Shown here: piece by piece, positions 1 through 64,000 of the stretch
Layout: each line of letters begins with the position of its first letter
How positions within the stretch are numbered: the first letter of the stretch is position 1
From: a virus
DNA: 64,000 bases
Virus record (IMG/VR): IMGVR_UViG_3300033816_000195
Coordinates: 1 to 64,000 of that record
Strand: one strand, 5' to 3'
The notes under the pieces: generated by a model
Seen by the model: only the letters and a program-made list of their open reading frames with translations
What the model was told of the DNA's origin: nothing
Database searches by the model: none
Translations under genes and position numbers: made by a program

Positions 1-43
1 TAAAAAGTTTGATTATAAGAAGTTTATGGACACGCAAGCATAA
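1..43 (+). CDS. 3' end of an upstream gene (…KKFDYKKFMDTQA*)
   Basis: Open frame from base 2 to TAA at 41-43, followed by a terminator hairpin. Truncated by the window edge. Confidence 0.5.
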   Translation, partial: KKFDYKKFMDTQA

Positions 44-61
44 ACATTTACAGTTAGTTTG

Positions 62-95
62 AAAGAGGGTGGGTACCAAACACCCTCTTTTTTAT
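62..95 (+). terminator. Rho-independent terminator
   Basis: Perfect 10-bp stem AAAGAGGGTG-(GGTACCAAA)-CACCCTCTTT followed by T-rich sequence. Confidence 0.8.
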
Positions 96-133
96 TTATT
101 AAAATGGGGGAACAGCTTAACTGAACTAATCTT

Positions 134-2032
134 ATGAAAACACATTGGGTACATGACTATGAAACAATGGCTAACTTATTTGTAGCCGTGTTTGAAGATG
201 TAAAATCTAAAGACAGAAAAATATTTATCTGTCACAAAGCAAAAAATGATATAGAAGAACTAGTTAATTTCTTAAACAGAAATAAAAACTTTAATGAATG
301 GCATGTAAGTTTTAATGGTCTTGGTTTTGACAGTCAGATTACTGAATATATACTAAGAAAACAAGTAGACTTATGTAACATGTCTGGTGAAGAAGTAGCA
401 AAGTATTTATATGGTAAAGCACAAAATGTAATATCAAGACAAAATGCAGGTGAGTTTCTAGAATTTAGTCCACGGGACCTACAGATAAGACAAGTAGATG
501 TGTTTAAACTTAATCACTGGGACAACCCAGCAAAAAGATCTAGTCTTAAATGGATACAGTATACTATGGATTGGAAAAACATTATGGATATGCCTATTCA
601 TCATACTACTGAAGTAGAAGAAGACCAGATTCCGGATATTGTTAGTTACTGTATTAATGATGTTAAGTCTACTAAACAGATTATGCATCTAAGTAAGGAG
701 CAAATTAATTTAAGAAGAGCTCTAACTGAAGAGTATAACATAGACTTATTCTCTGCTTCTGAACCTAGAATATCTAAAGAATTGTTCTTACATTTTTTGA
801 GTAAACAAACTGGAATAAAAAAAGCTGAGTTAAGACAAATGAGAACTCAGAGAAACCAAATAATATTTAAAGATATAATCCTTCCTTATATTGAATTTAA
901 GACAGCTACATTTCAAAACCTTTTAAAAAAGTTTCAGGACGTAATATTATATCCTGGAGAAACCAAAGGTGGTTTTAAATATTCTGTTCAGTACAAAGGT
1001 GTTAAAACAGATTATGGTCTTGGTGGTATTCACGGTGCTAGAACTAGCAAAGTATATAATGCTACTGATGATATGATTATTATGACTTCAGATGTTACTA
1101 GTTTCTATCCTAATCTAGCTATTAGAAATGGATGGTCTCCGGCACATTTACCTAAAGTAGAATTCTGTGAGCTATATGAATGGTTCTTTGAAGAGAGAAA
1201 GAAAATTCCAAAGAAAGACCCTAAGAACTATGTATACAAGATTATTCTAAACTCAACTTATGGTTTATCTAATGATGAGAATAGTTTCTTGTATGACCCG
1301 CAGTTTACTATGAGTATTACTATTAATGGTCAGTTGTCTTTAACTATGTTGTATGAGATGATTTGTGAAGAGATACCAAATGCTATTCCTCTAATGCAGA
1401 ATACAGATGGTCTTGAAACTATAATTCCAAGAGAATATGTAGATAAATACATGGAAATTTGTGAAAGATGGGAAAAGATTACTAATCTACAACTAGAACA
1501 TGACAAGTACTCTAAGTTAGTATTAGGTGATGTAAATAATTACATAGCAGTTACTGAAGATGGTAAGTCTAAATGTAAAGGTAGATTTGAGTATAAAGAT
1601 CTAGCTCTTCATAAAAACAAAAGTTTCTTGATTATTCCTAAAGCACTACATGCATACTTTGTTGAAGGTATTAAACCTGAAAAGTTTATAGCTGAAAATT
1701 TAAACATTTTTGATTTTTGTGGTGGTGTTAAGATCAAAGGAGATTGGAAATTTTATAAACATGAAATAGTTTCCGGAGATTTTATACTAGAAGAATTACA
1801 AAATACTATTAGATATTATATATCCAATAAGGGTTGTAAGGTTATCAAGAAGAATAATGAGGACTCTAGAGAAATACAAGTAGAGGCTGGAAGATGGTTG
1901 CAAAAACTATATATAAATGCTGATGAGAAAGCATTTGAAGACTATGATATTAATTATGATTACTATTTAGAGAAGATTAAGAAAGAAATTAATTCTCTAG
2001 AACCAAATACAAATCAATTAAGTTTATTTTAA
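134..2032 (+). CDS. polB: DNA polymerase family B (crAss-like PolB) with 3'-5' exonuclease
   Basis: Exonuclease motifs HDYET, FNGLGFD and YCINDV. Polymerase motifs SDVTSFYPN, KIILNSTYG and NTDG. Ends in QLSLF. Confidence 0.93.
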   Translation: MKTHWVHDYETMANLFVAVFEDVKSKDRKIFICHKAKNDIEELVNFLNRNKNFNEWHVSFNGLGFDSQITEYILRKQVDLCNMSGEEVAKYLYGKAQNVISRQNAGEFLEFSPRDLQIRQVDVFKLNHWDNPAKRSSLKWIQYTMDWKNIMDMPIHHTTEVEEDQIPDIVSYCINDVKSTKQIMHLSKEQINLRRALTEEYNIDLFSASEPRISKELFLHFLSKQTGIKKAELRQMRTQRNQIIFKDIILPYIEFKTATFQNLLKKFQDVILYPGETKGGFKYSVQYKGVKTDYGLGGIHGARTSKVYNATDDMIIMTSDVTSFYPNLAIRNGWSPAHLPKVEFCELYEWFFEERKKIPKKDPKNYVYKIILNSTYGLSNDENSFLYDPQFTMSITINGQLSLTMLYEMICEEIPNAIPLMQNTDGLETIIPREYVDKYMEICERWEKITNLQLEHDKYSKLVLGDVNNYIAVTEDGKSKCKGRFEYKDLALHKNKSFLIIPKALHAYFVEGIKPEKFIAENLNIFDFCGGVKIKGDWKFYKHEIVSGDFILEELQNTIRYYISNKGCKVIKKNNEDSREIQVEAGRWLQKLYINADEKAFEDYDINYDYYLEKIKKEINSLEPNTNQLSLF

Positions 2033-2033
2033 A

Positions 2034-3191
2034 ATGCCAAAGAAAATACAAAACACAACAAAGGCACATTTAGTTAGTGTGCCTTTACCAAATCATGCTG
2101 CTACTTATACTGTTATAAGTCACCAGTTTGTTATTGATTATGCTTACCAATCCCTTGCTGCTGCAGGGTTTGGTATTGTAGATGAGGAGTACAGATGTAC
2201 TGCTGATGGACAGATTGCTCAAGGAATTTATAAGTTAAATTTTAATAATGACCCTGAGTTGTCAATGATGTTTGCTTGGACAAACAGTTATAATAAACAA
2301 GTAAAGTTTAAATGTGTAGTTGGTGCTTATATAAATAAGACAGGTGGTGTTATGATTTCTGGAGAAGTTGGTAGCTGGGTTAGAAAACATACTGGTTCTG
2401 CAGATACAGAAACAAAAGCTACTATTGATGATTATATCACTAATGCTAACATGTATTATAATCAGTTATGTTCTGATAAAGCTGCTATGGAAGTAGTAAC
2501 ACTTAATAAAAGAAAACAATCTCAACTTTTGGGTGTGCTCTTTGCTGAGTATGAAATACTTACTACAGAACAATCTAGTATGGTAAGAGACCAAATGAAG
2601 AAACCAAATCATGTATTTGCTAATACAGATAGTTTATGGGCCTTTTATAATTATGTAACTGATGCATTACAATTATCACATCCTAAGACTTGGATGGAAG
2701 ATCAAAGAATCTTACATTACTTTATAGGAACAATTTGTGATTTTAGTCAAACAGTTCAACCTGTTGCTGTAGTTAGTGAACCAGTTGAGGAAGAACCAGA
2801 AATAATAGATCCTTTATATACTGATCCAAGACAAACTAATATTCTAGATCAAATTGCTGAAGCAGAACTATCTGATAATCAAGTGGTGCAAGAAGACCCT
2901 GAAATGTTAGAGATTGTGCACCAGGTAGAAGAAATACTTGAAACTTTAGATGAAGCTGAGGAAGTTCCATTTGCTCTAGATGAAGATGTAGTATCTTTAC
3001 AACCATCTCCTGAAGATTATGAGCAGTTTGAAAAAGAAGTAATACTTGAGCATAATGATCCAATAGCTAATACTTTTGAAACAGTAGAAGCTACTGACAA
3101 TTTAGATTCAGTATTTGCTGAAGAAGATGATTTTGATCTTGACTTTAATGAAACTGATAATGATTCAGATTCTGCACCTGATTTCTTTTAA
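2034..3191 (+). CDS. DUF932-like phage protein with a long acidic C-terminal tail
   Basis: The N-terminal ~240 aa resemble DUF932/TIGR03299-type proteins (TYTVISH, NSYNK, RKHTG, SLWAFYNYVT). The last ~140 aa are very D/E rich and end in PDFF. Confidence 0.55.
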   Translation: MPKKIQNTTKAHLVSVPLPNHAATYTVISHQFVIDYAYQSLAAAGFGIVDEEYRCTADGQIAQGIYKLNFNNDPELSMMFAWTNSYNKQVKFKCVVGAYINKTGGVMISGEVGSWVRKHTGSADTETKATIDDYITNANMYYNQLCSDKAAMEVVTLNKRKQSQLLGVLFAEYEILTTEQSSMVRDQMKKPNHVFANTDSLWAFYNYVTDALQLSHPKTWMEDQRILHYFIGTICDFSQTVQPVAVVSEPVEEEPEIIDPLYTDPRQTNILDQIAEAELSDNQVVQEDPEMLEIVHQVEEILETLDEAEEVPFALDEDVVSLQPSPEDYEQFEKEVILEHNDPIANTFETVEATDNLDSVFAEEDDFDLDFNETDNDSDSAPDFF

Positions 3192-3195
3192 TTTT

Positions 3196-3229
3196 ATGGG
3201 GATAGTATAAAGCTATCCCCATTTTTTTT
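3196..3229 (+). terminator. Rho-independent terminator
   Basis: Stem ATGGGGATAG-(TATAAAG)-CTATCCCCAT followed by a T run. Confidence 0.85.
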
Positions 3230-3240
3230 ATTTTAGCAGT

Positions 3241-3663
3241 ATGAAAAAACAACTTGAAGCAGTAGAAAAATTCCATAAAGCATTTGGACAAGAAAATGGT
3301 AGATGGCCGAGACCATTAAGTGAGTATGAGTATAATCTTAGACATTCATTAATGAGAGAAGAAAATGATGAATATCTTGAAGCATGTGCTAAGAATTCAT
3401 TAGTAGAAATAGCTGATGCTCTAGGTGATCAGTTGTATATTTTATGCGGTACTATATTAAAACATGGCATGCAACATATTATAGAAGAAATATTTGATGA
3501 AATACAAGCTAGTAATATGAGTAAGTTAGGTGAGGATGGTAAACCTGTACTTAGAGCTGACGGGAAAATATTAAAAGGACCTGGATATTTTAGACCAGAG
3601 TTAAGTAAGTTTATTAAAGTTGAGAAAGATGCATCCAGTAGCATTCAAGAAAGCAATGATTGA
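3241..3663 (+). CDS. MazG-like / PRA-PH family nucleotide pyrophosphohydrolase
   Basis: Motifs FHKAFG, EExxEY, EIADALGD, SNMSK and DGKILKG are typical of the DR2231/PRA-PH-like NTP-PPase family. Confidence 0.85.
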   Translation: MKKQLEAVEKFHKAFGQENGRWPRPLSEYEYNLRHSLMREENDEYLEACAKNSLVEIADALGDQLYILCGTILKHGMQHIIEEIFDEIQASNMSKLGEDGKPVLRADGKILKGPGYFRPELSKFIKVEKDASSSIQESND

Positions 3664-3802
3664 AGCATACTTAGCAGGTGCTAATAGTATGTATTGTGGT
3701 TGTTATGAAAAACAATCTAAAGCAGATGCTGCAGATTGGTTCTATAATCAGTATGGAGAACAAGAGTCAGAGAAATGTGACTGTTGTGAAGAAGATGAAT
3801 AA
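3620..3802 (+). CDS. small hypothetical protein with CxC and CxCC motifs (start may be Met at 3629)
   Basis: Overlaps the end of the MazG-like gene and is followed directly by a terminator. Contains EAYLAG, YCGC and CDCC. Confidence 0.6.
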   Translation: MRKMHPVAFKKAMIEAYLAGANSMYCGCYEKQSKADAADWFYNQYGEQESEKCDCCEEDE

Positions 3803-3806
3803 TTTT

Positions 3807-3835
3807 AGGGGAGCCGTTTGGTTCCCCTTTTTTTT
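3807..3835 (+). terminator. Rho-independent terminator at the convergence of the replication and virion blocks
   Basis: AGGGGAGCC-GTTT-GGTTCCCCT followed by a T run. Confidence 0.85.
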
Positions 3836-3836
3836 C

Positions 3837-3977
3837 TTACCTACCCTGAGCTCTATAAGCTTTTTTATAGTTTTTAGACTTCTTAAGTTTTGAAGTCTTA
3901 GATTTTGCATGTACTCCTGGACGTGATACTTTGTTGCTTTTATAAGCTTTGACTGTTGATGTATTAGTTTTTGCCAT
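3837..3977 (-). CDS. 46-aa basic protein MAKTNTSTVKAYKSNKVSRPGVHAKSKTSKLKKSKNYKKAYRAQGR (absent from the ORF track)
   Basis: ATG at 3977 lies just after the stop of the 1150-aa gene, with TAA at 3837. The RPGVHAKSK…KKxYRxQGR pattern is one I recall from small phage proteins. Confidence 0.75.
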   Translation of the reverse strand: MAKTNTSTVKAYKSNKVSRPGVHAKSKTSKLKKSKNYKKAYRAQGR

Positions 3978-3983
3978 AATATA

Positions 3984-6900
3984 TTAATTAAAGAATGTAC
4001 TTTCAAATGATTTGACTGCTTCTCCTGGTGTAAAATTGTATCCAGAAAAACCCATTAGTTTTAGAAAATAAGCCCAAGATTTATTGTCTCCTTTGTTCCA
4101 AACTCCTGTATCTTTTTGATAACTTAATTTTTCTGGATTCCAAGTAAAAACAAACTGATCTGTAAATTTAATTGCTCTTTCTAATGTACCTGTCATTGCT
4201 GAAGGTGACTTTACAACCCTATATGCATCTATAGGATTAATGTATGAACTTGTTTCACTTCTCATCCTAACAGCCTCATACAAAACAAAATTATATAAAT
4301 AATTATCTCTAGCTGCTTTTTGAGATTCAGTTAATTTATCATCATCATCACCTGTACCCATCATAGATCTAATTAGCATGATAAGAGCTACAGTTGTTAA
4401 AATTATTGTAGCTTCTGCAATAACTCTTCTTATTTGTGCTTTTTCAAATGGAGAATAAGAAGCCCAGTTTTTCATTATATTAAACTTATAGTCTCTTAAA
4501 TCTCTAACAAAAGTTTTATAAAATGTCATATAATAGCCTTCAGTAGGTGCACCTAATTCTTGATCCATACCTAGCTTTTTCCATCTTTTTTTATAAGCTG
4601 GAACTAAGTGTTTTTTATACATTAAAAGTAATCTTCCTAAAGCTCCTCTTTGAGCTGTACCTTTATCAAATTCATTATAGACACCATGCATTCTTTTATT
4701 TAATGCATGTAATCTAGACTGGAAGTTTAGTCTTTGTTTTTCATCATAATTAAAAGCTATGTATTCTCCAGCATCATCTTTGATTGGTTCTTGGTTTACA
4801 TCTACTTGTAATATTTTTATTTTACCATCAAGTTCAACACCATACTTTTCATGAGCTTGTAATAGAGTTATTATTTCTCCATTTTCATTATCTAATACTT
4901 TAGTAGCATCCATTAGTGCAAACATAGTACTACCCTGTACTTCATGTTCACCAAAGAACTGATTAAAGAATAAAGTATTTGTACTAAATAATTTGTTCGC
5001 CATACTACCTGTAATGTTCCTACCATACTGGTCTTTAAAATTACCTTGTATAGCATCATAATAATCAAATAACTTGGTAGCTAAATTAGTTGGAGCAGAT
5101 TTACTAAAGTCTGAAATAAACCCAGGGACTGATTTAGTATAATAAGCTTTTCCTTTCATAAGATTTTTCTTATTAAAGAATTCTCCGGCATTTGCTTCTA
5201 TCATTACTTGAATATTAGCCTGCATATTATTTGCAACACCCTTTAATAAATCTGCTGCAATAGATGTAATAGCAGAATAACCCATTAAATTATTTACAAT
5301 TTTATCTATTTGTAAACCAAATAATTGTTCTGATTTTTGCATTTCTCCATATACAACCATATCTATAAAAGCATCCACATGTTTTTGAGAATAACTTTCA
5401 CCATTCTTTTTTATATATTCCTCATAACCTAATTTTTTTGCAAATGCATCTAACACAGGTTTACCAAGAGAATTAGTTTTTAAAACTTGTCTATCACCTA
5501 TAACAGTTTGGAATAAAGAAATTTCAGAGTTTATTTTATTTAATGCTTCGTATCTATTAGCCATTGAGTTAAATAACATTACAGATCTTGCTATATTTAA
5601 ACTCATATCTTCAGTAGGCATTATCTGTGTATAATACACCGGGATAAATTTTGCTTCTGTAATACCTAAACCAGCTAAACCATATTCAGTATCATAAGCT
5701 TGCATCTTTACAGCTTCTCTTGCTTTTGTTTTTACAGTTTTTATAATACCTTCTTGCTGTAATCTTTCACCATCAGTCTTTACTACTGAAGGTAGGATGT
5801 AACCTCTTCTCTGTACTTCCGGTAATTTTTCTTGCGCCTCTAAATATATATCTAACATTTTCTTATGGTACTCACCTTTTGCATTTTTAGGTGTACCATC
5901 TAAATTATATAAGGCTGTCCAGTTAGCATTTAAATAATCATTAGAAGGTTCAGATAACTCTCTCATATAAGTAACTACACCATTTCTTTCATGCTTTACA
6001 CTTTTTAACCAATCTGAATATTCATCATCAGTAATAATTCTTTTAGATAATTCAAGTTGTTTTTCTTCAATTATTTTATTTATTTCTGATATAGGTTTAG
6101 CTTGAGTGTTCTTTTTATACCAAGCAGCTCTTTGAGATCTCCAAGCTTTTAATGCTTGTTTTTCTTCAAATGTAGGTTTATCACTTAAAACAGGTTCTTC
6201 ACCTATTGCTTCAAGCATTTGATTTCTAGCTTTATTAAATTTGGTTACATCATATTTTTGTACAAAAGCATATGTCTTTATGTATTCAGTTTCACCATCT
6301 TTATTCTTAATAGGTATTTCTATAGTTTCATAAATACCTTCATTAAATTTAGCAGGGTTATCTCTATTGCTTTGTGTTCTTAAATAATCTTCAAAAGTTT
6401 CTGCTACAGTACGTTCCATTACTATATCCTTAAGACGGGCTTCTTCTAGTCCACCTTTAATAGCTTTAGCAAATAATCCTAGAGAAGCATCATGAGAACT
6501 AATTAAAGGCCCTACTAAGAAATCAAATACATCTTCATCTTTATTTGCTACTTTAAGCATTTTTATTAAACCTTCTCTATCTAAATTAAAAGACTTAAAC
6601 TTTTCTTTTCTTTCTTCTAATTCAGCTATTCTTTTAGCTTTCTTTTCATCACTTAAATTACTGTTTTCTATATCAGATATTCTTTGATCTAGTACAGTTA
6701 TATCTGATTCTAGCCTGTTAGTAATATCTGGACCTTTATACTCTAATAAAAAGTCTGCAATTAAGGGAATACCTTCTGTTAATACTTTTTGTTTAATAGT
6801 TTCATGTATACCTTTTATCTCAATAATTTTTTGTTGAGGCGTTAAAGGTTGTCCAGGAACTCTATTAGTTATACTATCTGCTGTAAAGTAATTATCTATA

Positions 6901-7436
6901 TCTGCTTTACTTATTTCATCTAGTATAGAATACCCATTAATAAAATCATTTATAGCAGATAATTTTCCTATTACTTCTTTAGGGTCTAGAGTTTCTTTAT
7001 TTTTTAAAAGATAAGCCATTTCTAAAGATGCCTTTCTGGATTTTTCATAAGCATCATCTACAAATAAGTAAATAGATTTAACACCTTCTGCAACCTTTAC
7101 TTCTTCAATAAGATCTCTAAGTTTTTTCTTTTTATATTCTTTATTAGTAATGACTTTATTTTGGAGAGTAGCATATTGTTTTTCAAGATATAATATCACA
7201 CTATCAACTAAGTTACCAAAATCTCTAGGGTCTGATTCTTCTTCATCAGTTTTTGCAGTTTCAGCTTCTTCAGCAAAGTCTTCTGTTTCATCTGAAAATG
7301 TAAGTGTATCTGGAGTACCATCATCTAGAAGATCTTGTTCTAACAACCAAGCTTCAAATGCAGCTGATTCATTACCATTAGCTTCTGCTAAAAGTCTTTT
7401 CCAATCTTCACTATCTTTATTAGGGCAGGCTAACAT
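3984..7436 (-). CDS. large virion cargo/ejection protein
   Basis: 1150 aa and mostly helical in character. Has an N-terminal CPN motif and a hydrophobic segment (IILTTVALIMLI) near the C-terminus. Overlaps the stop of the vRNAP gene. Confidence 0.7.
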   Translation of the reverse strand: MLACPNKDSEDWKRLLAEANGNESAAFEAWLLEQDLLDDGTPDTLTFSDETEDFAEEAETAKTDEEESDPRDFGNLVDSVILYLEKQYATLQNKVITNKEYKKKKLRDLIEEVKVAEGVKSIYLFVDDAYEKSRKASLEMAYLLKNKETLDPKEVIGKLSAINDFINGYSILDEISKADIDNYFTADSITNRVPGQPLTPQQKIIEIKGIHETIKQKVLTEGIPLIADFLLEYKGPDITNRLESDITVLDQRISDIENSNLSDEKKAKRIAELEERKEKFKSFNLDREGLIKMLKVANKDEDVFDFLVGPLISSHDASLGLFAKAIKGGLEEARLKDIVMERTVAETFEDYLRTQSNRDNPAKFNEGIYETIEIPIKNKDGETEYIKTYAFVQKYDVTKFNKARNQMLEAIGEEPVLSDKPTFEEKQALKAWRSQRAAWYKKNTQAKPISEINKIIEEKQLELSKRIITDDEYSDWLKSVKHERNGVVTYMRELSEPSNDYLNANWTALYNLDGTPKNAKGEYHKKMLDIYLEAQEKLPEVQRRGYILPSVVKTDGERLQQEGIIKTVKTKAREAVKMQAYDTEYGLAGLGITEAKFIPVYYTQIMPTEDMSLNIARSVMLFNSMANRYEALNKINSEISLFQTVIGDRQVLKTNSLGKPVLDAFAKKLGYEEYIKKNGESYSQKHVDAFIDMVVYGEMQKSEQLFGLQIDKIVNNLMGYSAITSIAADLLKGVANNMQANIQVMIEANAGEFFNKKNLMKGKAYYTKSVPGFISDFSKSAPTNLATKLFDYYDAIQGNFKDQYGRNITGSMANKLFSTNTLFFNQFFGEHEVQGSTMFALMDATKVLDNENGEIITLLQAHEKYGVELDGKIKILQVDVNQEPIKDDAGEYIAFNYDEKQRLNFQSRLHALNKRMHGVYNEFDKGTAQRGALGRLLLMYKKHLVPAYKKRWKKLGMDQELGAPTEGYYMTFYKTFVRDLRDYKFNIMKNWASYSPFEKAQIRRVIAEATIILTTVALIMLIRSMMGTGDDDDKLTESQKAARDNYLYNFVLYEAVRMRSETSSYINPIDAYRVVKSPSAMTGTLERAIKFTDQFVFTWNPEKLSYQKDTGVWNKGDNKSWAYFLKLMGFSGYNFTPGEAVKSFESTFFN

Positions 7437-10400
7437 AATTTTTTAAGTATTTCAGTTTCTATTTTTAACAAATCTTCTTGTGTTTTAGCTTTTTGTAAAT
7501 TTAATAATACATCATTAGCATCTATACCTTTTTCAGCTAAAATTTCATCTATAGGCATAGTATTACGTAAATTCACAAACTGATCTATTAAAGCTTTTCT
7601 TTTACTTTCATCTACAGGAGTAGTAGTTGATTGTTCAACTAGACCAGATTCCATATTTACATTTCTTAATAGTATAGTATTTTCATCTACAAGATCATAT
7701 AAGTTTCTAGAATTTTTAATCCAAGTTCTTGTACCAGTAGGTAAACTTACAATAAATTTATTTGGTAATACTCCATCATTATCAGTTAATGCTGCTTGGA
7801 ATACTTTCATATCTTCTTCTTGTATTGTAGGTGTTTTTGTTGGTTCTCCTGGTTTAACTTCTCCTACTGGTTCTACAGTAGGTTGAGTAGGTTTACTTCT
7901 AAGTTGTTCAACCACTTCTGCTAAAGCTGTAGGATGCATACCTTGACCTCTAGCTTCTAATTTACCAGCATATAATAATGTAGCTCCATCAAGTTTACCT
8001 TGATTAATTTGATTAAGTATCCAAGCTCTTTGGTTATCAAATTTAGCTAAGTCACTAACACTTCCTTCTAAAATTTCTGATTCAGTTACAGCATTGTTTA
8101 ATAACCAATCCTTATACATTCTAACAGCTGCACCTATACTAGCTACTTTTATAGTATTACCATAGCCTGCTTCACTAAAAGGATTACCAAAATGTTCATT
8201 AGGTTTAGCAGATTCAGTACGCATTGTATTAACTCCTTCTGCAGTATATACAAGTCTTGTTTTTAAATCTCCTGACCACTCTCTACTTAAATCTATTGTA
8301 GGTTTAACACTAGTAGATGGTTGAGTAGTAGCCTTAAATGTATTTTCATATACATCTCTAATAGCTTGTTTACCTGCTTCATTTATTTCTCTAGTTCCTA
8401 TACCTGCAAAGTTTTTAGTAAGAGTTGGAACTTCAGACTTAGACCATTCACCATTGATATTTTTATACCATTGATTTCTTACTTGGTCAAATACATATAC
8501 AGGTTTACCGGCTTGTATAGCCATTTCTACTGCGTAACCTGTTCCCCCCTGTACTGCAAATTTAAGAAGCTTTCTTGGTTCTGCAGATTTCTCATCTCCT
8601 TTCCAAATGTCACCTTCTTTACCTAATGTACCAATAGCAAACACAGTATCTGAATTAGCAACCTGAGCCCAATTTCTAATTAGTCTCTGGTCTTTCATTG
8701 TGTTGTATTTATAACCCCACATTTCTTTTGCAGCCTGAGCAACTTTACTTGCTCCTTCTACAGCTATTGGATTATTTGTAATGTCTACATTTCCTAATGG
8801 TGCATTCTTTGGTCCTTTTTCTCCGGTGAAGTAATGTTTGTTATTTACCATACCAAACTCTTTACCTATAACATCCCACTGAGTATCTGATCCAATTGCT
8901 CCACCTGAGTGATTAGTATATTCAGCTGGATTATTTGCTGTTACTGTAGATTGAGTAGAAAGTTTAGCTGGTGTTTTAGGCATTCCAGAAGTCAAATCAG
9001 CCGCTCTTCTAAATGTAAGAGTAATAGTATAATTAGTAATTACTCTACCGTCTGAAAGTTTAATAGGTGGAAAAGGATTCTTCTTTATATTTCCTAATGG
9101 TGTTGTGTGAGAGAGAGCAAATCTTCCTTTACCTTCCATACCAAATGTATATATAGTACCATCTTTAGTAGGGATTTCATTTGTAGGATTTCTACCTTGA
9201 TAGTCTTGTTTATATGCTCCTTGGAATGTTATTTTACCTTTATTATCATCCCAAATACCAAGACCTGAATCATTACCTATTGTATATACAATAACAGGAT
9301 AACCTTCAGCAGATTTAGCTTCTGTTGTATCTCTATGTGGAGCTATACTTTGATTATCTAAATATATATTTCCTAACATTGAATCATAATTAGACATATC
9401 AATACCTAAAGCATTTTGTATTTTATCAATAAGTGGTTGTAATTCTGATAAAGATGGAAGTGTATTACCATCCTGATCAAGTTCATGATAGTCATAAATA
9501 AACTTTGTTTTATCTGTATTTTTTCCTGCTTTCTTTAAAGCTTCTATTTGAGCTTTTGTTTTACTAATACCTGCAAAAGAATCTATAACTAAAGGATTTG
9601 CTTTAAGATTAACTCTTGACCACATATTTCCAAAACTAAACTGCCAGTTAGCATTACCACCTACGTTTTCTTTATAAGCTTGTTTTTCAATTTGAGGAGC
9701 AATTAAATTAATAATCTGTTGTGTATCAGATTCTGTAGGATTAGTTTCAGCTTTAACTACTCCATAATCTGGAGAGATAACTTGAACATTAGTATTTACA
9801 GGAGCTCCTGTAGGTTTAACAGAAGATTTAGGATATACCTCATCAGCTAATAACATCTTTTTACCAGTTGCTAAGTCTACATTTTGTATGTAAACTTCTT
9901 TTGTGGCATTATCTATCATATCATAATAACCATATGAGTTTAGATTCCACTGTGCACTTTCAGGCATAGTTTGTCTTTTACCCGTTACATTATTATAAAA
10001 TTCTGTAAATAAAGTTTTTGGAGTAAAGAATACTTTAGGTTTAATGTTATTACTCTTACTTAAGTATGTGTTATAAGAAGCAACGTCTTCTGCAGACATA
10101 ATAACAGGACCCTCTGATAAACCAGTTAATAAATCAAATGATTCTATAAATTCATCTTTTACTTCTTTAGCATGAGAACCTTTTAAAGGAACAGAATAGT
10201 TCTTGAACATTTCTTCACTTACAACAGTATCATATATTCTATTTAAAATTTTATTTGTATCCTCTGCAGATATAAAATAATTTTTAAAGAAATCATTTAC
10301 TGAACTACGCATTAATTCTTGATACTGTTCAGGATCTAAAGCTTTTGTAAATCCAAATTTAGTAGGCCCAACACCATGCTGATAAAACATCATTAATGAG

Positions 10401-13400
10401 AACTGATTAAATAAGTCTGATATTCTTTTATTTAATTCTGGATCATCAACTTTTTTAATAGTAACATCTCCTAAATTACGCAAGTTAGAGTAATATATTT
10501 CTGCTAACTGTCCTTTTACAAGCTTCTTATTATTTAATTGTAGAAGTTTTACATTAGCTCTTCTTGTTTCAGCAGGTGCAATCTGTGATAATATAGGGTA
10601 TTCTGATTTTACTTTATCTGATAAACCTCTTATAAGATCAAGTATAGTATCTGAATAACTATATTTAGTAGAGCCCATTATATAAGCTTTATTATAACTA
10701 CTTCTTAAAGCTCTTTCAGATAACCATGCTTCATATGCATCTTCAGGAATATTACCTAGTGTACTTAAAAACTCTTTATATGCTAAATCATTTTCTAAGG
10801 ATTCAATAGGATTTTTAACTCTTAACGCCTCTCTTTCTAAAACATATTTATAGTAACTATTTAAATTTAAGAAAGGATTTTGATTAGGTTTAAATACATC
10901 TAGACCTTGTTCTGCATAATTTCTAGCAGTAGTATTTCCTTCTAAAAATACTTTATTATTAAAGTCATCTTCAATAGCTTTTGTATTTACAATCATTACA
11001 CCATTTTCTACAATAGCATCAAAGTCTGCATTATCATCTATTAAAGTAGGAAAGCCTCCAACTTCAGGGCCTACATTAACTAATTTACCATCTTCATTTT
11101 GAAAATTAGAAATATAGTTTTGATATATAAAGTTAATTACACCATTATTATAAGCTTTAGTAAAGTTTTCTTGTCCCTTTATACCTGTTCCAAATTTTGA
11201 TTTTATAAGTCTTCTTTCCTGAACTATTTTATCTGATATAAAAGTACTGATGTCAGCATTTAATCTTAAAGGAAATAATGGTAATATTAAATCTAATATT
11301 AAATCATCTATATTAAATGAAGATACTACAGAGTCTTTAGTTAATCTTTCAAAGGTTCCATTGTCTATTTTACTAGACTGAGTAAGCATTTTATAATTAC
11401 TTTTTCTTTGTCTTACTTGTTGAGTTGTAGTTAATGTTGAAGTATCTGGAGCAAAAGACTGTTGTAAGTTATCCATTCCTTCAAATTGTTTTTCTAACTC
11501 AATAAAGTTCATGAATAAGGCAAGTGATTTTAAACTTGAACCATCATTTGTTGATATACCATCATATAAAGTTTCTAACTTAATATCACCTGCTGGTAAA
11601 TAAGTTTTTGATAAAACTTCTGTTGTAAAAGGAATTGTTGAATTATCTAATAAATCTCCTACCTCACTAGCAGATTTATATAGTATTTTATTATACTTAT
11701 CTTCTGATTGATTATAAAGAAATATCTTATCTACCTCAGTTATTTTTTTAGAGTTTAACTCATTTGCTAAATCATTTATTGATAGCAATCTTCCTTTATT
11801 TGCATTAGGGGTTATAACAAATACATTTTGATCTTCTAACTTTCTAACTGTATTAATAGCAGCTCTTAGTTTTTCACGGTTTACCTTATTTAGTAAATCA
11901 GTTTTTTGTCCATCATTTAATGTATCTAATATAGGTATTGCAATATCATATAGGGCTGTACTCTTAACCTTAGAAGCTTTTTGACCATTTATAATAGTAT
12001 AGTATGCACTATTCATTAATCTTTGGTCTTCCATGTATTTTTTAATCAAAGGTTGATTAACAAACATGAATACTTCTTCTTCATTTACTCCTGCTTGTAT
12101 TAAGTAACTAATTACATTAATACCTTCTGGAGTCATCTGTAGATCAAAAGGAAAAGGATTTTTTGCTCTATCTAATATACCATTAAGATTATGTGAGTTT
12201 AAGTCAGTAATTCTACTACCTTTTTGTGTTTTTTCTCCGGATAATGAAATTACTAATTCACCCTTTTCATTTTTAACTACATTATGTAAAAATCTCATTA
12301 CTAAAGGTAGCTCCAATGGTTTTATAATTAACTCACCTGTATCTAAATTAAAGAACTCATCTTTATATGTATTAGGCATTTTAGCTCCAATAGTTTTAAA
12401 TATAGTATGGTTCTTTGTTATTTTAGCTTGTATACCTAATGAAGGCTCTAAAGATAAATTAGCAGCATGTTTATACAAGTTATAGGTTGCCTCTAATAAT
12501 CTTGTAGGACTTATAACTGTTTTTCTTTTTCCATCTTTATCAGGAGCTGATTTATTAGGCTCAATATTTCCTGGGTTTTTATATCTATCATAACCACTTC
12601 TTGTTTTCTCTAAATACGGTATATATTTATCTACCAAGTGAGTCAAGTTTGGTGTAACTAGATATGCATAGTTTTCAGGAAGAGCTAACAAAGATGTATG
12701 AGTTTCAATATATTTATTTTGTAAATATCTTTTCTGTTGCTCTATTAATTGTTCAGAACTTATTTCAGGAAGTTTTTCAAAATCTTCTTTAGTTAATCTT
12801 TTATTAGAAGCTTTCTTTTCCTCAAACTGTTTCTCAAGTTCTTGAGCTTTCTTTAATTTATTTTCAAAATCAGGAATTCCTTTACTAATGTAATTACCAT
12901 CTTTATCAATGTTAGCCATTGCAAAGAAAAGTTTATCACCATCAAAGTCAGAACCAGCTTTAGCAACTATTTCTGTAGGAACAATAACAGTATTACCAAA
13001 TGCAGGATCTACAAAATGCCATACTTCAGCACCTTCTATAGTATTTGTAGCATCATTTGGAATTCTTGGTCCACCTATAGTAATTGCTTTTCTATTATTA
13101 CCTGTATTCAACCATTCCTCATCTTTGATAAGCTCATTAAGTCTTTCAATGGTACCTATTTTTTGACCTTTATATACTTGGTTTAAAAGATTATTATAAG
13201 AACCTTGTAAACTAATTGCTACTTTCATCATTTTTGTAGCTGCTCTTTCACCAGTTTCTTTATTTATAATCTCTCCTCTTAAATAAAAAGGTAGAGTGTT
13301 AGATCCTAATAATTTTTTTCTTTCTTCTGGATCGGTTACATTACTAAATTGTGTGTCCCACCAACCATTTGTAAATGATGTAGGTGCTTGTACCAGTGGT

Positions 13401-16400
13401 TCACCATTAGTGGTTTGTTTAATTAGTCTTTTTTGGATTACACTCATTAACAACTGCTCAATATCCTGAGACTCAGGATGAATAGAAAGGTCCATTGTTA
13501 ACTGACCGTCATCAGTTGTATTTACTAACTTAACTAAGTGATTAGGTACATCTTTTGCTGATAATTCTTCTCTTATGAATTCAACAAAGTTTTTAAGATT
13601 ACCTTCATATCTTTTAGTTTTTTCATTATACACATAACCTATTTCATTTAATAGATCTGATTGTAATAACTTTGTGTAATCTTTAATGGTATTTAAATAA
13701 CTATCTATTATTTGTTGATTATTTTTATTTTTTATCTCACCATTTTCAAACAAGTTATCTAAAATAATAGCTCTTGTTTGTGTAGCTATTGGAAGCTTGC
13801 CTTTAAATTCATCATTAATTACAGTAACTTCTTTTAAATTAGCTAAGTAAATTGGATTTAATGTAAATTCTACATCATCAGAGATAGCTTTTTGTTGATC
13901 TGAAGCAAATATATTATCTAGTTTACCTGTAGAAGTTAAGTTAGCAGCTTTAGATCCAGAACCAAATGTAACATATTGTACATTTTCTCTAAGCATTTTT
14001 TTATGAAGTTTATCTAATTGAGAACCTTCTTTAGCATTAACACCTGGAATTAAAGGCATAACAGAAAACTTATGCATTGCTGTAGTAGCAATTAAGTCAT
14101 TCTTTAGTGCACCAAAATAATGTAATTTATAAATAGGAAAGTACTGAGCAGCCTCAGCTTGAGTAACTTTTTCACCATTTATAATCTTTTGATATAAGTT
14201 CTCTTGAGCTATAGACCATCCTCTACCTGTTTTATGTAAAGCTCTATATGCATCTATTGTCATATAAGCCATACCATCACCTTCAGTCATTTTCTCAAAT
14301 GCTTCAGCATTTAGTTTTGTAAAATACTCTGCAGTTTCATTATCATATGTTTTAGAAAACTCTTCTTTCCAGGCAGCTTTCATATCATCTAGATATATAC
14401 TTTTTCTTTCTATATCTTGAATAACAGCAGTATTTAATATGTCTGAAAAAACATAATTGTCATAGTTTATTTCACCATTAGTTTTTGCAGTCTCTATTGC
14501 AGCATAGGTTCTTAGCTTTTTTACATTTTGACCTGACTCATTTTCAGTTTCATAAGGTGCATTAAATGTATTATTAATAAAATCTTGAGTGCCTTGATCA
14601 TATAAGAAACCTGTACCATCTGATGTAGCTCCTGGAATCCTTTTAGACCAATCTTCTTTTGCATGATCCCATTGAGCAAAATCACCAAACATTATTATAG
14701 ATGTTTCAAACTTATGTATCCAATCATTATAAGCATATGCTTTAATAATATTATCTGTTATAGTCTTATTATTTCTTATTGCTTTAAGTTCTTCTGATGT
14801 AGGTGACTCAGAAAGTTTAACACCAGCTTTTCTTAAAAGAGACTCAGATAAATAAGGAACATCTTGATAGTAAGTTTTAGAATAATTAGAAACTAATTCA
14901 TTAAAATAATTTTTAAAATCATTAGATACTAGACGTGCTAACTCTCTATCAGTTTTTAATGAAGTTCTTAAATTAACATTTATATTTTCTTCAATAAGAT
15001 TATATAATTTTGTTTTAGTCTCCCGGCTCAGTACAGTATCAAATGCACTGAATACTTCTCCGGCATAAATCTTTTTACCATTAACTTCATCTACTACTCT
15101 ATTATAACCTGTAATTTTTAAAAGCTCATTTCTTTGTGATCCTTTAAACTTTTTTATTCTATCAAACTCTCCTTCTAAGTAACCAGAAAGATATTCAACT
15201 ATAGCATAATTTTCTCCCTTGTTACCCTCAAAGAACATATTGATATCTACATACAAGTTTTTATCAGCACCCTTCTCAAGAACTAATCCATTTTCTATTC
15301 CACCTATAACTCTAAAACCTTGTGAAAACTTTTTCTCAGAAATACGCGGTAGTTCTGCCCAGCCTGCAAGAAGCATACTATGAATCTCTTGTAGAAACTT
15401 GGATTTATCATCTAGTTCAGTAGTAGTATTACCTAGATCATCATTTATATTAGTACCATCTACAGCAATAGCTTCAATATATCTACCTTTTTTTCTATCA
15501 CCATTTTCTTGATATCTATCAAATATACTATTCAGTATTTTTAAATGTCTAGTATAAGTATTTATAGTAGGGTCAAGATAACTCATATAAGAATACTGTT
15601 TATCTTGCCATAGATCTGTTATTTTTTCTACATTGTTAAGAGCATCTAATCTAGCAGAATAGGTACTATAGTTTATGTCTTCATATCCTGTATTACCATT
15701 AGATCTAATTACACCAGCTGTAGCTGAATCATATCCATATTTACCTTGTAATTCAGCAAGTCTTCTTAACTGAGTATTCTCATTAAAGTCCTCTTTTATT
15801 ATTCCTGTAAATACATCTTTTGGTACAGTTGTTTTTAAAGTCTCAAGTGGGTTTAATCTAAATTTATCTAAATATTCTTTTTGAAGTGGAGTTAATGTTT
15901 CACCTGCTTGTTCAAGTAACTGTAGTTCATTAAACTCTATTACAGCATCAAATATATAAGGTAAACCATAGTAATCAGAGTTTTTATCAAGTTCAGAAAT
16001 TATATTTTTGTTTGTATCTAAACCAATACCTATAGCTTGAGCAAACTCTAAAGATTTAGATTTTTTTAAGTTCCCGCTTTTTTCTTTAAACTCAGATACA
16101 ATTGCATTTAAATTTAAAGAAGAAACATTATTTGCACTCTTATTTATATATGGAGTTTTAGGAGAACTCTTAAATTCAGAAATCCATCTACCCTGTATAG
16201 AACTAATAGATAAAGAAGCTTGTACAGATTGTAAATCAAACTCACCATTATCATTTAGTGTAGCAAACAATTGCATGTATTTAACTTTAGCTTTACCAAA
16301 GTCTTGTAAGAATTGTCTACTTATATCAAATTCATAAGTGTTTCTTGTATTTGGTTCAGGATATTTACTTTCAATTAATTGTTTAATTTCCGGAAACTTT

Positions 16401-19400
16401 TCTGCTTCTCTAACAAGAGCATCATAAGCTTTTTGTCTATCTCTTATACCACCAATAGTTTTTGCTACAATATTAAATATCTTAGAAAAATCAGCTCTTT
16501 GTTTAAATCCAAATCTATCTACAGGAGTTTTTCCTTGAGAATCTACTTTAAACAAACTCTTTAATATATAAGCTGTTTCTTTACTCATTAATTGTTGTAG
16601 AGAAACCTTACCCTTTAACTCATCATTATTTATTTCTTCTTGTCTTGTAACACCTTTACCAACTTTTGTTGAGTCAATTGCATTATCCTCACCATCTAGT
16701 ATTTCTGTATAATCTGTTTCATACTTTTTCTTTGCTACTTCATAGTCTGTATTTTCTAAATAGTATTTAATAACACCAGTTTTATTATCTCCCCAGTTAC
16801 TAAGAGCTAATTGTAGTATTCTAATATTATCTAGTATCAGAGCTTGATCATCAGATAAATTTAAATTAGGCTGTAAAGCTTTTTGATTAAGTTCAAATCC
16901 TGTATAAGCTTTTGCCTTACCTTCTACATAGTTATTATATTGTACTTCAGCATCCTCTAAATTAGATACTACAATTATATCTACAGGTTTACCATTCTCA
17001 TTTTTAATTTCTTTATGCTTATAAAAATCAGAAACAATTTTTATAGTACCTGCATATGATTCACCTTTTACTCTTTCACCTTTCTTTAAAGAAGGATCAA
17101 GTTTAGAAAAATCTAAAATTTGAGAAGCTAAGAATACATATTTATGATCACCTTTTTTATTAGTTAATTTGGCAGATGCATAATCTTTTATATTCTGTAA
17201 AGTAGATAACCCATTAAAATCAAAATCTGGTTTTAATTTATTTAGTTTATCTTTTTCTGTTTTAAGTTTATTTTCTAAAACTTCTCTAACATTATTTAAA
17301 AGAATTTCTCTTCTTTGAGTTTCAACAAGAGTAGCGATAGTGATAGCTTTAGCTCCAGGAACATTTTTATATTTCTGATATCTCTCATCTATAATTTCTG
17401 CAATTATAGAATCTATTGTAGACACTAACTGTGTACTATCTTGTTTACTAAGTATATCTTCTCTAGGATTTTCTACATTCCTTACACCTCTGTCTAAAGA
17501 GAATAGTTGAGCATTGGATATAAGTGGCGTATAACTATTTAAATTACCAACTCTCAAATTGTTAAACAATTCTTTTGCCATTGGTGAATTTAATGCATCT
17601 ATAGTAACATCTTTTTTGTTAAACTTCTTAAGAATTTTACCTAATAAAGCTTTTAAAAAATTTAATATTTGTCTAAATAAAGTATTTTTAACCGGAGTTT
17701 TAGTTTCAGGTTTTTCAGTCTTCATGTAGTTTCTGAAATCTTCTGCTAACTTTTCTTCTAATTGTCTTATCTTTGCTGTAGAGTAGCTATAGGTTTCTCC
17801 ATTTTCTAAAGTGAAGGTTCCCTTTAAAGATCTCATCTCATTATATAGATCAGTCTTTTGTTGAGGAGTTAAGAATAATTGTGAGAAAGCATGCCATGCC
17901 TCATGATATATTGTTAGATTTTGGAATATACTACCTTTCTGAACATTATAATTTATCTTACCAAGTCTATCTGGATTTGCTAAAGTTCCCGCACTTACAA
18001 TAAAAGTAGCATATACATCTGAATTTACTATATTCATTATAGGATTCAAGTCTATTGCATCTCTCATGGCTTTCATTCCAGGACTATTCCACCAATCAAT
18101 AGACTGTTTTATTTTCTTTGCACTTATTTTTTCATCTAAGTTTTTTCCTTTTCTAAATAATCCATCTATTAAATCATCAGGTTTATTAGAGTTAGTTGGA
18201 TTATTATGAGGCTGAGGAGCTTCTGGCTGAACAATATTTTGTATTATATCAGTACCATTTTTAATTTCAGCACCATCAACTTTATTATCTATAATGCTAT
18301 TTATATAATTAATTTGTTTTTGTGAAAAGTAATTTATTAAACTGTCAAGTACTTCTCTAGCAAATTCTTTAGTGTACTCGGGATTATTTTTTATTTCATT
18401 TACTAATAGTTTAGTTAAATGAAATGGTTCATTTCCCAAAATACCTTGACGAGCCATCTGATCAGTATATTCTGGTGAAGTTATTATATTATATAATCTT
18501 GTTGCTTCTATATCAGCTGCAGTAGTAGTATTTACAGGTATGAATTCATCATCAACAGGTTCTTGTGTTTGTTCATCTGTAACTATATTAGAAATTGCAG
18601 GACCTGTAGGAGCATTAAACTGTAATGAATAGTTAAAGAATCCTGGGTTATTTTCTATGAGTGAAATATTAGGATTTTGAGCAAGTATTAAATCATAATA
18701 ACTTTTTCTTTCAAATGTTTTACCACCTTTATAAACTCTATATGAGTTATTTCTTAGTGCATCATTATCATAACTTATAAAAGTATGATACCCTTTATAA
18801 CCTTTAGTTAAAGCATTAAATAAATCTTCAGAAGCTTTTGCTGTATTTTCATTATTTAGATTAGTATTAGATAGATTATATTTAGCTATTTGGTTTATTA
18901 GGTTAGGTTTCTCATATATATTTAAGAACAATGAGTTTTTTTCAAAATTATATGTTATGTCAAAATTTCTAACACTTTTTGTCATTCCTATAGGAATGAA
19001 CTGTTTAATAAAATCATATTTTTCTTGAACGGTTAATTCTGAATTTATAATGATTTCTGAAATTTGTTTTGCTATATCATTATTTATTCTCATCCTATCA
19101 ATAGGAAACTGTTCACCATTTATTCTTATGGTTCCTCCACCTTGCTTTACAATACCATTTTCTTTTGATTCAGTTTCAATTGTTTCTATAATTTTTTTAG
19201 ACTGATTAGGAAATGTTATTAAGTTTTCTAGAGATATAGTTGTAGCAGAATCTAGAGTAGTTACACCATTAGTCATTCCTGTAATAGGTAATAAGTAGGC
19301 AGCATCTGAAGGCTTTCTTCTTAAAGCAGCATCTTGTATTTTTTTAAGAGTTGCTAAGTCTTCCTCTTGTTCTTTTATTATTGAATCTAAGTAAACTTGT

Positions 19401-20392
19401 TTATCTCCAAATTCTTCTTTATAAGTACTTCTAGCAATTTCTTTTGGTGTAAGAATAGCATTCTCATTACTATAAATATTAGTAGTTACAAGTTTATTCT
19501 CAACTACTCTTACTGGTCTTAAGAATTGGTAAACAATTTTACCTTCATTTTCATTAGAAATATTACCGGCATCATCAAAGTAAAGTTGATTTCCTGCTTC
19601 ATCAGATAATATTAATACAACTCTTTCATTAATTTTTAAAACTCCTTCAGGTGTTTTAGCACCAATTGATCTAGCTTTTATAATTTCATCTTGAGTTGTT
19701 TCATCAAATAATGCTTGTCTATTTCCAGTAGCAAAATCATTTAAATTATAAGCTCTAAAGAATAGTTTTTTACCTTGATACATTACACCATCTGTAATAC
19801 TTTGATTGTTCATACTATTGCTTATAGAAGCCATTGTATTAACAATATGTATTTTATTTGGATCTATTCTTTCTACAACAAGTTCTTTAGAATTTTTTGC
19901 AGAAGGTTTTATTTTAACATATGATTGACCTGTACCTGTTAAAGGACTAAATGTTCTAAATCTTCTTGAAGGTATAACTGGTTCATTAATTACTGTTTCT
20001 TTTATTTCAATCTCATTTTCAGATATATCATCTGTATTTATACTAGCATTAATTTCATCAGCATTTACAGGCTTGTCAAATTGTTTTAGTACATTATTAA
20101 TACCATCTTCTGATCTAAAAGATACGTTTAATTCTTTTAATTTATTTACATCAATATTAATATTACTTTCAAAAAAATATGAAGTATATACACTTGATAT
20201 TAATTTAGGTAATGATGCAATGTATTTTGCTGCAGCTTCTGGTGAACCATTAGCTTTAAGTTCATTATAAAAATTTTGCATGAACTCATTTGGATCAAAA
20301 CTTCCTTTTTTTTCTGCCTCTTTTAAATTTGCAACAACATATGAATAAAGTGATTTTATTATCTCTGGATCATTTATAGCACATTGGATCAT
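7430..20392 (-). CDS. giant virion-packaged two-barrel RNA polymerase polyprotein (zincin domain + RNAP + AlkB-like, SLOG-like and DUF4326-like C-terminal domains)
   Basis: Catalytic GSDFDGDK at 12935-12949, preceded by RIP. Also DWSKR, EGDGMAY and HKFS-type motifs like crAss-family vRNAPs. HEAWH at 17891-17905. HRD…H…R motif near 9000-9340. Confidence 0.88.
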   Translation of the reverse strand: MIQCAINDPEIIKSLYSYVVANLKEAEKKGSFDPNEFMQNFYNELKANGSPEAAAKYIASLPKLISSVYTSYFFESNINIDVNKLKELNVSFRSEDGINNVLKQFDKPVNADEINASINTDDISENEIEIKETVINEPVIPSRRFRTFSPLTGTGQSYVKIKPSAKNSKELVVERIDPNKIHIVNTMASISNSMNNQSITDGVMYQGKKLFFRAYNLNDFATGNRQALFDETTQDEIIKARSIGAKTPEGVLKINERVVLILSDEAGNQLYFDDAGNISNENEGKIVYQFLRPVRVVENKLVTTNIYSNENAILTPKEIARSTYKEEFGDKQVYLDSIIKEQEEDLATLKKIQDAALRRKPSDAAYLLPITGMTNGVTTLDSATTISLENLITFPNQSKKIIETIETESKENGIVKQGGGTIRINGEQFPIDRMRINNDIAKQISEIIINSELTVQEKYDFIKQFIPIGMTKSVRNFDITYNFEKNSLFLNIYEKPNLINQIAKYNLSNTNLNNENTAKASEDLFNALTKGYKGYHTFISYDNDALRNNSYRVYKGGKTFERKSYYDLILAQNPNISLIENNPGFFNYSLQFNAPTGPAISNIVTDEQTQEPVDDEFIPVNTTTAADIEATRLYNIITSPEYTDQMARQGILGNEPFHLTKLLVNEIKNNPEYTKEFAREVLDSLINYFSQKQINYINSIIDNKVDGAEIKNGTDIIQNIVQPEAPQPHNNPTNSNKPDDLIDGLFRKGKNLDEKISAKKIKQSIDWWNSPGMKAMRDAIDLNPIMNIVNSDVYATFIVSAGTLANPDRLGKINYNVQKGSIFQNLTIYHEAWHAFSQLFLTPQQKTDLYNEMRSLKGTFTLENGETYSYSTAKIRQLEEKLAEDFRNYMKTEKPETKTPVKNTLFRQILNFLKALLGKILKKFNKKDVTIDALNSPMAKELFNNLRVGNLNSYTPLISNAQLFSLDRGVRNVENPREDILSKQDSTQLVSTIDSIIAEIIDERYQKYKNVPGAKAITIATLVETQRREILLNNVREVLENKLKTEKDKLNKLKPDFDFNGLSTLQNIKDYASAKLTNKKGDHKYVFLASQILDFSKLDPSLKKGERVKGESYAGTIKIVSDFYKHKEIKNENGKPVDIIVVSNLEDAEVQYNNYVEGKAKAYTGFELNQKALQPNLNLSDDQALILDNIRILQLALSNWGDNKTGVIKYYLENTDYEVAKKKYETDYTEILDGEDNAIDSTKVGKGVTRQEEINNDELKGKVSLQQLMSKETAYILKSLFKVDSQGKTPVDRFGFKQRADFSKIFNIVAKTIGGIRDRQKAYDALVREAEKFPEIKQLIESKYPEPNTRNTYEFDISRQFLQDFGKAKVKYMQLFATLNDNGEFDLQSVQASLSISSIQGRWISEFKSSPKTPYINKSANNVSSLNLNAIVSEFKEKSGNLKKSKSLEFAQAIGIGLDTNKNIISELDKNSDYYGLPYIFDAVIEFNELQLLEQAGETLTPLQKEYLDKFRLNPLETLKTTVPKDVFTGIIKEDFNENTQLRRLAELQGKYGYDSATAGVIRSNGNTGYEDINYSTYSARLDALNNVEKITDLWQDKQYSYMSYLDPTINTYTRHLKILNSIFDRYQENGDRKKGRYIEAIAVDGTNINDDLGNTTTELDDKSKFLQEIHSMLLAGWAELPRISEKKFSQGFRVIGGIENGLVLEKGADKNLYVDINMFFEGNKGENYAIVEYLSGYLEGEFDRIKKFKGSQRNELLKITGYNRVVDEVNGKKIYAGEVFSAFDTVLSRETKTKLYNLIEENINVNLRTSLKTDRELARLVSNDFKNYFNELVSNYSKTYYQDVPYLSESLLRKAGVKLSESPTSEELKAIRNNKTITDNIIKAYAYNDWIHKFETSIIMFGDFAQWDHAKEDWSKRIPGATSDGTGFLYDQGTQDFINNTFNAPYETENESGQNVKKLRTYAAIETAKTNGEINYDNYVFSDILNTAVIQDIERKSIYLDDMKAAWKEEFSKTYDNETAEYFTKLNAEAFEKMTEGDGMAYMTIDAYRALHKTGRGWSIAQENLYQKIINGEKVTQAEAAQYFPIYKLHYFGALKNDLIATTAMHKFSVMPLIPGVNAKEGSQLDKLHKKMLRENVQYVTFGSGSKAANLTSTGKLDNIFASDQQKAISDDVEFTLNPIYLANLKEVTVINDEFKGKLPIATQTRAIILDNLFENGEIKNKNNQQIIDSYLNTIKDYTKLLQSDLLNEIGYVYNEKTKRYEGNLKNFVEFIREELSAKDVPNHLVKLVNTTDDGQLTMDLSIHPESQDIEQLLMSVIQKRLIKQTTNGEPLVQAPTSFTNGWWDTQFSNVTDPEERKKLLGSNTLPFYLRGEIINKETGERAATKMMKVAISLQGSYNNLLNQVYKGQKIGTIERLNELIKDEEWLNTGNNRKAITIGGPRIPNDATNTIEGAEVWHFVDPAFGNTVIVPTEIVAKAGSDFDGDKLFFAMANIDKDGNYISKGIPDFENKLKKAQELEKQFEEKKASNKRLTKEDFEKLPEISSEQLIEQQKRYLQNKYIETHTSLLALPENYAYLVTPNLTHLVDKYIPYLEKTRSGYDRYKNPGNIEPNKSAPDKDGKRKTVISPTRLLEATYNLYKHAANLSLEPSLGIQAKITKNHTIFKTIGAKMPNTYKDEFFNLDTGELIIKPLELPLVMRFLHNVVKNEKGELVISLSGEKTQKGSRITDLNSHNLNGILDRAKNPFPFDLQMTPEGINVISYLIQAGVNEEEVFMFVNQPLIKKYMEDQRLMNSAYYTIINGQKASKVKSTALYDIAIPILDTLNDGQKTDLLNKVNREKLRAAINTVRKLEDQNVFVITPNANKGRLLSINDLANELNSKKITEVDKIFLYNQSEDKYNKILYKSASEVGDLLDNSTIPFTTEVLSKTYLPAGDIKLETLYDGISTNDGSSLKSLALFMNFIELEKQFEGMDNLQQSFAPDTSTLTTTQQVRQRKSNYKMLTQSSKIDNGTFERLTKDSVVSSFNIDDLILDLILPLFPLRLNADISTFISDKIVQERRLIKSKFGTGIKGQENFTKAYNNGVINFIYQNYISNFQNEDGKLVNVGPEVGGFPTLIDDNADFDAIVENGVMIVNTKAIEDDFNNKVFLEGNTTARNYAEQGLDVFKPNQNPFLNLNSYYKYVLEREALRVKNPIESLENDLAYKEFLSTLGNIPEDAYEAWLSERALRSSYNKAYIMGSTKYSYSDTILDLIRGLSDKVKSEYPILSQIAPAETRRANVKLLQLNNKKLVKGQLAEIYYSNLRNLGDVTIKKVDDPELNKRISDLFNQFSLMMFYQHGVGPTKFGFTKALDPEQYQELMRSSVNDFFKNYFISAEDTNKILNRIYDTVVSEEMFKNYSVPLKGSHAKEVKDEFIESFDLLTGLSEGPVIMSAEDVASYNTYLSKSNNIKPKVFFTPKTLFTEFYNNVTGKRQTMPESAQWNLNSYGYYDMIDNATKEVYIQNVDLATGKKMLLADEVYPKSSVKPTGAPVNTNVQVISPDYGVVKAETNPTESDTQQIINLIAPQIEKQAYKENVGGNANWQFSFGNMWSRVNLKANPLVIDSFAGISKTKAQIEALKKAGKNTDKTKFIYDYHELDQDGNTLPSLSELQPLIDKIQNALGIDMSNYDSMLGNIYLDNQSIAPHRDTTEAKSAEGYPVIVYTIGNDSGLGIWDDNKGKITFQGAYKQDYQGRNPTNEIPTKDGTIYTFGMEGKGRFALSHTTPLGNIKKNPFPPIKLSDGRVITNYTITLTFRRAADLTSGMPKTPAKLSTQSTVTANNPAEYTNHSGGAIGSDTQWDVIGKEFGMVNNKHYFTGEKGPKNAPLGNVDITNNPIAVEGASKVAQAAKEMWGYKYNTMKDQRLIRNWAQVANSDTVFAIGTLGKEGDIWKGDEKSAEPRKLLKFAVQGGTGYAVEMAIQAGKPVYVFDQVRNQWYKNINGEWSKSEVPTLTKNFAGIGTREINEAGKQAIRDVYENTFKATTQPSTSVKPTIDLSREWSGDLKTRLVYTAEGVNTMRTESAKPNEHFGNPFSEAGYGNTIKVASIGAAVRMYKDWLLNNAVTESEILEGSVSDLAKFDNQRAWILNQINQGKLDGATLLYAGKLEARGQGMHPTALAEVVEQLRSKPTQPTVEPVGEVKPGEPTKTPTIQEEDMKVFQAALTDNDGVLPNKFIVSLPTGTRTWIKNSRNLYDLVDENTILLRNVNMESGLVEQSTTTPVDESKRKALIDQFVNLRNTMPIDEILAEKGIDANDVLLNLQKAKTQEDLLKIETEILKKLC

Positions 20393-23300
20393 TACTGACA
20401 GTTTTTAAATTTATTAATTAAATCATTCTTTATATCCTCTACATTTGTTTCCATACCAATATTGTAAGCTTCTTGTTTAGCTTCATCAGATGCAAGGAAA
20501 ACATCTTGAGCATCAAAAGTTTCTTCTAAAATTTCTTTTTCAGCAGGAGATGTTGTATATGTTGTTTGTTTATCAGAAACATTATTTAACTCTGATTCTT
20601 TAACAAAATTATTTGAGAATTCATTTGGAGAGACTACCATTTCTTTTGCATTTTTTCTAGGTGTATTTTGTTTAGTAGCTAATTTTAACACAATGTTTCC
20701 ATTTTCTAATATCTCTGTTACCACCATTTTAGGGTTACCATCCTTATTAAGATAATAAATATCATTTACTTTTACAACACTTTCTCCATCTATTGTGGAA
20801 TCTATTGGATCAGCAAAAATATCTACTACATCAACAAAGCCTGAATCTAATCTAAAGTTAGCATTAAAATCTTTAACATCTTTAAGTTGACCTTGTATTT
20901 TTTGTATAACATTATCTTTTAAATACCTGTTACTTAATTGCTGTTCTAGACTACTTTGTAATGTATCTAAACTATTTACAGCATCTTGTATTTCTTGAGG
21001 TGTTGTAGCCTGAGAGGCATTAACAAATGTTTCTAAGATAGCTTTATCTTGAGCATTAGTATTATTTAAACTAATTAAACTAAAGACATCTCTTTGATAA
21101 TCTGAAAATGCTCTAGCAGCAACATCACTGGTTGTATTAACTTTTAAATACTGTATTCTTTTAACTGCTTCATGTATTATTTCAGATACTTCTTCTCTAT
21201 TAGGATTACCATTTTGTACAAGATCTATTTCTTCTGGAGTCAACACTCCTGTAGATAATGCGTCAATTGCTAGTAATTGTCCAGGAGTTGGAGCATAAGA
21301 AACTTTTCCAACAAATCTATCTTTGTGTACTTTAAATACATTAGCAAAAGCTTCATCTTTTTCTAGTTGTTGTTGTACAAAGTCAGAGTTTTCAGATAGG
21401 TCTATACTATCAAAGTTCTGAGTAATATTGAATTTACTAAGTCTTTCTTGAATAGTTTCTATTTGAGAGTCAATCTTCTTAGTACTATTTTCATATTTTT
21501 TAGTAAGAGTATTTAATTTATCTTTAGGTGATACAGTTTTAGATACACCAGATAAATCTATCATTTCTTCAACATACTCACCTGTTGCATCCTTATATCT
21601 TGTGATTGGGAAAAGAGTATTCATCTCATCTCTTACACTAGCAATATAAAGAGGAATCAGCATTTCTGAAACTTGTGCTGAATCTTCTATTTCAAACTCT
21701 TTAATACCAATAGAATTTTTTGATATTTTACCATCAGGGGTTCTTCTATAAATTAAAGGTTGATATATACCTTGAGCTGTAGGTTTTCCTGCAGTTAAAA
21801 TTTTTCCAGTTTGCGGATCAGAACTTCTTTGAACAGGTAATAAAGATATACTAGCATCAACACCAATCATTCTTTTTAATAAGGTTGCATAAGTAGCTTG
21901 TTGTAAAGTATAGTTTTCTCTTTTAGAATATATACCATCATCTTTTGTGGTGGCTGTTTTTTTAGTCTTTTTAATTCTATTAAACTTCAACCACTTATCT
22001 TCATTTCCTGTTTTAATATCTATGATATGTATTTTACCTTTTCTATCTACTGCTATTAAGTCAATTTCCCCGGCAATCCTATCTGTAGTACCATCTAGCT
22101 TTTCTATATTAGAATCATATACTACTAATCCTTTAGCTACTATATAAAGTTCACCATTATCAATTCTTCTTTTTATTTGGGTAAGGTGCCCATCTGGTCC
22201 AAATAAATCTAAGTAAGCTTTTTTAGTAATTTTATTAGGATCAAACTCCGGCATTTTACCTTCACCCAAGAAATCTTTTGCAGCTTGATCTACATAATTA
22301 CCAGCTTCTCTACCATCTTCATATGTTTTTTCTGATACAAACTTATATATCTTATTATATAAATCTTCATTGCTTATGTTTACAGGTTGAGTACTAGTAG
22401 TTTGTTCTGCAGTAGTAAGTCCTTTAGATTTATCATAGAGTTCTTTACTAGCCCAAATAGTTTTAGTAGCTTCATCAAAATATTCATCTTGTCTAAGATC
22501 TTTACCCCAAGTATCTTTTACTCTTTGTATTTCTTGATCATATGCTTCAGGTGTACTACTTCTTTGTTTGTCTTTTTCTAAAACATCAATCGTATTCTGA
22601 AGAGTACGTGGACTATACCATAAAAGATCTTGTTGTTTAAATTTATTTGCAATCTCTATAGACTTTCTTTGAGCTTGTTCAGGAGTAAGATTTATACCCA
22701 GTACTATACGCGCTCCTTTAACAGGACTATATTCATTATCTGATTCTTTAAGTTCATCAGCTATTTTTCTATTTTCTTCAGATAAACTATCAATTGCTAT
22801 TTCAATATAATCTTTTCCTCTTGAAGCTTCACCCTGTACAGAGTTTAACCAAGAACCCGTAGTTTTAATATTCTTATCCCAGAAAATTTCTGAAGCTGGT
22901 ACTAATGGTCCTGCTACAACATCTGCTATATTTTCTTTTTTAGAAATAGGTACAGCAAAAGTTCGAAAACCTGTTCTAGGTGCTTCAGTACTTACTGGAG
23001 CTTCTTCTAAAGCAGTTGGTTCTGAATCATATTTAGCGTTGATTTCATCAATTACTTGGTCTTTAGTGTATTCATTTTGAAACAATTCATAGTTGGTAAA
23101 TTTAGTTGCTTGACTACTAAATTGCCCTATATATTCCCAAGTCTTTCCACCATTGTACCCCTCTTTAATAGAAGCTATAGTTTCTTCCTTTTTTCTTTCT
23201 ATATCAGCTTTAGTATCTGTAGTAGTAGAGACAGGAGTTGTAGTTGGTTGTAAAATATTAGTTAATTCATCTGCTAGTTCTTCATATAATACATCTCTAA

Positions 23301-26300
23301 ATCCAGCAAGATCAGCTTGTTTAGCTAAATAAACAAAGCCTAGTATTGAAGACTCAGTTTCTGATAAAGGTTTTATTGTACCATCTTCTAATTTTTCTGA
23401 TACTTTAATATTATAACCACCTTCTGTAGGTACTAAATCTTTAACATAGTTTTTACCTTTAAAGGTAAAGTCTTCTGCTCCAGTATTTTCTTTAAGAACA
23501 TTACCACCAAAAGCAATTTGAAATATATCTTCTAAAACTGCTTTATCTGTATATTGGTAATCACTTGCTTCTACATCTTTTATAGCATTAGTAACCCTTC
23601 TATGGAAAAGATCATTTATTAAATAAGCTTTTTCTCCGGCCTTTAATCCTGTTACAGGATCATCTACCTTAAGTGTTTCTCCTGCTTTTACATTTTCCTG
23701 AAGTTTAATTAACTCTTCAATCTTTTTAATAGAAGCTTTTTGTTCTGGAGTATATGATTTATAAAGTTCTTCTTTAGTTTTTTGTGTTGTTTCTTCATCT
23801 TCAAAAATCATTTCAAGATCTAAGTCTTGACCAAAGAGTTCATCTTCTTCTTGACTTACTGGTTTTTCAGGTCTAAGAGCATTAAACTTAGTTAAGTACT
23901 CTTCAAAAATTTCATCATATTCAGTAGTACCTTCTTGATATACTTCATTAGCAGGTTCATTAAAGAACTCTTTTGGTTTAGTTCCATTTTTAATAAACTC
24001 TGCAAAGTCATCTACACTCATGTAGATACCTCTATCTGCTAAAGCATTTAGTAAAGAGTTTGCTTCTACAATACCTATTTGTTCAGTTACAATATCTCTA
24101 AAAATATTTTCTCTATTATCATAGAGAGACTTTAACCATTCTGTATTTCTTTCTACAAGTTTTAAAAATTCTTCCGGGTTATGTAGTAGGTTATTATACC
24201 TAACTAACTTTTTAGATTCTGTATCTAGTTTTTGGTGATCTAATAAATCATTAAATAAGTCATCTAATTTTTCATCAAATACATTATCATTACTAACATC
24301 AGCAATAGACTTTAAATATTTGTCTACACTTCTTTTATATGCTTGTATTCTTTCAGCTTTATTTACATCATCAAAAGCCCCTAAGTTTTTATCTATGGCT
24401 GCAATAACAGCCTCATCAGTTAATTCATCAGTTTTAATATTTCTTTTTTCAAGTTCTTTCTTCATTGATTTTTTAATCAACTCAAGATTTTCATATCTGT
24501 TAAAGAAATTATTAAATGTTTCTGTTTCATTAAATAACTCTGTGTAAGCTTCTAATTTTTTCTTTTTGTTTTCTAACTCTTTATTTAACTCAGGGTCTAA
24601 TGTACCAGATTTCTTTAAATCTTCTAATGATTTAATTTCATTTCTGATATTACTTATTTCTTTTCCTAATACTAAATTGTCTAATAAACTATTAACTTCT
24701 GTATCTGATATAGATGCAAATGGTTTATTAGCTGTAAGTTTATTTTTAATTCCTGCTTTTCTTTTTATAGCAGATTCAAAAGCTTCATTAAAGAATACAG
24801 CATTTCTCAATGCTACATTCCAACCTGTATAAAGTTGTACTTTAGCATTAAACTCTGGATCTTTTTCATTTAATGTATCTGGAGAAATTGGATTAGGATA
24901 TCTTTCTTTATAGTAATTATATCTTTTTTCTACAGTATCTATTCTGTTAATTATATCATCAAGTCTATTTAAATATTTTTGACCCTCACCTTTTTCTACA
25001 CCAGGAACTTCTTTTTCTATTTCTTCAGGAGTCATCTTCTTCATATCAGTCATCCTTTCTCTGAAGAGATATAAACTACCTGTTTCCATAGCAGTAGTTA
25101 CTTGACTTATAAAAGCTTCATCTGTAGCATCATAAGCTTGTTTTTTTGAACCTGTATTTTTAATATCTGCAGCCATATCCTGAACAGCAGTATTAAATAT
25201 TCTAGAATCATAAAATTGCTTTGGACCAAGACTGTTTAAATTATTTACAATACCATTAAGCATTTCTTCTTTTCTTGCTTTATATTCTTGGTATTCTGTA
25301 TTATTAAATAATCTGTTATATCCTACAGACAACATAGGTACTGCACTATTTAAAGGTGCTGCAAGCGTACCCATTAAGAAACCAGAAGCAAAAGTTTCAG
25401 CACCTTGTTCAGTAAACTGTTTACCAAATTCATCTTCATAATAGTCAAACTTAGTTTTATTTGCATAACCAGTTACACCTCTTGAATATAGATTCATTTT
25501 TAAAACAGAACTTTTAAAAGCATCTGTATAATATTTTTCATTTGCTCCAGCAATTATTTCTTGAGCATTTTCTTGTAAACCTTCAGTAAAATTAGATTTA
25601 AAATAACCTACAGTCTTACCTACACTTTTATATATAGGGTCTTTTGCCCAACCTTTTGCCCATGACATAAAATCATTAGACTGTCTAGCAAATTGTTTTT
25701 TAGTATTATCATAAACAATCTTACCTACAGTACCAAACTTACCGTTACCGGCTTTCATTACATCATCTATATTAGCTCTTACAAAGTTTCTTATACCACC
25801 TCTTGGACCTGTAATATTATTAAAGGTTATTTTATTTGATGCATATATTAATCCTGTATTCCAATATAAAGTATCTAATGAAGCTTGTTTAGCTGTAGAC
25901 ATTAATTTTTCTTGTACATCATTAGTAGGAGCTGTACCAAATTTTTCATAGTGAGCATTATACCCATCTTTATAAACTTTGTTTTCTACCATACCAGCTT
26001 CAAGCCTAGCTTCAGATAAAGCCATATTTAAGTTTCTTACATCTCTATAGAAACCTCCGGCAGTTCTAAATGTCTTAGCAAAACCAGTTAAGTTATCAGT
26101 AGCTCTTATACCTGTTATTGCATCTACAGTATTTTCTAAAGGATTTAAGAATCTTCCTATTTTACTAGTACCTGCAGCATTAGCTGCATTCCAAAACTTT
26201 CTTGCTGATTGAGAATTATTTAAAGCTTTAAGTGTATTACCTACTGCTTTACTAGCATCATATGCTGCATCAAAACCTTTTATACCTCTAAATAAAGAAG

Positions 26301-27117
26301 GTATTTTTCTTGCATTATTTGCAGTAGTAACTGCTGCTGAAGTACCACCCGTTAAAGGAGCTAATGCTAAACCAGCTACTTCTTCTACTATAGCTTCAGT
26401 AATAATACCAGCAGTGTAACCAAAGTTCATTACTGTATTATTTACAAATCCAAACGCTCCTCCTTTACTAGATGATCCTATAGCAGCTAATCTTTCATAT
26501 TCTTCTGCTCCTTCTAGGTCTGTTCCGGTAAAGTCACCTTGAATCATTTTCCATAAACTCTTAGGTCCATCAGTAAAACCTTTCCACACCATTGGTAAAA
26601 ATGAGTGTGACATCATTCTACTCCAATCATCTGCTTTAGTAGTTCTTGCATTAAATATAGCTTCATTATCCCTTAAAGGGTGAAAGCCTATTTTATCAAA
26701 TGTTTCTTGTCCATATGCTGCATATCTATCATAGAATGCTCCTCCACTTGGGCCAGCATTATAACTATATATTCTAGCATAATCTTCATTTGACTGTTTA
26801 CTTTGTATTAATGATTTTAAATAATCTTGTTGTGCATTCATTAAACCTTTTACATCTACCTTTCCAGGTTTAGGTGCAGATTTAATTATACCAGGATTAT
26901 TTACAATATTTTGTTTAATGTTAAAGTTAGGTCTTGTTAAATCTCTAACACCAGGCATACTAAAAGGATTAGGTGCCTGTGGAAAATTAATTTTAGGAGT
27001 ATCTATTTTATCACCTTCAAAAGGTAAATAACTATTAGCATCTGAACCAGGTCTATTAATACCACCAAACTCTGGACCTAAATCATCTAGAGGATTAAAA
27101 AGATTTTCTTCAGCCAT
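20392..27117 (-). CDS. giant virion cargo protein with PD-(D/E)xK nuclease domain
   Basis: 2241 aa. The N-terminal region has Gly/Ala-rich hydrophobic helices and an EGLQENAQ motif. Nuclease motif RIAGEIDL…IIDIKTG…YTLQQATY at ~21890-22080. TAATG overlap with the vRNAP gene. Confidence 0.75.
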   Translation of the reverse strand: MAEENLFNPLDDLGPEFGGINRPGSDANSYLPFEGDKIDTPKINFPQAPNPFSMPGVRDLTRPNFNIKQNIVNNPGIIKSAPKPGKVDVKGLMNAQQDYLKSLIQSKQSNEDYARIYSYNAGPSGGAFYDRYAAYGQETFDKIGFHPLRDNEAIFNARTTKADDWSRMMSHSFLPMVWKGFTDGPKSLWKMIQGDFTGTDLEGAEEYERLAAIGSSSKGGAFGFVNNTVMNFGYTAGIITEAIVEEVAGLALAPLTGGTSAAVTTANNARKIPSLFRGIKGFDAAYDASKAVGNTLKALNNSQSARKFWNAANAAGTSKIGRFLNPLENTVDAITGIRATDNLTGFAKTFRTAGGFYRDVRNLNMALSEARLEAGMVENKVYKDGYNAHYEKFGTAPTNDVQEKLMSTAKQASLDTLYWNTGLIYASNKITFNNITGPRGGIRNFVRANIDDVMKAGNGKFGTVGKIVYDNTKKQFARQSNDFMSWAKGWAKDPIYKSVGKTVGYFKSNFTEGLQENAQEIIAGANEKYYTDAFKSSVLKMNLYSRGVTGYANKTKFDYYEDEFGKQFTEQGAETFASGFLMGTLAAPLNSAVPMLSVGYNRLFNNTEYQEYKARKEEMLNGIVNNLNSLGPKQFYDSRIFNTAVQDMAADIKNTGSKKQAYDATDEAFISQVTTAMETGSLYLFRERMTDMKKMTPEEIEKEVPGVEKGEGQKYLNRLDDIINRIDTVEKRYNYYKERYPNPISPDTLNEKDPEFNAKVQLYTGWNVALRNAVFFNEAFESAIKRKAGIKNKLTANKPFASISDTEVNSLLDNLVLGKEISNIRNEIKSLEDLKKSGTLDPELNKELENKKKKLEAYTELFNETETFNNFFNRYENLELIKKSMKKELEKRNIKTDELTDEAVIAAIDKNLGAFDDVNKAERIQAYKRSVDKYLKSIADVSNDNVFDEKLDDLFNDLLDHQKLDTESKKLVRYNNLLHNPEEFLKLVERNTEWLKSLYDNRENIFRDIVTEQIGIVEANSLLNALADRGIYMSVDDFAEFIKNGTKPKEFFNEPANEVYQEGTTEYDEIFEEYLTKFNALRPEKPVSQEEDELFGQDLDLEMIFEDEETTQKTKEELYKSYTPEQKASIKKIEELIKLQENVKAGETLKVDDPVTGLKAGEKAYLINDLFHRRVTNAIKDVEASDYQYTDKAVLEDIFQIAFGGNVLKENTGAEDFTFKGKNYVKDLVPTEGGYNIKVSEKLEDGTIKPLSETESSILGFVYLAKQADLAGFRDVLYEELADELTNILQPTTTPVSTTTDTKADIERKKEETIASIKEGYNGGKTWEYIGQFSSQATKFTNYELFQNEYTKDQVIDEINAKYDSEPTALEEAPVSTEAPRTGFRTFAVPISKKENIADVVAGPLVPASEIFWDKNIKTTGSWLNSVQGEASRGKDYIEIAIDSLSEENRKIADELKESDNEYSPVKGARIVLGINLTPEQAQRKSIEIANKFKQQDLLWYSPRTLQNTIDVLEKDKQRSSTPEAYDQEIQRVKDTWGKDLRQDEYFDEATKTIWASKELYDKSKGLTTAEQTTSTQPVNISNEDLYNKIYKFVSEKTYEDGREAGNYVDQAAKDFLGEGKMPEFDPNKITKKAYLDLFGPDGHLTQIKRRIDNGELYIVAKGLVVYDSNIEKLDGTTDRIAGEIDLIAVDRKGKIHIIDIKTGNEDKWLKFNRIKKTKKTATTKDDGIYSKRENYTLQQATYATLLKRMIGVDASISLLPVQRSSDPQTGKILTAGKPTAQGIYQPLIYRRTPDGKISKNSIGIKEFEIEDSAQVSEMLIPLYIASVRDEMNTLFPITRYKDATGEYVEEMIDLSGVSKTVSPKDKLNTLTKKYENSTKKIDSQIETIQERLSKFNITQNFDSIDLSENSDFVQQQLEKDEAFANVFKVHKDRFVGKVSYAPTPGQLLAIDALSTGVLTPEEIDLVQNGNPNREEVSEIIHEAVKRIQYLKVNTTSDVAARAFSDYQRDVFSLISLNNTNAQDKAILETFVNASQATTPQEIQDAVNSLDTLQSSLEQQLSNRYLKDNVIQKIQGQLKDVKDFNANFRLDSGFVDVVDIFADPIDSTIDGESVVKVNDIYYLNKDGNPKMVVTEILENGNIVLKLATKQNTPRKNAKEMVVSPNEFSNNFVKESELNNVSDKQTTYTTSPAEKEILEETFDAQDVFLASDEAKQEAYNIGMETNVEDIKNDLINKFKNCQ

Positions 27118-27119
27118 TA

Positions 27120-30100
27120 TTATCTATTATTATAATTGTAATTATTTATTGCTCTTGATTGATCAAAGAAACCACCTTCACCTGTAATATTATCAAATAC
27201 AAAACTTGTAAGATCATTACCATAAGATGTTTCATAGTCTACTAATCTATTTTCTAATTCTGTATTTGTATTAGGGTCATATACACCAGATGTTATTTCT
27301 ACTGAATAAGGTGATAATCCAAAATCATTTTTTGAAATTGTTAATGTATTTTTTGGATTTAATGGATCATTATAAACATAAGGTTTACCTGTATAGTCTA
27401 TTACAGCTGATATTGGGTCTACGGTAGATTCTTGATACAATGTAGTTCCTGATAGTTGTTCTTTAGGTACCATAAACTGTACTCCATTTTGCTGTAGCTC
27501 AGCTTTCTTCTCATCACCAACATTAAGAGATTTAATATAGGCATCTGGTAGTTTTATTATTACTCCAGAATATTTTATATCACCTGCAGATATTGGTTTA
27601 TAAGCAATACCAAATTCAGTAAGAGTATTATCTTTTGTATACTTTCCTTTAGCATTTTTAAGATCTGTTAGTATTTGTTGTACTAGAGGAACATCTTTAC
27701 CTTCAGCAACATGACCATGTGCCCAAGCAGAAGCACTTGAACCAAAAGTAGATACTCTAATATTTTTGGTATCACCTAAATCTAAATTACTTAGTGTATT
27801 TAACATTTCATATCCTTTAGCTGCAACAGGTCCCATGCTCTTTGTATTAATATTATAGTACTTCATTTTATTAGTATAAAGTCCTGTACCAGCCTCAGTA
27901 ATTGCACTAATTCCTGGAGGAGCTTTTTTAATTACAGAAGAATTTGTAAATGCTTTATTGGCTTTTTCAACAAGTTTATTATAGTTTAACTCATCACCAT
28001 AAGCTGAAGAATTTACTGGATATTTACCAGAAGCAAATCCTATTGTTACAGTTCTTGCTGGTCTATTTCTTGCACCTTCATAGTAAGCAGGCATCCTATA
28101 ATCAGTTTTTCTAGGAGCAACTACTTTTGTTTTAGTAACATATTTATCTTTTATAGCATCAGGTATACTTTTATAATATTCAGCTTCCGATTTAATATTA
28201 CCATACTCATCAAATAAATAATTTGCTCCATCTTGTGTCTTTGAATCAAGTCTAACCATTTCAGCTGTTACACCTTTTATAGCATCTTTTTTCCACTTTT
28301 CAGCAAGTTTATCATATTCTATATAACCACTAATAGCAGCACTATTTTTTCTAACAGCTGCATATAAAGGTGTAGGTTTACCACCAACTTGAATTTCTGA
28401 TAAGTTAGGATTTTGAGCAACAAATTCATTTAACTTATTAGACATATTGTCTATTTCAAGTGCTTTAGGACCTGTACGTGAACTTATTCCTTTAAATATA
28501 TCTTGAGATGCACTAGCAATTTCTGAATAAACTTTATCATCAAAACTACCTAAAAGTGCAGCAGCTTCTTTAGCAGGAATTTTACCATCTCTTACTGCTT
28601 GATACAAAGACATACCACTTTTTACATCATATTTTTTTCTTATATCTTTTGTAAGTATATGAGATTCTGAAGCATCTACATTAGGAAGGTAAGCTGACAT
28701 TTGAGCAAAATAGTCTTTTCCTTTTTCATATCTATCAACAGCTAATAATTGTTCTTGTAATATATTTGCTGCTTGCTCTTTGCTCATCTTATTATTTCCA
28801 GTTAATGTAGCAATAAGAGCACCGGCACTTTGTAGATAATTCTTTACAGGAATAAACTGATCTTTCTTAACTTGATTAGCAAAGTCCAGCATATTAATTT
28901 CATTTGTAACATTACCCTCTCTATCTGTTATAGTTACACCAGTAGTTTCACTTTCTTTTTCTCTAGCTACTCTACCTACTACATTACCATTAGCATCAGT
29001 AATAGGTTCCCATGTATGGGTACCTCTTTCTTCAACTAACCATTTATCTAATGCTTCTTTTTTAGCAAGTCCAGATTTATACTCGGCAACTCTCTTTGCA
29101 GAAGCTTCTTTTGCACCAATCTCTTTGAGATTGTACATATGCTTGTCTTCCATTACTTTATATGGGTTAGACTCTAAATCTGTTTTAGCATCTTTATAAG
29201 CAAATATTTGAGCAGCTTCATTTAAGTCTTTTGACATAAGCATACTGGCTACACCAGAATCTACTTTAAATCTTAAAGTATTTAGGTCACCATAAGGATT
29301 TCTAAATCCACCTTCAGTAGATGGTGTACTTGACATACCATTATTTAGAGTCTTGCCTTGTTGTTCTACTGATGATAATACTTTAGCATTAATATCTCGG
29401 TTCATTTCTAATTGAGCTATCTCTAACTCTGTTCCAGGGTTTGCTGTTTTATTAGCAACCTGTTTCTTTAAATCATCTATTCTATTATTATATACTGTAT
29501 TTTGTGCTTGTAAACCTTTGTATCTTAATTCATTTTGTCTTTTAAGTATTGTAAACTTATCTTCAAGATACTTCATTTCTGCAGCATTCTCATCATTATT
29601 AAATAAAGCAGCATTAGACTTAGCATAATCTTTTCTATCAACATAAGCTTGTGTATTATATACAGCTTGTATTCCAGGATCATTACCTAATCTTGCTTCA
29701 AATAATTTACTTAATGGTTCTATTAATTGTTCACCATTTTTATTTTTAATAATCCATCTACCATCAGGACTAAACTTTACTGACTCAATAGATAATCCAG
29801 CTTCTTTAGCTACATCTTGAGCTACAGACATAGCATTTACATATGGAGTATATGTAGCATTTCCAAAACTCATAGCTGTTGCATCATCTGCTTTTTTAAA
29901 TTCTTCTCTTTTATAATCTAGTTCTCTTAAACCTACATCCCAATATCTATCTTGTAATTTTTCATCATAAGCATTTTTAAAAGATTCTCCTTTAGATCTT
30001 TCCGTCATATAATTTTTAGTCCAGGCCATATCTTTTACTAAGCCTTTATCTTCATATAATGGTTTAAATATTTGTGTAGCTTGATTTACATTTTGCTCTA

Positions 30101-30353
30101 ATGATAAATCCATTTGAGAAATTCTTTTTAAATCAAACTCAGCTTGTTTTAAATAAGTATCTCTTTTATTAATATTACCATCTCTAGTTAAATCTGCATG
30201 GTATAATTTACCATACATATTATTTAATGCCTTCCAATTATTATCATACTGAGTTTGTTTTGTCTGCAAAACATTTGCATAAAAATTTAAGTCAGGTTGA
30301 AAGGGTTGAAACTGAGGTATATAATCTGTGACGCCTTGTAAATACGTTGCCAT
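27120..30353 (-). CDS. virion cargo/ejection protein
   Basis: 1077 aa, Cys-free and coiled-coil rich. The MATYLQGVTDYIP…QPDL N-terminus is typical of crAss-like cargo genes upstream of the RNAP cluster. Confidence 0.65.
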   Translation of the reverse strand: MATYLQGVTDYIPQFQPFQPDLNFYANVLQTKQTQYDNNWKALNNMYGKLYHADLTRDGNINKRDTYLKQAEFDLKRISQMDLSLEQNVNQATQIFKPLYEDKGLVKDMAWTKNYMTERSKGESFKNAYDEKLQDRYWDVGLRELDYKREEFKKADDATAMSFGNATYTPYVNAMSVAQDVAKEAGLSIESVKFSPDGRWIIKNKNGEQLIEPLSKLFEARLGNDPGIQAVYNTQAYVDRKDYAKSNAALFNNDENAAEMKYLEDKFTILKRQNELRYKGLQAQNTVYNNRIDDLKKQVANKTANPGTELEIAQLEMNRDINAKVLSSVEQQGKTLNNGMSSTPSTEGGFRNPYGDLNTLRFKVDSGVASMLMSKDLNEAAQIFAYKDAKTDLESNPYKVMEDKHMYNLKEIGAKEASAKRVAEYKSGLAKKEALDKWLVEERGTHTWEPITDANGNVVGRVAREKESETTGVTITDREGNVTNEINMLDFANQVKKDQFIPVKNYLQSAGALIATLTGNNKMSKEQAANILQEQLLAVDRYEKGKDYFAQMSAYLPNVDASESHILTKDIRKKYDVKSGMSLYQAVRDGKIPAKEAAALLGSFDDKVYSEIASASQDIFKGISSRTGPKALEIDNMSNKLNEFVAQNPNLSEIQVGGKPTPLYAAVRKNSAAISGYIEYDKLAEKWKKDAIKGVTAEMVRLDSKTQDGANYLFDEYGNIKSEAEYYKSIPDAIKDKYVTKTKVVAPRKTDYRMPAYYEGARNRPARTVTIGFASGKYPVNSSAYGDELNYNKLVEKANKAFTNSSVIKKAPPGISAITEAGTGLYTNKMKYYNINTKSMGPVAAKGYEMLNTLSNLDLGDTKNIRVSTFGSSASAWAHGHVAEGKDVPLVQQILTDLKNAKGKYTKDNTLTEFGIAYKPISAGDIKYSGVIIKLPDAYIKSLNVGDEKKAELQQNGVQFMVPKEQLSGTTLYQESTVDPISAVIDYTGKPYVYNDPLNPKNTLTISKNDFGLSPYSVEITSGVYDPNTNTELENRLVDYETSYGNDLTSFVFDNITGEGGFFDQSRAINNYNYNNR

Positions 30354-30375
30354 AATTGATTCTTATTATCTATTG

Positions 30376-30407
30376 TAAAACTATCAAAATTTTATAAGTT
30401 TAATAAA
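30376..30407 (-). promoter_or_regulatory. putative Bacteroidota-type promoter TTTA-N20-TAGTTTTA
   Basis: Has -33/-7 architecture and spacing like TTTG-N19-21-TAnnTTTG. Lies upstream of the 1077-aa gene. Confidence 0.45.
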
Positions 30408-30417
30408 CTTTTAAAGT

Positions 30418-32625
30418 TTAGTAAAACATAAATGGAAAAACTGTATCACCCATTACATATGCTCCGCCATTAGCAAATTGTCCACCATATCTACCAACAT
30501 CAAAATTTTGTTTAAATAACATTTCTTGCATCTTTGGACTTAGACCAGAACCTTGTAATTCATATGCAAAATCTAAGGCATCTTTTTGTTTAGTACCTGG
30601 ATCAACAGTTTTATCAGTCGCTACATAATCTACAAAACCACCTGATTCAGGATCAATTTGATAATTAGGGGTCATTTGGTTAAGAGCATCTGTTTGTGCC
30701 GCATTAGTAGTTGCTGTGTTATATGCTTGAGCAAGATTGCCTCTTAAAGCCATTTTAGAATTATCATACTGTTGATTAGCAATAGCATTTTCATTTCCTA
30801 ATTGTTTAGTCAACTGATTATTCAGCATGTTATATTGGTTTCTTAAAGCACCTAATCCTTGTTTATATTGATTAGCAATACCCACATTAGCATTATCATA
30901 TTGACTAGACACATCAGCAACACCTTTTGATAACTTACCTTGCATTGCAGCTAAAGTAGCTCTATTTGCAGGACCAGCAGCTGTTGAAGAAACAGCCTTA
31001 GCTAATTGTGCAGTAGCTTCATTTTGTCCAGCAATGTTTCTTGTAGGATCTAAATAGTTTACTCCATACTCTATAGGTTGCATTCTTTGTGTAATAGGTA
31101 AGTATTTTTTTAATCCCATTAGATTTGCAAATGCATTAGCAGTATTTATAGTATCTTGTAAATAAAAACCTGATCTTCTTCTTGGTGGGGCAAAACCAGG
31201 ATCATATTCTGACTCTGCAGTATACTCATCACATAGACATTTACCATCTACCATAGGTGTCTCAACTTCATTACCATTTTCATCAGGGCAATAACATTTT
31301 TGAACAGGAGCGTTAGGATTTTCTATAACTTTTGGATCCTCTTCCTTTTTAGCTAAAGGATCTAATTGTCTAACTCCAAAATAATTATCTACATAAGCTT
31401 CTTGTAATTTCCCTAATAGTTCTGGATCTTTAAGCATTTCTTCTGTAAATGTACCAGTTTTATTTTGGCTAAGTGCTCTAAGTTTAGAGCTTTCCATTCC
31501 TTTATTTGTTAGACCAAATTCTTGCCACATTGATCTAATAGCATCTGGATTATTTTTTAAAGACCATTCATAGATAGCTTTTTGAGCTTGTCCTTCTGAC
31601 ATATCTTTAATACCAGGTATATCAGCTTCCCATTGTCCTAGATAATCTTCAAGCTTTTGATCTCTATCACTAAACTTATTTTGTTTACCAGTTGGTGTAA
31701 TATTACCTTTTTTAGTTTTAGCTTTCTCATATGGTGTTATAGCTCCTGGAGCAGCTTTAGGTAAGTAACCTCCATAAGCCATTTCAACAGGATTGTAAGG
31801 AAAGAAATAATCTTCCATAGGATATCCTCCGTAAGCCATCATTTGCTCTTGTCCCATTTGCATCATTTGTTCATCTTGCATAGGTTGAGCAATAGGTTCT
31901 CCACTTGGCATTTCTGAAGGCATCTGATTTCCTTGTTCTACTTCTTCATAATCTGCATACTCTTCAGTAGGTTGCTGCTGTGGTTGGGCTTTTTGTGGTA
32001 ATAACTCCTCTTCAGAAATACCATTTGCTTCCATATAAGGTTTAGAAATCAAAGGTATCTCTTGTGGAAAACCTTTCATAGATTCTTGAATTAATGCTAA
32101 TTCTCCTAACTTCATTGTATAGTTTTTTAGCATCATTTCAGCAGTCTTTCTTTCTAATTTATCTGAGTCAGGATCTTGTAGAATTTTTCTATAAGGATTT
32201 AAATCATACTTTTTAGATATAGCCGCAGGAGTATACCCACCATCTTTAGGTGATAAACCAAATTTTTTAAGTATAGCAGGATCCTTTATTTTCATTGCCT
32301 TAGTATCACTGAAAATAAAACTATCATCTGGTAAATTTAAAGGAGTACCTCCTTCATAATGTCTTTTACCACCAATTGTATAAAATGCAGGCATATTACT
32401 ACCATCATTAGTAACAACTGTTTCATTCTTTTCAGCTTCTAGATTAGCTCCTTCTCTTGCAACAGGTTGCAAAGTTCTACTAACTTTAGTTTGAGGTTTT
32501 CCTATATAAGCATTATAGTCAGCACCACCAAAGGCAGGTACGTCATTTGCTAATGCACCTTGAACTTGATAACCAGTTCTAGCTTGTTTTAAACCAGGAA
32601 CTTTTTTAATTCTTACTTTTATCAT
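30418..32625 (-). CDS. virion cargo protein (xxGG-motif rich)
   Basis: 735 aa with an NLEAEKNE…GKRHYEGG domain, a Q/M-rich low-complexity region, CxC…CxC and an N/Q-rich helical C-terminus. Confidence 0.65.
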   Translation of the reverse strand: MIKVRIKKVPGLKQARTGYQVQGALANDVPAFGGADYNAYIGKPQTKVSRTLQPVAREGANLEAEKNETVVTNDGSNMPAFYTIGGKRHYEGGTPLNLPDDSFIFSDTKAMKIKDPAILKKFGLSPKDGGYTPAAISKKYDLNPYRKILQDPDSDKLERKTAEMMLKNYTMKLGELALIQESMKGFPQEIPLISKPYMEANGISEEELLPQKAQPQQQPTEEYADYEEVEQGNQMPSEMPSGEPIAQPMQDEQMMQMGQEQMMAYGGYPMEDYFFPYNPVEMAYGGYLPKAAPGAITPYEKAKTKKGNITPTGKQNKFSDRDQKLEDYLGQWEADIPGIKDMSEGQAQKAIYEWSLKNNPDAIRSMWQEFGLTNKGMESSKLRALSQNKTGTFTEEMLKDPELLGKLQEAYVDNYFGVRQLDPLAKKEEDPKVIENPNAPVQKCYCPDENGNEVETPMVDGKCLCDEYTAESEYDPGFAPPRRRSGFYLQDTINTANAFANLMGLKKYLPITQRMQPIEYGVNYLDPTRNIAGQNEATAQLAKAVSSTAAGPANRATLAAMQGKLSKGVADVSSQYDNANVGIANQYKQGLGALRNQYNMLNNQLTKQLGNENAIANQQYDNSKMALRGNLAQAYNTATTNAAQTDALNQMTPNYQIDPESGGFVDYVATDKTVDPGTKQKDALDFAYELQGSGLSPKMQEMLFKQNFDVGRYGGQFANGGAYVMGDTVFPFMFY

Positions 32626-32630
32626 TTGTT

Positions 32631-35600
32631 TTAGTATATATATTCTACTTCACCACCATTATTTAAAAATTCTTGAAGTTCTTCTGGTGTCATCATTACT
32701 TCATCTCCTTCTTCCATATCATCATACACACTTCCTCCATCCTCATATATAGGCCCACCAAATTTAACTACTCCTTCAAAACCTTGTTCATCTGGTTTAA
32801 ATAAACCTGTATTAGTATCATAGTTTCCACTATCTATCATTGCTGTTTCAGGAGCAGATGCATCACCATAAAATTCATTATATAAACTTGCTTGCACCTT
32901 TTTTGTATCTCCTATATTTTTAAGTCCAGTAGCTCCAGCTAAAGCAGTATTAAATTGAATATTACCTATTTCTGGATTTAATTCCCACATATTTTTATTT
33001 TTGTAATCTACAGAAACTACTCCAGGTTTTTCACCATACTCTTCTCTCATTTTATCTAATTGAGTATTCAGTAATTGTCTTCCCGCATCTTTAGAAGACA
33101 TAGTTTGCATTCTATCTAATGCAGGTTTAGTTCTGTCATCTTCAGTAACAGGAGTTTCAAAACCATATCGAGCTTGAGGTATTCCGCCAAATCTTTTTTT
33201 ACCAGCAAGTTTTGCATCAACTATCTTTTTAAGTTTAGCTTCTTCTGCTTGTATCTTAAGTGTTAAATCATTTGCTTGTTTATTTACCTCAGATAATTTT
33301 GTTTTTTCAGCTGTTGTTTTATTTGTTTTATTTAATAAAGTCATTTCTTGGTCTCTCAAAGTTTCTAGCTGCTTGTTCATTCTAAAAATAATATTATCTT
33401 GTGTAGAAACATCAGAAAATTGTCTAGCTGCATTCTTAGCATCAGTGTAACTATTATAGTTTCTATTACGATATCTAGCCTCATCCTGTTTTAATTTAGC
33501 AGCTTGTGCTTTTTTTGATTCTTCAGGTGAAAGTGGCTTATAATTATTTCTATTTTCAGAAACATATTTATCATAATCATCAGCTGATACATTTGAACTA
33601 GTAGTAGATTTAGATTTACCAGATGAATTAGATTTTGGTTTACTATATTTTTTCTTATTACTAAACCTTGATTTTTTACTAACTGGTTCAATTAAACCTA
33701 ATTGTTCAGGAGTATATTCTGTTTGATACATCAGATCTTCTTCTGGTACAGGTAATGTATTCTGAAAGTTTTCTGAAAGTTTCATAGCATCATTTACACT
33801 TTGATTATAAAAATCTTGTAAAGGCATTTCTTCTTCAAATGTTTGTTGAGGCATTTGTACAGACTCTTCATCATCATTACCAAGAAAAGATCTGAGTCTA
33901 TCTAAGCGGTCAAATAATTGAGGCATTATTCTTCTCTTTTCTCCACCCGGCTGATAATAACCACCAAATCTAAAAGCAGCTTCATTTCTTCTCCATTCTG
34001 GATAAGCTTCATTTCTCATATTTTGGAGATAGTTAAACATTTCCTTTTGTTCATTATAAGGATTGTTTTTGTTAATCTCAAATTTTGCTTCTGGTGCATT
34101 AGGAGTTGTAGGTAAATCAAAACCTGGTCTACCTGTTTGTACATTTGCTGAACTTTGAGGAGAAGCATTAGCTTTCATTTGTTGCACAGCATTGAATAAA
34201 TTTTCAGTAGATGTACTACTTGGTGAACCTATAGCAGATTGTATAAATGCTGCTAACGGATTAGGTGCTGCAGATGCCGGATTTGCTGCAGAAGGTGTGT
34301 TAGCTTCTGTAAAACTTTCATCTGTTATTGGTTCTCCAGCAGCATTAATTACTGTAGTACCACTTTGTGTTCTACTTGTTGGTTGAGCTTTCCCTTGTAA
34401 ATAATCTAAAGCTGTTGGAGATTGTGTCTGTCCAGTAGGTGCAGATTGTTTTACATCAGGAGCACTAGACTGTCTAGGAGAATTAGAGTAATCAAAAAGA
34501 TTAGATGGATTATTTACCATTTGCTCCAAAGCATTACCTGCAGTTTGTTGATTAGCTACATAGTTTGGATCAGTTGCAGCATTAATAGCCGCCATATTCT
34601 GTGCATTAGGTACCCATTTCTTTTGTTGTTCATTCCATACTAAACCTCTATCTTTTTGTTTTTGTTGGAATTCTGCAATATACTCTTTATCTTCTCCAGG
34701 TGCTTTTACAGTAGATGATGGAGTAAATGAAAAATTTCCATTTCTACTATCATCATATGCATAATCACTACCATAACCTTGCTTAAAAGCTCTTTTTATA
34801 TCACGCTCTTTAACTCTCAAATCTCTGCCAGATAAACCTTGAGTTTCTCTCTGTAAAGTAGATTGTAGATCATTTCCTTTAGGTACATTGCTACCGGCAG
34901 ATGTATTACCTGCGGATGCTAAACTACCTGAAGTAGGTAGATTAATCAGTGGTTTTCCAGAAGCATCTCTGTTTACATTATAATCTATAGTATATCTTCT
35001 AGGAGCTCCTGTTAGCCAATTAGATTTTGTAACATTTATCTTAGCAATACTAGAAGGATCAAACATACCTGTGTAAGGTTGATTGGTTCCTGCTACACGC
35101 ATACCCATTGGTTTTGCCCATGTTCCTGCATAAGTAGCAAATCTCCCTGGAAATATACCAGGACCTCTGTTTCCTAATCTAGGATCATAATACATTCCCG
35201 GAAACTGCCCTCTATTATAACCTGCGTTAAAATAATTAGGATAAGCATTTCTGTTTACATTAGTCTGTGTTCTTGTATTACTTTGAGGATTAGACATACC
35301 AGCCTTTTGAGCTAACTCATACATTTCTTTAGCAGATAGATCATCTCTCAAAGACATACCTAATCTATCTCCTATTTGTTTAGCATAAGAACTATAATCA
35401 TTACCTACTTCTCCTCTTGTTTGATATTTAGTTAAACCACCATTAGCAAAGTAAGCATCTGTTGTATCTTTAGAATAAGTATCATCTAAATCTGCTTGAG
35501 TAAAAGCATCATTACCACCATAAATAAACTTTTGTAAATTTCCGTAAGGATCCATAAATGGATCATTTACTATACCACCTATTTGAAATGGTAATTTAAA

Positions 35601-37439
35601 TTGAAAACCTGCAGGTGGATTAAGTAATTTTTGTCCAGGATTTAACATTCTCTGTCCTGAATTTAACATAGTTTGTCCAGCATTTAACATAGTTTGTCCT
35701 GAAGGTAATGCTGAAGTACCTTTACCTAATAGTTTTGAACCACTATTAACAGCTTGAGATACAGCATTTTTACCAAAATTAATTCCCCAATTAGGTGCAC
35801 CAAATACAAGTGTTTGCACTAAAGCATCATCTGCTTGTGCTGCTTGAGGACCCATACCTAGAGAACCATAATAATTTCTTGGATCATAACCCCTGCTATT
35901 CATTCTTTGAGTAGCTTCAGCAATTAATTCAGAATCAGGTTTCCAACCAGTTTCTCTAGCAGTTTTTTCTAACCAATCTTTTCCTTTTGTAATACCTTGG
36001 TCTAGATACTCAGCACCTCCTCTAATAAGATTCTCAATTCCTGCACCAATACCAAATGGATCTGAAGGAGGAGTAACTACTGGAGTAACTACTGGAGTAA
36101 CTGTTTTAGGAGTAGATTTCTTTTTAGGTTTAGTAATAACTTTTTCTGTAGGTATTTCTTCAGTAGGATCATTAGGATTTTCTACTGGACCCACAGGTAA
36201 ATTTCTACCCATTGCTAGATCTTCTGTTCCTGCACCATCTGGTTGTAAATAATCTGGAATATTATCACTATTATAATCTGCCTCATTCCAATTTTTTGGA
36301 CCAGTAGCGTTATTTGCAGCTTCAGAGTTAGTTGTATTTGCTACTTCTTTTATACTCTCATTATTTACATCTTTACTGATTTGTTCAGTTACAAGTCTAC
36401 CCGGAGTTTTATTTCCAGTAGCTCTCATACCGTGCCCATAACCAGGTAAATAATAACCCATACCCATTCCTGGCATAGGGCTAAATTCCATAGAGTATCT
36501 AGAAGGTCTTCCTGTTAACCAATGGGATCTTGTAACATCTAATTTACTTATAGGTCCCATCATTCCCATTTGTAACATATCAGGAGTAAGACCCATAAAA
36601 GGTGTCATGTAATATGGATTGTTTCTAAAACCTCTTCTTTTATTAAAGCCTAATCTTGCTTGTACTAACTCATTCATAGGATCATGAAACACATCAGTAT
36701 CACCATGAGTATAATGAGTAAAGTCATATGGTTGTTCTTGACCACCATCTTGCATGTATGTATCAAACTGATTTTCTGCTTGTTCTTTTATTACAGCTAA
36801 CTGAGCATTATTCTTAAGATTATTTACAAAAGAACCTTTCATATTATTCCTAACTTCTTCACCAGTTGGATCTGGTGTAGAAGATTGAGTTAGTTGTGTT
36901 GTTCCACCAAGTTCTTTTTTAGCCAGTTTAAGAATATTGTTTACATACTTTCTTCTTTCCTTTTTAAAGTTACCTCCTAATTTAGCTTGAGTAGTTGCAT
37001 TAGGATCTTCATAGTCAGAGTATATTTCTGCATCAAAGTCTGAGTCGTCTCTATCTTCAGCTATAAGATCATTAGAAATTTTAGTTTCATTCTGTTGTGA
37101 AACAGGTTGTGTTACAGGACTATTTGCTATTTCTACTTTGTTAGATTCTGTTGCTTCATCTGTTTCTTCTTCTTCCTCTTCTTCTTTATTTTGAGAAGCA
37201 TACATTTGATATACTTGATCATAGTAACTATTAGCTGAATTAAAATCATTACCTAAAATAGCAAAGAGTTTAACCATAGTTTCTTCTTTAGCTTTTCCTG
37301 AAGCAATATCATTTGCTATAAAATTTACCAATTGTTCTTGAGAAGAAGGAGGTGTTCCACCCATTTGTGCTGTAAATTTTTGTAGTTTACTTACAAACTT
37401 CCCTTTTCCATCTGGTGCTTTAGTTATTCTTACTTTCAT
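32631..37439 (-). CDS. largely low-complexity virion cargo protein (xxGG-motif rich)
   Basis: 1602 aa and Cys-free. Carries many xxGG motifs and a duplicated 'V-T-x-S-x-W-L-T-G-x-P-x-R-Y' unit. Confidence 0.65.
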   Translation of the reverse strand: MKVRITKAPDGKGKFVSKLQKFTAQMGGTPPSSQEQLVNFIANDIASGKAKEETMVKLFAILGNDFNSANSYYDQVYQMYASQNKEEEEEEETDEATESNKVEIANSPVTQPVSQQNETKISNDLIAEDRDDSDFDAEIYSDYEDPNATTQAKLGGNFKKERRKYVNNILKLAKKELGGTTQLTQSSTPDPTGEEVRNNMKGSFVNNLKNNAQLAVIKEQAENQFDTYMQDGGQEQPYDFTHYTHGDTDVFHDPMNELVQARLGFNKRRGFRNNPYYMTPFMGLTPDMLQMGMMGPISKLDVTRSHWLTGRPSRYSMEFSPMPGMGMGYYLPGYGHGMRATGNKTPGRLVTEQISKDVNNESIKEVANTTNSEAANNATGPKNWNEADYNSDNIPDYLQPDGAGTEDLAMGRNLPVGPVENPNDPTEEIPTEKVITKPKKKSTPKTVTPVVTPVVTPPSDPFGIGAGIENLIRGGAEYLDQGITKGKDWLEKTARETGWKPDSELIAEATQRMNSRGYDPRNYYGSLGMGPQAAQADDALVQTLVFGAPNWGINFGKNAVSQAVNSGSKLLGKGTSALPSGQTMLNAGQTMLNSGQRMLNPGQKLLNPPAGFQFKLPFQIGGIVNDPFMDPYGNLQKFIYGGNDAFTQADLDDTYSKDTTDAYFANGGLTKYQTRGEVGNDYSSYAKQIGDRLGMSLRDDLSAKEMYELAQKAGMSNPQSNTRTQTNVNRNAYPNYFNAGYNRGQFPGMYYDPRLGNRGPGIFPGRFATYAGTWAKPMGMRVAGTNQPYTGMFDPSSIAKINVTKSNWLTGAPRRYTIDYNVNRDASGKPLINLPTSGSLASAGNTSAGSNVPKGNDLQSTLQRETQGLSGRDLRVKERDIKRAFKQGYGSDYAYDDSRNGNFSFTPSSTVKAPGEDKEYIAEFQQKQKDRGLVWNEQQKKWVPNAQNMAAINAATDPNYVANQQTAGNALEQMVNNPSNLFDYSNSPRQSSAPDVKQSAPTGQTQSPTALDYLQGKAQPTSRTQSGTTVINAAGEPITDESFTEANTPSAANPASAAPNPLAAFIQSAIGSPSSTSTENLFNAVQQMKANASPQSSANVQTGRPGFDLPTTPNAPEAKFEINKNNPYNEQKEMFNYLQNMRNEAYPEWRRNEAAFRFGGYYQPGGEKRRIMPQLFDRLDRLRSFLGNDDEESVQMPQQTFEEEMPLQDFYNQSVNDAMKLSENFQNTLPVPEEDLMYQTEYTPEQLGLIEPVSKKSRFSNKKKYSKPKSNSSGKSKSTTSSNVSADDYDKYVSENRNNYKPLSPEESKKAQAAKLKQDEARYRNRNYNSYTDAKNAARQFSDVSTQDNIIFRMNKQLETLRDQEMTLLNKTNKTTAEKTKLSEVNKQANDLTLKIQAEEAKLKKIVDAKLAGKKRFGGIPQARYGFETPVTEDDRTKPALDRMQTMSSKDAGRQLLNTQLDKMREEYGEKPGVVSVDYKNKNMWELNPEIGNIQFNTALAGATGLKNIGDTKKVQASLYNEFYGDASAPETAMIDSGNYDTNTGLFKPDEQGFEGVVKFGGPIYEDGGSVYDDMEEGDEVMMTPEELQEFLNNGGEVEYIY
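35615..35700 (-). repeat. 21-bp tandem repeat (x4, degenerate) encoding GQTMLNA/GQTMLNS/GQRMLNP/GQKLLNP
   Basis: Directly visible: atttaacatagtttgtcc occurs twice exactly, plus two degenerate copies. Confidence 0.85.
36069..36102 (-). repeat. 12-bp tandem repeat encoding VTPV-VTPV-VTPP
   Basis: The unit ggagtaactact is repeated. Confidence 0.8.
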
Positions 37440-37455
37440 AATAACGTGTTATATA

Positions 37456-37487
37456 CTAATATACTAAAATTTAATTTAATGAGTAAA
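37456..37487 (-). promoter_or_regulatory. putative promoter TTTA-N20-TATATTAG
   Basis: Shares the exact 13-mer TTTTAGTATATTA with 49315-49327 and has Bacteroidota-like spacing. Confidence 0.55.
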
Positions 37488-37497
37488 CTTTAAAAAT

Positions 37498-40400
37498 TTA
37501 CAATTCTTCTATAATGTAACCTTGATCAACATATCTTTTTAGGTCTTCTTTATTTTTAATATCCATTTCAATAGCCCCACCATTTTTCTTGTTCCACCAA
37601 CCAGTTTTAAGCCAATCAAAAAAACCTTCATCTGAACCTTTAGAGAAATCAGTAGTATTTATTACATTTTGAGTCCATTTATTTCTTTCTGATAATCCTC
37701 TTCTTTCATATTGCTGGAGCATTTTATTTTTATCTCCTTTTACAACTCCTTCTACAAAACTTGGGAACGGATTTAAGCTACCTAAATTATATGCATAATC
37801 AGTAAGCATCATTTGACTATTCTGAGGTAACTTGTCATAAGTTCCTGTACCATATTTTTTATCTACATATTCTTCTGCTTTAGCCTGATGAACTAATACA
37901 TCTTTTTTCTGTAAGTCTCTAGCTTGTTGTTCAGTCAAACCTGAAGCAAATGATTCACCAGGTTTTAATTTATGTCCATAAGCTATAGTATTAGCACCAC
38001 CCTCAATACTAGAATGTGGATACCATTTATTATTTTTGTAACCTTTTTTAATAGAGTTTTCTAAATCTCTTAAATCTGATAAGTATTTTTCTAGAGTAGC
38101 TGGGTCTAAATCTTTAGGAGATAGTTCTCCTCCCGGAGCATAGTTATTAATGTTACCACCTTTTTTATTTTGTGGTTCAGTATTATTTTCAGATGTACCA
38201 TAAGCAGCTGCACCGGTTCCTAAACCTGTCGGAATAATATATGGTAATAAAGCTTTAAATTTATTAGGATTAGTTAAATCAAATTCTCCACTATTACCCC
38301 ACCTAGATTTAAGTTGTTGTGCCTTATTTAAATTATGCACTTCAACGTCAATAGGGTTTAGAGTACCGTCCATTATCTTTTGAAACTCTACTCTGGATAT
38401 ATCTTTACCTGCGGGTGAATTTAAAAAATCTGCAAAATGATCTGTCATTACCCAGTCATTTAAAATTCTAGGTTCTCCTGACCAACCTCTTTCTGTCATT
38501 GTAGGATGTTTCTCTAACATCCAATTTTTAAAAGCTTCTAAATTTTGAGCTTCTAATTCATTAGCAGGTACCTGATCAATTGCATTTAACCTAGCATAAT
38601 TAGTTCTATATGCCGGATCTATAACCTCTTTACCCTTATCGTCAATATAAGGTAAACCATACTTTCTATTCTTATGTCCTATAGGATATATATTTCCATC
38701 TATAACTATTTTATTAGTTGTTTGTGGCATATATAATTGACTTATCCCTTCTGGTGGAGCTTCTGTTAAAGATATAGCCGGCTCATCTAATGTTCTATTA
38801 TAAGCTCTTGCACCATATTCATCTTTTGTTGTAAATACAACCTTAGATTTGTCACTCCAATCACTTTTTAATGCATCACTTTTATCACCCCCTCTATATG
38901 TTATTTCAGTTCCTTCAGGATAAGCTTGTTTAAACTTAGTACTTTGTTGTTGAATAAATTGTTCTGGTGTTCCTTGGAAAGGAGTTCCATCTGCATTTGT
39001 CATCCAAGTACCATTAGCTTTTGTTTGTTGTTCAATAATATTATACTCTTCAGAATTTTTAATTACATTTTGAATATCTTCAGCATCATAATTTTTATTA
39101 TGTTTTTTTACCCAATTAACCCAATCTATTTCTGATTCAAAGTTAGGAATTGTTTTAGGAGTTTTTGTTCTACTTCCTAAACCAAGCATAAGTGGTCCAG
39201 GAGGTCTATTAAAAAACTCTTTTAATTTAGCTGATTTAATAATAGGTTTTGCAACTTTACTTGCTGTATTTGATGCATTTGCTCCTTTAGAATAATTTTT
39301 ATATCTTGTATGTGGTTGAAGTGGATTAGGATTATATAAAGGTAGTTCTTTACCAGTTGCTCCTGTTATTTGATCTTCTAGATACTGATAACCTTTATTT
39401 GAAAATACAGGATCATCCGGTGAAAAAGGAGAATAATTAAAATCAAACTCACTTATATCAATATCTTCTCCTCTAAAATTCTTAGCATAAACAGGTTGTT
39501 TAAAAACTTCCTCTGGTGCTGCTTTTATTACTGTTGATTTTCTTGGATAAAAAATATTTTTTCTAGGGATAATGTATTCATTAGCATTTATTTCTGATTG
39601 AAACATAGTTCTAGGTTGCCCTGGTAATACAGAACCTTGTGCTGTTTTTAAGTTTACCACATCTGAATCACTTAAAATATTTTTTTTCCAAAAAGGTATT
39701 TTTACTTCTTCTATCACCATATCATCTCCCATAAAAACACCTCTCCTGCCTTCATTTCCTTTTAAATATTGTGACATTTCTTCCAAGTCTGTTGTAAAAA
39801 AATCTCCTTTTTTATTTACTTTAGTTATAAGTTCTTTTTGTTTTGCTGCATTTATAGGATCATCTCCTAAACCATAATTTAAATTTTCTAAATTTTTATC
39901 AAATGTACTAGCTCTATATCCTCTTGTAGGATATATTACATTATCTGCGTATTTTAATCCACTTTTTAAAACAGGTTTTGCAACTTTACCTGCTGTACCA
40001 ACAACTGGTAAAGCACCTACAACATCAAGAGCAACACCTAATGCATCTGTGTCAACATCAACATAGTCTTTATTATCTCCAAATAGTTTACTACCTAGTG
40101 TCATAGCACCTTCAACAAGAGTTTCAGGAACTTGACTTATACCTGTAGTTAAATCACCTGCAAACTTTAAAGGATCATCTATCAGTCTTTCTCCAGTTCT
40201 TATAGCAGAATTTATACCTGTAATTTCTCCAACTCCAGATAAAGCTTCTGATAAATGTTGCATATTTTGACGATCTCTATTAGCATTATATGTTGCTTCA
40301 TCTACTGATATGTTTTCAATACCTTTTAATTTATTTTCTTTATTTACTTGAGCAGCCCTATCTGCAAAACTAGATGTTGATTGTTTTTTTGCTACTGGTT

Positions 40401-41517
40401 TTGAAACAGCAACTGGTTTTGCTTTAGCTACTTCTTTTTTAATAGTAGCCATTTCAGACTTACTTAATGTAGGCATCTTGTAACCTGTGCCTGGTTTAAA
40501 TGTACCACCAGGTTGCATCTCAGGTAACTCTTCTACTACATAACCTCCATCAACATATTTTTGTATTTCATTATCAGAAACATTTAAAGTAATACCTCCA
40601 TCTTTTTCCTTAGGTACATATTTAAATCTTTGTAAATCTAGATCATATACTGGTGTACTATCATTAGCTCTAGGACTTGCATAATGACCAGCTATTTCCA
40701 TCCAGGTTGTGTCACCTTCTTTAAATCCTGGTTTACCTGATTTTAAAAATACTCCTGTATTTGGATTAACACTAAAACCATGATAATATCCATCATAAGG
40801 ATCTGGTTGCCAATCAGAATTCATTTGTAAAGCTTCTTCAAAGTTTTTAGGTTTACCTAATGCATCCCACATACCATAGTGATCATATTCATTTGGATCA
40901 CCATAAAAAGAATAAGGTCTCCTATTTTCAGGAGCTGATTCAGAATACTCTAGAAATTGGTTATAATCTTCTGGCTCATTTTCTGTTCTTATTGGCTTAA
41001 ATGGCATTGGTGTTTCCTCTGCTTCTGGATCAACAGAAGTAAATGGATTATAATTATAAGGAACACCGCCATCTTGATAATACTTAGCATTAGGATCAAA
41101 TACTTTTCTTTTTTTAGATTTTGGTTTCTTAAATAGAGGATTTTCTGTAAACAGTTTATTTGTAGCAGAAAGACTCCTTGAATATTTTTTAGAAGCTAGA
41201 CCCTTTTTAGTTGGTTTAGGCATTTGTACTAAACCTCCTTTTTTTGCCATAGGAGTTTCATCTACATAGTCTGCTCCTGGAAAATTATATTCTTGTCCAG
41301 GATACATCATTTGTGGTTTACCAATATTAGGTTGTGCAAATACAGGATAAGGTACTCCTTGCATAGTAATATCACTAGAAGGTATTCTAGTTTTTTGACC
41401 CGGGAATTTCCATTGACCTTGTTCAGTATAAATAATATCTTTTTTATACGGATTAGGTTTCTTGTATTTATCTAAATCTAATTTTGCTTTAGATAAGGCT
41501 TTTCTATTATAACTCAT
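37498..41517 (-). CDS. polyvalent virion protein: ADP-ribosyltransferase-like domains and C-terminal lysozyme-like domain
   Basis: ART-like unit YR…FFTTD…EYIIP. ART-PolyVal-like unit YRG…VFTT…AY…QLKSRWGNSGEFD. Lysozyme-like unit LENS…YPHSSIEGGANTIAYGHKL…DYAYNLG. Confidence 0.65.
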   Translation of the reverse strand: MSYNRKALSKAKLDLDKYKKPNPYKKDIIYTEQGQWKFPGQKTRIPSSDITMQGVPYPVFAQPNIGKPQMMYPGQEYNFPGADYVDETPMAKKGGLVQMPKPTKKGLASKKYSRSLSATNKLFTENPLFKKPKSKKRKVFDPNAKYYQDGGVPYNYNPFTSVDPEAEETPMPFKPIRTENEPEDYNQFLEYSESAPENRRPYSFYGDPNEYDHYGMWDALGKPKNFEEALQMNSDWQPDPYDGYYHGFSVNPNTGVFLKSGKPGFKEGDTTWMEIAGHYASPRANDSTPVYDLDLQRFKYVPKEKDGGITLNVSDNEIQKYVDGGYVVEELPEMQPGGTFKPGTGYKMPTLSKSEMATIKKEVAKAKPVAVSKPVAKKQSTSSFADRAAQVNKENKLKGIENISVDEATYNANRDRQNMQHLSEALSGVGEITGINSAIRTGERLIDDPLKFAGDLTTGISQVPETLVEGAMTLGSKLFGDNKDYVDVDTDALGVALDVVGALPVVGTAGKVAKPVLKSGLKYADNVIYPTRGYRASTFDKNLENLNYGLGDDPINAAKQKELITKVNKKGDFFTTDLEEMSQYLKGNEGRRGVFMGDDMVIEEVKIPFWKKNILSDSDVVNLKTAQGSVLPGQPRTMFQSEINANEYIIPRKNIFYPRKSTVIKAAPEEVFKQPVYAKNFRGEDIDISEFDFNYSPFSPDDPVFSNKGYQYLEDQITGATGKELPLYNPNPLQPHTRYKNYSKGANASNTASKVAKPIIKSAKLKEFFNRPPGPLMLGLGSRTKTPKTIPNFESEIDWVNWVKKHNKNYDAEDIQNVIKNSEEYNIIEQQTKANGTWMTNADGTPFQGTPEQFIQQQSTKFKQAYPEGTEITYRGGDKSDALKSDWSDKSKVVFTTKDEYGARAYNRTLDEPAISLTEAPPEGISQLYMPQTTNKIVIDGNIYPIGHKNRKYGLPYIDDKGKEVIDPAYRTNYARLNAIDQVPANELEAQNLEAFKNWMLEKHPTMTERGWSGEPRILNDWVMTDHFADFLNSPAGKDISRVEFQKIMDGTLNPIDVEVHNLNKAQQLKSRWGNSGEFDLTNPNKFKALLPYIIPTGLGTGAAAYGTSENNTEPQNKKGGNINNYAPGGELSPKDLDPATLEKYLSDLRDLENSIKKGYKNNKWYPHSSIEGGANTIAYGHKLKPGESFASGLTEQQARDLQKKDVLVHQAKAEEYVDKKYGTGTYDKLPQNSQMMLTDYAYNLGSLNPFPSFVEGVVKGDKNKMLQQYERRGLSERNKWTQNVINTTDFSKGSDEGFFDWLKTGWWNKKNGGAIEMDIKNKEDLKRYVDQGYIIEEL
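39244..39997. repeat. 25-bp direct repeat (24/25 identical) at 39244-39268 and 39973-39997
   Basis: aggttttgcaactttac(t/c)tgctgta, 729 bp apart and in frame. Confidence 0.9.
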
Positions 41518-44500
41518 TACCTAAGTGATATTTGGTTTTTACTATTTGTAAGTTTAATTATCATATTCACATCATTAGAAATTTCTCTTTTTAAATGGAG
41601 TATATTTAAATAATGTCTAAACTTCTTTCTTTGTAATTCTGGTTTAGTTAAATCTAAGTTAGCTAAATTTAATTCTTTTCTATAACCATCTGCTCTAGTT
41701 ACCCAAATATTTTCACTAGGATAATTTCCTAAAAGTTGTGTAGTATCTGGTACTAATGGACCTTGTGGTGGATAACCTGAACCAATAGGAAACTCTCCTC
41801 TATCTTTTGTTATATCCCAGAACTGATTAAATCTATATTTGTTTTCTTCTTTAGAGAATAATATATCAAACCCTGGTAAACCTACTATAGTATCATCTAT
41901 AATAGTTGGTATAATCGGATTAAACTTAGGATAATCTAAACTAAGTGTTACATTATTTTTAGGGAAAATATTTAAATTTAAATACCCGGATACTTGTTCT
42001 GAATTATATATTACTGCTTTATCAAAATTATAATCTAGTACATGGAACTGATCAACACAGTTACCAGCTTTTCTCTTATAACATTCTAATATATATTCTA
42101 TAGATTTAATTGTAGTTACAGTCTGTCCTGTAATAATTGGCAGTTCTATTTCAAAAGGATAAGGAGTTCCATAGTAATTACAGAAATTATCGCACACATA
42201 ATTATGTATCCATAAAGTATTACCTTTTGAAGTTAAAAATGTAGTTTTTGTAGGGAATGTTAAATCTGGATGCCAGTCATGAAAACTTATCCAGAAATTA
42301 TTTTTAGGGTCAAAACTTATTGTCCAAGATGCACTTTCAAATAAAGCAGGATCACCAATTAAATATTTACCTTTTCCACCTACTGTAAAGTAATCACCCC
42401 TACCTTTATATTTTCCTGTTGAAACATAAGGTACATATTCTACAGGACCAGCCGGTCTTTGTTCTATAGGTTTTAATTTATAATCTTTTTTAGCAAAATA
42501 TAAAATAGAGTTTTGATTATCATAGACAGATTGTATTCCAATACCAGCAACAGGATTATCTTGCCATGGGTAATTAGGAAAATCTTCAAGTAACTTATAT
42601 GGTAAGAATAATGTAAACCACCATTTTAAACCTATCTGAGATATTTCTTTTAACATGTTACCACCATACTGATATATCTTTGCTTGGTTTTGAGAAACAT
42701 AGTACAAACCAGCAGGAGTATTTATTACAGACAATCTATTTTGAGATGATCCATATTCATATGGTTTATCTGCATTTGATACTGTTTGTTGTGGTTGTGA
42801 AAATAAACCTCCGTCACCTATAGTAATTTTTGTATTAAGATCTGTCTGAAGAACATCTACACCCTGATACATTAATGGGCTATCATTTTTAAAAGTAATT
42901 AATATACCATTTTTATTTATTGACTTTACACCAGATATTTGTGATTTAAATTCCTTATAGTTATTTGGTAAATATACAAACCAACTATCTTTAAATGCCT
43001 CTTCTACTTGTTGTAAAGAATAATAAATTCTATCAGGAAAATATGTATAGCAAAGTTTAGAAACAAAAGGATCATAATATCTAGATTGTAAATTACCAGA
43101 TGAAAAATACTGATTATATAATTTACTTACACTTAAAGAATAGTCATATTCATAGTAATCTCCTTGAGTAATATTTACAGGATTCATATCAAACAATACA
43201 GGTAAATCTGTATAGTTATATGGATTGTATACTTTTTCAAATTGTTGTGAACCAGCTTCTCTAAAATCTACAAGAACATCACTCTCTACATAAAAATCTC
43301 TAACAGAAGAATTAGCTAAATAGAAATAAGAATTCTTTACACCAAAACCAACAGCAGGAGGATAGTTACCTTCAGCATCTGTTTGATAGTTATAACTATT
43401 GTGATCTAGTTGATAAAAGTTTCTTGGTCTAAATCCTCCACCAGGATAACTAGGCGAAAGGAAGTTTGCTGGACTCATTTCTGAAATATCATATCTCTGA
43501 GAGTTTATCCAGAATCTAGGATTTATAAACATTCTTCTTAAAAGATAATTATACTCAAATCCATTTGGAAAATCATATAACCAATCATTAAAAAAGAACA
43601 TTGTGTTTTTTTCAGCATACCTATTAATATAAGTATCTCCACCAAAAAATATAGGAGTTTTAGTTAAAGACTTAACAGTATAATTACTATTTACTCCCGG
43701 AGTACATTGAAATGGTCCTGTTTGTACAAAGTAATTAATATCTGTAGGGTCTGTATAATTTATTTTTTGTTCACAAGGTGTGATTACAATTTGTTTTATG
43801 GAATCTAATTGTCCATACTGATTTTGTAATCTAACTTTTATAGCTCCATAATAGCTAGCAATATTTTTTCCAAAATCTCTATCAGGAGTAGCTTCATAAC
43901 CTAACTGACCAACAGTAACTAATGATTTATCATTTTGTAAAAATGCAGGTCCTTTATTTAAACCATTTGGATAACTAACATTATATCTAGGACCTGTAAG
44001 AGTTCTTAAAACTACTGTGTCAGATCTTTTAAGATTATTTATTTTATATCTATACCACGTACCGGGCACACTATTGTTTGCATAAGAAGGCATGGTTTGT
44101 AAAGAATCTCTTAAATAAAAAGCCTCTCCAATTTTAAATCTTTTTAAATTACTATCTGATAATGTTTGTGTAATATTCCAACCATCATAAAATCCATAAG
44201 CTTGTTGTTGAAGTGCATATTGTCTATATGGTAAGAAAGCATATATAGCATCAAGTGTAACATTAGCACCTTCAGAAAAATAATATGCAAACTTATTTAT
44301 AGCACCTAATACACTAAAACCTGTTTCTAAATATGCTGGTAAATATGAGTTTGCATTAGATTCAACAGATAACCAAGGAGCTGTATAATTTCCACCAAAA
44401 GCTAAAGCATTTTCATTAAAATTTTGTAATAGTTGTTGTTCTACATTAGTTCCTGTAAAAGCATCTAATAAAAAACCACCTGAAAGATCATAAATACCTT

Positions 44501-47012
44501 CTTGAGCATTATATAACTGTAATTGTGTATAAAATAAAAAAGCATCATCTAAGTTAGTTTGTATACCAATTGGTAATGTATTACCTCCCACTTCAGGTAA
44601 TTGATATTGTGCAGTAAAATTTCCGCCAGGTTGATTGTAAACTCTTTTACCTAGTAAAGATACTATAGCTTCTCCAAAACCTACAAATAAGGCTGTAGCC
44701 CATGCTTGATCACTTATTAATTTAAACTGAGGGTGTTTAGAAGGTTCAACAAATTTTTGATCTGAAACTCCTGATATATAACCATATGTTTTAAATTCAG
44801 TAGCTGATAAGAATGGATTTCTAAATGTAGTATCTGGAGAGTGAAATGAAATAATATCTTCCGGTATACTTTGATTTAATACCTTACCTCCTGCATCAAG
44901 AGGGTCAGGATCATTAGGGTCAGGAATTCTAATAAAAGGATCATTATATAAATAATTATGATCACTTGGATTATTAGTATTATATGGAGGATATATACAG
45001 TTAAACGGATGGTTTAAATATAAACCTCTTGTTCTTAATGAAGATTGTGTATTATTATAATCTCCAATGTCTTCATAAGTTCTAAAGTTATTTATCATAC
45101 CTTTAGCAATAACACTTCTGTTACCTTCTCTAGAACTTCTTAATATTTCATATCCTACAATACCTGGTATATCATTACCATCATTATCTTTTGGAAAAAT
45201 TATATTTTCAAAATATACTCCTAATATTCTTATAGAAGGAACATCTACTTGTGAGCCTGTAGCATTTACATTAGGTGTAAAATGTGGATCTGTAGTATTA
45301 TCAGGAAACTTATGGTGTCTAATTTTTTTACCACATAAGTCATATTCTTTTGATGCACCTGCTTGTCCAGTCCAACAATGTTCACTTGGGTTCCAAATTT
45401 CTGCTTGATTATCAGGATAGTTTTCTGTTGATTCCCAATAACCCATTTCACCCACTCTATTTACTATACCTCCATCTGGTAAAACTATTTTACCACCTAT
45501 TGTTTCAGTACCCGGAATATTTACAGGTAATAAAGTACTAGCAGTATTATATACTTCAAATACTTGTTCTGTTTTTAAAGGATCTGTTGAATCATAATAA
45601 AGGATGTTTTTTCCATTATAACTTGTTGACTCTTCAGGATAGGTATTAGTAGTTCCTGGTATTGTATAATTTTTAGGAGGTCTCCCGGGGATATGATAAG
45701 AAGCAGACTTATCACCTGTATCATATACCCAACGTATAAAGAATGCATATACTTCATCTCTTAAATAACTAGTTTTATTACCACCATTTACATAATAGTT
45801 AGCAGGATATTCAACTGAAGCCCAACGGGATCTAATTAAGTTTGCTAAGGGTTGATAATTAAAATCAAACTTAGATGTAGGTCCTACTCTTAGTAAGTAA
45901 TTGTTTACTTCAGTAATCTGATCTGACTTTTCAAATACTGGTGTTTGTAAAGGAATGTCTTCTAATGGAACTGTAAGAGTATCTTCTTTAATTTGATCTA
46001 AAGTAATTCTGCTTGTATTAGTAGAATATGTACCAATTCTTTTTGCTACTGTACCATTATTAATACACTGTACTATTACTAATTCAAACTCATCAAAATT
46101 TTCTGAGTCTGCACTTACTTCTAAATCTAAAGAACCCTGTAAATCTTCAAATGTGTAAACAAACTGATAATTACTTTGTGAAAAATAATCTGTTATTTTC
46201 TGACCCTTTATACTATAAGCTATTGTTGCAAAGTAAGTACCGTTTCTTAATGTTCCTCCTGTTACACCTAAACTTAATTTAAGACAAGGTGTACTCATTA
46301 ATCTTGCTAATCTTATTTTATCACAATCTAATTTATTTTGATCTACACAAAACTCACAAGGATTATTAGTATCTATTGGTGTACACTTTTGTGTCCAAGT
46401 TACTCCGGGCCAAAGTATTGTATCAGATGTATTATTATAATTAGTATAAAAGTTTACACTATTAGTATAGTTACTTTGTGACACAGACCAAAAATAGTTT
46501 GCAGGATCTGGCCATAATTTAGGATCCCCAACATTTAAAAATCTATCTGGATTTAAACCATCTGCCCAATATACTTGCCAAGTACAATCTTCTTTTTCTC
46601 TTGAAGAACCTGATATTAAAAATCTTTTATCAAAACCTAAACAAGCATCTTGTACAATAGGTCTATATATACATTTACTTTCTTCAAGAAGACCAATCTC
46701 TGACATTACTGTAACACCATTTACATCATGACCAGCTGTATATATAACCCAAGTATCACTGAATAAATGTATTCCTCCTATAATGTATTTATTTACTACA
46801 GTAGGTGGCATTGTTGATCCGGCTGTTGCACAAAGATAGTTTGAACTCTCATTTGATAATGTACCTAAGTCTCCTTCTGCTGTATTGTTTACAGCATTTC
46901 GAGCATGTAACCACATACCTTCAGATACAAATGAAGGATCAGAATCTTTATTAAGACCTTTTGTAAATGTATTAGTTAAATTCTGCGCACTATTTTGTAT
47001 GTTCTTTGCCAT
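41517..47012 (-). CDS. tail stabilisation / muzzle protein (crAss-like)
   Basis: 1831 aa. N-terminal NTFTKGLNKD…HARNA; also RDEVYAF, IRHHKFP, GGDTYI and WISFHDW. Sits between the ring proteins and the cargo genes. Confidence 0.85.
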   Translation of the reverse strand: MAKNIQNSAQNLTNTFTKGLNKDSDPSFVSEGMWLHARNAVNNTAEGDLGTLSNESSNYLCATAGSTMPPTVVNKYIIGGIHLFSDTWVIYTAGHDVNGVTVMSEIGLLEESKCIYRPIVQDACLGFDKRFLISGSSREKEDCTWQVYWADGLNPDRFLNVGDPKLWPDPANYFWSVSQSNYTNSVNFYTNYNNTSDTILWPGVTWTQKCTPIDTNNPCEFCVDQNKLDCDKIRLARLMSTPCLKLSLGVTGGTLRNGTYFATIAYSIKGQKITDYFSQSNYQFVYTFEDLQGSLDLEVSADSENFDEFELVIVQCINNGTVAKRIGTYSTNTSRITLDQIKEDTLTVPLEDIPLQTPVFEKSDQITEVNNYLLRVGPTSKFDFNYQPLANLIRSRWASVEYPANYYVNGGNKTSYLRDEVYAFFIRWVYDTGDKSASYHIPGRPPKNYTIPGTTNTYPEESTSYNGKNILYYDSTDPLKTEQVFEVYNTASTLLPVNIPGTETIGGKIVLPDGGIVNRVGEMGYWESTENYPDNQAEIWNPSEHCWTGQAGASKEYDLCGKKIRHHKFPDNTTDPHFTPNVNATGSQVDVPSIRILGVYFENIIFPKDNDGNDIPGIVGYEILRSSREGNRSVIAKGMINNFRTYEDIGDYNNTQSSLRTRGLYLNHPFNCIYPPYNTNNPSDHNYLYNDPFIRIPDPNDPDPLDAGGKVLNQSIPEDIISFHSPDTTFRNPFLSATEFKTYGYISGVSDQKFVEPSKHPQFKLISDQAWATALFVGFGEAIVSLLGKRVYNQPGGNFTAQYQLPEVGGNTLPIGIQTNLDDAFLFYTQLQLYNAQEGIYDLSGGFLLDAFTGTNVEQQLLQNFNENALAFGGNYTAPWLSVESNANSYLPAYLETGFSVLGAINKFAYYFSEGANVTLDAIYAFLPYRQYALQQQAYGFYDGWNITQTLSDSNLKRFKIGEAFYLRDSLQTMPSYANNSVPGTWYRYKINNLKRSDTVVLRTLTGPRYNVSYPNGLNKGPAFLQNDKSLVTVGQLGYEATPDRDFGKNIASYYGAIKVRLQNQYGQLDSIKQIVITPCEQKINYTDPTDINYFVQTGPFQCTPGVNSNYTVKSLTKTPIFFGGDTYINRYAEKNTMFFFNDWLYDFPNGFEYNYLLRRMFINPRFWINSQRYDISEMSPANFLSPSYPGGGFRPRNFYQLDHNSYNYQTDAEGNYPPAVGFGVKNSYFYLANSSVRDFYVESDVLVDFREAGSQQFEKVYNPYNYTDLPVLFDMNPVNITQGDYYEYDYSLSVSKLYNQYFSSGNLQSRYYDPFVSKLCYTYFPDRIYYSLQQVEEAFKDSWFVYLPNNYKEFKSQISGVKSINKNGILITFKNDSPLMYQGVDVLQTDLNTKITIGDGGLFSQPQQTVSNADKPYEYGSSQNRLSVINTPAGLYYVSQNQAKIYQYGGNMLKEISQIGLKWWFTLFLPYKLLEDFPNYPWQDNPVAGIGIQSVYDNQNSILYFAKKDYKLKPIEQRPAGPVEYVPYVSTGKYKGRGDYFTVGGKGKYLIGDPALFESASWTISFDPKNNFWISFHDWHPDLTFPTKTTFLTSKGNTLWIHNYVCDNFCNYYGTPYPFEIELPIITGQTVTTIKSIEYILECYKRKAGNCVDQFHVLDYNFDKAVIYNSEQVSGYLNLNIFPKNNVTLSLDYPKFNPIIPTIIDDTIVGLPGFDILFSKEENKYRFNQFWDITKDRGEFPIGSGYPPQGPLVPDTTQLLGNYPSENIWVTRADGYRKELNLANLDLTKPELQRKKFRHYLNILHLKREISNDVNMIIKLTNSKNQISLR

Positions 47013-47013
47013 A

Positions 47014-48057
47014 TTATTTTACTCTATTAAATCCTAGGTTTCTATAATAAGCACTATTAGGAGAATATGATTTAAACATATCATAATACTTAGAGTACAT
47101 TGCCTTTCTATTTGTCCACCATAGCTGTTCCATTTCTTTAAAGTTTGGAGTATTAACTACAGTAAGAGCTTGATTTCTTGCAGGTCTTAATCTTTGTTCA
47201 ACAAGTTGAAGTCTTTGCATTACATCTTCCCCATTCATATATAGATTCTCAAGAATTCTTTGTTTAAATGCATACTCATAATATTCATTTATAAGATCAT
47301 GATCTGGTACCAATAAGTTACCTTGATCATCTTCCATCTGACCCTGATAGTTTAAATATACTTTTCCAGTTTGAAATGTTGTAAATAAAAAACCTCCTTT
47401 AATCCAACCTTGGTTTACAGTATTATAGTAAAGATTAGGACAGTCACATTCTATTTCTTGACTAGCCTTCATTCTAAGTGGAATAAGATTTTTATATATT
47501 CTTACATTACTTGTATTTATAATTTGTACTAATTCATATTGTTCACCTTTGCAATTCATAAAAACTCTTGGAGCAATACAAGTATCTCCGTATGGATTGT
47601 TAGGATCATATTGAGTAGGTATTGGATCTGCTATAGGATAATTAAGCCCGCAAGCTGCTGTATGATTACATGGATTAGAATTACAGGTTCTACAGTTTAC
47701 TGTGGGTGCTGCGCATGTATCTGTTGTACTAGGTACTTCTTGATAAGGTACTTCTTGCACATTAGTACCAGAAGCCCATCCATCATAACCTACTCTTTGT
47801 TCAAATTCACCACAAACAAATGCAAAGTTAAATGTATAAAAATCATCAGGTAATTTAACTTTACCATGACAGACTTCTAATATAATTTCTTTCTGCTGAT
47901 TTATTCTTAAACCTAAATCATAGTTTAATTTTTTAGCTAACTTAATAAGAGTCTGTGGCTCTATCATGTTCTCTAAAGCAAATGTATTTAAGTCAATAGA
48001 TACATCTTCCAATAACTGGTCAAATGTACGGTACCGGAGTGTATAATTATAATCCAT
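47014..48057 (-). CDS. tail ring/tubular protein with Cys-rich insertion
   Basis: Motifs KVKLPDDF and GKVYLNY…DDQGNLLVPD resemble crAss ring protein 1. Adjacent to the muzzle gene. Confidence 0.7.
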   Translation of the reverse strand: MDYNYTLRYRTFDQLLEDVSIDLNTFALENMIEPQTLIKLAKKLNYDLGLRINQQKEIILEVCHGKVKLPDDFYTFNFAFVCGEFEQRVGYDGWASGTNVQEVPYQEVPSTTDTCAAPTVNCRTCNSNPCNHTAACGLNYPIADPIPTQYDPNNPYGDTCIAPRVFMNCKGEQYELVQIINTSNVRIYKNLIPLRMKASQEIECDCPNLYYNTVNQGWIKGGFLFTTFQTGKVYLNYQGQMEDDQGNLLVPDHDLINEYYEYAFKQRILENLYMNGEDVMQRLQLVEQRLRPARNQALTVVNTPNFKEMEQLWWTNRKAMYSKYYDMFKSYSPNSAYYRNLGFNRVK

Positions 48058-48734
48058 TATCTAAGTGAATTTTGACTATCATCAGCACCATCTGTAGGTA
48101 CTTGCATAGCCATAGTAAGTTCTTTAATTACAAATTGCTCTACTTCAGAAAATAAGTATTCTGGAAAAGGTAAAGGTTGGTCTTGTCTAATTACACAAGA
48201 ATCTTCATTATCTTCTCCACATTGATAACCTAATGTATCTCCTTGAAATATTGCTTCAACTCTAACTGCGTCCCAGTCTACATTTGGTAAATATAAATAA
48301 CCATTAAGATACCAAAAGTATTGTTTCTTATTATATTTAAAAGTAGTACTCCTAGTCATAGATACCCATGTACCCGGATCAGTTCTATATAATTCTATAG
48401 AACCATCTATAGAAGATACAGTACGTATAATAGGGCCAAATATACCATCAAGTATAGTTGGTAATTTTTCTTTAGATCTTTTAAAGTAACAACCTGAATA
48501 TACACCAATACATTGAGCTTCTACTTTATCTACACTAATTAATTCTACATAAGGTAAAACATTAAATATAGAACTTATTTTCATTAGTCTAAATTGGTTA
48601 TCTTCTCTTTTAAGAAGAGTTTGGCCATACTTAAGTAATGAAAAATATATAGTTCTATCAGTCAAGAAAGGATCTTCTTTAACTGCCTTTAGAGTATTTC
48701 TAACTCTTGATATTGCTTCACCTATTGTTGTCAT
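48057..48734 (-). CDS. tail ring/adaptor protein
   Basis: Motifs DPFLTDR, RSKEKLP, YLNGYLY and RVEAIF resemble crAss ring proteins. Confidence 0.65.
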   Translation of the reverse strand: MTTIGEAISRVRNTLKAVKEDPFLTDRTIYFSLLKYGQTLLKREDNQFRLMKISSIFNVLPYVELISVDKVEAQCIGVYSGCYFKRSKEKLPTILDGIFGPIIRTVSSIDGSIELYRTDPGTWVSMTRSTTFKYNKKQYFWYLNGYLYLPNVDWDAVRVEAIFQGDTLGYQCGEDNEDSCVIRQDQPLPFPEYLFSEVEQFVIKELTMAMQVPTDGADDSQNSLR

Positions 48735-49312
48735 ATATCAAATTCATTATAGTTTTTTAAAGCATGTAGAGTCTTTGTCTTTAACATGTTTTTATAAACA
48801 GTTTTACTATATTGTGTTTTAATTTGTAATTTTGGTTCAACTACTAAATACATATTCCAGTTCTCCGGATATGATTTAGCAACTGATCTTTTAAATTCTC
48901 TACAAGCAGTAAACCCCCAAAATTCTCTATTTTTAATTTTATGCTTATTAGCACTATTGCTATAAAATATTTTAGCTAGTTTACCATCTGTTCCTAAATT
49001 ATTATTAGTTACAGTTACGCCATATTTTAAAGACTTACCAAAATCCACATTTTTCTTTTTACTTGTTTGACAAGTTCCAATAAACAACCAGCCTAATGAT
49101 TCAGGTAGTTGTATACCATCTCTTGTTTCAATTACTGTATTGAATAATGTTTTATTGTATGTCTTTATAATATTTTTCAAAACACTATTTTCTAGATTCT
49201 TATATCTAGGAAATTTTTTTTTAAAACTGTCAAAGAACTCTTTTTCTAAAATGTTGTGTACTCTAGGTCTAAATCTTGGAGCACTAATGTCAGGTTGCTT
49301 AAATTCCTTCAT
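48731..49312 (-). CDS. HU/IHF-like DNA-binding protein (crAss conserved gene)
   Basis: Basic protein with helix-helix followed by GIQLPESLGWLFI and FTACREFKR. Conserved position upstream of the tail ring genes. Confidence 0.55.
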   Translation of the reverse strand: MKEFKQPDISAPRFRPRVHNILEKEFFDSFKKKFPRYKNLENSVLKNIIKTYNKTLFNTVIETRDGIQLPESLGWLFIGTCQTSKKKNVDFGKSLKYGVTVTNNNLGTDGKLAKIFYSNSANKHKIKNREFWGFTACREFKRSVAKSYPENWNMYLVVEPKLQIKTQYSKTVYKNMLKTKTLHALKNYNEFDI

Positions 49313-49313
49313 A

Positions 49314-49345
49314 ATAATATACTAAAAATAAATGAGATTAACAAA
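49314..49345 (-). promoter_or_regulatory. putative promoter TTTG-N20-TATATTAT (its -33 box overlaps a perfect TATATTTG at 49342-49349)
   Basis: Bacteroidota-type elements immediately downstream of a terminator. Confidence 0.6.
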
Positions 49346-49351
49346 TATACG

Positions 49352-49386
49352 AATAAAACAAAACCCTCACTAGTGTGAGGGCTTTG
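49352..49386 (-). terminator. Rho-independent terminator
   Basis: On the minus strand, CAAAGCCCTCAC-ACTA-GTGAGGGTTTTG followed by TTTTATT. Confidence 0.8.
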
Positions 49387-49426
49387 CCTTGTTTGTTACA
49401 GAAAATACCAACAAACCTGCAACATC
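49352..49426 (-). ncRNA. candidate structured 3'-UTR / small RNA (hairpin with UUUGUUGGU loop + terminator)
   Basis: An 8-bp stem TGTTGCAG/CTGTAACA (one G-U pair) encloses GTTTGTTGGTATTTT and is followed by the terminator. Confidence 0.35.
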
Positions 49427-49672
49427 TTAAGGTGCTGGACAAAAGTATCCCACAATTAATCTTAAAGCTTCTGCCATATTAGTATTACTAGGCACCACTG
49501 TATCTCCATTACATGTAATAGGTTCACCTGTATAGATTATACACTGAGCATCAAAAACTTCAGAACATGGTTCTGGTTCTGGACATCCTTGTGGAGTAGG
49601 ACATGGTGCAGGACTTGTCAAGAAACTATCTTGACATCCACAATTCTTTTTACATGTATTTGTAGTTGCCAT
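49427..49672 (-). CDS. small Cys-rich virion-associated protein
   Basis: 81 aa. The PCSE…CIIYTG…C domain is paralogous to the N-terminus of the 468-aa neighbour. Confidence 0.7.
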   Translation of the reverse strand: MATTNTCKKNCGCQDSFLTSPAPCPTPQGCPEPEPCSEVFDAQCIIYTGEPITCNGDTVVPSNTNMAEALRLIVGYFCPAP

Positions 49673-49678
49673 TTTTTA

Positions 49679-51085
49679 TTATTTTATTCTTTGTACTGAA
49701 AATCTTATTACATCTCCTGTTTCAGATAAGTAATCATAATTTGTAAGATTAATTACCTTTAAACATATTTGTGTTCCTGTTGTAAGTTTTCTAGTAAAAG
49801 ATCCATTTATTGATGAATGTTTTTGTGTAACTACTGGAGAGTTATTATTTACACAATAAAACTGACAACCAGTTGGACTCATGATTCCTGCTGTAATCAT
49901 TCCTGGGACACCAGCATCATACCAACCGGTACCTACATCTTTTGTAAGATGAGCAAAAAATGATATTTGATATACACCATCTGTAGGAACTGTAAATATA
50001 CCAGTTGTACTGTCATATGCTGCACCAAAGTCATTGTATTCTGCAGAACTCATTATTTGTATACTTCCATCACATAATCTACCTGTATTTAATCCAGGTG
50101 CGGTTTTTAGTATATTAGCTGGAGGACTTAGAAAAACACTAAGACCTGGTTTTTCAGTTTCAGCTACTTCATATGTAGTTACTGTACCTACAGTAGATGC
50201 TGTTACAGTTATCCAATCACCAGCAGTTACTACTGAAGTTGGTGCAACATAACTAGTAAAGCCGTTATAAAGATCACATACAACTAACCATAAATTATTA
50301 ATAGCTCCGGCAGCTGTATCTACACTTAATGAAGATACCCATCCTGCAAGAGAGCCGTAAGTTACAGCTGGGTTACTTAATGTAGCATCTCCATCTGCAA
50401 TGCATTGGGATGTAACTGCACTAATTATATCTGCTGGTAATCCAGTTGCATTTATTAATGCACAATAACCATTTGTATCATCATTTATTAAAGCAGTAAG
50501 AACAGCATCAATCTGATATGTTCCACCTGCAGTTATTGTTGCACTTAAATTACAATCAACTAATATAGAAGGTAATGTATATGTAGGTAAGTTGTCTATC
50601 TGATTTTGAATATCTATAATAGATATCTCTACATTATCTATTCTATTATTTATGTTTGCAATTTCTGTTATAAGACCACATATTTTATTTGCTATTGCCT
50701 GTACATAATCTAATAATTGCATAGTAGTTTGAGTACCTACAACAAAACAAGGAGCTACTGAAACTACACAATCAGGACAACCTGAAGTTGCTCCATCTGT
50801 TCTTGATGGTAAATTTTCTATAGAACAAATTTGATCAATTAGAAATTGAATAAGTGCTTGAAAATCTTGAGGACCACACGCATTTATATTAAAACAAGTA
50901 AGGTCATAATTATCTACTTTTAAAGTATCTAATACTGTACAAAGTTCAGTAGCAATTTTATATACTACATCAGATACAGTATCTCCTGTACATAATTTAA
51001 TACAAGGAATATCAGGACCCTGCCAAATTACACAATTACTTGAAATTGGACTACAAGGTTTATTATCTAAATTTAATGGTTTCAT
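49679..51085 (-). CDS. Cys-rich fibre protein with coiled coil and C-terminal C1q-like domain
   Basis: N-terminus CSPISSNCVIWQGPDIPC, heptad region IANINNRIDNVEISIIDIQNQI, and C1q signature YNDFGAAYDSTTGIFTVPTDGVYQISF. Confidence 0.7.
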   Translation of the reverse strand: MKPLNLDNKPCSPISSNCVIWQGPDIPCIKLCTGDTVSDVVYKIATELCTVLDTLKVDNYDLTCFNINACGPQDFQALIQFLIDQICSIENLPSRTDGATSGCPDCVVSVAPCFVVGTQTTMQLLDYVQAIANKICGLITEIANINNRIDNVEISIIDIQNQIDNLPTYTLPSILVDCNLSATITAGGTYQIDAVLTALINDDTNGYCALINATGLPADIISAVTSQCIADGDATLSNPAVTYGSLAGWVSSLSVDTAAGAINNLWLVVCDLYNGFTSYVAPTSVVTAGDWITVTASTVGTVTTYEVAETEKPGLSVFLSPPANILKTAPGLNTGRLCDGSIQIMSSAEYNDFGAAYDSTTGIFTVPTDGVYQISFFAHLTKDVGTGWYDAGVPGMITAGIMSPTGCQFYCVNNNSPVVTQKHSSINGSFTRKLTTGTQICLKVINLTNYDYLSETGDVIRFSVQRIK

Positions 51086-51099
51086 ATTGTTCTTATTAT

Positions 51100-51131
51100 A
51101 TAATATACAAAATATAATTAAGAATTACAAG
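51100..51131 (-). promoter_or_regulatory. putative promoter CTTG-N20-TATATTAT
   Basis: Same motif and spacing as at 49314, 37456 and 56078. Confidence 0.5.
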
Positions 51132-53475
51132 TCTTACTTGTAGTACATCCGCAATCAGGTACTGGACAACCACATGATGATGGTTTACATACATAATTAG
51201 GATCTACTAAAGCTTGTAAATCTATCAGTTCTTTTTTAATTAGCCATTTATCATCTTCTTCCGGACAACAATTACTTATTCCATATCTAAGAGTCATTAC
51301 TTGTTTATATAATATCTCAGATGCTTTACAAGTTATTTTCTCATATTTATCAGTACTACATACTGGAGTTTTATAACCTGGTTTAACTTTTCTTATAGGA
51401 TAATTTTTTGGACAGTCCCATTGAAATTTTATAGTCTCAGTACAATTACCAAAGTATTCTATATTATCTGTAGGGTATGTTGTAAGCCAAACAAATAAAC
51501 ATAATTTACCTGAAGACTCTCCGGGTTGTAAAGTAATCTGTTTTTCTACACTATTACAGTCTATATAGTCGTATACATGCTCTACTGTATCATAGTTTTT
51601 TATTCTGCTACATACACATGCATAATTTTCAGTACAAGCATCACAAGTTATATATTGTTCTACAACAGTTATATTTTCTATTGTATCTGGTTCTCTTGTT
51701 TCTTCAATAGTAAAACAAGAGTCACAGTTTTCTATTTTTATGATTGCACCACTATATCCTGATAAATCTGTAGTAGTATAAATAACATTATTAGGGTTAA
51801 GACAATCTATAAGTTTATAGATAATACTAGTGCATATGCTACAATTATCAAATGAATAATCTGGAACAATAGGTATATCTGTAGGAGGTTGATAGTTTAT
51901 TAATTCAACTGTATAACATCCGCAGTTAAATTCTATTGTTTTACCAACATATAAAGATAAATCAGATGTAGTATAAATAATAGGTAATGTTTCATCACAA
52001 CCTGTTAGTTTATAAGCTGTTACTCCTAAACATGTAGGGCAGTCACTAAAATATGTGAGTACTGTTACATTTATTGGACACTCACATTCTTCAGGTTGAT
52101 TAATATCTATTTGCCAGCATCCTTCATTATTAAGTAAAGTAACTACTTGGTTAAGATTATAATAAGATGATAAATCTGTTATTGTATTAATTACTTCTCC
52201 TGTTTCACAATTAGTTAGTTTATAACATATTGTTGGACACTCTCCATCAATACAATCTAATCCTTCAATTACTTGATATTGACCTGGAGTACCTGTTACA
52301 AAAGGATAAACAAATGAACAAAACTTTGTTTGTGTTGCATCTTTAATAACTTCTCCTTCACAGTTTATATATAGTAAAGTAGAAACTTGTCCTGTTATTT
52401 CAAAACATCTACAGTCACATGGTTCTGGTGGAGTAAGATCTACTGTTATATCTTCTACAGCATTATTACAATTTCCATTATTTGGAATTACAAACCAAGT
52501 TCCTACAATAGGTCCGCTAGGATTTGATACTGAAACAAATGTTCCAACATAAGCTGACATATTTGCTGTAGTATTAAAATATGTTCCATCACAATTATAA
52601 AGTGTATAACACTTCTTTTTACAAGATGGACATTCTAATGTATAATCAGCACAGTTAGTATTAGTATTTGATTTAGTATCAAATGTAACATTTTCTATAA
52701 ATGCCGGAGCTTCTGGTAATGCAGCATACTCAGCAATATCATTTATTGGAGCAATACCTACATCATATAATGTAAGACTATAACAAGTATTTTCTAAACC
52801 ATTTACTGGTGTACCTAAGTATTCATATACACCATTTGTATAACTACTAAGACTATTAGGTCTAAAGTATAAAATTGTATTTTCATCACAACAAGAAGTA
52901 AATGCCAAGTATTGTTCAGTTACAGAACAAGATGGACAATTAGGTGAGTTTACACAATCCGGTCCTTCATATGTAAAATCTTTAAAATCAGGACCAGCTG
53001 TTGTTACTGAATTACCTACAAAACTAATACTATAACAGCTACCTGGTTCAAATATAAAATCTCCTATAGTAAAAGGGGTTAATCCATCATATGAGTAAAC
53101 ACCATCTATTGTAAATTCTGTATCTAAATTTAAAGTAATTACATTTGCTGAGTCACAACAATTATATACTTCAAATGCATTTGGTGCTAAAGAATCACAT
53201 TCAGCACATCCTGGAAAAGTACATTGTTTTTCTGCATCTGTATATGTTGCAGGAGTAGGTGTTTGTGGATAAAAAGCTAATGTAGTTCCTTGATATTCTA
53301 TATCATAACAAAAACCTGAAGTAAATAGTATTCCATTAACTACAGCAGTAGGACCATTATATACCCAAATACCTTCATAGTTTGCAACTGCATCAGGTAT
53401 GTTAAAATATGGAGTAATTGCTTCTCCTAAATCAGGGCAGCAAGGTACAATAGTAAAGTAAGGAATACCAGCCAT
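51118..53475 (-). CDS. very Cys-rich repeat-containing structural protein (tail hub/fibre-like)
   Basis: Repeats beginning YKLxxC / YTLYNC / FxxxxCC with a TTxDLSxYVG core. Cys-cluster C-terminus (YGISNCC). Confidence 0.6.
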   Translation of the reverse strand: MAGIPYFTIVPCCPDLGEAITPYFNIPDAVANYEGIWVYNGPTAVVNGILFTSGFCYDIEYQGTTLAFYPQTPTPATYTDAEKQCTFPGCAECDSLAPNAFEVYNCCDSANVITLNLDTEFTIDGVYSYDGLTPFTIGDFIFEPGSCYSISFVGNSVTTAGPDFKDFTYEGPDCVNSPNCPSCSVTEQYLAFTSCCDENTILYFRPNSLSSYTNGVYEYLGTPVNGLENTCYSLTLYDVGIAPINDIAEYAALPEAPAFIENVTFDTKSNTNTNCADYTLECPSCKKKCYTLYNCDGTYFNTTANMSAYVGTFVSVSNPSGPIVGTWFVIPNNGNCNNAVEDITVDLTPPEPCDCRCFEITGQVSTLLYINCEGEVIKDATQTKFCSFVYPFVTGTPGQYQVIEGLDCIDGECPTICYKLTNCETGEVINTITDLSSYYNLNQVVTLLNNEGCWQIDINQPEECECPINVTVLTYFSDCPTCLGVTAYKLTGCDETLPIIYTTSDLSLYVGKTIEFNCGCYTVELINYQPPTDIPIVPDYSFDNCSICTSIIYKLIDCLNPNNVIYTTTDLSGYSGAIIKIENCDSCFTIEETREPDTIENITVVEQYITCDACTENYACVCSRIKNYDTVEHVYDYIDCNSVEKQITLQPGESSGKLCLFVWLTTYPTDNIEYFGNCTETIKFQWDCPKNYPIRKVKPGYKTPVCSTDKYEKITCKASEILYKQVMTLRYGISNCCPEEDDKWLIKKELIDLQALVDPNYVCKPSSCGCPVPDCGCTTSKTCNS

Positions 53476-53476
53476 T

Positions 53477-53674
53477 TTATCTATTTATAAATTTTTTTAA
53501 GTCATGATATCCATTTGCACCTGTTGGTGCTGTTCTAGATCTCACAGTATTTTTAGTTGAAGTAGTAGATGGTGCCTTACCAGCACAATTAACACACCCT
53601 ATACTTCCATTAGATAAGGTTCTCTTTTGACAACCACATCCAAGAGTAGCTCCGCAATTTGCACATTTAGCCAT
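53477..53674 (-). CDS. small Zn-finger-like protein (CxxC…CxC…CxxC)
   Basis: Begins MAKCANCGATLGCGCQ and contains CVNC. Tightly packed in the operon. Confidence 0.7.
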   Translation of the reverse strand: MAKCANCGATLGCGCQKRTLSNGSIGCVNCAGKAPSTTSTKNTVRSRTAPTGANGYHDLKKFINR

Positions 53675-53695
53675 AATTTGTTGGTTTTTAAATAA

Positions 53696-54256
53696 TTAAC
53701 AATTAGTACAACTTAATTTATTTAGTAACTTCAGTGCATAGTTATAAAGACTCATACCTTTTTGAGGCTCATGACAGTACTCTACTTTTGCTACTGCAGC
53801 ATCTAAATACATTTTAATTAATCTTAATTCTTCTAATCTTTGTTTAATTTTAAATGGAGGATCACAGGCATTTACATCAACATCACAAAGAATATTGTAA
53901 TATTTATTTAAAGCTTCTGTAATTCTCATATGGTTATATTCTACATAAACTATTTCATTAGGTGATACACTATACTTAATAATGTATATTCCATCTGGTA
54001 AGTTTACATACTCACTTCCACAATTTGTAGATTGCAATTGTAAATCACAAGCAGTTAATGTTAACTGACTTGTATTTATAAAATCATCCATAATACTTCC
54101 TGTAATTTCATTAGAATAACTAAATCCAGGTACTGTTATATTTAAAGTTGGACAAGTTACAGGTAATAAAATATTATAAACACTTGTATCAAATAACTTT
54201 AAAATACAAGGATTCATTACCAAAGGAACCTCTAAACTTAATACGTGATTTGCCAT
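53696..54256 (-). CDS. structural protein (tail hub-like)
   Basis: Motifs DTSVY, LNITVPGF and LPDGIYIIKYSVSP followed by a helical C-terminus, similar to crAss hub proteins. Confidence 0.55.
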   Translation of the reverse strand: MANHVLSLEVPLVMNPCILKLFDTSVYNILLPVTCPTLNITVPGFSYSNEITGSIMDDFINTSQLTLTACDLQLQSTNCGSEYVNLPDGIYIIKYSVSPNEIVYVEYNHMRITEALNKYYNILCDVDVNACDPPFKIKQRLEELRLIKMYLDAAVAKVEYCHEPQKGMSLYNYALKLLNKLSCTNC

Positions 54257-54269
54257 AATATTTTATTAT

Positions 54270-54305
54270 AAAAAAAGGGGAGGAGTTTGAAACTCTGCTC
54301 CCCTT
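54270..54305 (-). terminator. Rho-independent terminator
   Basis: On the minus strand, AAGGGGAG…CTCCCCTT followed by a T run. Confidence 0.8.
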
Positions 54306-54331
54306 ATATTAATAATTACTGTAATTCTAAT

Positions 54332-56047
54332 TTAGAATTTAACGTCTCCTTTACGTTTTGATACAATAGGTAATGGAGGAAACTGAATTGGAACATCACA
54401 AAATGTTTCACAACCATAACCTTCTAATTGACATACACCACAATTACTTAACCAGTTATTAATTAGTTCTATTGCATAACTATAACCACTACCAAGAGTC
54501 GTCGGGAAAATAAGTTGTAGCAAGTACTGATCATTATCAAATACTCCTGTAGGATTATTAAATCTTGGAACATTATGTTGTAAGTATAATGCATTGTATA
54601 ATGCAGATCTATTAATTGCAGTTACCAATTGGTTTCCTTGAGTAATCTCACGGATACGTAGATCTGTTGCTAAGAAGTTTTGTCTGTAAGACTCAGAAAG
54701 AATTAAATCTCTCAACATAGTCTCACCTAAACCATTAGCTTGAGTTGCTAAACACTCATGAACTACACAGATACCATCAAATGTACATGGATCACCATTA
54801 TAGTCTACTTCAGATAAATAAAGTTTAACCGGTTCTTTTTCATAGAAGTCAGTTAATTGGAATGTACAATCACCAAATTTAGTATCTACATAAGCACCTG
54901 CAATAATTAAACCTGCACATGCACCATCTACGTGAGCAACTCCCGCAGGATAGTTATCCCAAGTATCACCACCTAATGTTGCTAAATCTGCTGCAGAAGT
55001 TCCTGGAGCATACCAAAGAACACCAGCCTCATCTTGTACAACAATTCTTACAAAAGGATTTACTATAGGTGAATTAATAATAGCATCTGCCCATTTGATA
55101 AACACTTCTGTTGAGTTAACTGCAACAGGTGCAATTGAACCTTCTGGACAACATCCTGTATATGCATCTACAGTTAAGTAAGCATTGTGATTTAAGTAAC
55201 GTAATGCAGGGGAACCTTTAATATCTAAACGTAATGAATATGTTTCACCACATAAAAATTCTTTACAGCATGCAGTACCACCAGCTCCTGTAATAGGATC
55301 AAATCCTGTTGCAGTAATATTAGTAACTGTAATTTCAAAAGTACCTGATGTATCTCCAGGAATAGTAAGTGCATCACCTACAGTATATCCTTTACCAATA
55401 CCTGTACCATTTGTAAAAATATTAATACTTGTTACTTGACCAGAACCATTTGTAGTAACTAAAACAGTTGCACCAGTTCCTGTTCCACCATCAAGTTGAA
55501 TTGGAAAATCTACAAGATTAGCTGCAAGACCTGTAGCTGGACCACCTGTAGAACTAAAACTAGCTATTCCTCCTACAGGAACAGTAGCACCAGCACCAAA
55601 TGTATAATATGTAGAACCTACGTGTACTATTTCATTTTGTGGTTCACATGCATCAACAGAATAAAATCTTGATACATATTTAGGATTAATAACTTTAGAC
55701 TTGTTAGTTTCAGTATAACCTCCTGCAAAAGGACCAATTTTGTCATTATTGTATATTGCAGAACCTGCAATAAATACATTACAACAAGACTTTAGATCAT
55801 TCTCACTAGCTGATAGTTGTGAACCTGAATTAAAGATTCCAACATAACCAGATTGATATGTACTATAATTTGTTTCTGCAAGCGCAGATAAAGAATTAAG
55901 TACATAAGTTGGTAATCCACTAGTCTCTAATACACCTCCTTGGGTAACAGCAGTAGTTACTGTCCCGTCTAATAAAGTAACTGATGTAGATTGACTTTCA
56001 CCAGTTGCTAAAAACGTTTTTCTAAACGCATGATTAAAATAAGCCAT
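54332..56047 (-). CDS. structural protein, probably auxiliary capsid protein, with a Gly/Thr-rich beta insertion
   Basis: Located after the ring gene. Contains ANGLGE…ESYRQ and the insertion GGTGTGATV…GKGYTVGD. Has its own promoter and terminator. Confidence 0.55.
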   Translation of the reverse strand: MAYFNHAFRKTFLATGESQSTSVTLLDGTVTTAVTQGGVLETSGLPTYVLNSLSALAETNYSTYQSGYVGIFNSGSQLSASENDLKSCCNVFIAGSAIYNNDKIGPFAGGYTETNKSKVINPKYVSRFYSVDACEPQNEIVHVGSTYYTFGAGATVPVGGIASFSSTGGPATGLAANLVDFPIQLDGGTGTGATVLVTTNGSGQVTSINIFTNGTGIGKGYTVGDALTIPGDTSGTFEITVTNITATGFDPITGAGGTACCKEFLCGETYSLRLDIKGSPALRYLNHNAYLTVDAYTGCCPEGSIAPVAVNSTEVFIKWADAIINSPIVNPFVRIVVQDEAGVLWYAPGTSAADLATLGGDTWDNYPAGVAHVDGACAGLIIAGAYVDTKFGDCTFQLTDFYEKEPVKLYLSEVDYNGDPCTFDGICVVHECLATQANGLGETMLRDLILSESYRQNFLATDLRIREITQGNQLVTAINRSALYNALYLQHNVPRFNNPTGVFDNDQYLLQLIFPTTLGSGYSYAIELINNWLSNCGVCQLEGYGCETFCDVPIQFPPLPIVSKRKGDVKF

Positions 56048-56077
56048 TTTTTCTAATTTTTAATTAATAAACATAAT

Positions 56078-56108
56078 ATAATATAATAAATCTTTTTGAA
56101 ATAACAAA
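56078..56108 (-). promoter_or_regulatory. putative promoter TTTG-N19-TATATTAT
   Basis: Bacteroidota-type -33/-7 spacing with the same variant -7 box. Confidence 0.55.
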
Positions 56109-56110
56109 AT

Positions 56111-56629
56111 TTATTTCAAGAAAAGTAATTTATACTTAGTAGAATTAATTGAGTCTTTAACAAGATCTAAGTTGTTTACTATCTCAGAATAAGGTAACAT
56201 ACCTTGTAATTTAGTAATCATTCCATACATATCTCTAAGATAAGCTACACCATCTGCAACAGTATCAAGTGTTCTAGGTGTAACATCTTTACAGTTTAAT
56301 ATTTTTTCTGTTACTCCTTGGTAACCTTCTACAAGTGTATCTGCATGTCCAGGTAAACCATCATAGAAATCCCCAATAGCAACATGAGCAGCATAAGATC
56401 CTTCTCCGGTTACTTTAAGATGTAATTTATGAAAACTATTTCTAGCATTCATAAGTTCCATTGCACAAGCCGCTACCATTGTATCTAGTGAACTTCCACC
56501 TACACCAGCATCTGGAGTTGGTTGTGGTTTAGCTGGTTCTGACTTGGGTTGTGTTACAGTTACTTCCGGTCTACTTAAAGTTCTAGTAGATTCTGGATTT
56601 CTTTTAAGTAATCTTGATTTTGTTTCCAT
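56111..56629 (-). CDS. ferritin/Dps-like four-helix protein (DUF5856-like)
   Basis: Pattern HKLHL…SYAAH…FYD…D.LVE.YQG…KYKL matches phage Dps-like proteins. Confidence 0.75.
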   Translation of the reverse strand: METKSRLLKRNPESTRTLSRPEVTVTQPKSEPAKPQPTPDAGVGGSSLDTMVAACAMELMNARNSFHKLHLKVTGEGSYAAHVAIGDFYDGLPGHADTLVEGYQGVTEKILNCKDVTPRTLDTVADGVAYLRDMYGMITKLQGMLPYSEIVNNLDLVKDSINSTKYKLLFLK

Positions 56630-56631
56630 AT

Positions 56632-57330
56632 TTAGTTGTTACGTTCTGCAGTTTCTGTACCTCTTGAGAATTGGTTTCCTGACTCAATATCTCCAGCAAG
56701 TATACTAACTGCTTCATCTATTATTAATTCTATTATATCATCTTTAAATTCACATTGTATTTCTGTTGTAGATGCAACTCCAGTATAAGGATCTATACAA
56801 CCTTGTATTTGTATTTTAATAGGTTGTCTATAGTAAACTAAGTCTGCTTGTGAAATATCAAAATCATTATTTGTATAAATATTTACACCATTTCCTTTTA
56901 GTGTGGCAAAAGTTTCTGCCCATTCAAAGTTTGGTTGTTTAGCTTTATCTCTGAGAAGTTGATTAAGATTTCCTTCTTCTGCTAAATAAACAGTCATTCT
57001 TCTTTTATCACAACAATCTTTATTTGCAAAAACATCTACTCTTTTCCATTGTAAATAATCTCCGGGAATAGTAGTCCTATAGTAGTAGTCTTTATCTTGT
57101 AAAGAAAGTGTACTTGTAACAAGTAATGCCTGAAGATCATCTTTTCTTCTGGTAGATTGTTCATCTCCTTCTCTCACAGGATTAATCCCATGCAGCTGCC
57201 TTCTAGCCCATTCCACCTGAGCTTTATTAAAAGACTCAACTACCTGCCAGCATTCTATGTTATCATAGTCTTGACTATCAAGCTTGTTAAGCCTTTGTTT
57301 CATCTTTATGGTAATAGTACTATTGAGCAT
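56632..57330 (-). CDS. tail ring / head-tail connector protein
   Basis: Motifs LNKLDS, FNKAQ, YYRQP and CEF…ELIIDEAV resemble crAss ring proteins. Confidence 0.7.
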   Translation of the reverse strand: MLNSTITIKMKQRLNKLDSQDYDNIECWQVVESFNKAQVEWARRQLHGINPVREGDEQSTRRKDDLQALLVTSTLSLQDKDYYYRTTIPGDYLQWKRVDVFANKDCCDKRRMTVYLAEEGNLNQLLRDKAKQPNFEWAETFATLKGNGVNIYTNNDFDISQADLVYYRQPIKIQIQGCIDPYTGVASTTEIQCEFKDDIIELIIDEAVSILAGDIESGNQFSRGTETAERNN

Positions 57331-57333
57331 GTC

Positions 57334-57711
57334 TTATTTTTTTCTTTTTATAGCTCCACCTTTTTTTTGAGAAGGTATTTGATAATTTGGATACAGCTTA
57401 TTTACTGCCTCAGTTTCTGGATTTACATATTTTTTTGTTGCATCATTATATGCCTTACTTAAGTTGGCTCTTACTGCTTCTTTAGACTTTTCCCGTAAAA
57501 GATCTATATCAGGACGCATACTTCCTGCAAGTGATGCAAGTAGATTACCTGTATTTTTATAACCACCTGTAGAATCTGGTTTGTTAATCATCATGTCATT
57601 TGTCTCAATTCCATCTTGAGCTTTTTTCAATGACTTCTTTACTACAGTTTGCCTAGCTTCATTAGCTTTTCTAAATGCTGTAATAGGGTGAACTTTATTA
57701 GTTTTTTTCAT
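57334..57711 (-). CDS. small basic protein (KKGG motif)
   Basis: Lys-rich termini; contains KAQDG and QKKGG. Confidence 0.7.
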   Translation of the reverse strand: MKKTNKVHPITAFRKANEARQTVVKKSLKKAQDGIETNDMMINKPDSTGGYKNTGNLLASLAGSMRPDIDLLREKSKEAVRANLSKAYNDATKKYVNPETEAVNKLYPNYQIPSQKKGGAIKRKK

Positions 57712-57713
57712 GA

Positions 57714-57878
57714 TTATTTATTTTTAGCCATTTTTTTAAATGTAAGTGCTAAGGTTTTAGCTTTACCAGTACAACCAGGTTTAGTTATAGGAGTACATTT
57801 TCCAGCAGTACCTCTACGTTTAATAGAAGCTGTAGCCTTTTGTATCCAGTTTTTATCTGACTTCTTTTTAGTTGCCAT
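57714..57878 (-). CDS. 54-aa basic protein MATKKKSDKNWIQKATASIKRRGTAGKCTPITKPGCTGKAKTLALTFKKMAKNK (absent from the ORF track)
   Basis: ATG at 57878 and TAA at 57714. Fills the gap exactly between its neighbours. Confidence 0.8.
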   Translation of the reverse strand: MATKKKSDKNWIQKATASIKRRGTAGKCTPITKPGCTGKAKTLALTFKKMAKNK

Positions 57879-57880
57879 GA

Positions 57881-58204
57881 CTATTTCTTTTTAACTCCAC
57901 CTTTCTTCATGTAACCCATTTTATTTCTTACAGCAGTAGGAAGTTTAGATAAACCTGTATTATCTGAAGGAACAGGTTTAAGAGATCCTCCAGATTTCTT
58001 TTTCATAATACCACCTTTTTTCATAGTATCAATACCTTGGTAATTTGGTCCTGTAGGTCCAGAGTTAGGCATACCAGCAATAAATGTTTTAGCATTTTTA
58101 TCAGCTAATTTCATTCCACCCATTGCCATCTTTTTTACTTTCTTAACAGGTCCTCCAGATTTCATTTTACCACAACCCATTTTACATGTTTTCATTGCTT
58201 TCAT
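57881..58204 (-). CDS. small basic protein with five xxGG motifs
   Basis: Contains MKSGG, MAMGG, MKKGG (twice) and KKSGG, plus the module GLSKLPTAVRNKMGY. Confidence 0.75.
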   Translation of the reverse strand: MKAMKTCKMGCGKMKSGGPVKKVKKMAMGGMKLADKNAKTFIAGMPNSGPTGPNYQGIDTMKKGGIMKKKSGGSLKPVPSDNTGLSKLPTAVRNKMGYMKKGGVKKK

Positions 58205-58206
58205 AA

Positions 58207-58614
58207 TTATTTCTTTTTAGATTTTAAAACAGTTTTTTTAGTTGGTTTAGATTTTATATAACCACCTTTTTTAAAAGGTGTGGTAGATTCTTTTACAGGC
58301 TTTTTTCCAGCAGCAGCTACTTTTTCATCTTGTTGCTTAATATATTTTTCCCTAGCATCTTTTCTTTTCATACCAGGATTTGCTTTTTTAATATCAGTTA
58401 CTTCTTTACGTCTTTTAATAGTATCAGCTGTCATTTTACCTATAACACCTGCTGCACCAGTAACAGCTGTTGTAAGACCTGCAACAACACCTGGACATGG
58501 TTCACAACCTTGTCTTTCACCACCTACATATTTAGGACATTGTCCTTTTCCACATCCTCCAAAAGATGCTCCACCGGTTTTCATTTTTTTAATTGTTTTT
58601 ACAGTCTTTTTCAT
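58207..58614 (-). CDS. small basic protein with Cys cluster and hydrophobic Gly/Ala segment
   Basis: Contains MKTGG, FKKGG and GVVAGLTTAVTGAAGVIG. Confidence 0.7.
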   Translation of the reverse strand: MKKTVKTIKKMKTGGASFGGCGKGQCPKYVGGERQGCEPCPGVVAGLTTAVTGAAGVIGKMTADTIKRRKEVTDIKKANPGMKRKDAREKYIKQQDEKVAAAGKKPVKESTTPFKKGGYIKSKPTKKTVLKSKKK

Positions 58615-58624
58615 TTTATATAAT

Positions 58625-58984
58625 TTAACAATTCCACTTTCTTAAAGACTTATTAATCCTTGAGTTAGGATCATTAGCTGTTTTAGAGCTTGTTAGTTTT
58701 TTCTTCATTCCACTCATCCTAGCACAAAAAGATTTTCTTCTCTTAGCAGATTTACTATCCGGATCTAGTTTAGAAGGTTTAGTAGTAACAGCCATTTTAA
58801 GTTTACTTCCTGGATTCTCTCTTCTATAAGAAGCTACACCTTTAGCATTAAGACCTCCTGTCTTATTTTTTCCTTCTGACCTTGTCCAAGCTGGAGTAGA
58901 GCCACCAGATTTCATCTTAGGTTTCTTACCAGCTTTCTTCATTGAGATAGCTATTGCTGCTTGTTGTGCTCTATTTGCTGCCAT
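58625..58984 (-). CDS. small basic protein (DUF6321-like); start reassigned to MAANRAQQ at 58984
   Basis: Pattern GGLNAKGVASY…PGSKL…RRKSFCARM…SRINKSLRKWNC. ATG at 58984 abuts the upstream stop, whereas the track start at 59035 overlaps it. Confidence 0.7.
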   Translation of the reverse strand: MAANRAQQAAIAISMKKAGKKPKMKSGGSTPAWTRSEGKNKTGGLNAKGVASYRRENPGSKLKMAVTTKPSKLDPDSKSAKRRKSFCARMSGMKKKLTSSKTANDPNSRINKSLRKWNC

Positions 58985-58985
58985 A

Positions 58986-59273
58986 TTAATATCCTTTACT
59001 TTTTTTACTACCTGGTTTAGCAAATCCAGAAACATGTCCTCCTAATCTTTTTTTAGGTTTAGGATAAGGGTTTTCTCTATGCCATTTTTTAGTTGCTGCT
59101 ACACCTTGTTTAATAGTTTTTGCTCCTGCTTTTTTGGTTAAGTTAATTGTATCCCACTTTCCTTTGTCTTTAGTAGGATGATTAACCATAATATCACCGG
59201 GTTTACCTTTACCTATTTTATTAGTTTTTTTATAAACCCGGTGCTTTTCACCATCAGCAGTAACTCTTGCCAC
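58986..59273 (-). CDS. small basic protein
   Basis: GTG start overlaps the upstream TAG. Contains KRLGG. Confidence 0.7.
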   Translation of the reverse strand: MARVTADGEKHRVYKKTNKIGKGKPGDIMVNHPTKDKGKWDTINLTKKAGAKTIKQGVAATKKWHRENPYPKPKKRLGGHVSGFAKPGSKKSKGY

Positions 59274-59404
59274 TATTTCTTAGTTTTAGTAGTAGTAGTT
59301 TTTGCTGTTTCTTTTTTTTCCTCTGCTTTTACATATGCAGGATTCAATATAAATTTTCCAGGTGCAGTTTCTATGTAAGCTGGAATTTCTTTTTTTGTTG
59401 CCAT
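59273..59404 (-). CDS. 43-aa protein MATKKEIPAYIETAPGKFILNPAYVKAEEKKETAKTTTTKTKK (absent from the ORF track)
   Basis: ATG at 59404 and TAG at 59273-59275 overlapping the next GTG. Fills the intergenic gap. Confidence 0.75.
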   Translation of the reverse strand: MATKKEIPAYIETAPGKFILNPAYVKAEEKKETAKTTTTKTKK

Positions 59405-59419
59405 GTTATATTAATTTAA

Positions 59420-59665
59420 TTAAATTTTTTTACCTGAAGCAAGATTATTAAATTCTTTTGCTTTTTCTGCTGCCATCTTTTTTACATCAGCCATTAACTT
59501 AGTATTCTTTTGAATCTCAGCAGCTCTTTGTAATGTAGACATAGCAGATTCAACTTCCCACTTTCTCATCTCTGCTTTACCACCCCCTAAAATAGAAATA
59601 CCAACAGTAGAAGAACTCTTCTTAGTTGGTGTTGATTTTTTAGTTGTTGTTTTTTTTATTGCCAT
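59420..59665 (-). CDS. small basic protein
   Basis: Lys/Thr-rich N-terminus and a KWEVESAMSTLQRAAEI helix. Confidence 0.75.
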   Translation of the reverse strand: MAIKKTTTKKSTPTKKSSSTVGISILGGGKAEMRKWEVESAMSTLQRAAEIQKNTKLMADVKKMAAEKAKEFNNLASGKKI

Positions 59666-59667
59666 AA

Positions 59668-60006
59668 CTATACTTTTTTAACTCTTCTTCCCATACCTAC
59701 TTTAGACTTTTCAGCTTTCTTAGCAGCTAGTTTAGAAGGAGTTAGTTCATACTTTGTTTTAGGAGTATCCTTTGATACTCTTTTTGTAGGCCGGCAGTAT
59801 TCATTTTTACCACCGGCACCACAAGGTTTTCCTGATTTAGTATCTTGCCACTTCTCTGCTTGCCATCTTTTTAGTTCAGTTCCTTTCTCAGTCTTCCTAA
59901 CTTGACCTTTACCTTTTCTACACTTTGCAATAGCTTGTGATGCTCTTGCTGAAGGAAAAACAGCATATCTGGATTTTACACTATGATAGCAAGAATCTTT
60001 AGGCAT
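59668..60006 (-). CDS. small basic protein (DUF5872-like)
   Basis: Pattern KDSCY…FPSARAS…KCRK…LKRWQAEKW…PCG…YCRP…TPKT. Confidence 0.7.
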   Translation of the reverse strand: MPKDSCYHSVKSRYAVFPSARASQAIAKCRKGKGQVRKTEKGTELKRWQAEKWQDTKSGKPCGAGGKNEYCRPTKRVSKDTPKTKYELTPSKLAAKKAEKSKVGMGRRVKKV

Positions 60007-60008
60007 GA

Positions 60009-60230
60009 CTATTTTTTCTTAGCTTTTACCATTCCACCCTTTTTCATCATTCTGCCATACATTGCTTCTGGTATAGCAGTTTTAGGAGCTTTAGAAGTAC
60101 CACCAACTTTACCTTTTGGTTTAGTTTGTTTTTTCAATGCTGGATTTGTACCTCCAGTTTTTCCACTAGGTGTTTTATCAGCACCCATTAACTTTTTAGA
60201 CTTTGTTTTAGTCACGTTAGCAGCTTTCAT
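60009..60230 (-). CDS. small basic protein; start reassigned to MKAANV at 60230
   Basis: Contains GKTGGT, GKVGGT, AMYG and MKKGG. The track start at 60275 overlaps the upstream gene. Confidence 0.65.
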   Translation of the reverse strand: MKAANVTKTKSKKLMGADKTPSGKTGGTNPALKKQTKPKGKVGGTSKAPKTAIPEAMYGRMMKKGGMVKAKKK

Positions 60231-60243
60231 TTTATTTTTAAAT

Positions 60244-61260
60244 TTAAGAGTTCCAATACTTTTCACAGGATGCATTAAGATCTTTTAAAATATCCTCATT
60301 TAAAGGATTTTTTAAATACTCAACAACATCAGATACATTTCTACCAAGTAAACTATTTGTCTTAGCATGGTAAATATATCCATCTGCCTTATTTATAATA
60401 TACTTAAAAAAAACGGAATCTCTAACAATTGATTTAAGTTTTAATGTTTCCATGTCAAAATTAGATGCTTCAATGAATGATTTTGCAGCTCTTTCTTTGT
60501 TAGATTCCCCACCTTCACCGTTAATATGTCTATCCATATTTTCATAAATAGAGTCTAATGGTGTAGATTTTCTATATTGTGTACTGTTAATATCTACAAC
60601 TTTAGCAATGTAGAATAACTTAGTACTGTTTTTGTCAAATAATTTTTGAAGTTCAGAAAGTGCTTTGTTACGCATTTTCTTATATTCAGTTCTTGCTACT
60701 ACAGTTTCTTCTTCTTTATCTAAATAAAACTTAGGGGGTACTGCTTTAGATCTAGCATCATCATAGCTTTTAGCTACAATAGAAAATCCTCCGGCTTCTA
60801 TAGCAAATAACTTAACTCTATCATAAGGATCTTTAGTATCTAAATATAAAGGTTCATTACCACATGCAATAGTAATCTTATTCCAGAACTCTGCATTATC
60901 AGGCTTTAATACTTTTACTTTATTCCAAAATTGAGGATCCTCTATTTCTAATACATTAGCAGCTAGTTCTTTTTCTAATTCAGCAACAGCTTCTCTTATT
61001 TGTTTTATTCTAGCTTCTTTTTCTTCTGTAGGTAAGAGTTTAATTTCAGGAGCAAATTCATTAAGTCCTGTAAGATATCTTACTATACCATTGTTTTCTA
61101 AACAGGCTAATTGTTCATGATGTTTTACACCATCATAAAGAGATAGACCATAGTTTTCTAAACCCATATTTGACATAGTATTGTCAAAGAACGGACGCAC
61201 TGCAATTTTAGTTTTTTTGTTGGTAGCTTTATTAGTTTCTACCATTGTGAAATTTTCCAT
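60244..61260 (-). CDS. conserved crAss-like protein downstream of MCP (gene 75-like)
   Basis: 338 aa with FWNK, LYLDTKDPYD and LGRN…VEYLKNP. Conserved position after the major capsid gene. Confidence 0.6.
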   Translation of the reverse strand: MENFTMVETNKATNKKTKIAVRPFFDNTMSNMGLENYGLSLYDGVKHHEQLACLENNGIVRYLTGLNEFAPEIKLLPTEEKEARIKQIREAVAELEKELAANVLEIEDPQFWNKVKVLKPDNAEFWNKITIACGNEPLYLDTKDPYDRVKLFAIEAGGFSIVAKSYDDARSKAVPPKFYLDKEEETVVARTEYKKMRNKALSELQKLFDKNSTKLFYIAKVVDINSTQYRKSTPLDSIYENMDRHINGEGGESNKERAAKSFIEASNFDMETLKLKSIVRDSVFFKYIINKADGYIYHAKTNSLLGRNVSDVVEYLKNPLNEDILKDLNASCEKYWNS

Positions 61261-61296
61261 GTTTTGTTGGTTTTTATTTGTTGGTTATTAAATTAA

Positions 61297-61332
61297 GAAA
61301 AAAAGGGGGCAGTTGCTTAGCACCCACCCCCA
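61297..61332 (-). terminator. Rho-independent terminator after MCP
   Basis: On the minus strand, GGGGGTGGGTGC-TAA-GCAACTGCCCCC followed by a long T run. Confidence 0.8.
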
Positions 61333-61348
61333 TTTTATATATGATGGA

Positions 61349-62965
61349 TTAGAATGAACCACCAGTGATTGGGTTTCTCATAACAATCTTAAGGACTTTA
61401 GTTGGATCCTTAACCCAGATAGCTGGCATTGTTTGAGACATCATTACACGGTATCCATTGAACTGACCAGAAGATTGGAACCCTTGAGTTCTTCCCATGT
61501 AGTCCATAGTACCATTTTGATACCACCACTTCAACTGATTATCCCAAGATAATTTTAACATGTAAATATTATCATTAGTATTATCAGTGATATCAAAGAT
61601 AATAAATGAGTAAGAAGATAATGGGAAACCATCAATGATTGGGTTCTCAATATCATTTGTATGAACATTGTCAAATGCTGGGTTAAGAACAAACTTAACA
61701 TTTGCCAAGAATGGAATTACATATGAAGTATAAGCAAATCCAAAGTTCAAGTCCATACCTTTACCAGTAATTGCACCAATGTCAGCAGCTTGGATAAGAA
61801 GACCAGAAGAAATAGCTTCTCTTTTGATAGCTTCATTTACCATACGCATACCACCCATACCAGTTTGAACTACTAGAGATCTTTTTGGATCTGGACCTTG
61901 GAACTCAACTTTACCATTAAAGAAGTTGTAGATTTCTCCACGGAACAAATCAAGTGTAAAGTTATTTTTGTTATATACTCTTTTGAAAGAGTTATCTAAC
62001 TGTTTCCAAAGACCCACAGATAATCTAACATCATCTGGACCATCTTGACGCACTCTACCACCATGTCCCCACATTAAGTAAGTCTCAATGTCAGAAGCAA
62101 CTTTGCTCAAGTGAGCAGCTTCCATTGTAGTTAAGAATGTTCTAGAAAGATCACCATTATCAAATGCTCTTTTAACTTTATCTTTACCAAGTTTCTTAAT
62201 CATATCATCTAATGATGTGATTGAAGGATCCATAGTTTTATCAAAAGTTCTCCAGATCTCAGTTACAGGAACTGTACCATCTGCATTCATTCCACCTTTA
62301 ATCATCAAGTCTGCACGTGATGAGATAGAATAATGTACGTGAGCTTCAGCACCTCCTACAAAGTTGTAGAATTCACGGAAACCTGCATTAGTGATGATGT
62401 CAGAAAATCTTTCACCATACTCACCTCTAGCAGAACCTTTACGGAATACTTTAGTACCATTTGATAAATACTTATTCTCAAGATATTTATAATTGTCATT
62501 GTTTACAAGTTGTACAGTATAGATGAATCCATCACCAATTGGTAAGATATCTTCATTTGTAATGTACATCTCAACACCATTATACTTATCATAAGTAATG
62601 ATATCACCATGACCAAATTCTCTTTTGCTGATTTTGATACGGAAAGTACCACCATCTACACCTTTGAACTCATTGTCTGGTTCAATGTCTTCAATAATGT
62701 AAGGAAGATCTACAGATACAGGAGTCTGCCATCTGTACTCTCCACGAGCATTATCTACCATAATTACATTTTTACCACCAAAGCTAGACATTTGGTAAAG
62801 AGGCATTTCAACCTTCTGAGCCATAGCCCAAAGGTCCACTGGACCTAGATCCATTGGTTCTGCATCCTTTAACATGTTAACCAAGTGGTAAGAGTCTACG
62901 TGTGAACTTGCCGCATAGGCTGTATCCCGTAGAAAGATACCATTGTTTAAAACTGGAGTTGCCAT
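61349..62965 (-). CDS. major capsid protein (crAss-like, HK97 fold)
   Basis: 538 aa with high-expression codon bias (TTC/AAC/TAC/CGT). Motifs LMWG, GLWKQL, TGMGG and IWVKDPT. Lies between the scaffold-like gene and a terminator. Confidence 0.85.
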   Translation of the reverse strand: MATPVLNNGIFLRDTAYAASSHVDSYHLVNMLKDAEPMDLGPVDLWAMAQKVEMPLYQMSSFGGKNVIMVDNARGEYRWQTPVSVDLPYIIEDIEPDNEFKGVDGGTFRIKISKREFGHGDIITYDKYNGVEMYITNEDILPIGDGFIYTVQLVNNDNYKYLENKYLSNGTKVFRKGSARGEYGERFSDIITNAGFREFYNFVGGAEAHVHYSISSRADLMIKGGMNADGTVPVTEIWRTFDKTMDPSITSLDDMIKKLGKDKVKRAFDNGDLSRTFLTTMEAAHLSKVASDIETYLMWGHGGRVRQDGPDDVRLSVGLWKQLDNSFKRVYNKNNFTLDLFRGEIYNFFNGKVEFQGPDPKRSLVVQTGMGGMRMVNEAIKREAISSGLLIQAADIGAITGKGMDLNFGFAYTSYVIPFLANVKFVLNPAFDNVHTNDIENPIIDGFPLSSYSFIIFDITDNTNDNIYMLKLSWDNQLKWWYQNGTMDYMGRTQGFQSSGQFNGYRVMMSQTMPAIWVKDPTKVLKIVMRNPITGGSF

Positions 62966-62993
62966 TTTTATTTGTTATTTAAATTGTTACTAA

Positions 62994-64000
62994 TTAAAAT
63001 CTCTTGAACATGTTAGCTCTTGAGATGGTTCTTTGTTGTGAAGATCTACTAGCTCTTCTTGTTTCTTCAGGCTCTTCATAGCTTGAAGAACCAGTCTTTC
63101 TAGATTCTTCTGTTTTTAATTTTCTTACTGTATCTTCTACAGCTTTTTTAGTTCCTTGATCCTTTACTTTATTTTTATAACCATCTGGGTCAGCAAGTAA
63201 CCAAAGTGCTTCTGCAATAAGATCATGTCTTGGTTGCACAAATTGATACTTCTCTAGGAGATGGCCTAATAAATTTGTAGGTTTTCCGGAGATTGAAGGG
63301 TAATTTGGTTGAACTAATCCTGAGTATAAAAGACTCTGGGTTTTTTTATCAATCTTAATTCCACCAAGCTCACCAACTGCAAGAGTATTATATACATTAT
63401 CTGTATATGCTTTTGCTTGTTGTTGTTGCTGTTCTTTTCTTTCTTCTTGTTCAGCTAATTGTCTTGCAATAATTTCTTCTTGCATTCTATCTAACTTAGG
63501 TTTAAACTGATTAGCTTTTTGTTCTAATTTACCTATGTCAGACCAATCTTGAATTTCAGCTTCTATTTCTTCAGCTGTTCCAAAATTAGTAGCATACAAA
63601 TACTGTCTTGCAATTTCTGCTTGATCATATTCATCAGATGGATCAAGCTGTCTCATTTCTTCTACTTGAGCAAGTGTTCTGAATAAACCTTTAAGATCTT
63701 GTCCTCCATCAGCTACATATTTAGCAGCTACTTGAAGTTCTTCAGGTAAAGAATTAAAAAATTCTCTTGGAGTATTTTTTCTTACTTCAGCTTCTCTCTC
63801 TTGGAAATTAGCTTCAAATAATTCTCTAAAATCTTTAGTAGTATATTCTTCTAAAGGTTTCTCATCATCAAAAGGAATAAGGGTTCCTTCTTCAATCATT
63901 TTTAGAGCTAACTCAGCAAGACCTGATTTATCTACTTTAGGTCTACCTTTATTACCTGCATCTTCTTCTTGAGAAATAAGATCATTTAATTCAGCAATAG
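62994..64000 (-). CDS. scaffold-like protein (gene 77-like), 5' end outside the window
   Basis: The frame stays open past the track start (…IAELNDLISQEEDAGNKGRPKVDKSGLAELALKM). Acidic and coiled-coil rich, directly upstream of MCP. Confidence 0.7.
   Translation of the reverse strand, partial: IAELNDLISQEEDAGNKGRPKVDKSGLAELALKMIEEGTLIPFDDEKPLEEYTTKDFRELFEANFQEREAEVRKNTPREFFNSLPEELQVAAKYVADGGQDLKGLFRTLAQVEEMRQLDPSDEYDQAEIARQYLYATNFGTAEEIEAEIQDWSDIGKLEQKANQFKPKLDRMQEEIIARQLAEQEERKEQQQQQAKAYTDNVYNTLAVGELGGIKIDKKTQSLLYSGLVQPNYPSISGKPTNLLGHLLEKYQFVQPRHDLIAEALWLLADPDGYKNKVKDQGTKKAVEDTVRKLKTEESRKTGSSSYEEPEETRRASRSSQQRTISRANMFKRF

Follow-up and report, generated by a model that had tools for sequence, protein, structure and literature searches.

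Why do three very large proteins encoded side by side in one viral DNA contain almost no cysteine, and why does each of the few cysteines lie at a chain end that faces the product of the neighbouring gene? The question is raised by the window, i.e. the whole stretch of 64,000 nucleotides analysed here (IMG/VR record IMGVR_UViG_3300033816_000195, positions 1 to 64,000), and concerns the genes denoted A, B and C (Table 1). An earlier sequence-only reading had claimed four cysteines, each at a neighbour-facing end, in about 7,700 residues. Counting on the translations bears this out, with four cysteines (A-2240, B-4, B-4320 and C-4) among 7,711 residues and no internal one. The junction sequences which it had described are likewise present, TAATG between A and B and ATGTTAG at 7430-7436, where the ATG of C (7434-7436) shares bases with the codon for the last cysteine of B. 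If four cysteines were placed at random, the probability of finding one within four residues of each junction-facing end would be 24 x (4/7711)^4, or ~2e-12. The cysteine content of the other open reading frames (ORFs) of the window is mostly 1-11%, and a cysteine count found none in the three giant ORFs upstream of A (1077, 1602 and 1339 aa). An ORF of 735 aa in the window contains four cysteines in a cluster.

Table 1. Coordinates of the genes, junctions and residues of the window discussed in the text.
Feature	Position	Strand	Description
Upstream ORF	27120..30353	(-)	1077 aa; Cys-free context; shows no sign of belonging to the chain
Gene A	20392..27117	(-)	2241 aa; weak homologue of crAss001 gp47 / phi14:2 gp67 (ORF list, BLASTP)
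A Cys2240, TGT codon	20398..20400	(-)	sole Cys of A; C-end ...KFKNCQ-stop
A stop / B start, TAATG	20390..20394	(-)	one base common to both
Gene B	7430..20392	(-)	4320 aa; homologue of virion-type two-barrel RNA polymerase; long N- and C-terminal extensions
B Cys4, TGT codon	20381..20383	(-)	N-end MIQC...
B residues 827-920	17633..17914	(-)	homologous to domain near the C-end of A (Steigviridae) or inside the A-B fusion (Suoliviridae) (BLASTP, HMM)
DFDGD catalytic motif of B	12935..12949	(-)	residues 2482-2486
B Cys4320, TGT codon	7433..7435	(-)	last residue of B (...KKLC-stop); overlaps ATG of C
Gene C	3984..7436	(-)	1150 aa; homologue of crAss001 gp49 / phi14:2 gp65
C Cys4, TGC codon	7425..7427	(-)	sole Cys of C; N-end MLACPN...

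Homology searches identify the likely nature of the three proteins. In BLASTP against a database of six proteins, B matched phi14:2 gp66 (E 9e-13) and crAss001 gp50 (E 6e-6), C matched gp49 (E 1.3e-59) and A gave a weak match to gp47 (E 1.6e-8 over 168 residues). With tblastn, C matched crAss001 at E ~1e-54 and 84 phage records in all. Searches of A against PHROGs and Pfam were without match, and in the PDB neither the C family nor gp47 has a relative by sequence. Detection of crAss001 gp47, gp49 and gp50 in particles by mass spectrometry has been reported (PMC10172136), and the phi14:2 counterparts are annotated as particle proteins in their sequence record. By homology, A, B and C would belong to a distant crAss-like phage and form the RNA-polymerase module carried in its particle. 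The modules of crAss001 and phi14:2 are homologous to that of the window (in the case of A by a weak match) with an identical terminal cysteine pattern, whereas the identity of the proteins is only about 22-28%, the break between A and B lies elsewhere, and B with 4320 aa is almost double the size of its counterparts (2180-2412 aa). The terminal cysteines are mentioned neither in the 2023 crAss001 paper (PMC10172136) nor in the 2020 preprint on gp66.

An ejection operon of the N4-like phages (Schitoviridae) was considered as another identity and rejected, as B has the two-barrel DFDxD motif, likeness to gp66 and two terminal cysteines, whereas the N4 polymerase is a T7-like single-subunit enzyme. 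As the sequence-only reading had stated, cysteine depletion of ejected virion proteins is on record for these phages: in the published portion available, almost no Cys is described for the giant RNA polymerase of the particle and for the ejection proteins that accompany it, which has been ascribed to avoidance of disulfides during passage of the periplasm (PMC11445570). The homologues of gp71 in Schitoviridae have a cysteine content of 0.00075% and hence no terminal pairs, according to the same part of that source.

The terminal pattern is not restricted to the window. In crAss001, the sole cysteine of gp47 is residue 2339 of 2341 and that of gp49 is residue 5, while gp50 has cysteines at 5, 1334 and 2404 of 2412. 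In phi14:2, gp67 has its sole cysteine at 1797 of 1797, gp66 at 3 and 2179 of 2180, and gp65 at 3 only. A survey of 262 sources, dereplicated by shared 5-mers, reduced 211 adjacent pairs to 43 junction clusters. A cysteine lies within the last four residues in all 25 A-type clusters and at position 3-6 in all 28 C-type clusters, in a sample biased in that one search pattern held the N-terminal Cys peptide and another the C-terminal peptide of A. At real gene breaks, cysteines flank both sides in 41 of 42 clusters by strict counting (within 0-22 residues of the C-end on the upstream side, at position 3-6 in the downstream protein), these clusters being mutually related; the 42nd, in crAss002, has the pair if Met33 is the start, giving 42/42. 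Conservation of terminal-Cys pairs in orthologues is thereby seen. The 43rd cluster is an A|A pseudo-break and has no cysteine. The outer ends of the modules lack cysteine within 25 residues (N-ends 0/30, C-ends 0/31), and among the other ORF clusters from these loci cysteine was found in the first 8 residues in 10/199 and in the last 10 residues in 29/199.

The distance of the cysteine from the chain end varies to some extent. In Steigviridae, the C-end cysteine of B is 8 residues from the end, and in two Suoliviridae-type clusters, in which TAG is read as Gln, the distance is 11 and 22 residues. Cys4 of C is one of only 8 invariant columns in an alignment of 14 sequences with 16-25% identity, except for one close relative at 90%. 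Confinement of cysteines to the ends, as the sequence-only reading put it, holds for the window proteins but not as a universal rule, as internal cysteines occur in small numbers in many relatives (296 in 226,076 internal residues, 0.13%). The survey supports the view that the terminal cysteines are conserved under selection and match up the C-end of each cargo protein with the N-end of the protein after it.

Fused genes bear on this pairing. In the A|BC fusions of Intestiviridae (crAssphage LMMB, crAss002, cr271_1 and Lbo-JY46), the cysteines are kept at the C-end of A and the N-end of BC, and both the C-end of BC and the joint zone, as estimated, are free of cysteine. In the AB|C fusions of Suoliviridae (cr118_1, cr50_1, cr55_1 and cr4_1), they are kept at the C-end of AB and the N-end of C, with none near the fused joint or at the N-end of AB. 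The window supplies the case of a break that has moved. An HMM built from 13 C-terminal regions of A matches residues 827-920 of B (E 1.5e-8, 19 targets searched). These residues are homologous to a domain near the C-end of A in Steigviridae, so that the A/B break is placed differently in the window lineage. Relative to crAss001 the break is displaced by ~1,000 residues, and the cysteine pair of the window is found at the displaced break. In relatives with 51-55% identity, the upstream protein ends in ...NKKIC and the downstream one begins with MAITC.... Cysteine pairs track the real gene breaks and are missing at fused joints. In crAss001-type genomes, the gene for A lies on the opposite strand and still retains its C-terminal cysteine. 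The proposal that the proteins are linked in gene order is therefore upheld in its pairing of ends conserved at breaks, but the order of genes itself is not essential.

A structural precedent exists for a bond of this kind. The cryo-EM structure of the pre-ejectosome of cyanopodophage A4 (Anabaena phage A-4L) has a disulfide between Cys1715 of gp27 and Cys5 of gp26 inside the capsid (PNAS 2025, PMC12002296, as given in the available part of the article). In the A-4L record these two residues, of which Cys1715 is 2 residues from the C-end, are the sole cysteines of their proteins. Four relatives in Saffermanviridae (23-27% identity) have the cysteine of the gp27 homologue 1-2 residues from the C-end and that of the gp26 homologue at position 5 or 8. 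As in the window, the genes are adjacent, with a lone cysteine at the upstream C-end and another near the downstream N-end (position 3-8 range), and gp27 and gp26 are described as large all-helical ejection proteins (same part of PMC12002296). Unlike the window, A4 has only two such proteins, without RNA polymerase, belongs to Saffermanviridae and infects a cyanobacterial host; a single bond is reported in the accessible portion of the paper, with no rule given on gene breaks or fusions (PMC12002296). BLASTP of A4 gp26 and gp27 against A, B and C gave no match at E 0.01, and hhalign of the C alignment with A4 gp26 gave a probability of 0.07%. In the absence of detectable similarity, the precedent is one of analogy and not of demonstrated homology. 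The window carries the A4-type signature, a lone terminal cysteine pair conserved while the surroundings diverge, and by analogy the bond itself may be present.

A related arrangement is found in Cellulophaga phage phi17:2 (Lightbulbvirus), which is outside Crassvirales. Its A-like gp39 has its sole cysteine as the last residue and its C-like gp36 at position 3. The middle protein gp38 (517 aa) has cysteines at 4 and 516 but, unlike B, is without polymerase match, and an ORF of 119 aa lies between gp38 and gp36.

On this basis, we consider it fairly probable that two disulfides connect A, B and C head to tail inside the particle, bonds that we infer for crassviruses. Cys2240 of A would be bonded to Cys4 of B, and Cys4320 of B to Cys4 of C, giving one thread of ~7,700 residues. 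With the cysteines a few residues from the chain ends, the joints would be thin and could pass the tail channel with partly unfolded proteins. Purging of internal cysteines would avoid wrong cross-links as well as oxidation in the periplasm. At a gene break, the disulfide would substitute for the peptide bond of fused lineages. The module would pass as a single thread, to be released through reduction in the cytoplasm. Assembly of the particles takes place in a reducing cytoplasm and the habitat of gut crassviruses is anoxic, both of which we counted against a disulfide. Disulfides do occur elsewhere in crAss001 particles (PMC10172136). No thioredoxin match was obtained in the 73.5-kb record, which is ~62% complete.

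The same ends could meet through other cysteine chemistry, either a bridging metal ion, which the sequence-only reading had named as an alternative, or a thiol-dependent contact strengthening a non-covalent docking of C-terminal helices. The low-redox setting of a gut phage is in favour of it, and paired conservation shows that the ends cooperate while saying nothing on the type of bond. However, there is a single cysteine per end, no conserved adjacent histidine was seen in the terminal peptides of the survey and fusion lineages have just two terminal cysteines, all of which disfavours a shared metal site in particular; the sole solved case, that of A4, is a disulfide (PMC12002296, available part). 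We regard such chemistry as unlikely.

Pairing might also differ from the head-to-tail arrangement, with B closed into a ring through Cys4 and Cys4320 and A linked directly to C, or with dimers of the same protein. Partners are not assignable from a sequence alone, and A4 does join two non-polymerase ejection proteins directly (PMC12002296, same portion). Fusions, however, limit the choice: in A|BC lineages the C-end of A has one possible partner, the N-end of the B part, and in AB|C lineages the N-end of C has one possible partner, the C-end of the B part. The partners so forced coincide exactly with the pairs that the thread requires. Together with the phi17:2 middle protein, which has a cysteine at both ends, this leaves a different pairing improbable. 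It is equally improbable that each terminal cysteine has an independent job, such as attachment to another part of the particle or a packaging or processing signal, and that the pairing is merely apparent. End-to-end contact in crassviruses is itself deduced from sequences, which gives this explanation some room, but none of the following would be expected of independent jobs: outer ends free of Cys, cysteines flanking each of the real breaks, their absence from the estimated joint zones in all fusions checked, and their shift along with the break.

That the cysteines merely result from gene overlap, from signals for translational coupling or from relaxed selection near the termini is highly improbable, although the last Cys codon of B does overlap the ATG of C in the window. 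They are retained where neighbouring genes are separated by +1 to +169 nt, overlap cannot account for them where A is on the other strand (crAss001), they stay constant while flanking residues vary, and the ends of other proteins carry a cysteine at a base rate of just 5-15%. The terminal pattern of A, B and C is neither chance nor an artefact of gene overlap.

Returning to the disulfide thread, a broader form of it can be proposed tentatively, with rather less than even confidence. Disulfide and peptide bond would be interchangeable across Crassvirales and at least two other phage groups, a cysteine pair arising wherever a break is cut or moved, and the block of ~7,700 residues, polymerase included, would be passed into the host as one strand and then separated by reduction in the cytoplasm. 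The end-to-end disulfide of A4 and the cysteine depletion of N4-like phages were known already; the crAss pattern appears to extend these by its tracking of breaks and fusions. For annotation, it offers the rule that a terminal cysteine marks the true starts and ends of the giant genes, e.g. Met33 as the start in crAss002.

No phages are more abundant in the human gut than crassviruses, which have to deliver ~700 kDa of protein through a narrow tail. A covalent thread, if true, would explain in what order and stoichiometry the proteins are delivered, why cysteine is avoided to such an extreme, and why these genes could be fused and split so freely in evolution.

A script count placed four cysteines in the 7,711 residues encoded by the three adjoining giant ORFs A, B and C, at A-2240, B-4, B-4320 and C-4 and nowhere else, which bears out the sequence-only reading that Cys is confined to their junction-facing termini. 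The junctions also match that reading, being TAATG between A and B and ATGTTAG between B and C, where the ATG of C is overlapped by the last Cys codon of B. By arithmetic, the chance that random placement of four cysteines would give each of the four facing ends one Cys within 4 residues of it is P ~2e-12.

Cargo ORFs A, B and C in the window
ORF	Position	Strand	Length and basis
A	20392..27117	minus	2241 aa; ORF calling
B	7430..20392	minus	4320 aa; ORF calling
C	3984..7436	minus	1150 aa; ORF calling

Searches of Pfam and PHROGs with A, B and C gave no match above threshold, and a sequence search of the PDB with the C family and gp47 returned no solved relative. C matches crAss001 gp49 ('RNA-polymerase subunit') and phi14:2 gp65, in 84 phage records; B, with DFDGD at residues 2482-2486, matches phi14:2 gp66 and crAss001 gp50, and A matches gp47 weakly. 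Given these matches, and the genes for a major head protein and a DNA polymerase that the source record (a 73.5-kb IMG/VR virus record, estimated ~62% complete) carries within the window, A/B/C is, as judged by homology, an RNA-polymerase module, and the phage a distant crAss-like one. B is the largest in the surveyed sample and has almost double the length of the polymerases in cultured crassviruses. Its C-terminal extension (window 7430-9550, minus strand) shows at residues ~3616-3968 a weak match to 2OG-Fe(II) oxygenase (Pfam PF13532, 23.9 bits against a cut-off of 31.2 bits) and a weak DprA-like PHROG match (E 1.4e-4).

The end-Cys pattern is kept at ~25% identity in the cultured phages crAss001 and phi14:2. 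In crAss001, gp47 has its sole Cys at 2339 of 2341, gp50 has Cys 5, 1334 and 2404 of 2412, and gp49 has only Cys 5. In phi14:2, the sole Cys of gp67 is the last residue, gp66 has Cys 3 and 2179 of 2180, and gp65 has only Cys 3. Mass spectrometry has located the crAss001 homologues in the particle (PMC10172136), and record annotation gives the same location for those of phi14:2.

A broad survey was made of 261 loci and the window, drawn from IMG/VR and named phage records, with 41 loci read with TAG as Gln. BLASTP against labelled references assigned ORFs of at least 500 aa to classes, and shared 5-mers served to dereplicate them. Among the resulting clusters, which are mutually related and were gathered in part with one IMG/VR search pattern including the Cys peptide of C and another including the A C-terminal peptide, Cys lies within 4 residues of the C-end in 25/25 of A type and at position 3-6 in 28/28 of C type. 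The 211 same-strand adjacent pairs, counted without pairs >200 nt apart, ORFs <500 aa, ORFs truncated at the edge of a locus and the unclassed phi17:2 gp38, gave 43 junction clusters. The terminal-Cys conservation proposed as a check in the sequence-only reading was found in 41 of these 43, with Cys on both sides. Another, of crAss002 type, conforms provided that translation begins at Met33 (MSC...), which is where the ORF of a relative starts; the last is an A/A pseudo-break in a broken gene, without Cys. For the 42 real junction clusters the upstream Cys is 0-5 residues from the C-end in 35 and 8 residues from it in five, with one cluster each at 11 and 22, and the downstream Cys is at position 3-6, as numbered from the first ATG of each ORF. 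At the outer ends of the block, Cys within 25 residues was found in 0/30 N-ends and 0/31 C-ends. As a base rate, among 199 further ORF clusters from these loci 10 have Cys in the first 8 residues and 29 in the last 10. Cys4 of C is among only 8 invariant columns of a 14-sequence alignment; the B C-terminal regions, at 7-19% identity, are not alignable past close relatives and their alignment was left unused.

The start annotated for crAss002 gp33 (L085 9270-9368), a fusion protein of 4245 aa, probably lies 32 codons upstream of the true one, judging from the MSCTPS... that Met33 gives, as in the relative starting there. The giant genes of many Suoliviridae-type loci open only with TAG as a residue (41/262 sources, e.g., L086 (cr4_1) and L124-L181); the AB gene of cr4_1, with 38 in-frame stop codons under table 11, is open with TAG as Gln.

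Among the apparent exceptions, Cys is 22 residues from the C-end in L165, and 11 and 10 residues in L147 and L162, respectively; the L162 ORF runs into the beginning of the gene after it and is outside the junction pair count. The 'B1' end of cr116_1 was rejected as a real protein end, since the frame there reads on into an insertion interrupting the DFD motif. There (L090 15566-16407) the polymerase gene is interrupted by an insert encoding a 215-aa LAGLIDADG-like ORF, and in L010, L012, L022, L035, L048 and L074 an insert of ~920 nt follows ...KLIGYRV. The inserts resemble introns that carry homing endonucleases, and no Cys pair is present at the breaks that they make. The split of B in IAS virus was also set aside as a true break; the record contains ambiguous bases, and the split resembles a frameshift.

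Lineages with fused genes are instructive as to which cysteines are kept. In Intestiviridae and cyanophage Lbo-JY46, B and C form a single protein; the C-end Cys of A and the N-end Cys of BC are both kept, and there is no Cys at the BC C-end or in the estimated joint zone (none at residues 2220 to 3105 of LMMB BC or 2140 to 3119 of crAss002 BC). In Suoliviridae, A and B are a single protein; the C-end Cys of AB and the N-end Cys of C are kept, the AB N-end is without Cys, and the internal Cys closest to the estimated joints are >100 residues off. A domain located 130-230 residues before the C-end of Steigviridae A is found in the window at B 827-920 instead (HMM E 1.5e-8, also by BLASTP) and at 893-1009 in a relative of 51% identity (E 7.7e-11), both with hmmsearch --max over 19 targets. 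As read from these matches, this is a clear case of a moved A/B break in the window lineage. The Cys pair stays at the moved break, as ...KNCQ (stop) followed by MIQC... in the window and ...NKKIC (stop) followed by MAITC... in relatives at 51-55% identity.

A disulfide of this kind has been seen in cyanophage A4, between gp27 Cys1715 and gp26 Cys5 of its ejection proteins (PMC12002296). The Anabaena phage A-4L record shows no other Cys in either protein (1717 and 1114 aa, respectively). In Pf-WMP3, Pf-WMP4, CHP58 and TR020 (23-27% identity), the gp27 homologue has Cys 1-2 residues from its C-end and the gp26 homologue at position 5 or 8. The chain-end signature present in the window is thus the one carried by A4, in which the bond itself was seen, and by its four relatives. 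No homology was found of C to A4 gp26 (no BLASTP match, hhalign probability 0.07%), nor of A4 gp26 or gp27 to any of the trio; therefore, the likeness would be one of working alike, not of membership. Cellulophaga phage phi17:2 (L093 7942-21446), outside Crassvirales, keeps the end-Cys rule with an A-like gp39 ending in Cys, a middle protein with Cys 4 and 516, and a C-like gp36 with Cys 3, but the middle protein is only 517 aa where crassviruses have the polymerase. Between its middle and last proteins sits an ORF of 119 aa that contains two Cys.

Suppression of Cys in ejected proteins of N4-like phages has been described and put down, as a proposal, to avoidance of oxidation in the periplasm (PMC11445570). 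For crAss001 particles, disulfides are reported at the tail and at the portal vertex, and Extended Data Table 2 of that paper concerns, by its title, disulfides stabilising tail assembly (PMC10172136). A 2020 preprint on gp66 (bioRxiv) describes the three proteins as fused in some phages, with Cys unmentioned in the text available, and the end-Cys rule for crassviruses was not found in the main texts covered by our literature search.

No Cys occurs in the adjacent giant ORFs (1077, 1602 and 1339 aa), and tail-region ORFs farther along have 1-11%. Amid the Cys-free giants, a 735-aa ORF (window 30418-32625, minus strand) has exactly four Cys, as CxC...CxC (444, 446, 463, 465), kept in relatives at 51-55% identity; the motif looks like a small metal site. 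ORFs adjoining the Cys-free block (window 47014-56047, minus strand) are unusually rich in Cys, with 61 (7.8%) in a 785-aa ORF, 20 in a 468-aa ORF and 9 in an 81-aa ORF; a PHROGs search with two of them gave no match. Thioredoxin had no match in the 73.5-kb, ~62% complete record, and the Evr1_Alr profile was uninformative there since it matched in none of the control genomes.

Taken together, we consider it rather likely that two inter-chain disulfides, A Cys2240 to B Cys4 and B Cys4320 to C Cys4, join the proteins into an A-B-C thread inside the particle. The end cysteines might act at the same contacts by other thiol chemistry. They might pair otherwise than in the thread, but each fusion lineage permits only thread pairs, which favours the thread. 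Each might also have an independent role. A single four-Cys metal site linking A, B and C is unlikely because the fusion lineages have only two terminal Cys. A by-product of gene overlap is rejected, since gene 47 of crAss001 is encoded on the other strand and keeps its end Cys, which removes overlap and coupling signals as explanations. The MLAC of C resembles a lipobox; a lipoprotein-like signal was dropped, as the Cys lacks a hydrophobic leader and the residues ahead of it vary. Modelling of C by AlphaFold2 on an alignment of 14 rows gave a poor structure (mean pLDDT 49.1, pTM 0.33), so that the absence of a PDB match at E <= 0.001 in Foldseek bears neither way; complex prediction with C residues 1-700 and the last 150 residues of B scored 0.00, neither for nor against binding.

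A joint at the extreme chain ends would fit passage of partly unfolded chains through a narrow channel, and the purging of internal Cys would fit avoidance of wrong links. Of the ejection train first proposed, the pairing of end cysteines at gene breaks across relatives stands; that A-B-C passes as one thread, which would fix order and stoichiometry and be released by reduction in the cytoplasm, is what we infer from it. Compared with the A4-type disulfide, such a thread would be new in being a chain of three proteins, in having the polymerase mid-chain and in following the gene breaks.

Follow-up and report, generated by a model that had tools for sequence, protein, structure and literature searches.

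How can a phage change a set of enzymes that are all carried by one very long protein? This question is raised by a stretch of viral DNA of 64,000 nucleotides (positions 1 to 64,000 of IMG/VR virus record IMGVR_UViG_3300033816_000195; hereafter the window), in which a giant open reading frame ends in several enzyme-like units separated by similar short linkers. The original prediction, made from the letters of the DNA, was that these units are cassettes of injected effectors, inserted between two copies of one domain and shuffled in frame through microhomology in the linkers. The data presented here show that the cassettes are indeed exchanged among related phages and that breakpoints lie in the linkers, and they set DNA-level and peptide-level explanations of the linkers against each other.

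A giant predicted polymerase protein ending in an array of enzyme-like units

The giant protein appears to be a crAss-type virion RNA polymerase polyprotein (Table 1). The DFDxD catalytic motif of these polymerases is present in the form DFDGD, and a zincin-type HExxH motif lies in the N-terminal part, in a region with no Pfam match. A tblastn search with aa 1501-3401 matched solely giant proteins of crAss-like phages, and weakly (22-26% identity); a phmmer search with aa 1465-3431 gave 0 matches among PDB sequences, and similarity to the polymerase gp66 of phage phi14:2 was not detected in this way. On the basis of the motif and the tblastn matches, the kinship of the core to gp66 would be a distant one. 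The array takes up the last ~890 residues, in the order anchor A, AlkB-like cassette, circularly permuted SLOG cassette, DUF4326-like cassette, anchor B and tail, and this C-terminal region is matched by 308 giant homologues. The only Cys of the whole protein are aa 4 and aa 4320, and a Cys within the last 6 aa was found in 114 of 120 homologues.

The linker motifs given in Table 1 and the motifs of the units (NHSGGAIGSD 8885-8914, GGTGYAV 8528-8548, FAGIGTR 8390-8410, FGNPF 8177-8191 and YKDWL 8102-8116) were found where the original prediction had placed them. It had also proposed that the array is bracketed by two diverged copies of one domain; these lie at 9863-10093 and 7643-7819, and the alignments agree. 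BLASTP aligned anchors A and B across 29 aa (E 1e-4), and hhalign of profiles from 11 two-copy proteins gave 99.1% probability and E 1.2e-18 over 66 columns. The two types also separate into clades with 99/98 support. The anchors are truly homologous, and they are old paralogues. Anchor A is 99% identical in the relatives L003-L005.

Table 1. Features of the giant gene and of the neighbouring cargo gene, with positions in the window
Feature	Residues	Positions	Strand	Basis or remark
Giant ORF, crAss-type virion RNA polymerase polyprotein with C-terminal cassette array (predicted)	4320 aa	7430..20392	-	
HEAWH, zincin-type HExxH motif	aa 830-834	17891..17905	-	Motif search; as in phi14:2 gp65-like part
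DFDGD, DFDxD catalytic motif of crAss-type virion RNAP	aa 2482-2486	12935..12949	-	Motif search
Anchor domain, A-type copy	aa 3434-3520	9833..10093	-	hhalign against B; clade split
Linker 1, PKSSVKPT, left edge of variable array		9809..9832	-	Nucleotide homology to L003/L004/L005 and L006 stops there
AlkB-like 2OG-Fe(II) dioxygenase cassette (putative)	aa 3529-3811	8960..9808	-	Pfam PF13532 below cut-off; HxD...H...R
Linker 2, STQSTV, DNA word at 8949-8958		8942..8959	-	Translation and word search
Circularly permuted YpsA-type SLOG cassette (putative)	aa 3818-4021	8330..8941	-	PHROG 768, cpYpsA in relatives, AF2 and Foldseek
Linker 3, TTQPSTSVKPT, DNA word at 8319-8328		8297..8329	-	L003 homology stops after ACT ACT CAA CC
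DUF4326-like cassette (putative)	aa 4033-4167	7892..8296	-	ESM Atlas, BFVD, profile relatives
Linker 4, PTQPTVEPVGEVKPGEPTKTPTIQ (PTQPTV 7874-7891), DNA word at 7881-7890		7820..7891	-	Matches to linkers of L003 and L009
Anchor domain, B-type copy	aa 4192-4255	7628..7819	-	BLASTP, hhalign, clade split
Conserved C-terminal tail	aa 4256-4320	7433..7627	-	95% identical in L003, L004, L006; last residue Cys
Variable module of neighbouring 2241-aa cargo protein	~aa 1309-1567	22417..23193	-	Flanks match, centre does not

Identity of the three cassettes

The identity that had been proposed for the AlkB-like unit is supported by its invariant residues, and PHROG and Foldseek suggest the one proposed for the SLOG unit; no unit of the window reached a Pfam cut-off. 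The AlkB-like unit scored 26.9 bits with Pfam 2OG-FeII_Oxy_2 (PF13532) and did not reach the gathering cut-off of 31.2, and a search against NCBIfam gave sub-threshold noise only (alkb, E 0.04). H3686-x-D3688, H3762 and R3795 are invariant in all 60 of the 60 aligned homologous cassettes, and the two His and the Asp are presumably the iron triad and R3795 the 2-oxoglutarate Arg, with roles as in E. coli AlkB. The AlkB cassettes of relatives reach 87, 49.2 and 41.9 bits, yet they are 25-27% identical to the unit of the window.

The SLOG unit matches PHROG 768, a DprA-like recombination mediator family, with E 1.4e-4. It has no Pfam match itself, whereas Pfam cpYpsA (PF12694) matches 4 of 21 relatives with a best E of 0.0012. 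The AF2 model of the unit has a pLDDT of 94.7, and its top Foldseek match in the PDB is 3imk (E 0.083, probability 0.84, TM 0.45/0.56), which is taken here to be a representative of PF12694. The AGIGTR strand is C-terminal in this unit and N-terminal in the SLOG of the relative L008. Searches of PDB sequences gave chance matches only for both the AlkB-like and the SLOG unit.

The DUF4326-like unit has no Pfam match in the window or in the relative L006, and 3 of 10 small profile relatives match PF14216 at 19-22 bits, under the cut-off of 25. In the ESM Atlas the unit scores 0.85-0.87 against DUF4326 clusters with 182-190 shared features, and DUF4326 proteins take ranks 1, 3, 21 and 39 in BFVD, with E values of only 0.8-4.4. 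Foldseek with the model found nothing in the PDB with E <1, and the profile gave E >1 against PDB sequences. These matches suggest a DUF4326-like identity indirectly. A possible kinship with NADAR was unsupported (hhalign to NADAR cassettes <50%); no pair among nine cassette families reached 50% in hhalign, and the two ART families remain separate. A search for free-standing homologues of the DUF4326-like unit yielded no more than 9 short proteins, probably fragments, from contigs 627-8766 nt long, and no stand-alone reservoir was seen.

Breakpoints and turnover of cassettes in related phages

A comparison of close relatives had been set out beforehand, and it gave differing domain sets with breakpoints at the linkers rather than one shared set or breaks unrelated to them. 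The DNA flanking the array is 98% identical to that of L003, L004 and L005. Homology breaks at 9813, within the PKSSVKP linker, comes back for the SLOG cassette only (8937-8319, 90.5%), is lost again right after ACT ACT CAA CC and is restored at 7832, where anchor B starts. Homology to L006 has its outer breaks at these two places as well (9812 and 7832). At the right border of the replacement between AlkB and the module M1 there is no common linker, and homology begins at the N-terminus of SLOG. The array is a recombination hotspot, and everything between the anchors can be replaced at once.

Single cassettes are also gained, lost and exchanged in frame at short linkers rich in T, Q and P. 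The direct repeat CTACTCAACC stands on both sides of the DUF4326-like unit, and the search for cassette variants in metagenome data found a contig of run X3, from another lake study, that has no DUF4326-like unit and joins 7880 to 8319 at the 10 letters shared by the two sites. This joint is known from a single contig (depth 2.9, one side of 28 nt); its arrangement is of the L003 type and does not prove that a deletion took place recently. From runs X4 and X7 came short contigs only, and in the runs compared, parts without coverage were not counted as absence. The sole very recent event seen separates L003 and L005, which are 99.2% identical and differ by an in-frame ART module of 1137 nt; here the crossover lies in the repeated DIxGFKxFV end of two ART modules and not in TQP.

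Among 124 giant proteins 81 module orders were found. The relatives also carry ART-PolyVal, a hallmark of polyvalent proteins that is absent from the window (31.7 bits in L009, Pfam cut-off 31.2), and NADAR (53.5 bits, cut-off 35.1). Cassettes move between very distant polymerases: copies 76-96% identical are carried by proteins with cores that share 23-54% identity or have no match. For AlkB-like copies the figures are 79-94% with cores 26-36% identical or unmatched, and for DUF4326-like copies 76-88% with cores 23-43% identical. Copies at least 75% identical stood in proteins with a core at most 54% identical or unmatched in 7/7 cases for AlkB, 19/22 for SLOG and 11/11 for the DUF4326-like cassette. 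The reverse was seen in P0002, with a core 78-86% identical, an AlkB 32% identical and a DUF4326-like unit 34% identical.

Such mosaicism could in principle come from assembly, if chimeric metagenome contigs had been fused at short repeats. All of the sequences are metagenomic, the repeats are short, and two joins in the metagenome contigs (6611/9743 and 10254/6611) are odd, with no repeat at either. However, the contigs of L003, L004 and L005 show a single arrangement until L005 comes to its end or departs from it, and all sampled words of the window's array are present in two runs. Additionally, all arrays stay in one open frame of 2863-5262 codons, and the cassette families recur in hundreds of proteins. 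Chimeric assembly was rejected as the cause because of these concordant contigs, the coverage in two runs, the intact frames and the recurring families, and it is considered extremely improbable.

Linkers and their recurring DNA word

The original prediction had pointed to a DNA word that recurs at the borders of the cassettes, and a search bore this out. The word GRTTGAGTAS occurs in 4 copies, all on the + strand, at 7881, 8319, 8949 and 22385, against 0.43 expected, and 0 of 100 shuffles reached 4, although the degenerate pattern was fitted post hoc. Read on the opposite strand it gives xCT ACT CAA CCx, the codons for T-Q-P, and it is in frame at all 4 sites. Across the homologues TQP was found in 39 of 171 junction windows (23%), compared with 3 of 950 core windows (0.3%) and 0 of 279 module centres.

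The fourth copy belongs to a neighbouring cargo gene that has the same design as the polymerase array. Its variable module is bounded by the linkers QPTTTPVS and TTSTQPVN, and the latter holds the word (22385-22394) with TQP in frame. The flanks of this module are 98% and 93% identical to those in G001 and 92% and 79% identical to those in G002, while the intervening segment is unmatched.

It is possible to explain the linkers as peptide rather than DNA, either as flexible spacers or as cleavage sites for the N-terminal zincin-type protease that free the enzymes after packaging or ejection. Recombination could then take place anywhere, survivors would be those broken between domains, and the word would reflect peptide selection, preferred codons and shared descent. 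The linkers are richer in T, Q, P, S and V than the modules and the core, as a peptide function would have it, and the giant protein has an HExxH motif; fused polyproteins of this kind are expected to be cleaved (Drobysheva 2020 preprint, 10.1101/2020.03.07.982082). ACT, CAA, CCT and CCA are also the commonest codons anyway. The STSVKPT part of linker 3 always travels with DUF4326-like cassettes, as if it were part of the cassette, and common ancestry of linkers that move along with their cassettes could likewise account for the codon fixation.

Three observations at the DNA level go against this explanation. The Thr codon of TQP is ACT at 27 of 29 unique sites, compared with a background of 52% (binomial 2.3e-6, for sites that are not independent), whereas the invariant Thr within SLOG is ACT in 18 of 35 (Fisher 2.8e-4); the codons of the linker DNA (ACT CAA CCx) are more strictly fixed than those of conserved residues within the cassettes. 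Phages with cores ~35% identical have linker stretches of 32-45 nt that are 89-93% identical and stand in differing positional contexts; linker 4 has a 45-nt match to the SLOG/ART linker of L003 and a 42-nt match to that of L009, and it bears the leader found ahead of ART cassettes in relatives. Finally, the exact 10-nt direct repeats surround a cassette that other phages lack. A purely peptide role is judged unlikely, though it is the strongest of the alternatives.

The claim that linker microhomology lets the phage swap cassettes stands in part. Breakpoints do lie in linkers, but they fit either exchange driven by DNA homology or a selection filter on the survivors. Breakpoints at linkers are also left by selection on foldable proteins, and the microhomology mechanism is therefore unproven; TQP is found in the minority of junctions given above, and L003 and L005 used a different repeat.

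A model for the array and its possible roles

The account favoured here, and considered probable as a whole, is that of a polyvalent-style array of shuffled cassettes between anchors, packaged, ejected and early-acting, with the linkers as crossover sites. Crossovers would take place at short shared linker DNA and at other repeated cassette ends. The array would be packaged and ejected together with the polymerase, the N-terminal zincin-type domain might cut it free, and it would act during the opening minutes of infection. The SLOG and DUF4326-like pair may process ADP-ribose-derived signals of the host, and the AlkB-like unit may remove alkyl lesions from DNA or RNA. The gene for the major head protein (61349-62965) is on the same strand as the giant ORF. 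Packaging of the giant protein in the virion and its ejection with the DNA are inferred from phi14:2, and the status of the array as injected effectors, as originally predicted, is likewise deduced from homologues.

A different reading is that the cassettes are service modules for the polymerase and not directed at the host, and that their variation is neutral domain turnover. The AlkB-like unit would clean alkylated template or transcripts, and single-stranded DNA would be held by the DprA-like SLOG. Enzymes of the AlkB type do repair nucleic acids in single-stranded form. The PHROG name of the SLOG family and the SF1 helicase domains found by Pfam in many giant homologues would also suit such a role. 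However, the pool includes ART-PolyVal and NADAR, which are tied to host conflict (Iyer 2017, PMC5512222; Iyer 2022, PMC9503650), and cassettes that turn over at so high a rate and spread horizontally in near-identical form are more in keeping with an arms race than with housekeeping. The service reading is considered improbable, more so than a peptide role of the linkers.

If the linkers of the favoured shuffled array are recombination joints, counter-defence enzymes for the first minutes of infection could be re-dealt without breaking a 13-kb reading frame, by a logic akin to that of integron cassettes or polymorphic toxin tips but inside a polymerase gene. Related lake phages swap, gain and lose modules, which would give them a rapidly changing set of tools that is brought in as infection begins. 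The turnover would also explain the large differences in length among crAss-type polymerase genes. The result is a catalogue of candidate early effectors (AlkB-like, cpYpsA-SLOG, DUF4326-like, NADAR, ART and several unknown modules), and the linkers mark the borders of each cassette, so that each can be excised and tested. A further proposal, which is more tentative and held with less than even confidence, is that selection maintains the T-T-Q-P linker as an in-frame recombination joint with fixed codons, a kind of protein-coding 'attachment site', used in several cargo genes of one phage, with at least the cassettes being common to the unrelated N4-type polymerases. If this is true, freshwater and other phages re-deal one common cassette pool within a single ORF. 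A SLOG copy 43% identical to that of the window is found in the virion RNA polymerase of the N4-like Klebsiella phage Pylas. SLOG and DUF4326-like cassettes are present on virion polymerases of both the crAss type and the N4 type, which suggests that the injected polymerase has been used convergently as a vehicle for delivery.

Comparison with known systems

Polymorphic toxin loci have a constant N-terminal carrier and variable C-terminal modules that are swapped by recombination. They are mentioned in PMC5512222. In the window, several modules stand in tandem and are internal to a conserved C-terminal anchor, and they are predicted enzymes of repair and nucleotide metabolism, not toxins. No silent cassette store was seen beside the giant gene.

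In Cellulophaga phage phi14:2, gp66 has about 2180 residues. The gp65-gp66-gp67 block of this phage resembles the giant protein in its DFDxD motif, its zincin-like partner, whose protein is fused to the RNA polymerase in some phages, and the fusion into a huge polyprotein; the crAss-type polyprotein is packed in the virion and moved into the cell (Drobysheva et al. 2020 preprint, 10.1101/2020.03.07.982082). However, an enzyme array is not described there in the accessible part of that preprint. Among RefSeq crAss-like phages, gp38 of cr113_1 is a protein of 4328 aa in which this SLOG cassette, at 43% identity, lies close to the C-terminus, and cr109_1 has the same tblastn match; both are annotated as 'DprA-like DNA recombination-mediator protein'. 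In both, the giant protein is named for one cassette, whereas the modular array and its exchange are unannotated. A protein of some 4300 residues should not be named for one cassette.

Viral SLOGs are mainly YpsA-like and are predicted to degrade ADP-ribose-derived immune signals early in infection, and SLOG, DUF4326, NADAR and Macro domains associate in ADPr-processing sets (Iyer et al. 2022, PMC9503650). The window resembles these sets in that SLOG adjoins the DUF4326-like unit, with NADAR added in relatives. However, DNA viruses typically encode such domains as separate proteins according to that paper, the accessible text of which does not mention 'crAss', and here they are cassettes within a virion polymerase. 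The absence of internal Cys is also unusual for a fold that the same source places in the rhodanese-phosphatase superfamily.

The closest known kind are the polyvalent proteins, large multidomain proteins of 2-15 unrelated domains that are delivered with the invading DNA (Iyer et al. 2017, PMC5512222). The giant protein is likewise multidomain, with zincin and RNA polymerase motifs, two anchors, three cassettes and a tail in one ORF, and ART-PolyVal cassettes occur in its family. Fusions of N4-type virion RNA polymerases with a zincin peptidase, with ART and with further domains are described in PMC5512222, with modules that show 'some diversity' only, and recombinational variability is raised there for one kinase system; AlkB, SLOG, NADAR, DUF4326 and 'linker' do not occur in its text as far as accessible. 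Polyvalent proteins have been described for N4-type polymerases without these cassettes and linkers, whereas the carrier here is the unrelated two-barrel polymerase of the crAss type, and its array stands between paralogous anchors and is joined by codon-fixed T-Q-P linkers.

Genomic setting and layout of the array

The virus record that holds the window is linear (73.5 kb, completeness estimated at 62%). G+C content of the window is about 30%, nearly all of its large genes are on the minus strand, and the DNA of its array was found in lake-water and freshwater-sediment metagenomes. The peptides and DNA words quoted in the original prediction were all found in place, and the layout of P4320, the 4320-aa protein that carries the array, is given in the table. 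In crAss-like phages, DFDxD is the defining motif of the RNA polymerase packaged in the virion, and in some phages the crAss-type polymerase and a zincin-like protease protein form one polyprotein that is probably cleaved, as described in passages of the Drobysheva et al. 2020 preprint. A phmmer search of P4320 residues 1465-3431 against PDB sequences gave 0 matches, and tblastn with residues 1501-3401 gave weak matches only (22-26% identity), all of them giant proteins of crAss-like gut phages. This suggests that P4320 is kin to known crAss-type polymerases, but distant.

Features of the window and of P4320
Feature	Window position	Strand	P4320 residues	Remark
Array-bearing ORF	7430-20392	minus		4320 codons
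Major head protein gene	61349-62965	minus		PHROG 11589, E 6.6e-30
HEAWH			830	motif search
DFDGD			2482	motif search
Anchor A			3434-3520	
Linker PKSSVKPT				between anchor A and AlkB-like unit
AlkB-like unit			3529-3811	
Linker STQSTV				between AlkB-like unit and SLOG
SLOG			3818-4021	
Linker TTQPSTSVKPT				between SLOG and DUF4326-like unit
DUF4326-like unit (probable)			4033-4167	
Linker PTQPTVEPVGEVKPGEPTKTPTIQ				between DUF4326-like unit and anchor B
Anchor B			4192-4255	
Tail			4256-4320	
Terminal-cysteine positions	7433-7435, 20381-20383, 20398-20400, 7425-7427			
C-terminal third of 2241-aa protein	20392-22384			region of EIDLIAVDRKGKIHIIDIKTG in L064 homologue

Array turnover in close relatives

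The original prediction was of an in-frame cassette-shuffling hotspot in which linker microhomology lets the phage swap injected effector domains. What lies between the fixed anchors is hypervariable and always in frame: entire arrays have been exchanged at two constant outer breakpoints, and gain or loss of single cassettes takes place at short repeats. Seven relatives of the P4320 core were found in IMG/VR. DNA of the compared loci L003, L004 and L005 is 98% identical to the window up to 9813, inside PKSSVKP, past which a 136-aa module (M1) replaces AlkB. These loci match the window anew across SLOG alone (8937-8319, 90.5%), the match ending directly after ACT ACT CAA CC, then carry one or two ART-PolyVal-type modules and rejoin the window at 7832, with about 97-98% identity from there over the compared part. 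L006, whose core DNA is 82-85% identical, breaks from the window at 9812 and 7832 and has another AlkB (27%), another DUF4326-like unit (35%) and NADAR in between. The core of L009 is 33-35% identical to that of the window, and its SLOG is 90% identical in protein and 86% in DNA, with NADAR, ART-PolyVal and AlkB as neighbours. As predicted, relatives differ in domain set, and among L003-L006 the breaks at 9813/9812 and 8319 lie in linkers, with 7832 as the rejoin point.

Cassettes on distant polymerases

Cassettes have also spread horizontally across very distant polymerases. In a large protein collection, 308 giant proteins match the C-terminal region of P4320, and among the best 120 of these 308, cassettes were compared with cores. 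At 75% identity or more, all 7 AlkB copies in this set were found with cores at most 36% identical or with no core match, 19 of 22 SLOG copies with cores at most 54% identical or none, and 11 of 11 DUF4326-like copies with cores at most 43% identical. Home-made HMMs for 14 module types gave 81 different module orders (SLOG-D4326-AlkB and D4326-SLOG among them) in 124 proteins, a biased set in which each member was found via a cassette in common with the window and many stretches are still unannotated. The N4-like virion RNA polymerase of Klebsiella phage Pylas (L001 9001-9690) carries a SLOG cassette (43% identity) in its N-terminal third, flanked by long T/Q/E/P-rich spacers. An Alteromonas phage has a further SLOG match, in a feature annotated 'RNA polymerase', and one sub-threshold DUF4326 relative (P0200, a protein of the collection) also bears an N4 RNA polymerase helical domain. 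These matches suggest that the same cassettes sit on two unrelated injected polymerases, crAss-type and N4-type. A single 776-nt match (68.8%) at 4009-4758 of L029/L030 extends over SLOG into the beginning of the DUF4326-like unit, and therefore the adjacency of the two is kept in a distant phage. In other loci (L032, L034-L043, L046, L047, L050), read with table 11, the SLOG match sits in a frame that stays open for just 11-220 codons; in these phages a stop codon is probably reassigned, or genes are split.

Linkers and short repeats at breakpoints

The recurring DNA word of the original prediction can be written as GRTTGAGTAS, a pattern fitted after the fact, which occurs 4 times in the window against 0.43 expected, a count reached in 0 of 100 shuffles. 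Its reverse complement, xCT ACT CAA CCx, encodes T-Q-P in the reading frame of all four sites, including 22385. Of 171 junction windows, 39 contain TQP, against 3 of 950 core windows of matched length, and it is absent from all 279 module centres; [ST]QP or QP[ST] is present in 36% of junction windows vs 1.7% of core windows. The Thr codon of TQP is ACT at 27 of 29 unique in-frame sites (background 52%, binomial 2.3e-6), compared with 18 of 35 for invariant Thr columns inside SLOG (Fisher 2.8e-4). Phages with about 35% core identity share linker stretches of 32-45 nt that are 89-93% identical and lie at differing positions. The DUF4326-like unit of the window has the direct repeat CTACTCAACC on both sides, and the ART module pair of L003 is flanked by CAA CCT ACT GTA (GAA) CCA GTA.

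Array variants were also sought in contigs of four further lake and sediment metagenome runs. A candidate cassette variant was seen in run X3: a single contig of depth 2.9, with just 28 nt on its shorter side, joins 7880 to 8319 and so omits the DUF4326-like unit (438 nt), the two sides having 10 letters in common. In run X5, long contigs agree with the window from the core across anchor A and AlkB to 9010 and then again from 7889 on, with a gap between. Runs X3 and X4 also gave contigs with two further joins, one from 6611 to 9743 with 35 other letters inserted and one from 10254 to 6611; no repeat of at least 11 nt was found among these three window positions, and the contigs may be chimeric.

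Linker microhomology may drive the swap, as proposed. Breaks do lie in linkers, but three observations speak against a simple TQP joint. About three-quarters of junctions have no TQP. An in-frame ART module of 1137 nt distinguishes L003 from L005, which are 99.2% identical, and its crossover lies in a repeated DIxGFKxFV motif that ends both ART modules. The right side of the AlkB/M1 replacement has no common linker. The safer statement is that short repeats at cassette ends coincide with breakpoints, ACT CAA CCx being the commonest.

Anchors, tail and terminal cysteines

The predicted duplication of the bracketing domain was borne out. BLASTP between anchors A and B is weak (E 1e-4, 29 aa), and a profile-profile alignment, built from the 11 proteins that have both copies, reaches 99.1% probability (E 1.2e-18), which marks the two copies as homologous. 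A tree of 35 copies, without the near-duplicates P0004, L003 and L009, splits into two clades (support 99/98). One holds 10/10 A copies, 7/7 single copies before an array and 2 single copies before a tail; the other holds 10/10 B copies and 6 single copies before a tail. It follows from this separation that the anchor duplication is old and that core-A-array-B-tail is a conserved architecture.

The only cysteines of P4320 are residues 4 and 4320, the latter being the end of the tail, and the three enzyme cassettes have none. The upstream 2241-aa protein has cysteine at 2240 only, the downstream 1150-aa protein at 4 only, and a 1077-aa protein is cysteine-free. A cysteine lies within the last 6 residues in 114 of 120 homologues of P4320, and this conserved terminal cysteine would account for the insertion of cassettes ahead of the tail instead of at the extreme end of the protein.

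A second cargo gene

The DNA word at 22385 lies in the 2241-aa protein, in frame, as TTSTQPVN. Identity between this protein and two close relatives is 98% and 92% over aa 1-1308/1322, and starting at aa 1524/1568 it is 93% and 79%. No match was found for the 215-260 residues that separate QPTT(T)PVS from (E)QTTS[TA]QPVN, so linker-bounded exchange also operates in this gene. The 2241-aa protein of the window has no match in PHROGs. Its L064 homologue has EIDLIAVDRKGKIHIIDIKTG downstream of the variable module, which by eye looks like a PD-(D/E)xK nuclease motif.

Identity of the units

The AlkB-like label is sound, though the unit scores below the Pfam 2OG-FeII_Oxy_2 cut-off (26.9 bits, cut-off 31.2): H3686-x-D3688, H3762 and R3795 are invariant in 60/60 homologous cassettes. 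AlkB cassettes of relatives are more typical (87, 49 and 42 bits). The SLOG-like label is likewise sound. The unit matches PHROG 768 (DprA-like, E 1.4e-4), 4 of 21 relatives are hit by the Pfam model 'circularly permutated YpsA SLOG' (best E 0.0012), and in alignment the AGIGxR strand is C-terminal in this SLOG and N-terminal in that of L008. A confident AlphaFold model (pLDDT 94.7) has 3imk as its top PDB match (E 0.083, probability 0.84), which we take to be the structural representative of that Pfam family. In RefSeq, the 4328-aa protein of crAss-like cr113_1 and the matching cr109_1 feature are both named after the SLOG cassette.

The third unit is probably DUF4326-like, a label that is not established. 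It lacks a Pfam match both in the window and in L006, and its AlphaFold model (pLDDT 82) has no PDB match. Its ESM Atlas neighbours are DUF4326 clusters (0.85-0.87), and DUF4326 proteins top the BFVD ranking, but with E of at least 0.8. A profile search found 417 representative proteins, giants for the most part, and 3 of 10 small proteins from it have a sub-threshold DUF4326 match. Residues 4091-4120 (window 8033-8122) form a variable, indel-rich loop with three length classes in the cassette alignment; L020 matches at 94.6% and 89% on its flanks, with no match across it.

M1 (L003 11288-11695, about 136 aa), present in 20 proteins, and L8a (L008 10853-11350, about 166 aa), present in 16, are recurrent cassettes that lack a Pfam match. 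The GLRTRTTR stretch of L8a is, by eye, reminiscent of ASCH/PUA-like domains.

Proposed mechanism and comparison with known systems

In the mechanism proposed here, crossovers would use short shared DNA of linkers or cassette ends, the array would enter the cell together with the polymerase, and the zincin-type domain may release its units. The AlkB-like unit is a putative repair enzyme for alkylated DNA or RNA.

Among the papers listed by full-text literature searches, none mentions crAss-like phages or Crassvirales jointly with AlkB or NADAR, and some pair a crAss term with 'ADP-ribosyltransferase'. At passage level, the wording of Yutin et al. 2021 goes no further than 'large, multidomain proteins'. 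Conceptually, polyvalent proteins (Iyer et al. 2017, PMC5512222) come closest; among them, N4-type virion polymerases are fused to zincin peptidase, ART, lysozyme and RNase domains. AlkB, SLOG, NADAR, DUF4326 and 'linker' do not occur in the text of that paper. In passages of PMC9503650 (Iyer et al. 2022), most viral SLOGs are of the YpsA-like kind, breakdown of cyclic ADP-ribose-type immune signals is their predicted function, and a SLOG-DUF4326 association is described. The adjacent SLOG and DUF4326-like pair of the window would fit a putative role in degrading ADP-ribose-type signals, and the NADAR and ART cassettes of relatives would also fit putative processing of such signals. The adjacency kept in L029/L030 is in line with the association described in those passages.

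Follow-up and report, generated by a model that had tools for sequence, protein, structure and literature searches.

Why should unrelated proteins of one phage carry the same short peptide ending in Gly-Gly? The window, a stretch of 64,000 nucleotides, belongs to a divergent, uncultured crAss-like phage, and an original prediction made from its letters had singled out a pentapeptide, [MFYAK]-x-x-G-G, as a mark of internal proteins that could be either a packaging tag or a protease site. Two minus-strand genes serve as landmarks, those of the muzzle protein (41517..47012; Pfam crAss_MUZ, E 3.1e-28) and the major capsid protein (61349..62965; Pfam Crass_capsid, E 3.4e-29). The three genes past the muzzle gene define what we call the cargo position. 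A cassette of eight small Lys-rich ORFs (57334..60275, minus strand; 81-136 aa) lies between a 338-aa gene past the capsid gene, its upstream anchor, and a 232-aa structural gene. Gene position and comparison with crAss001 suggest that the cargo-position and basic proteins reside inside the virion. For the 735-aa cargo family, the N-domain had no tblastn match in 50,697 GenBank phage records, so virion residence rests on these two arguments.

All of the pentapeptides listed in the original prediction are present in the ORFs named, including 12 of 12 in the 1602-aa protein and seven of seven in the 1339-aa protein, and so are the QAR.G variants and KAQDG. We compared the three cargo-position proteins and the eight basic ORFs with 2000 composition-preserving shuffles per set. 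The full pattern occurs 33 times against 10.5 expected (sd 3.1), and [MFY]xxGG 23 times against 3.8 (sd 1.9). The enrichment is real, but the signal is narrower than proposed, namely [M/Y/F]-x-x-G-G: among small basic proteins of relatives, Ala (79 vs 74.7 expected) and Lys (60 vs 136.8) are not enriched in the first place. Because the pattern had been chosen post hoc from the sequence, we also scanned 80,000 three-residue gapped patterns in an unbiased way. K.GG ranked first (19 vs 4.3 expected, Bonferroni p 0.012) and M..GG second (11 vs 1.4, Bonferroni p 0.018); when the three large proteins are taken by themselves, correction leaves no single-residue pattern significant.

The motif is confined to the cargo-position and small basic proteins. 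The remaining 22 ORFs show no excess of [MFY]xxGG (7 vs 7.0 expected), whether in the 12 other ORFs of the region (5 vs 2.9) or the 10 beyond it (2 vs 4.2), and scaffold-position and capsid proteins likewise have none. The predicted absence of enrichment in RNAP, ring and muzzle proteins holds for the RNAP and the rings, which have no copies; the muzzle protein is borderline (5 vs 1.27). Close spacing of paired motifs, also predicted, is weak: Gly-Gly pairs within 20 aa number 9 against 5.2 in the cargo proteins (p 0.04) and 6 against 5.7 in the small ones. A literature search found no description of the motif.

Where the copies fall within the large proteins is best seen in the 735-aa protein (30418..32625, minus strand). 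Two copies of MAYGG, at residues 263 (31825-31839) and 282 (31768-31782), lie in a linker, and FANGG at 717 (30463-30477), immediately preceded by GRYGG, lies in the C-terminal tail. An AF2 model gives pLDDT below 50 at residues 216-308 and 713-727 and folds residues 43-210; the copies outside the folded N-domain are thus in segments modelled as disordered. The other copy, YTIGG at residue 82 (32368-32382), is within that domain. The family is large (1803 representative clusters), and 150 representatives hold 428 copies against 101 expected. In an alignment of 72 sequences, the copies cluster at query positions 260-299 (96) and 700-719 (14), and Y-x-I-G-G at residues 82-86 accounts for 45.

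The 1602-aa protein (32631..37439, minus strand) has seven copies: MQDGG 229, FQIGG 618, FIYGG 638, FANGG 664, FRFGG 1156, YQPGG 1162 and YEDGG 1565. Each of the 24 homologues listed, the window's own included, has 3-8 copies where 0.8-1.6 would be expected, and their positions recur. Of 16 aligned homologues, all retain FIYGG and 15 retain YEDGG; further copies in this family stand at residue 8 and among the last 30 residues. The mosaic 1339-aa protein, encoded directly past the muzzle gene (37498..41517, minus strand), has YQDGG 147, YVDGG 321, MQPGG 334 and YAPGG 1126, followed by a lysozyme-like module at about residues 1155-1264, for which the lysozyme matches are weak. Its homologues interchange wall hydrolases, SET and PF18760 modules. 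Among 120 of them there are 652 copies against 108.7 expected, with 112 proteins enriched. Internal homology blocks break off at motif copies, with 62 of 205 HSPs ending at 150-159 and 31 of 205 starting at 1120-1129. Together with the disorder model, these block ends support the placement at domain boundaries that had been proposed.

The basic cassette carries the motif as well. Its ORFs hold eight [MFY]xxGG copies, seven of them MxxGG, and the strings there are QKKGG, MKSGG, MAMGG, MKKGG (three times), MKTGG, FKKGG and KRLGG. Lys content is 17-27%, the C-terminal sequence of four ORFs is ...KKGG-x-x-K-(x)-KKK, and two carry the Pfam families DUF6321 and DUF5872. Across 46 related loci the cassette varies from 1472 to 4907 bp with changing gene content and ORFs of 41 to 642 aa, the same modules appearing fused in some relatives and as separate genes in others. 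The 310 distinct mini-proteins from these loci contain 306 copies against 31.5 expected, in 300 distinct contexts and 204 distinct 15-mers. The consensus is Lys-Lys-Met-Lys-Lys-Gly-Gly-Ser/Thr, and the bias extends over about ten positions around Gly-Gly, with Lys-Lys on the N-terminal side and Ser/Thr-Thr/Val-Lys on the C-terminal side. Gly and Lys codons within the motif show background usage, which places the selection at the level of the peptide. Cassette breakpoints also favor the motif: 32.5% of 1176 lie within 5 aa of a copy, compared with 17.9% for random places.

The excess persists over long distances. In a relative (L004) whose cargo proteins are 30-44% identical, these have 3, 7 and 5 copies against 0.6, 1.0 and 0.7 expected, whereas the next two large proteins and the rings have none and the muzzle protein has 2 against 1.3. 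The part of the prediction that assumed one shared peptide signal therefore stands, selected as a peptide and kept in distant relatives; its comparison with adenain and the ASFV protease does not hold as family membership.

What has to be explained is a real, peptide-selected motif, conserved in far relatives, at modelled disorder and homology breakpoints. We infer that something reads it, probably by binding rather than by cutting. Under our tentative first choice, held at somewhat less than even confidence, the short peptide [Met/Tyr/Phe]-[Lys/Gln/Ala]-x-Gly-Gly, placed at disordered seams and protein ends, is a linear signal that tags proteins for loading and retention. A protein would carry many copies, each binding weakly, with the bulky residue as anchor and Gly-Gly as the turn behind it; their docking site would recur on the inside of the procapsid, unless the copies bind one another. 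Any module bearing the tag would be packed, be it a large mosaic effector or a tiny basic protein. Stand-alone proteins retain whole tags and tandem arrays occur, which would suit multivalent binding. Also counted for a tag, DUF5872 and DUF6321 modules are found in cyanophage proteins annotated 'structural protein'.

Phage T4 provides the closest precedent. Its internal proteins IPI-III and Alt bear a capsid targeting sequence that is removed by the prohead protease gp21 (PMC9026906). There, too, one short peptide is common to unrelated, basic, fast-changing proteins, in T4 packed in the head and ejected, whose variable genes adjoin conserved head genes (PMC9026906). The hypervariable basic cassette, next to a capsid gene that keeps 89-95% identity in all 80 related loci, parallels this arrangement of variable genes with a common targeting sequence (PMC9026906). 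The T4 signal, however, consists of one N-terminal propeptide, about 10 residues long, which a known serine protease cuts after Glu (PMC9026906), whereas the motif of the crAss-like phage is a different peptide, repeated, and present at internal seams as well as at both ends, and any cut at it is hypothetical. Encapsulin cargo-loading peptides and the shell-binding repeats of carboxysome CsoS2 were also considered. In both, short Gly-containing peptides located in disordered termini or repeats bring cargo into a protein shell, and encapsulins have their capsid fold in common with tailed phages. Their sequences differ from ours, and with capsid binding by the phage motif putative, the analogy is one of working, not kinship.

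The system closest in gene order is crAss001, in which the genes for cargo proteins C1 (gp45) and C2 (gp46) lie directly past the muzzle gene; portal and tail-ring proteins provide docking sites for short stretches of C1, and the cargo presumably unfolds when it is ejected (Bayfield et al. 2023, PMC10172136). The 735-aa protein is possibly C1-like: a crAss_CARG1 cluster is among its ESM Atlas look-alikes (rank 10, score 0.93), and no protein of the window matched Pfam crAss_CARG1 at E 0.01 or better. Unlike our cargo proteins, gp45 (3 copies vs 1.3 expected) and gp46 (none) show no motif excess, and what docks in gp45 is helical or a folded domain rather than a Gly-Gly peptide (PMC10172136). 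That crAss001 packs its cargo without a motif excess weighs against a docking tag, and it means that the tag is not required for cargo loading in crassviruses generally.

Could the motif instead be a processing site? The mosaic cargo and fused basic proteins would then be polyproteins cut at their seams, in the head or after ejection. Homology blocks ending at mid-protein copies, as in the cassette and at residues 150-159 of the 1339-aa protein, would also be expected of a polyprotein cleavage site, as would modules that are fused in one relative and separate in another. Internal proteins of phiKZ-like phages and of adenovirus share a common cleavage motif, an analogy for processing. Those of T4 do as well (PMC9026906).

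A neighboring gene supplies the only candidate reader or cutter that we found. The 4320-aa giant protein (7430-20392, minus strand) contains a zincin-like signature (17453..18232, minus strand), with HEAWH at residue 830 (17891-17905) and, some 50 residues further along, EE.LAEDF. It is the only HExxH among the 33 ORFs, and 59 giant-protein sequences of 30-46% identity all keep H, E, H and the downstream E, another observation against docking. Thermolysin-type enzymes usually prefer a bulky residue just after the cut; if the zincin cuts, Met/Tyr/Phe would be that residue. Zincin-like MPTase domains occur in polyvalent proteins of phages and conjugative elements and are proposed to process them (Iyer et al. 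2017, PMC5512222), and orthologues of phi14:2 gp65 have a zincin-like protease domain, with fused polyproteins 'likely cleaved' (preprint 10.1101/2020.03.07.982082). Homologues of the giant and 1339-aa proteins resemble polyvalent proteins in their changing effector modules, which in homologues of the giant protein include AlkB-like, YbiA/DUF1768, PF18760, helicases, kinase and RNase H. A conserved seam peptide, in contrast, is not part of that concept as described in the accessible text of the paper, where 'linker' and 'glycine' do not occur (PMC5512222).

Several observations speak against cutting. For the signature, Pfam gave no match and fold searches gave none that convinces (best hit VIA, Z 4.4; zincin-type matches, Z 2.8-4.0), it recurs in gp47 of crAss001, a phage without motif excess, and 120 giant-protein homologues neither avoid nor favor the motif (131 copies vs 149.5 expected). 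The original prediction had proposed looking for a cysteine protease in the rest of the genome. In a complete relative (121,494 bp), 122 of the 135 ORFs yielded no Pfam match to a cysteine- or prohead-protease family, gp21-type included. The sole peptidase matches there were DUF2201_N with VWA in the replication block, and the adjacent M15_4 and C92, which look like lysis genes. Adenovirus protease sites, (M/I/L)-X-G-G-X with the cut after Gly-Gly, occur in basic core-protein precursors. They resemble the phage motif in having a bulky residue before Gly-Gly and in marking basic DNA-associated and other internal proteins. However, the host here is bacterial, the bulky residue stands one place further from Gly-Gly, adenain's own bulky-residue place is Lys-rich in this motif, and Peptidase_C5, the adenain family, is found in none of five complete or near-complete relatives. 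The mini-proteins also count against cutting: stand-alone members retain motif and flanks at both ends, and three copies can fall within 25 residues. Among the 310 there is none whose first residue is the motif Met or whose last is the motif Gly, and in at least 47 a Lys tail of 4-9 residues follows a final Gly-Gly. The lack of excess in scaffold-position and capsid proteins points the same way. We regard processing, whether the zincin-like domain of a co-packaged giant protein or some unrecognised protease would do it, as a serious but somewhat unlikely explanation, and lean slightly toward docking and loading.

We also considered a passive hinge or module cap that nothing reads, in which the bulky residue would close the preceding module and Gly-Gly break the structure, giving a joint that tolerates module exchange and lets proteins unfold for tail passage. 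Seams, disorder and protein ends are where such a joint would be placed, and Bayfield et al. (PMC10172136) argue that cargo has to unfold in part to exit through the tail. Yet some ten biased positions around Gly-Gly are more than a hinge needs, tandem copies occur inside proteins without folded modules, and the same phage's other multi-domain proteins lack the motif, all of which makes this reading improbable.

A DNA-binding or condensing unit of basic head proteins, a role comparable to that of SPKK and AT-hook motifs, would fit the Lys-rich composition and Lys flanks of the small proteins. In the large proteins, however, copies stand in acidic or neutral contexts (MQDGG, YEDGG, YQDGG, MQPGG), and the common feature is the bulky residue with Gly-Gly, not charge; we give this proposal little credence.

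Chance, low-complexity composition or descent from a few repeats is very unlikely: the pattern was defined post hoc, relatives are non-independent samples and some copies, such as Y-x-I-G-G, are homologous positions in a folded domain, but K.GG and M..GG head the unbiased scan, the other 22 ORFs have the same overall composition bias and no excess, and the excess is seen again in the 310 mini-proteins and, separately, in each of the three large families, which are unrelated.

The motif [MFY]-x-x-G-G (Met, Phe or Tyr, two further residues, then Gly-Gly) is a signal at the peptide level, and it goes with a specific set of proteins. The original prediction had been broader, with [MFYAK]-x-x-G-G pervading the internal or cargo proteins, and every pentapeptide it listed is present in the window. 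We compared motif counts with 2000 shuffles that preserved the composition of each protein. In the three large proteins encoded after the muzzle gene (735 aa, 30418-32625; 1602 aa, 32631-37439; 1339 aa, 37498-41517; all minus strand) together with eight small Lys-rich ORFs (57334-60275, minus strand; hereafter the cassette), [MFYAK]xxGG occurs 33 times versus 10.5 expected, [MFY]xxGG 23 times versus 3.8, and MxxGG 11 times versus 1.4. The narrower [MFY]xxGG is found 5 times in the remaining 12 ORFs of the region (2.9 expected) and twice in 10 ORFs beyond it (4.2 expected), and the muzzle protein is borderline (5 versus 1.27).

Position by position, the signal consists of Met, Phe or Tyr three places ahead of the first Gly (for Met, 11 versus 1.8) with Lys adjacent, the place two ahead of Gly-Gly being Lys-rich (19 versus 5.6). 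No such flanking signal surrounds the 62 Gly-Gly sites in other proteins. Because the motif pattern had been picked after looking at the sequence, we also ran an unbiased scan of 80,000 gapped three-residue patterns, in which K.GG ranked first (Bonferroni p 0.012) and M..GG second (p 0.018). The observation is confirmed in a narrower form than claimed: Ala and Lys at the first place show no enrichment in relatives, and the data speak only faintly for closely spaced pairs.

The window belongs to a divergent crAss-like phage. Pfam identifies the crassvirus major capsid protein (61349-62965), the muzzle protein (41517-47012) and ring proteins 1 and 2 (47014-48734), all on the minus strand, and PHROGs a family-B DNA polymerase (134-2032). 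The record containing the window has 73,498 bases and relatives with an estimated 97-100% completeness measure 115-122 kb, so the window's own genome is incomplete. Among 50,697 GenBank phage records, the closest capsid match (28% identity) is the cultured Leptolyngbya phage Lbo-JY46, which has no comparable basic cassette 3' of its capsid gene; the same records contain nothing that matches the N-domain of the 735-aa protein. The phage has no cultured close relative. In all 80 IMG/VR loci kept, out of at least 599 matches, the capsid gene has 89-95% identity, and the lineage is thus abundant in metagenomes.

Both genes flanking the cassette are present in 46 of the 80 capsid loci, where the cassette stretch spans 1472-4907 bp with ORFs of 41-642 aa. 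Its 310 distinct proteins (19% Lys, 9.6% Gly) carry 306 copies of [MFY]xxGG versus 31.5 expected and 219 of MxxGG versus 18.1, in a wider consensus of Lys-Lys-[Met/Tyr/Phe]-[Lys/Gln/Ala]-[Lys/Thr]-Gly-Gly-[Ser/Ala/Thr]-[Thr/Val]-Lys. The 735-aa family comprises 1803 representative clusters at 50% identity, and the best 150 of these hold 428 copies versus 101, while 120 homologues of the 1339-aa protein hold 652 versus 108.7 (112 of 120 clearly enriched); the sampled relatives being akin to one another, such counts are of non-independent events. Among the matches listed for the 1602-aa family, 24 of 24 proteins have 3-8 copies at recurring places. In a more distant relative (L004), with 735-aa and 1602-aa orthologues of 44% and 30% identity, the three proteins after the muzzle contain 3, 7 and 5 copies versus 0.6, 1.0 and 0.7, and no copy occurs in the rings or in the two large proteins that come next. 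Three unrelated protein families and the cassette thus agree on the excess. The crAss001 cargo proteins gp45 and gp46 show no such excess.

Across loci L005-L080 the cassette (57334-60275 in the window, minus strand) is hypervariable, with gene sets, fusions and splits that differ beside the 89-95% identical capsid gene, and it looks like an arms-race locus. Its DUF6321 gene (58625-59035, minus strand) has 70-81% DNA identity to genes of Prochlorococcus and Synechococcus myoviruses and podoviruses and of pelagiphages, and lies directly after the capsid gene in a T7-like cyanophage as well. The listed start of this gene overlaps an upstream ORF (58986-59273); an internal Met is the start in relatives.

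We located the motif in the 735-aa protein with an AlphaFold2 model based on 72 sequences (mean pLDDT 76). The folded parts cover residues 43-210, about 320-420 and 489-711. Segments with pLDDT below 50, at 216-308 and 713-727, hold MAYGG twice and GRYGG/FANGG. In the alignment of the 72 sequences, 96 copies fall at query 260-299 and 14 at 700-719. Another 45, at query 80-99, are a homologous Y-x-I-G-G that lies in a folded domain and is separate from the motif at the seams.

Elsewhere, homologous blocks stop at the motif. Among 1176 internal cassette breakpoints, 32.5% lie within 5 residues of a copy versus 17.9% of random places, a piling that is partly by construction because BLAST alignments run on through the shared motif. 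In the 1339-aa protein, 62 of 205 HSPs end at 150-159, immediately past YQDGG, and 31 of 205 start at 1120-1129, at NKKGG/YAPGG, ahead of a lysozyme-like module. This protein is a mosaic: homologues cover 7-56% of its length at up to 93% identity, and swap VanY, lysozyme, amidase, SLT, SET-domain and PF18760 modules. The 735-aa and 1602-aa families (30418-37439, minus strand; homologues P0004-P0177) have a common N-terminal K-V-R-I-x-K-x-P, and in each of them the last Gly-Gly is followed by a conserved C-terminal peptide, hydrophobic or acidic. Large and small proteins alike also contain another recurrent seam peptide, K-A-Q-D-G or Q-A-R-x-G-Y/F.

Codons at the motif are used no differently from background, and the 306 cassette copies comprise 204 distinct 15-mers, so selection acts on the peptide and not on the DNA; a DNA-level recombination joint is ruled out by the same two results. 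Internal translation starts at the motif Met are ruled out as well, since Tyr and Phe occupy the same place. Copies sit at N-ends, at C-ends and in the interior, often several in one protein. In no case among the 310 mini-proteins is the motif Met the first residue or Gly-Gly the last, and at least 47 finish with Gly-Gly followed by a Lys-rich tail of 4-9 residues.

Adenain, invoked originally as a precedent, recognizes a bulky Met, Ile or Leu two places ahead of Gly-Gly (M-x-G-G). In our proteins the bulky residue is misplaced by one position, standing three before the first Gly, and the place at two is Lys-rich. A six-frame search for adenain Peptidase_C5 (PF00770) at E up to 1 found it in 0 of 5 relatives of 97-100% estimated completeness. 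On these two results we do not place the motif in an adenain-type system. We then searched Pfam at E 0.001 or better with 122 of the 135 ORFs of a complete relative (G004, 121,494 bp with terminal repeats), the other 13 being the muzzle, two ring, capsid, portal-position and terminase-position orthologues and 7 short or overlapping ORFs. No prohead-protease family (gp21/U9, HK97 S78 or ClpP/S49 type) was found among the 122. The matches related to proteolysis were DUF2201_N with a VWA-like domain in the replication block, adjoining Peptidase_M15_4 and Peptidase_C92 genes that look like lysis genes, and a ClpS adaptor. In the window's own genome, the portal-position and capsid genes have only one ORF between them, an acidic one of 417 aa; we assigned the portal, terminase and scaffold labels by position and our own reading.

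Of the window's 33 ORFs, only the one for the 4320-aa giant protein (7430-20392, minus strand) contains an HExxH, a single one at residue 830. Across 59 sequences with 30-46% identity this HExxH does not vary, nor do a Glu about 46 residues on and Glu-Glu-x-Leu-Ala-Glu-Asp-Phe about 50 on. By this signature the region looks like a zincin. It has no Pfam match at E up to 10 and nothing by Foldseek; in a VIA fold search the best Z was 4.4, with metal-hydrolase/zincin rows at Z 2.8-4.0. crAss001 gp47 carries the same signature although crAss001 lacks the motif excess, and giant homologues do not avoid the motif, so the zincin-like domain is only a candidate. The window's four giant proteins have 0 copies versus 3.1 expected, but 120 homologues have 131 versus 149.5, which rules out avoidance by the giant proteins. 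According to a preprint on that phage, phi14:2 gp65 orthologues bear a zincin-like protease domain and the fused polyproteins are likely cleaved (10.1101/2020.03.07.982082).

The giant protein also contains an AlkB-like 2OG-Fe(II) stretch (residues 3616-3753, below the Pfam cut-off) and a DprA-like PHROG match (3823-3968); homologues instead carry YbiA/DUF1768, PF18760, helicases, a kinase or RNase H. Its architecture is of the polyvalent type. Precomputed Pfam domains vary among the 120 giant-protein homologues listed, and likewise in the 1339-aa family. In mosaic architecture the nearest system is the polyvalent proteins with a zincin-like MPTase of Iyer et al. (PMC5512222).

By kinship the nearest system is the cargo proteins of crAss001. 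Like the gene for crassvirus cargo C1, the 1339-, 1602- and 735-aa genes follow the muzzle gene on the same strand. At E 0.01 or better, the 735-aa protein matches no Pfam family, and no protein of the window matches crAss_CARG1 (gp45). A profile of the 735-aa protein from 72 homologues retrieves no solved chain with an E of up to 1, and Foldseek nothing at E 0.001 or better; VIA wide returns only helical rows at Z below 8, and the ESM Atlas gives a lead to crAss_CARG1 at rank 10. The terms "cleav", "proteol" and "protease" are absent from the crAss001 cargo paper (Bayfield et al. 2023, PMC10172136). Equating the 338-aa gene after the capsid gene with crAss001 auxiliary protein gp36 is unsupported (BLASTP E 0.8). 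That protein is on the outer capsid surface, hence it offers no obvious inner docking site.

To our knowledge, shared signals for protein entry into the phage head have been detailed for few model phages, T4 foremost. By mode of working, the nearest system is that of T4, where variable internal proteins share a targeting sequence. Here too a short peptide is common to variable, basic mini-proteins that are probably head-internal, encoded in a 1.5-4.9 kb cassette beside a capsid gene 89-95% identical. The T4 capsid targeting sequence (CTS), however, is a single N-terminal propeptide, whereas our copies occur at both ends and inside, often several; and T4 has a prohead protease near its head genes, whereas the G004 screen returned no such family. 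As defining features of the adenain and T4 protease systems were tested and not found, we do not count the motif as a member of either. The T4 CTS unites targeting and cutting, as the consulted part of PMC9026906 describes, and by analogy the two may be united here.

We infer that the cargo-position and cassette proteins reside in the virion because the large genes follow the muzzle as in crAss001, the cassette sits in the head operon, and cyanophage proteins with DUF5872/DUF6321 modules are annotated "structural protein". We tentatively favor a role for the motif as a loading or retention tag on cargo and basic proteins. Entire motifs kept on stand-alone proteins, tandem copies and terminal Lys tails argue for a tag, as does the lack of a Pfam match to prohead-protease families in 122 of 135 G004 ORFs. 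Still, the evidence is split between docking and cutting, and the original interpretation, which offered both, is partly supported. A cutting site is possible if somewhat doubtful: seams fall exactly at the motif, modules are found fused or split, the giant protein has its zincin-like signature, and T4, phiKZ and adenovirus would be precedents by analogy. A more specific scheme, which we consider unlikely, has strings of effector or mini-protein modules split by the motif and a co-packed zincin-like peptidase whose cuts, made just ahead of the bulky residue inside the head or following injection, would release changeable effectors. The disordered placement notwithstanding, a merely passive hinge is distinctly improbable; DNA binding by the motif is more improbable again, and chance is scarcely credible. 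When the capsid protein (538 aa) was co-folded with a 107-aa basic protein and the last 301 aa of the scaffold-position protein, the score was 0.00, which speaks neither for nor against docking.

In the literature searched, with subscription journals and bioRxiv supplements outside it, we found no published description of the motif and no paper that has both crAss-like phages and Gly-Gly. On prohead-protease cleavage motifs of internal proteins it yielded only T4 and SPN3US papers, and on DUF6321, DUF5872 and DUF5856 only unrelated material. One five-residue signal marks three large mosaic families and the hypervariable basic mini-proteins, in an abundant, wholly uncultured crAss-like branch. 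If it is a loading tag, it would provide a simple, sequence-only rule for predicting which proteins these phages inject, and a means of getting foreign proteins packed. Should it be a cutting site, it would define a new maturation or effector-release system; release of effectors by a co-packed peptidase would amount to a tailed phage delivering polyproteins, and neither such a site nor such a class of enzyme is known from phage maturation. Either reading yields a concrete prediction that lake and marine metaproteomics could test.

Several other features accompany these genes. A DUF5856 protein (56111-56629, minus strand; PHROG label "starvation-inducible transcriptional regulator") lies within the structural operon and is kept in relatives. 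Among the tail genes are two short ORFs rich in Cys (81 aa at 49427-49672 and 65 aa at 53477-53674, minus strand), and the adjoining tail proteins have Cys-rich ends too. In G004 (L094:12681-12929; L101; L089), beside the ClpS adaptor, an intein that contains an HNH domain splits a DnaB-type helicase, and there are several GIY-YIG and LAGLIDADG homing endonucleases.
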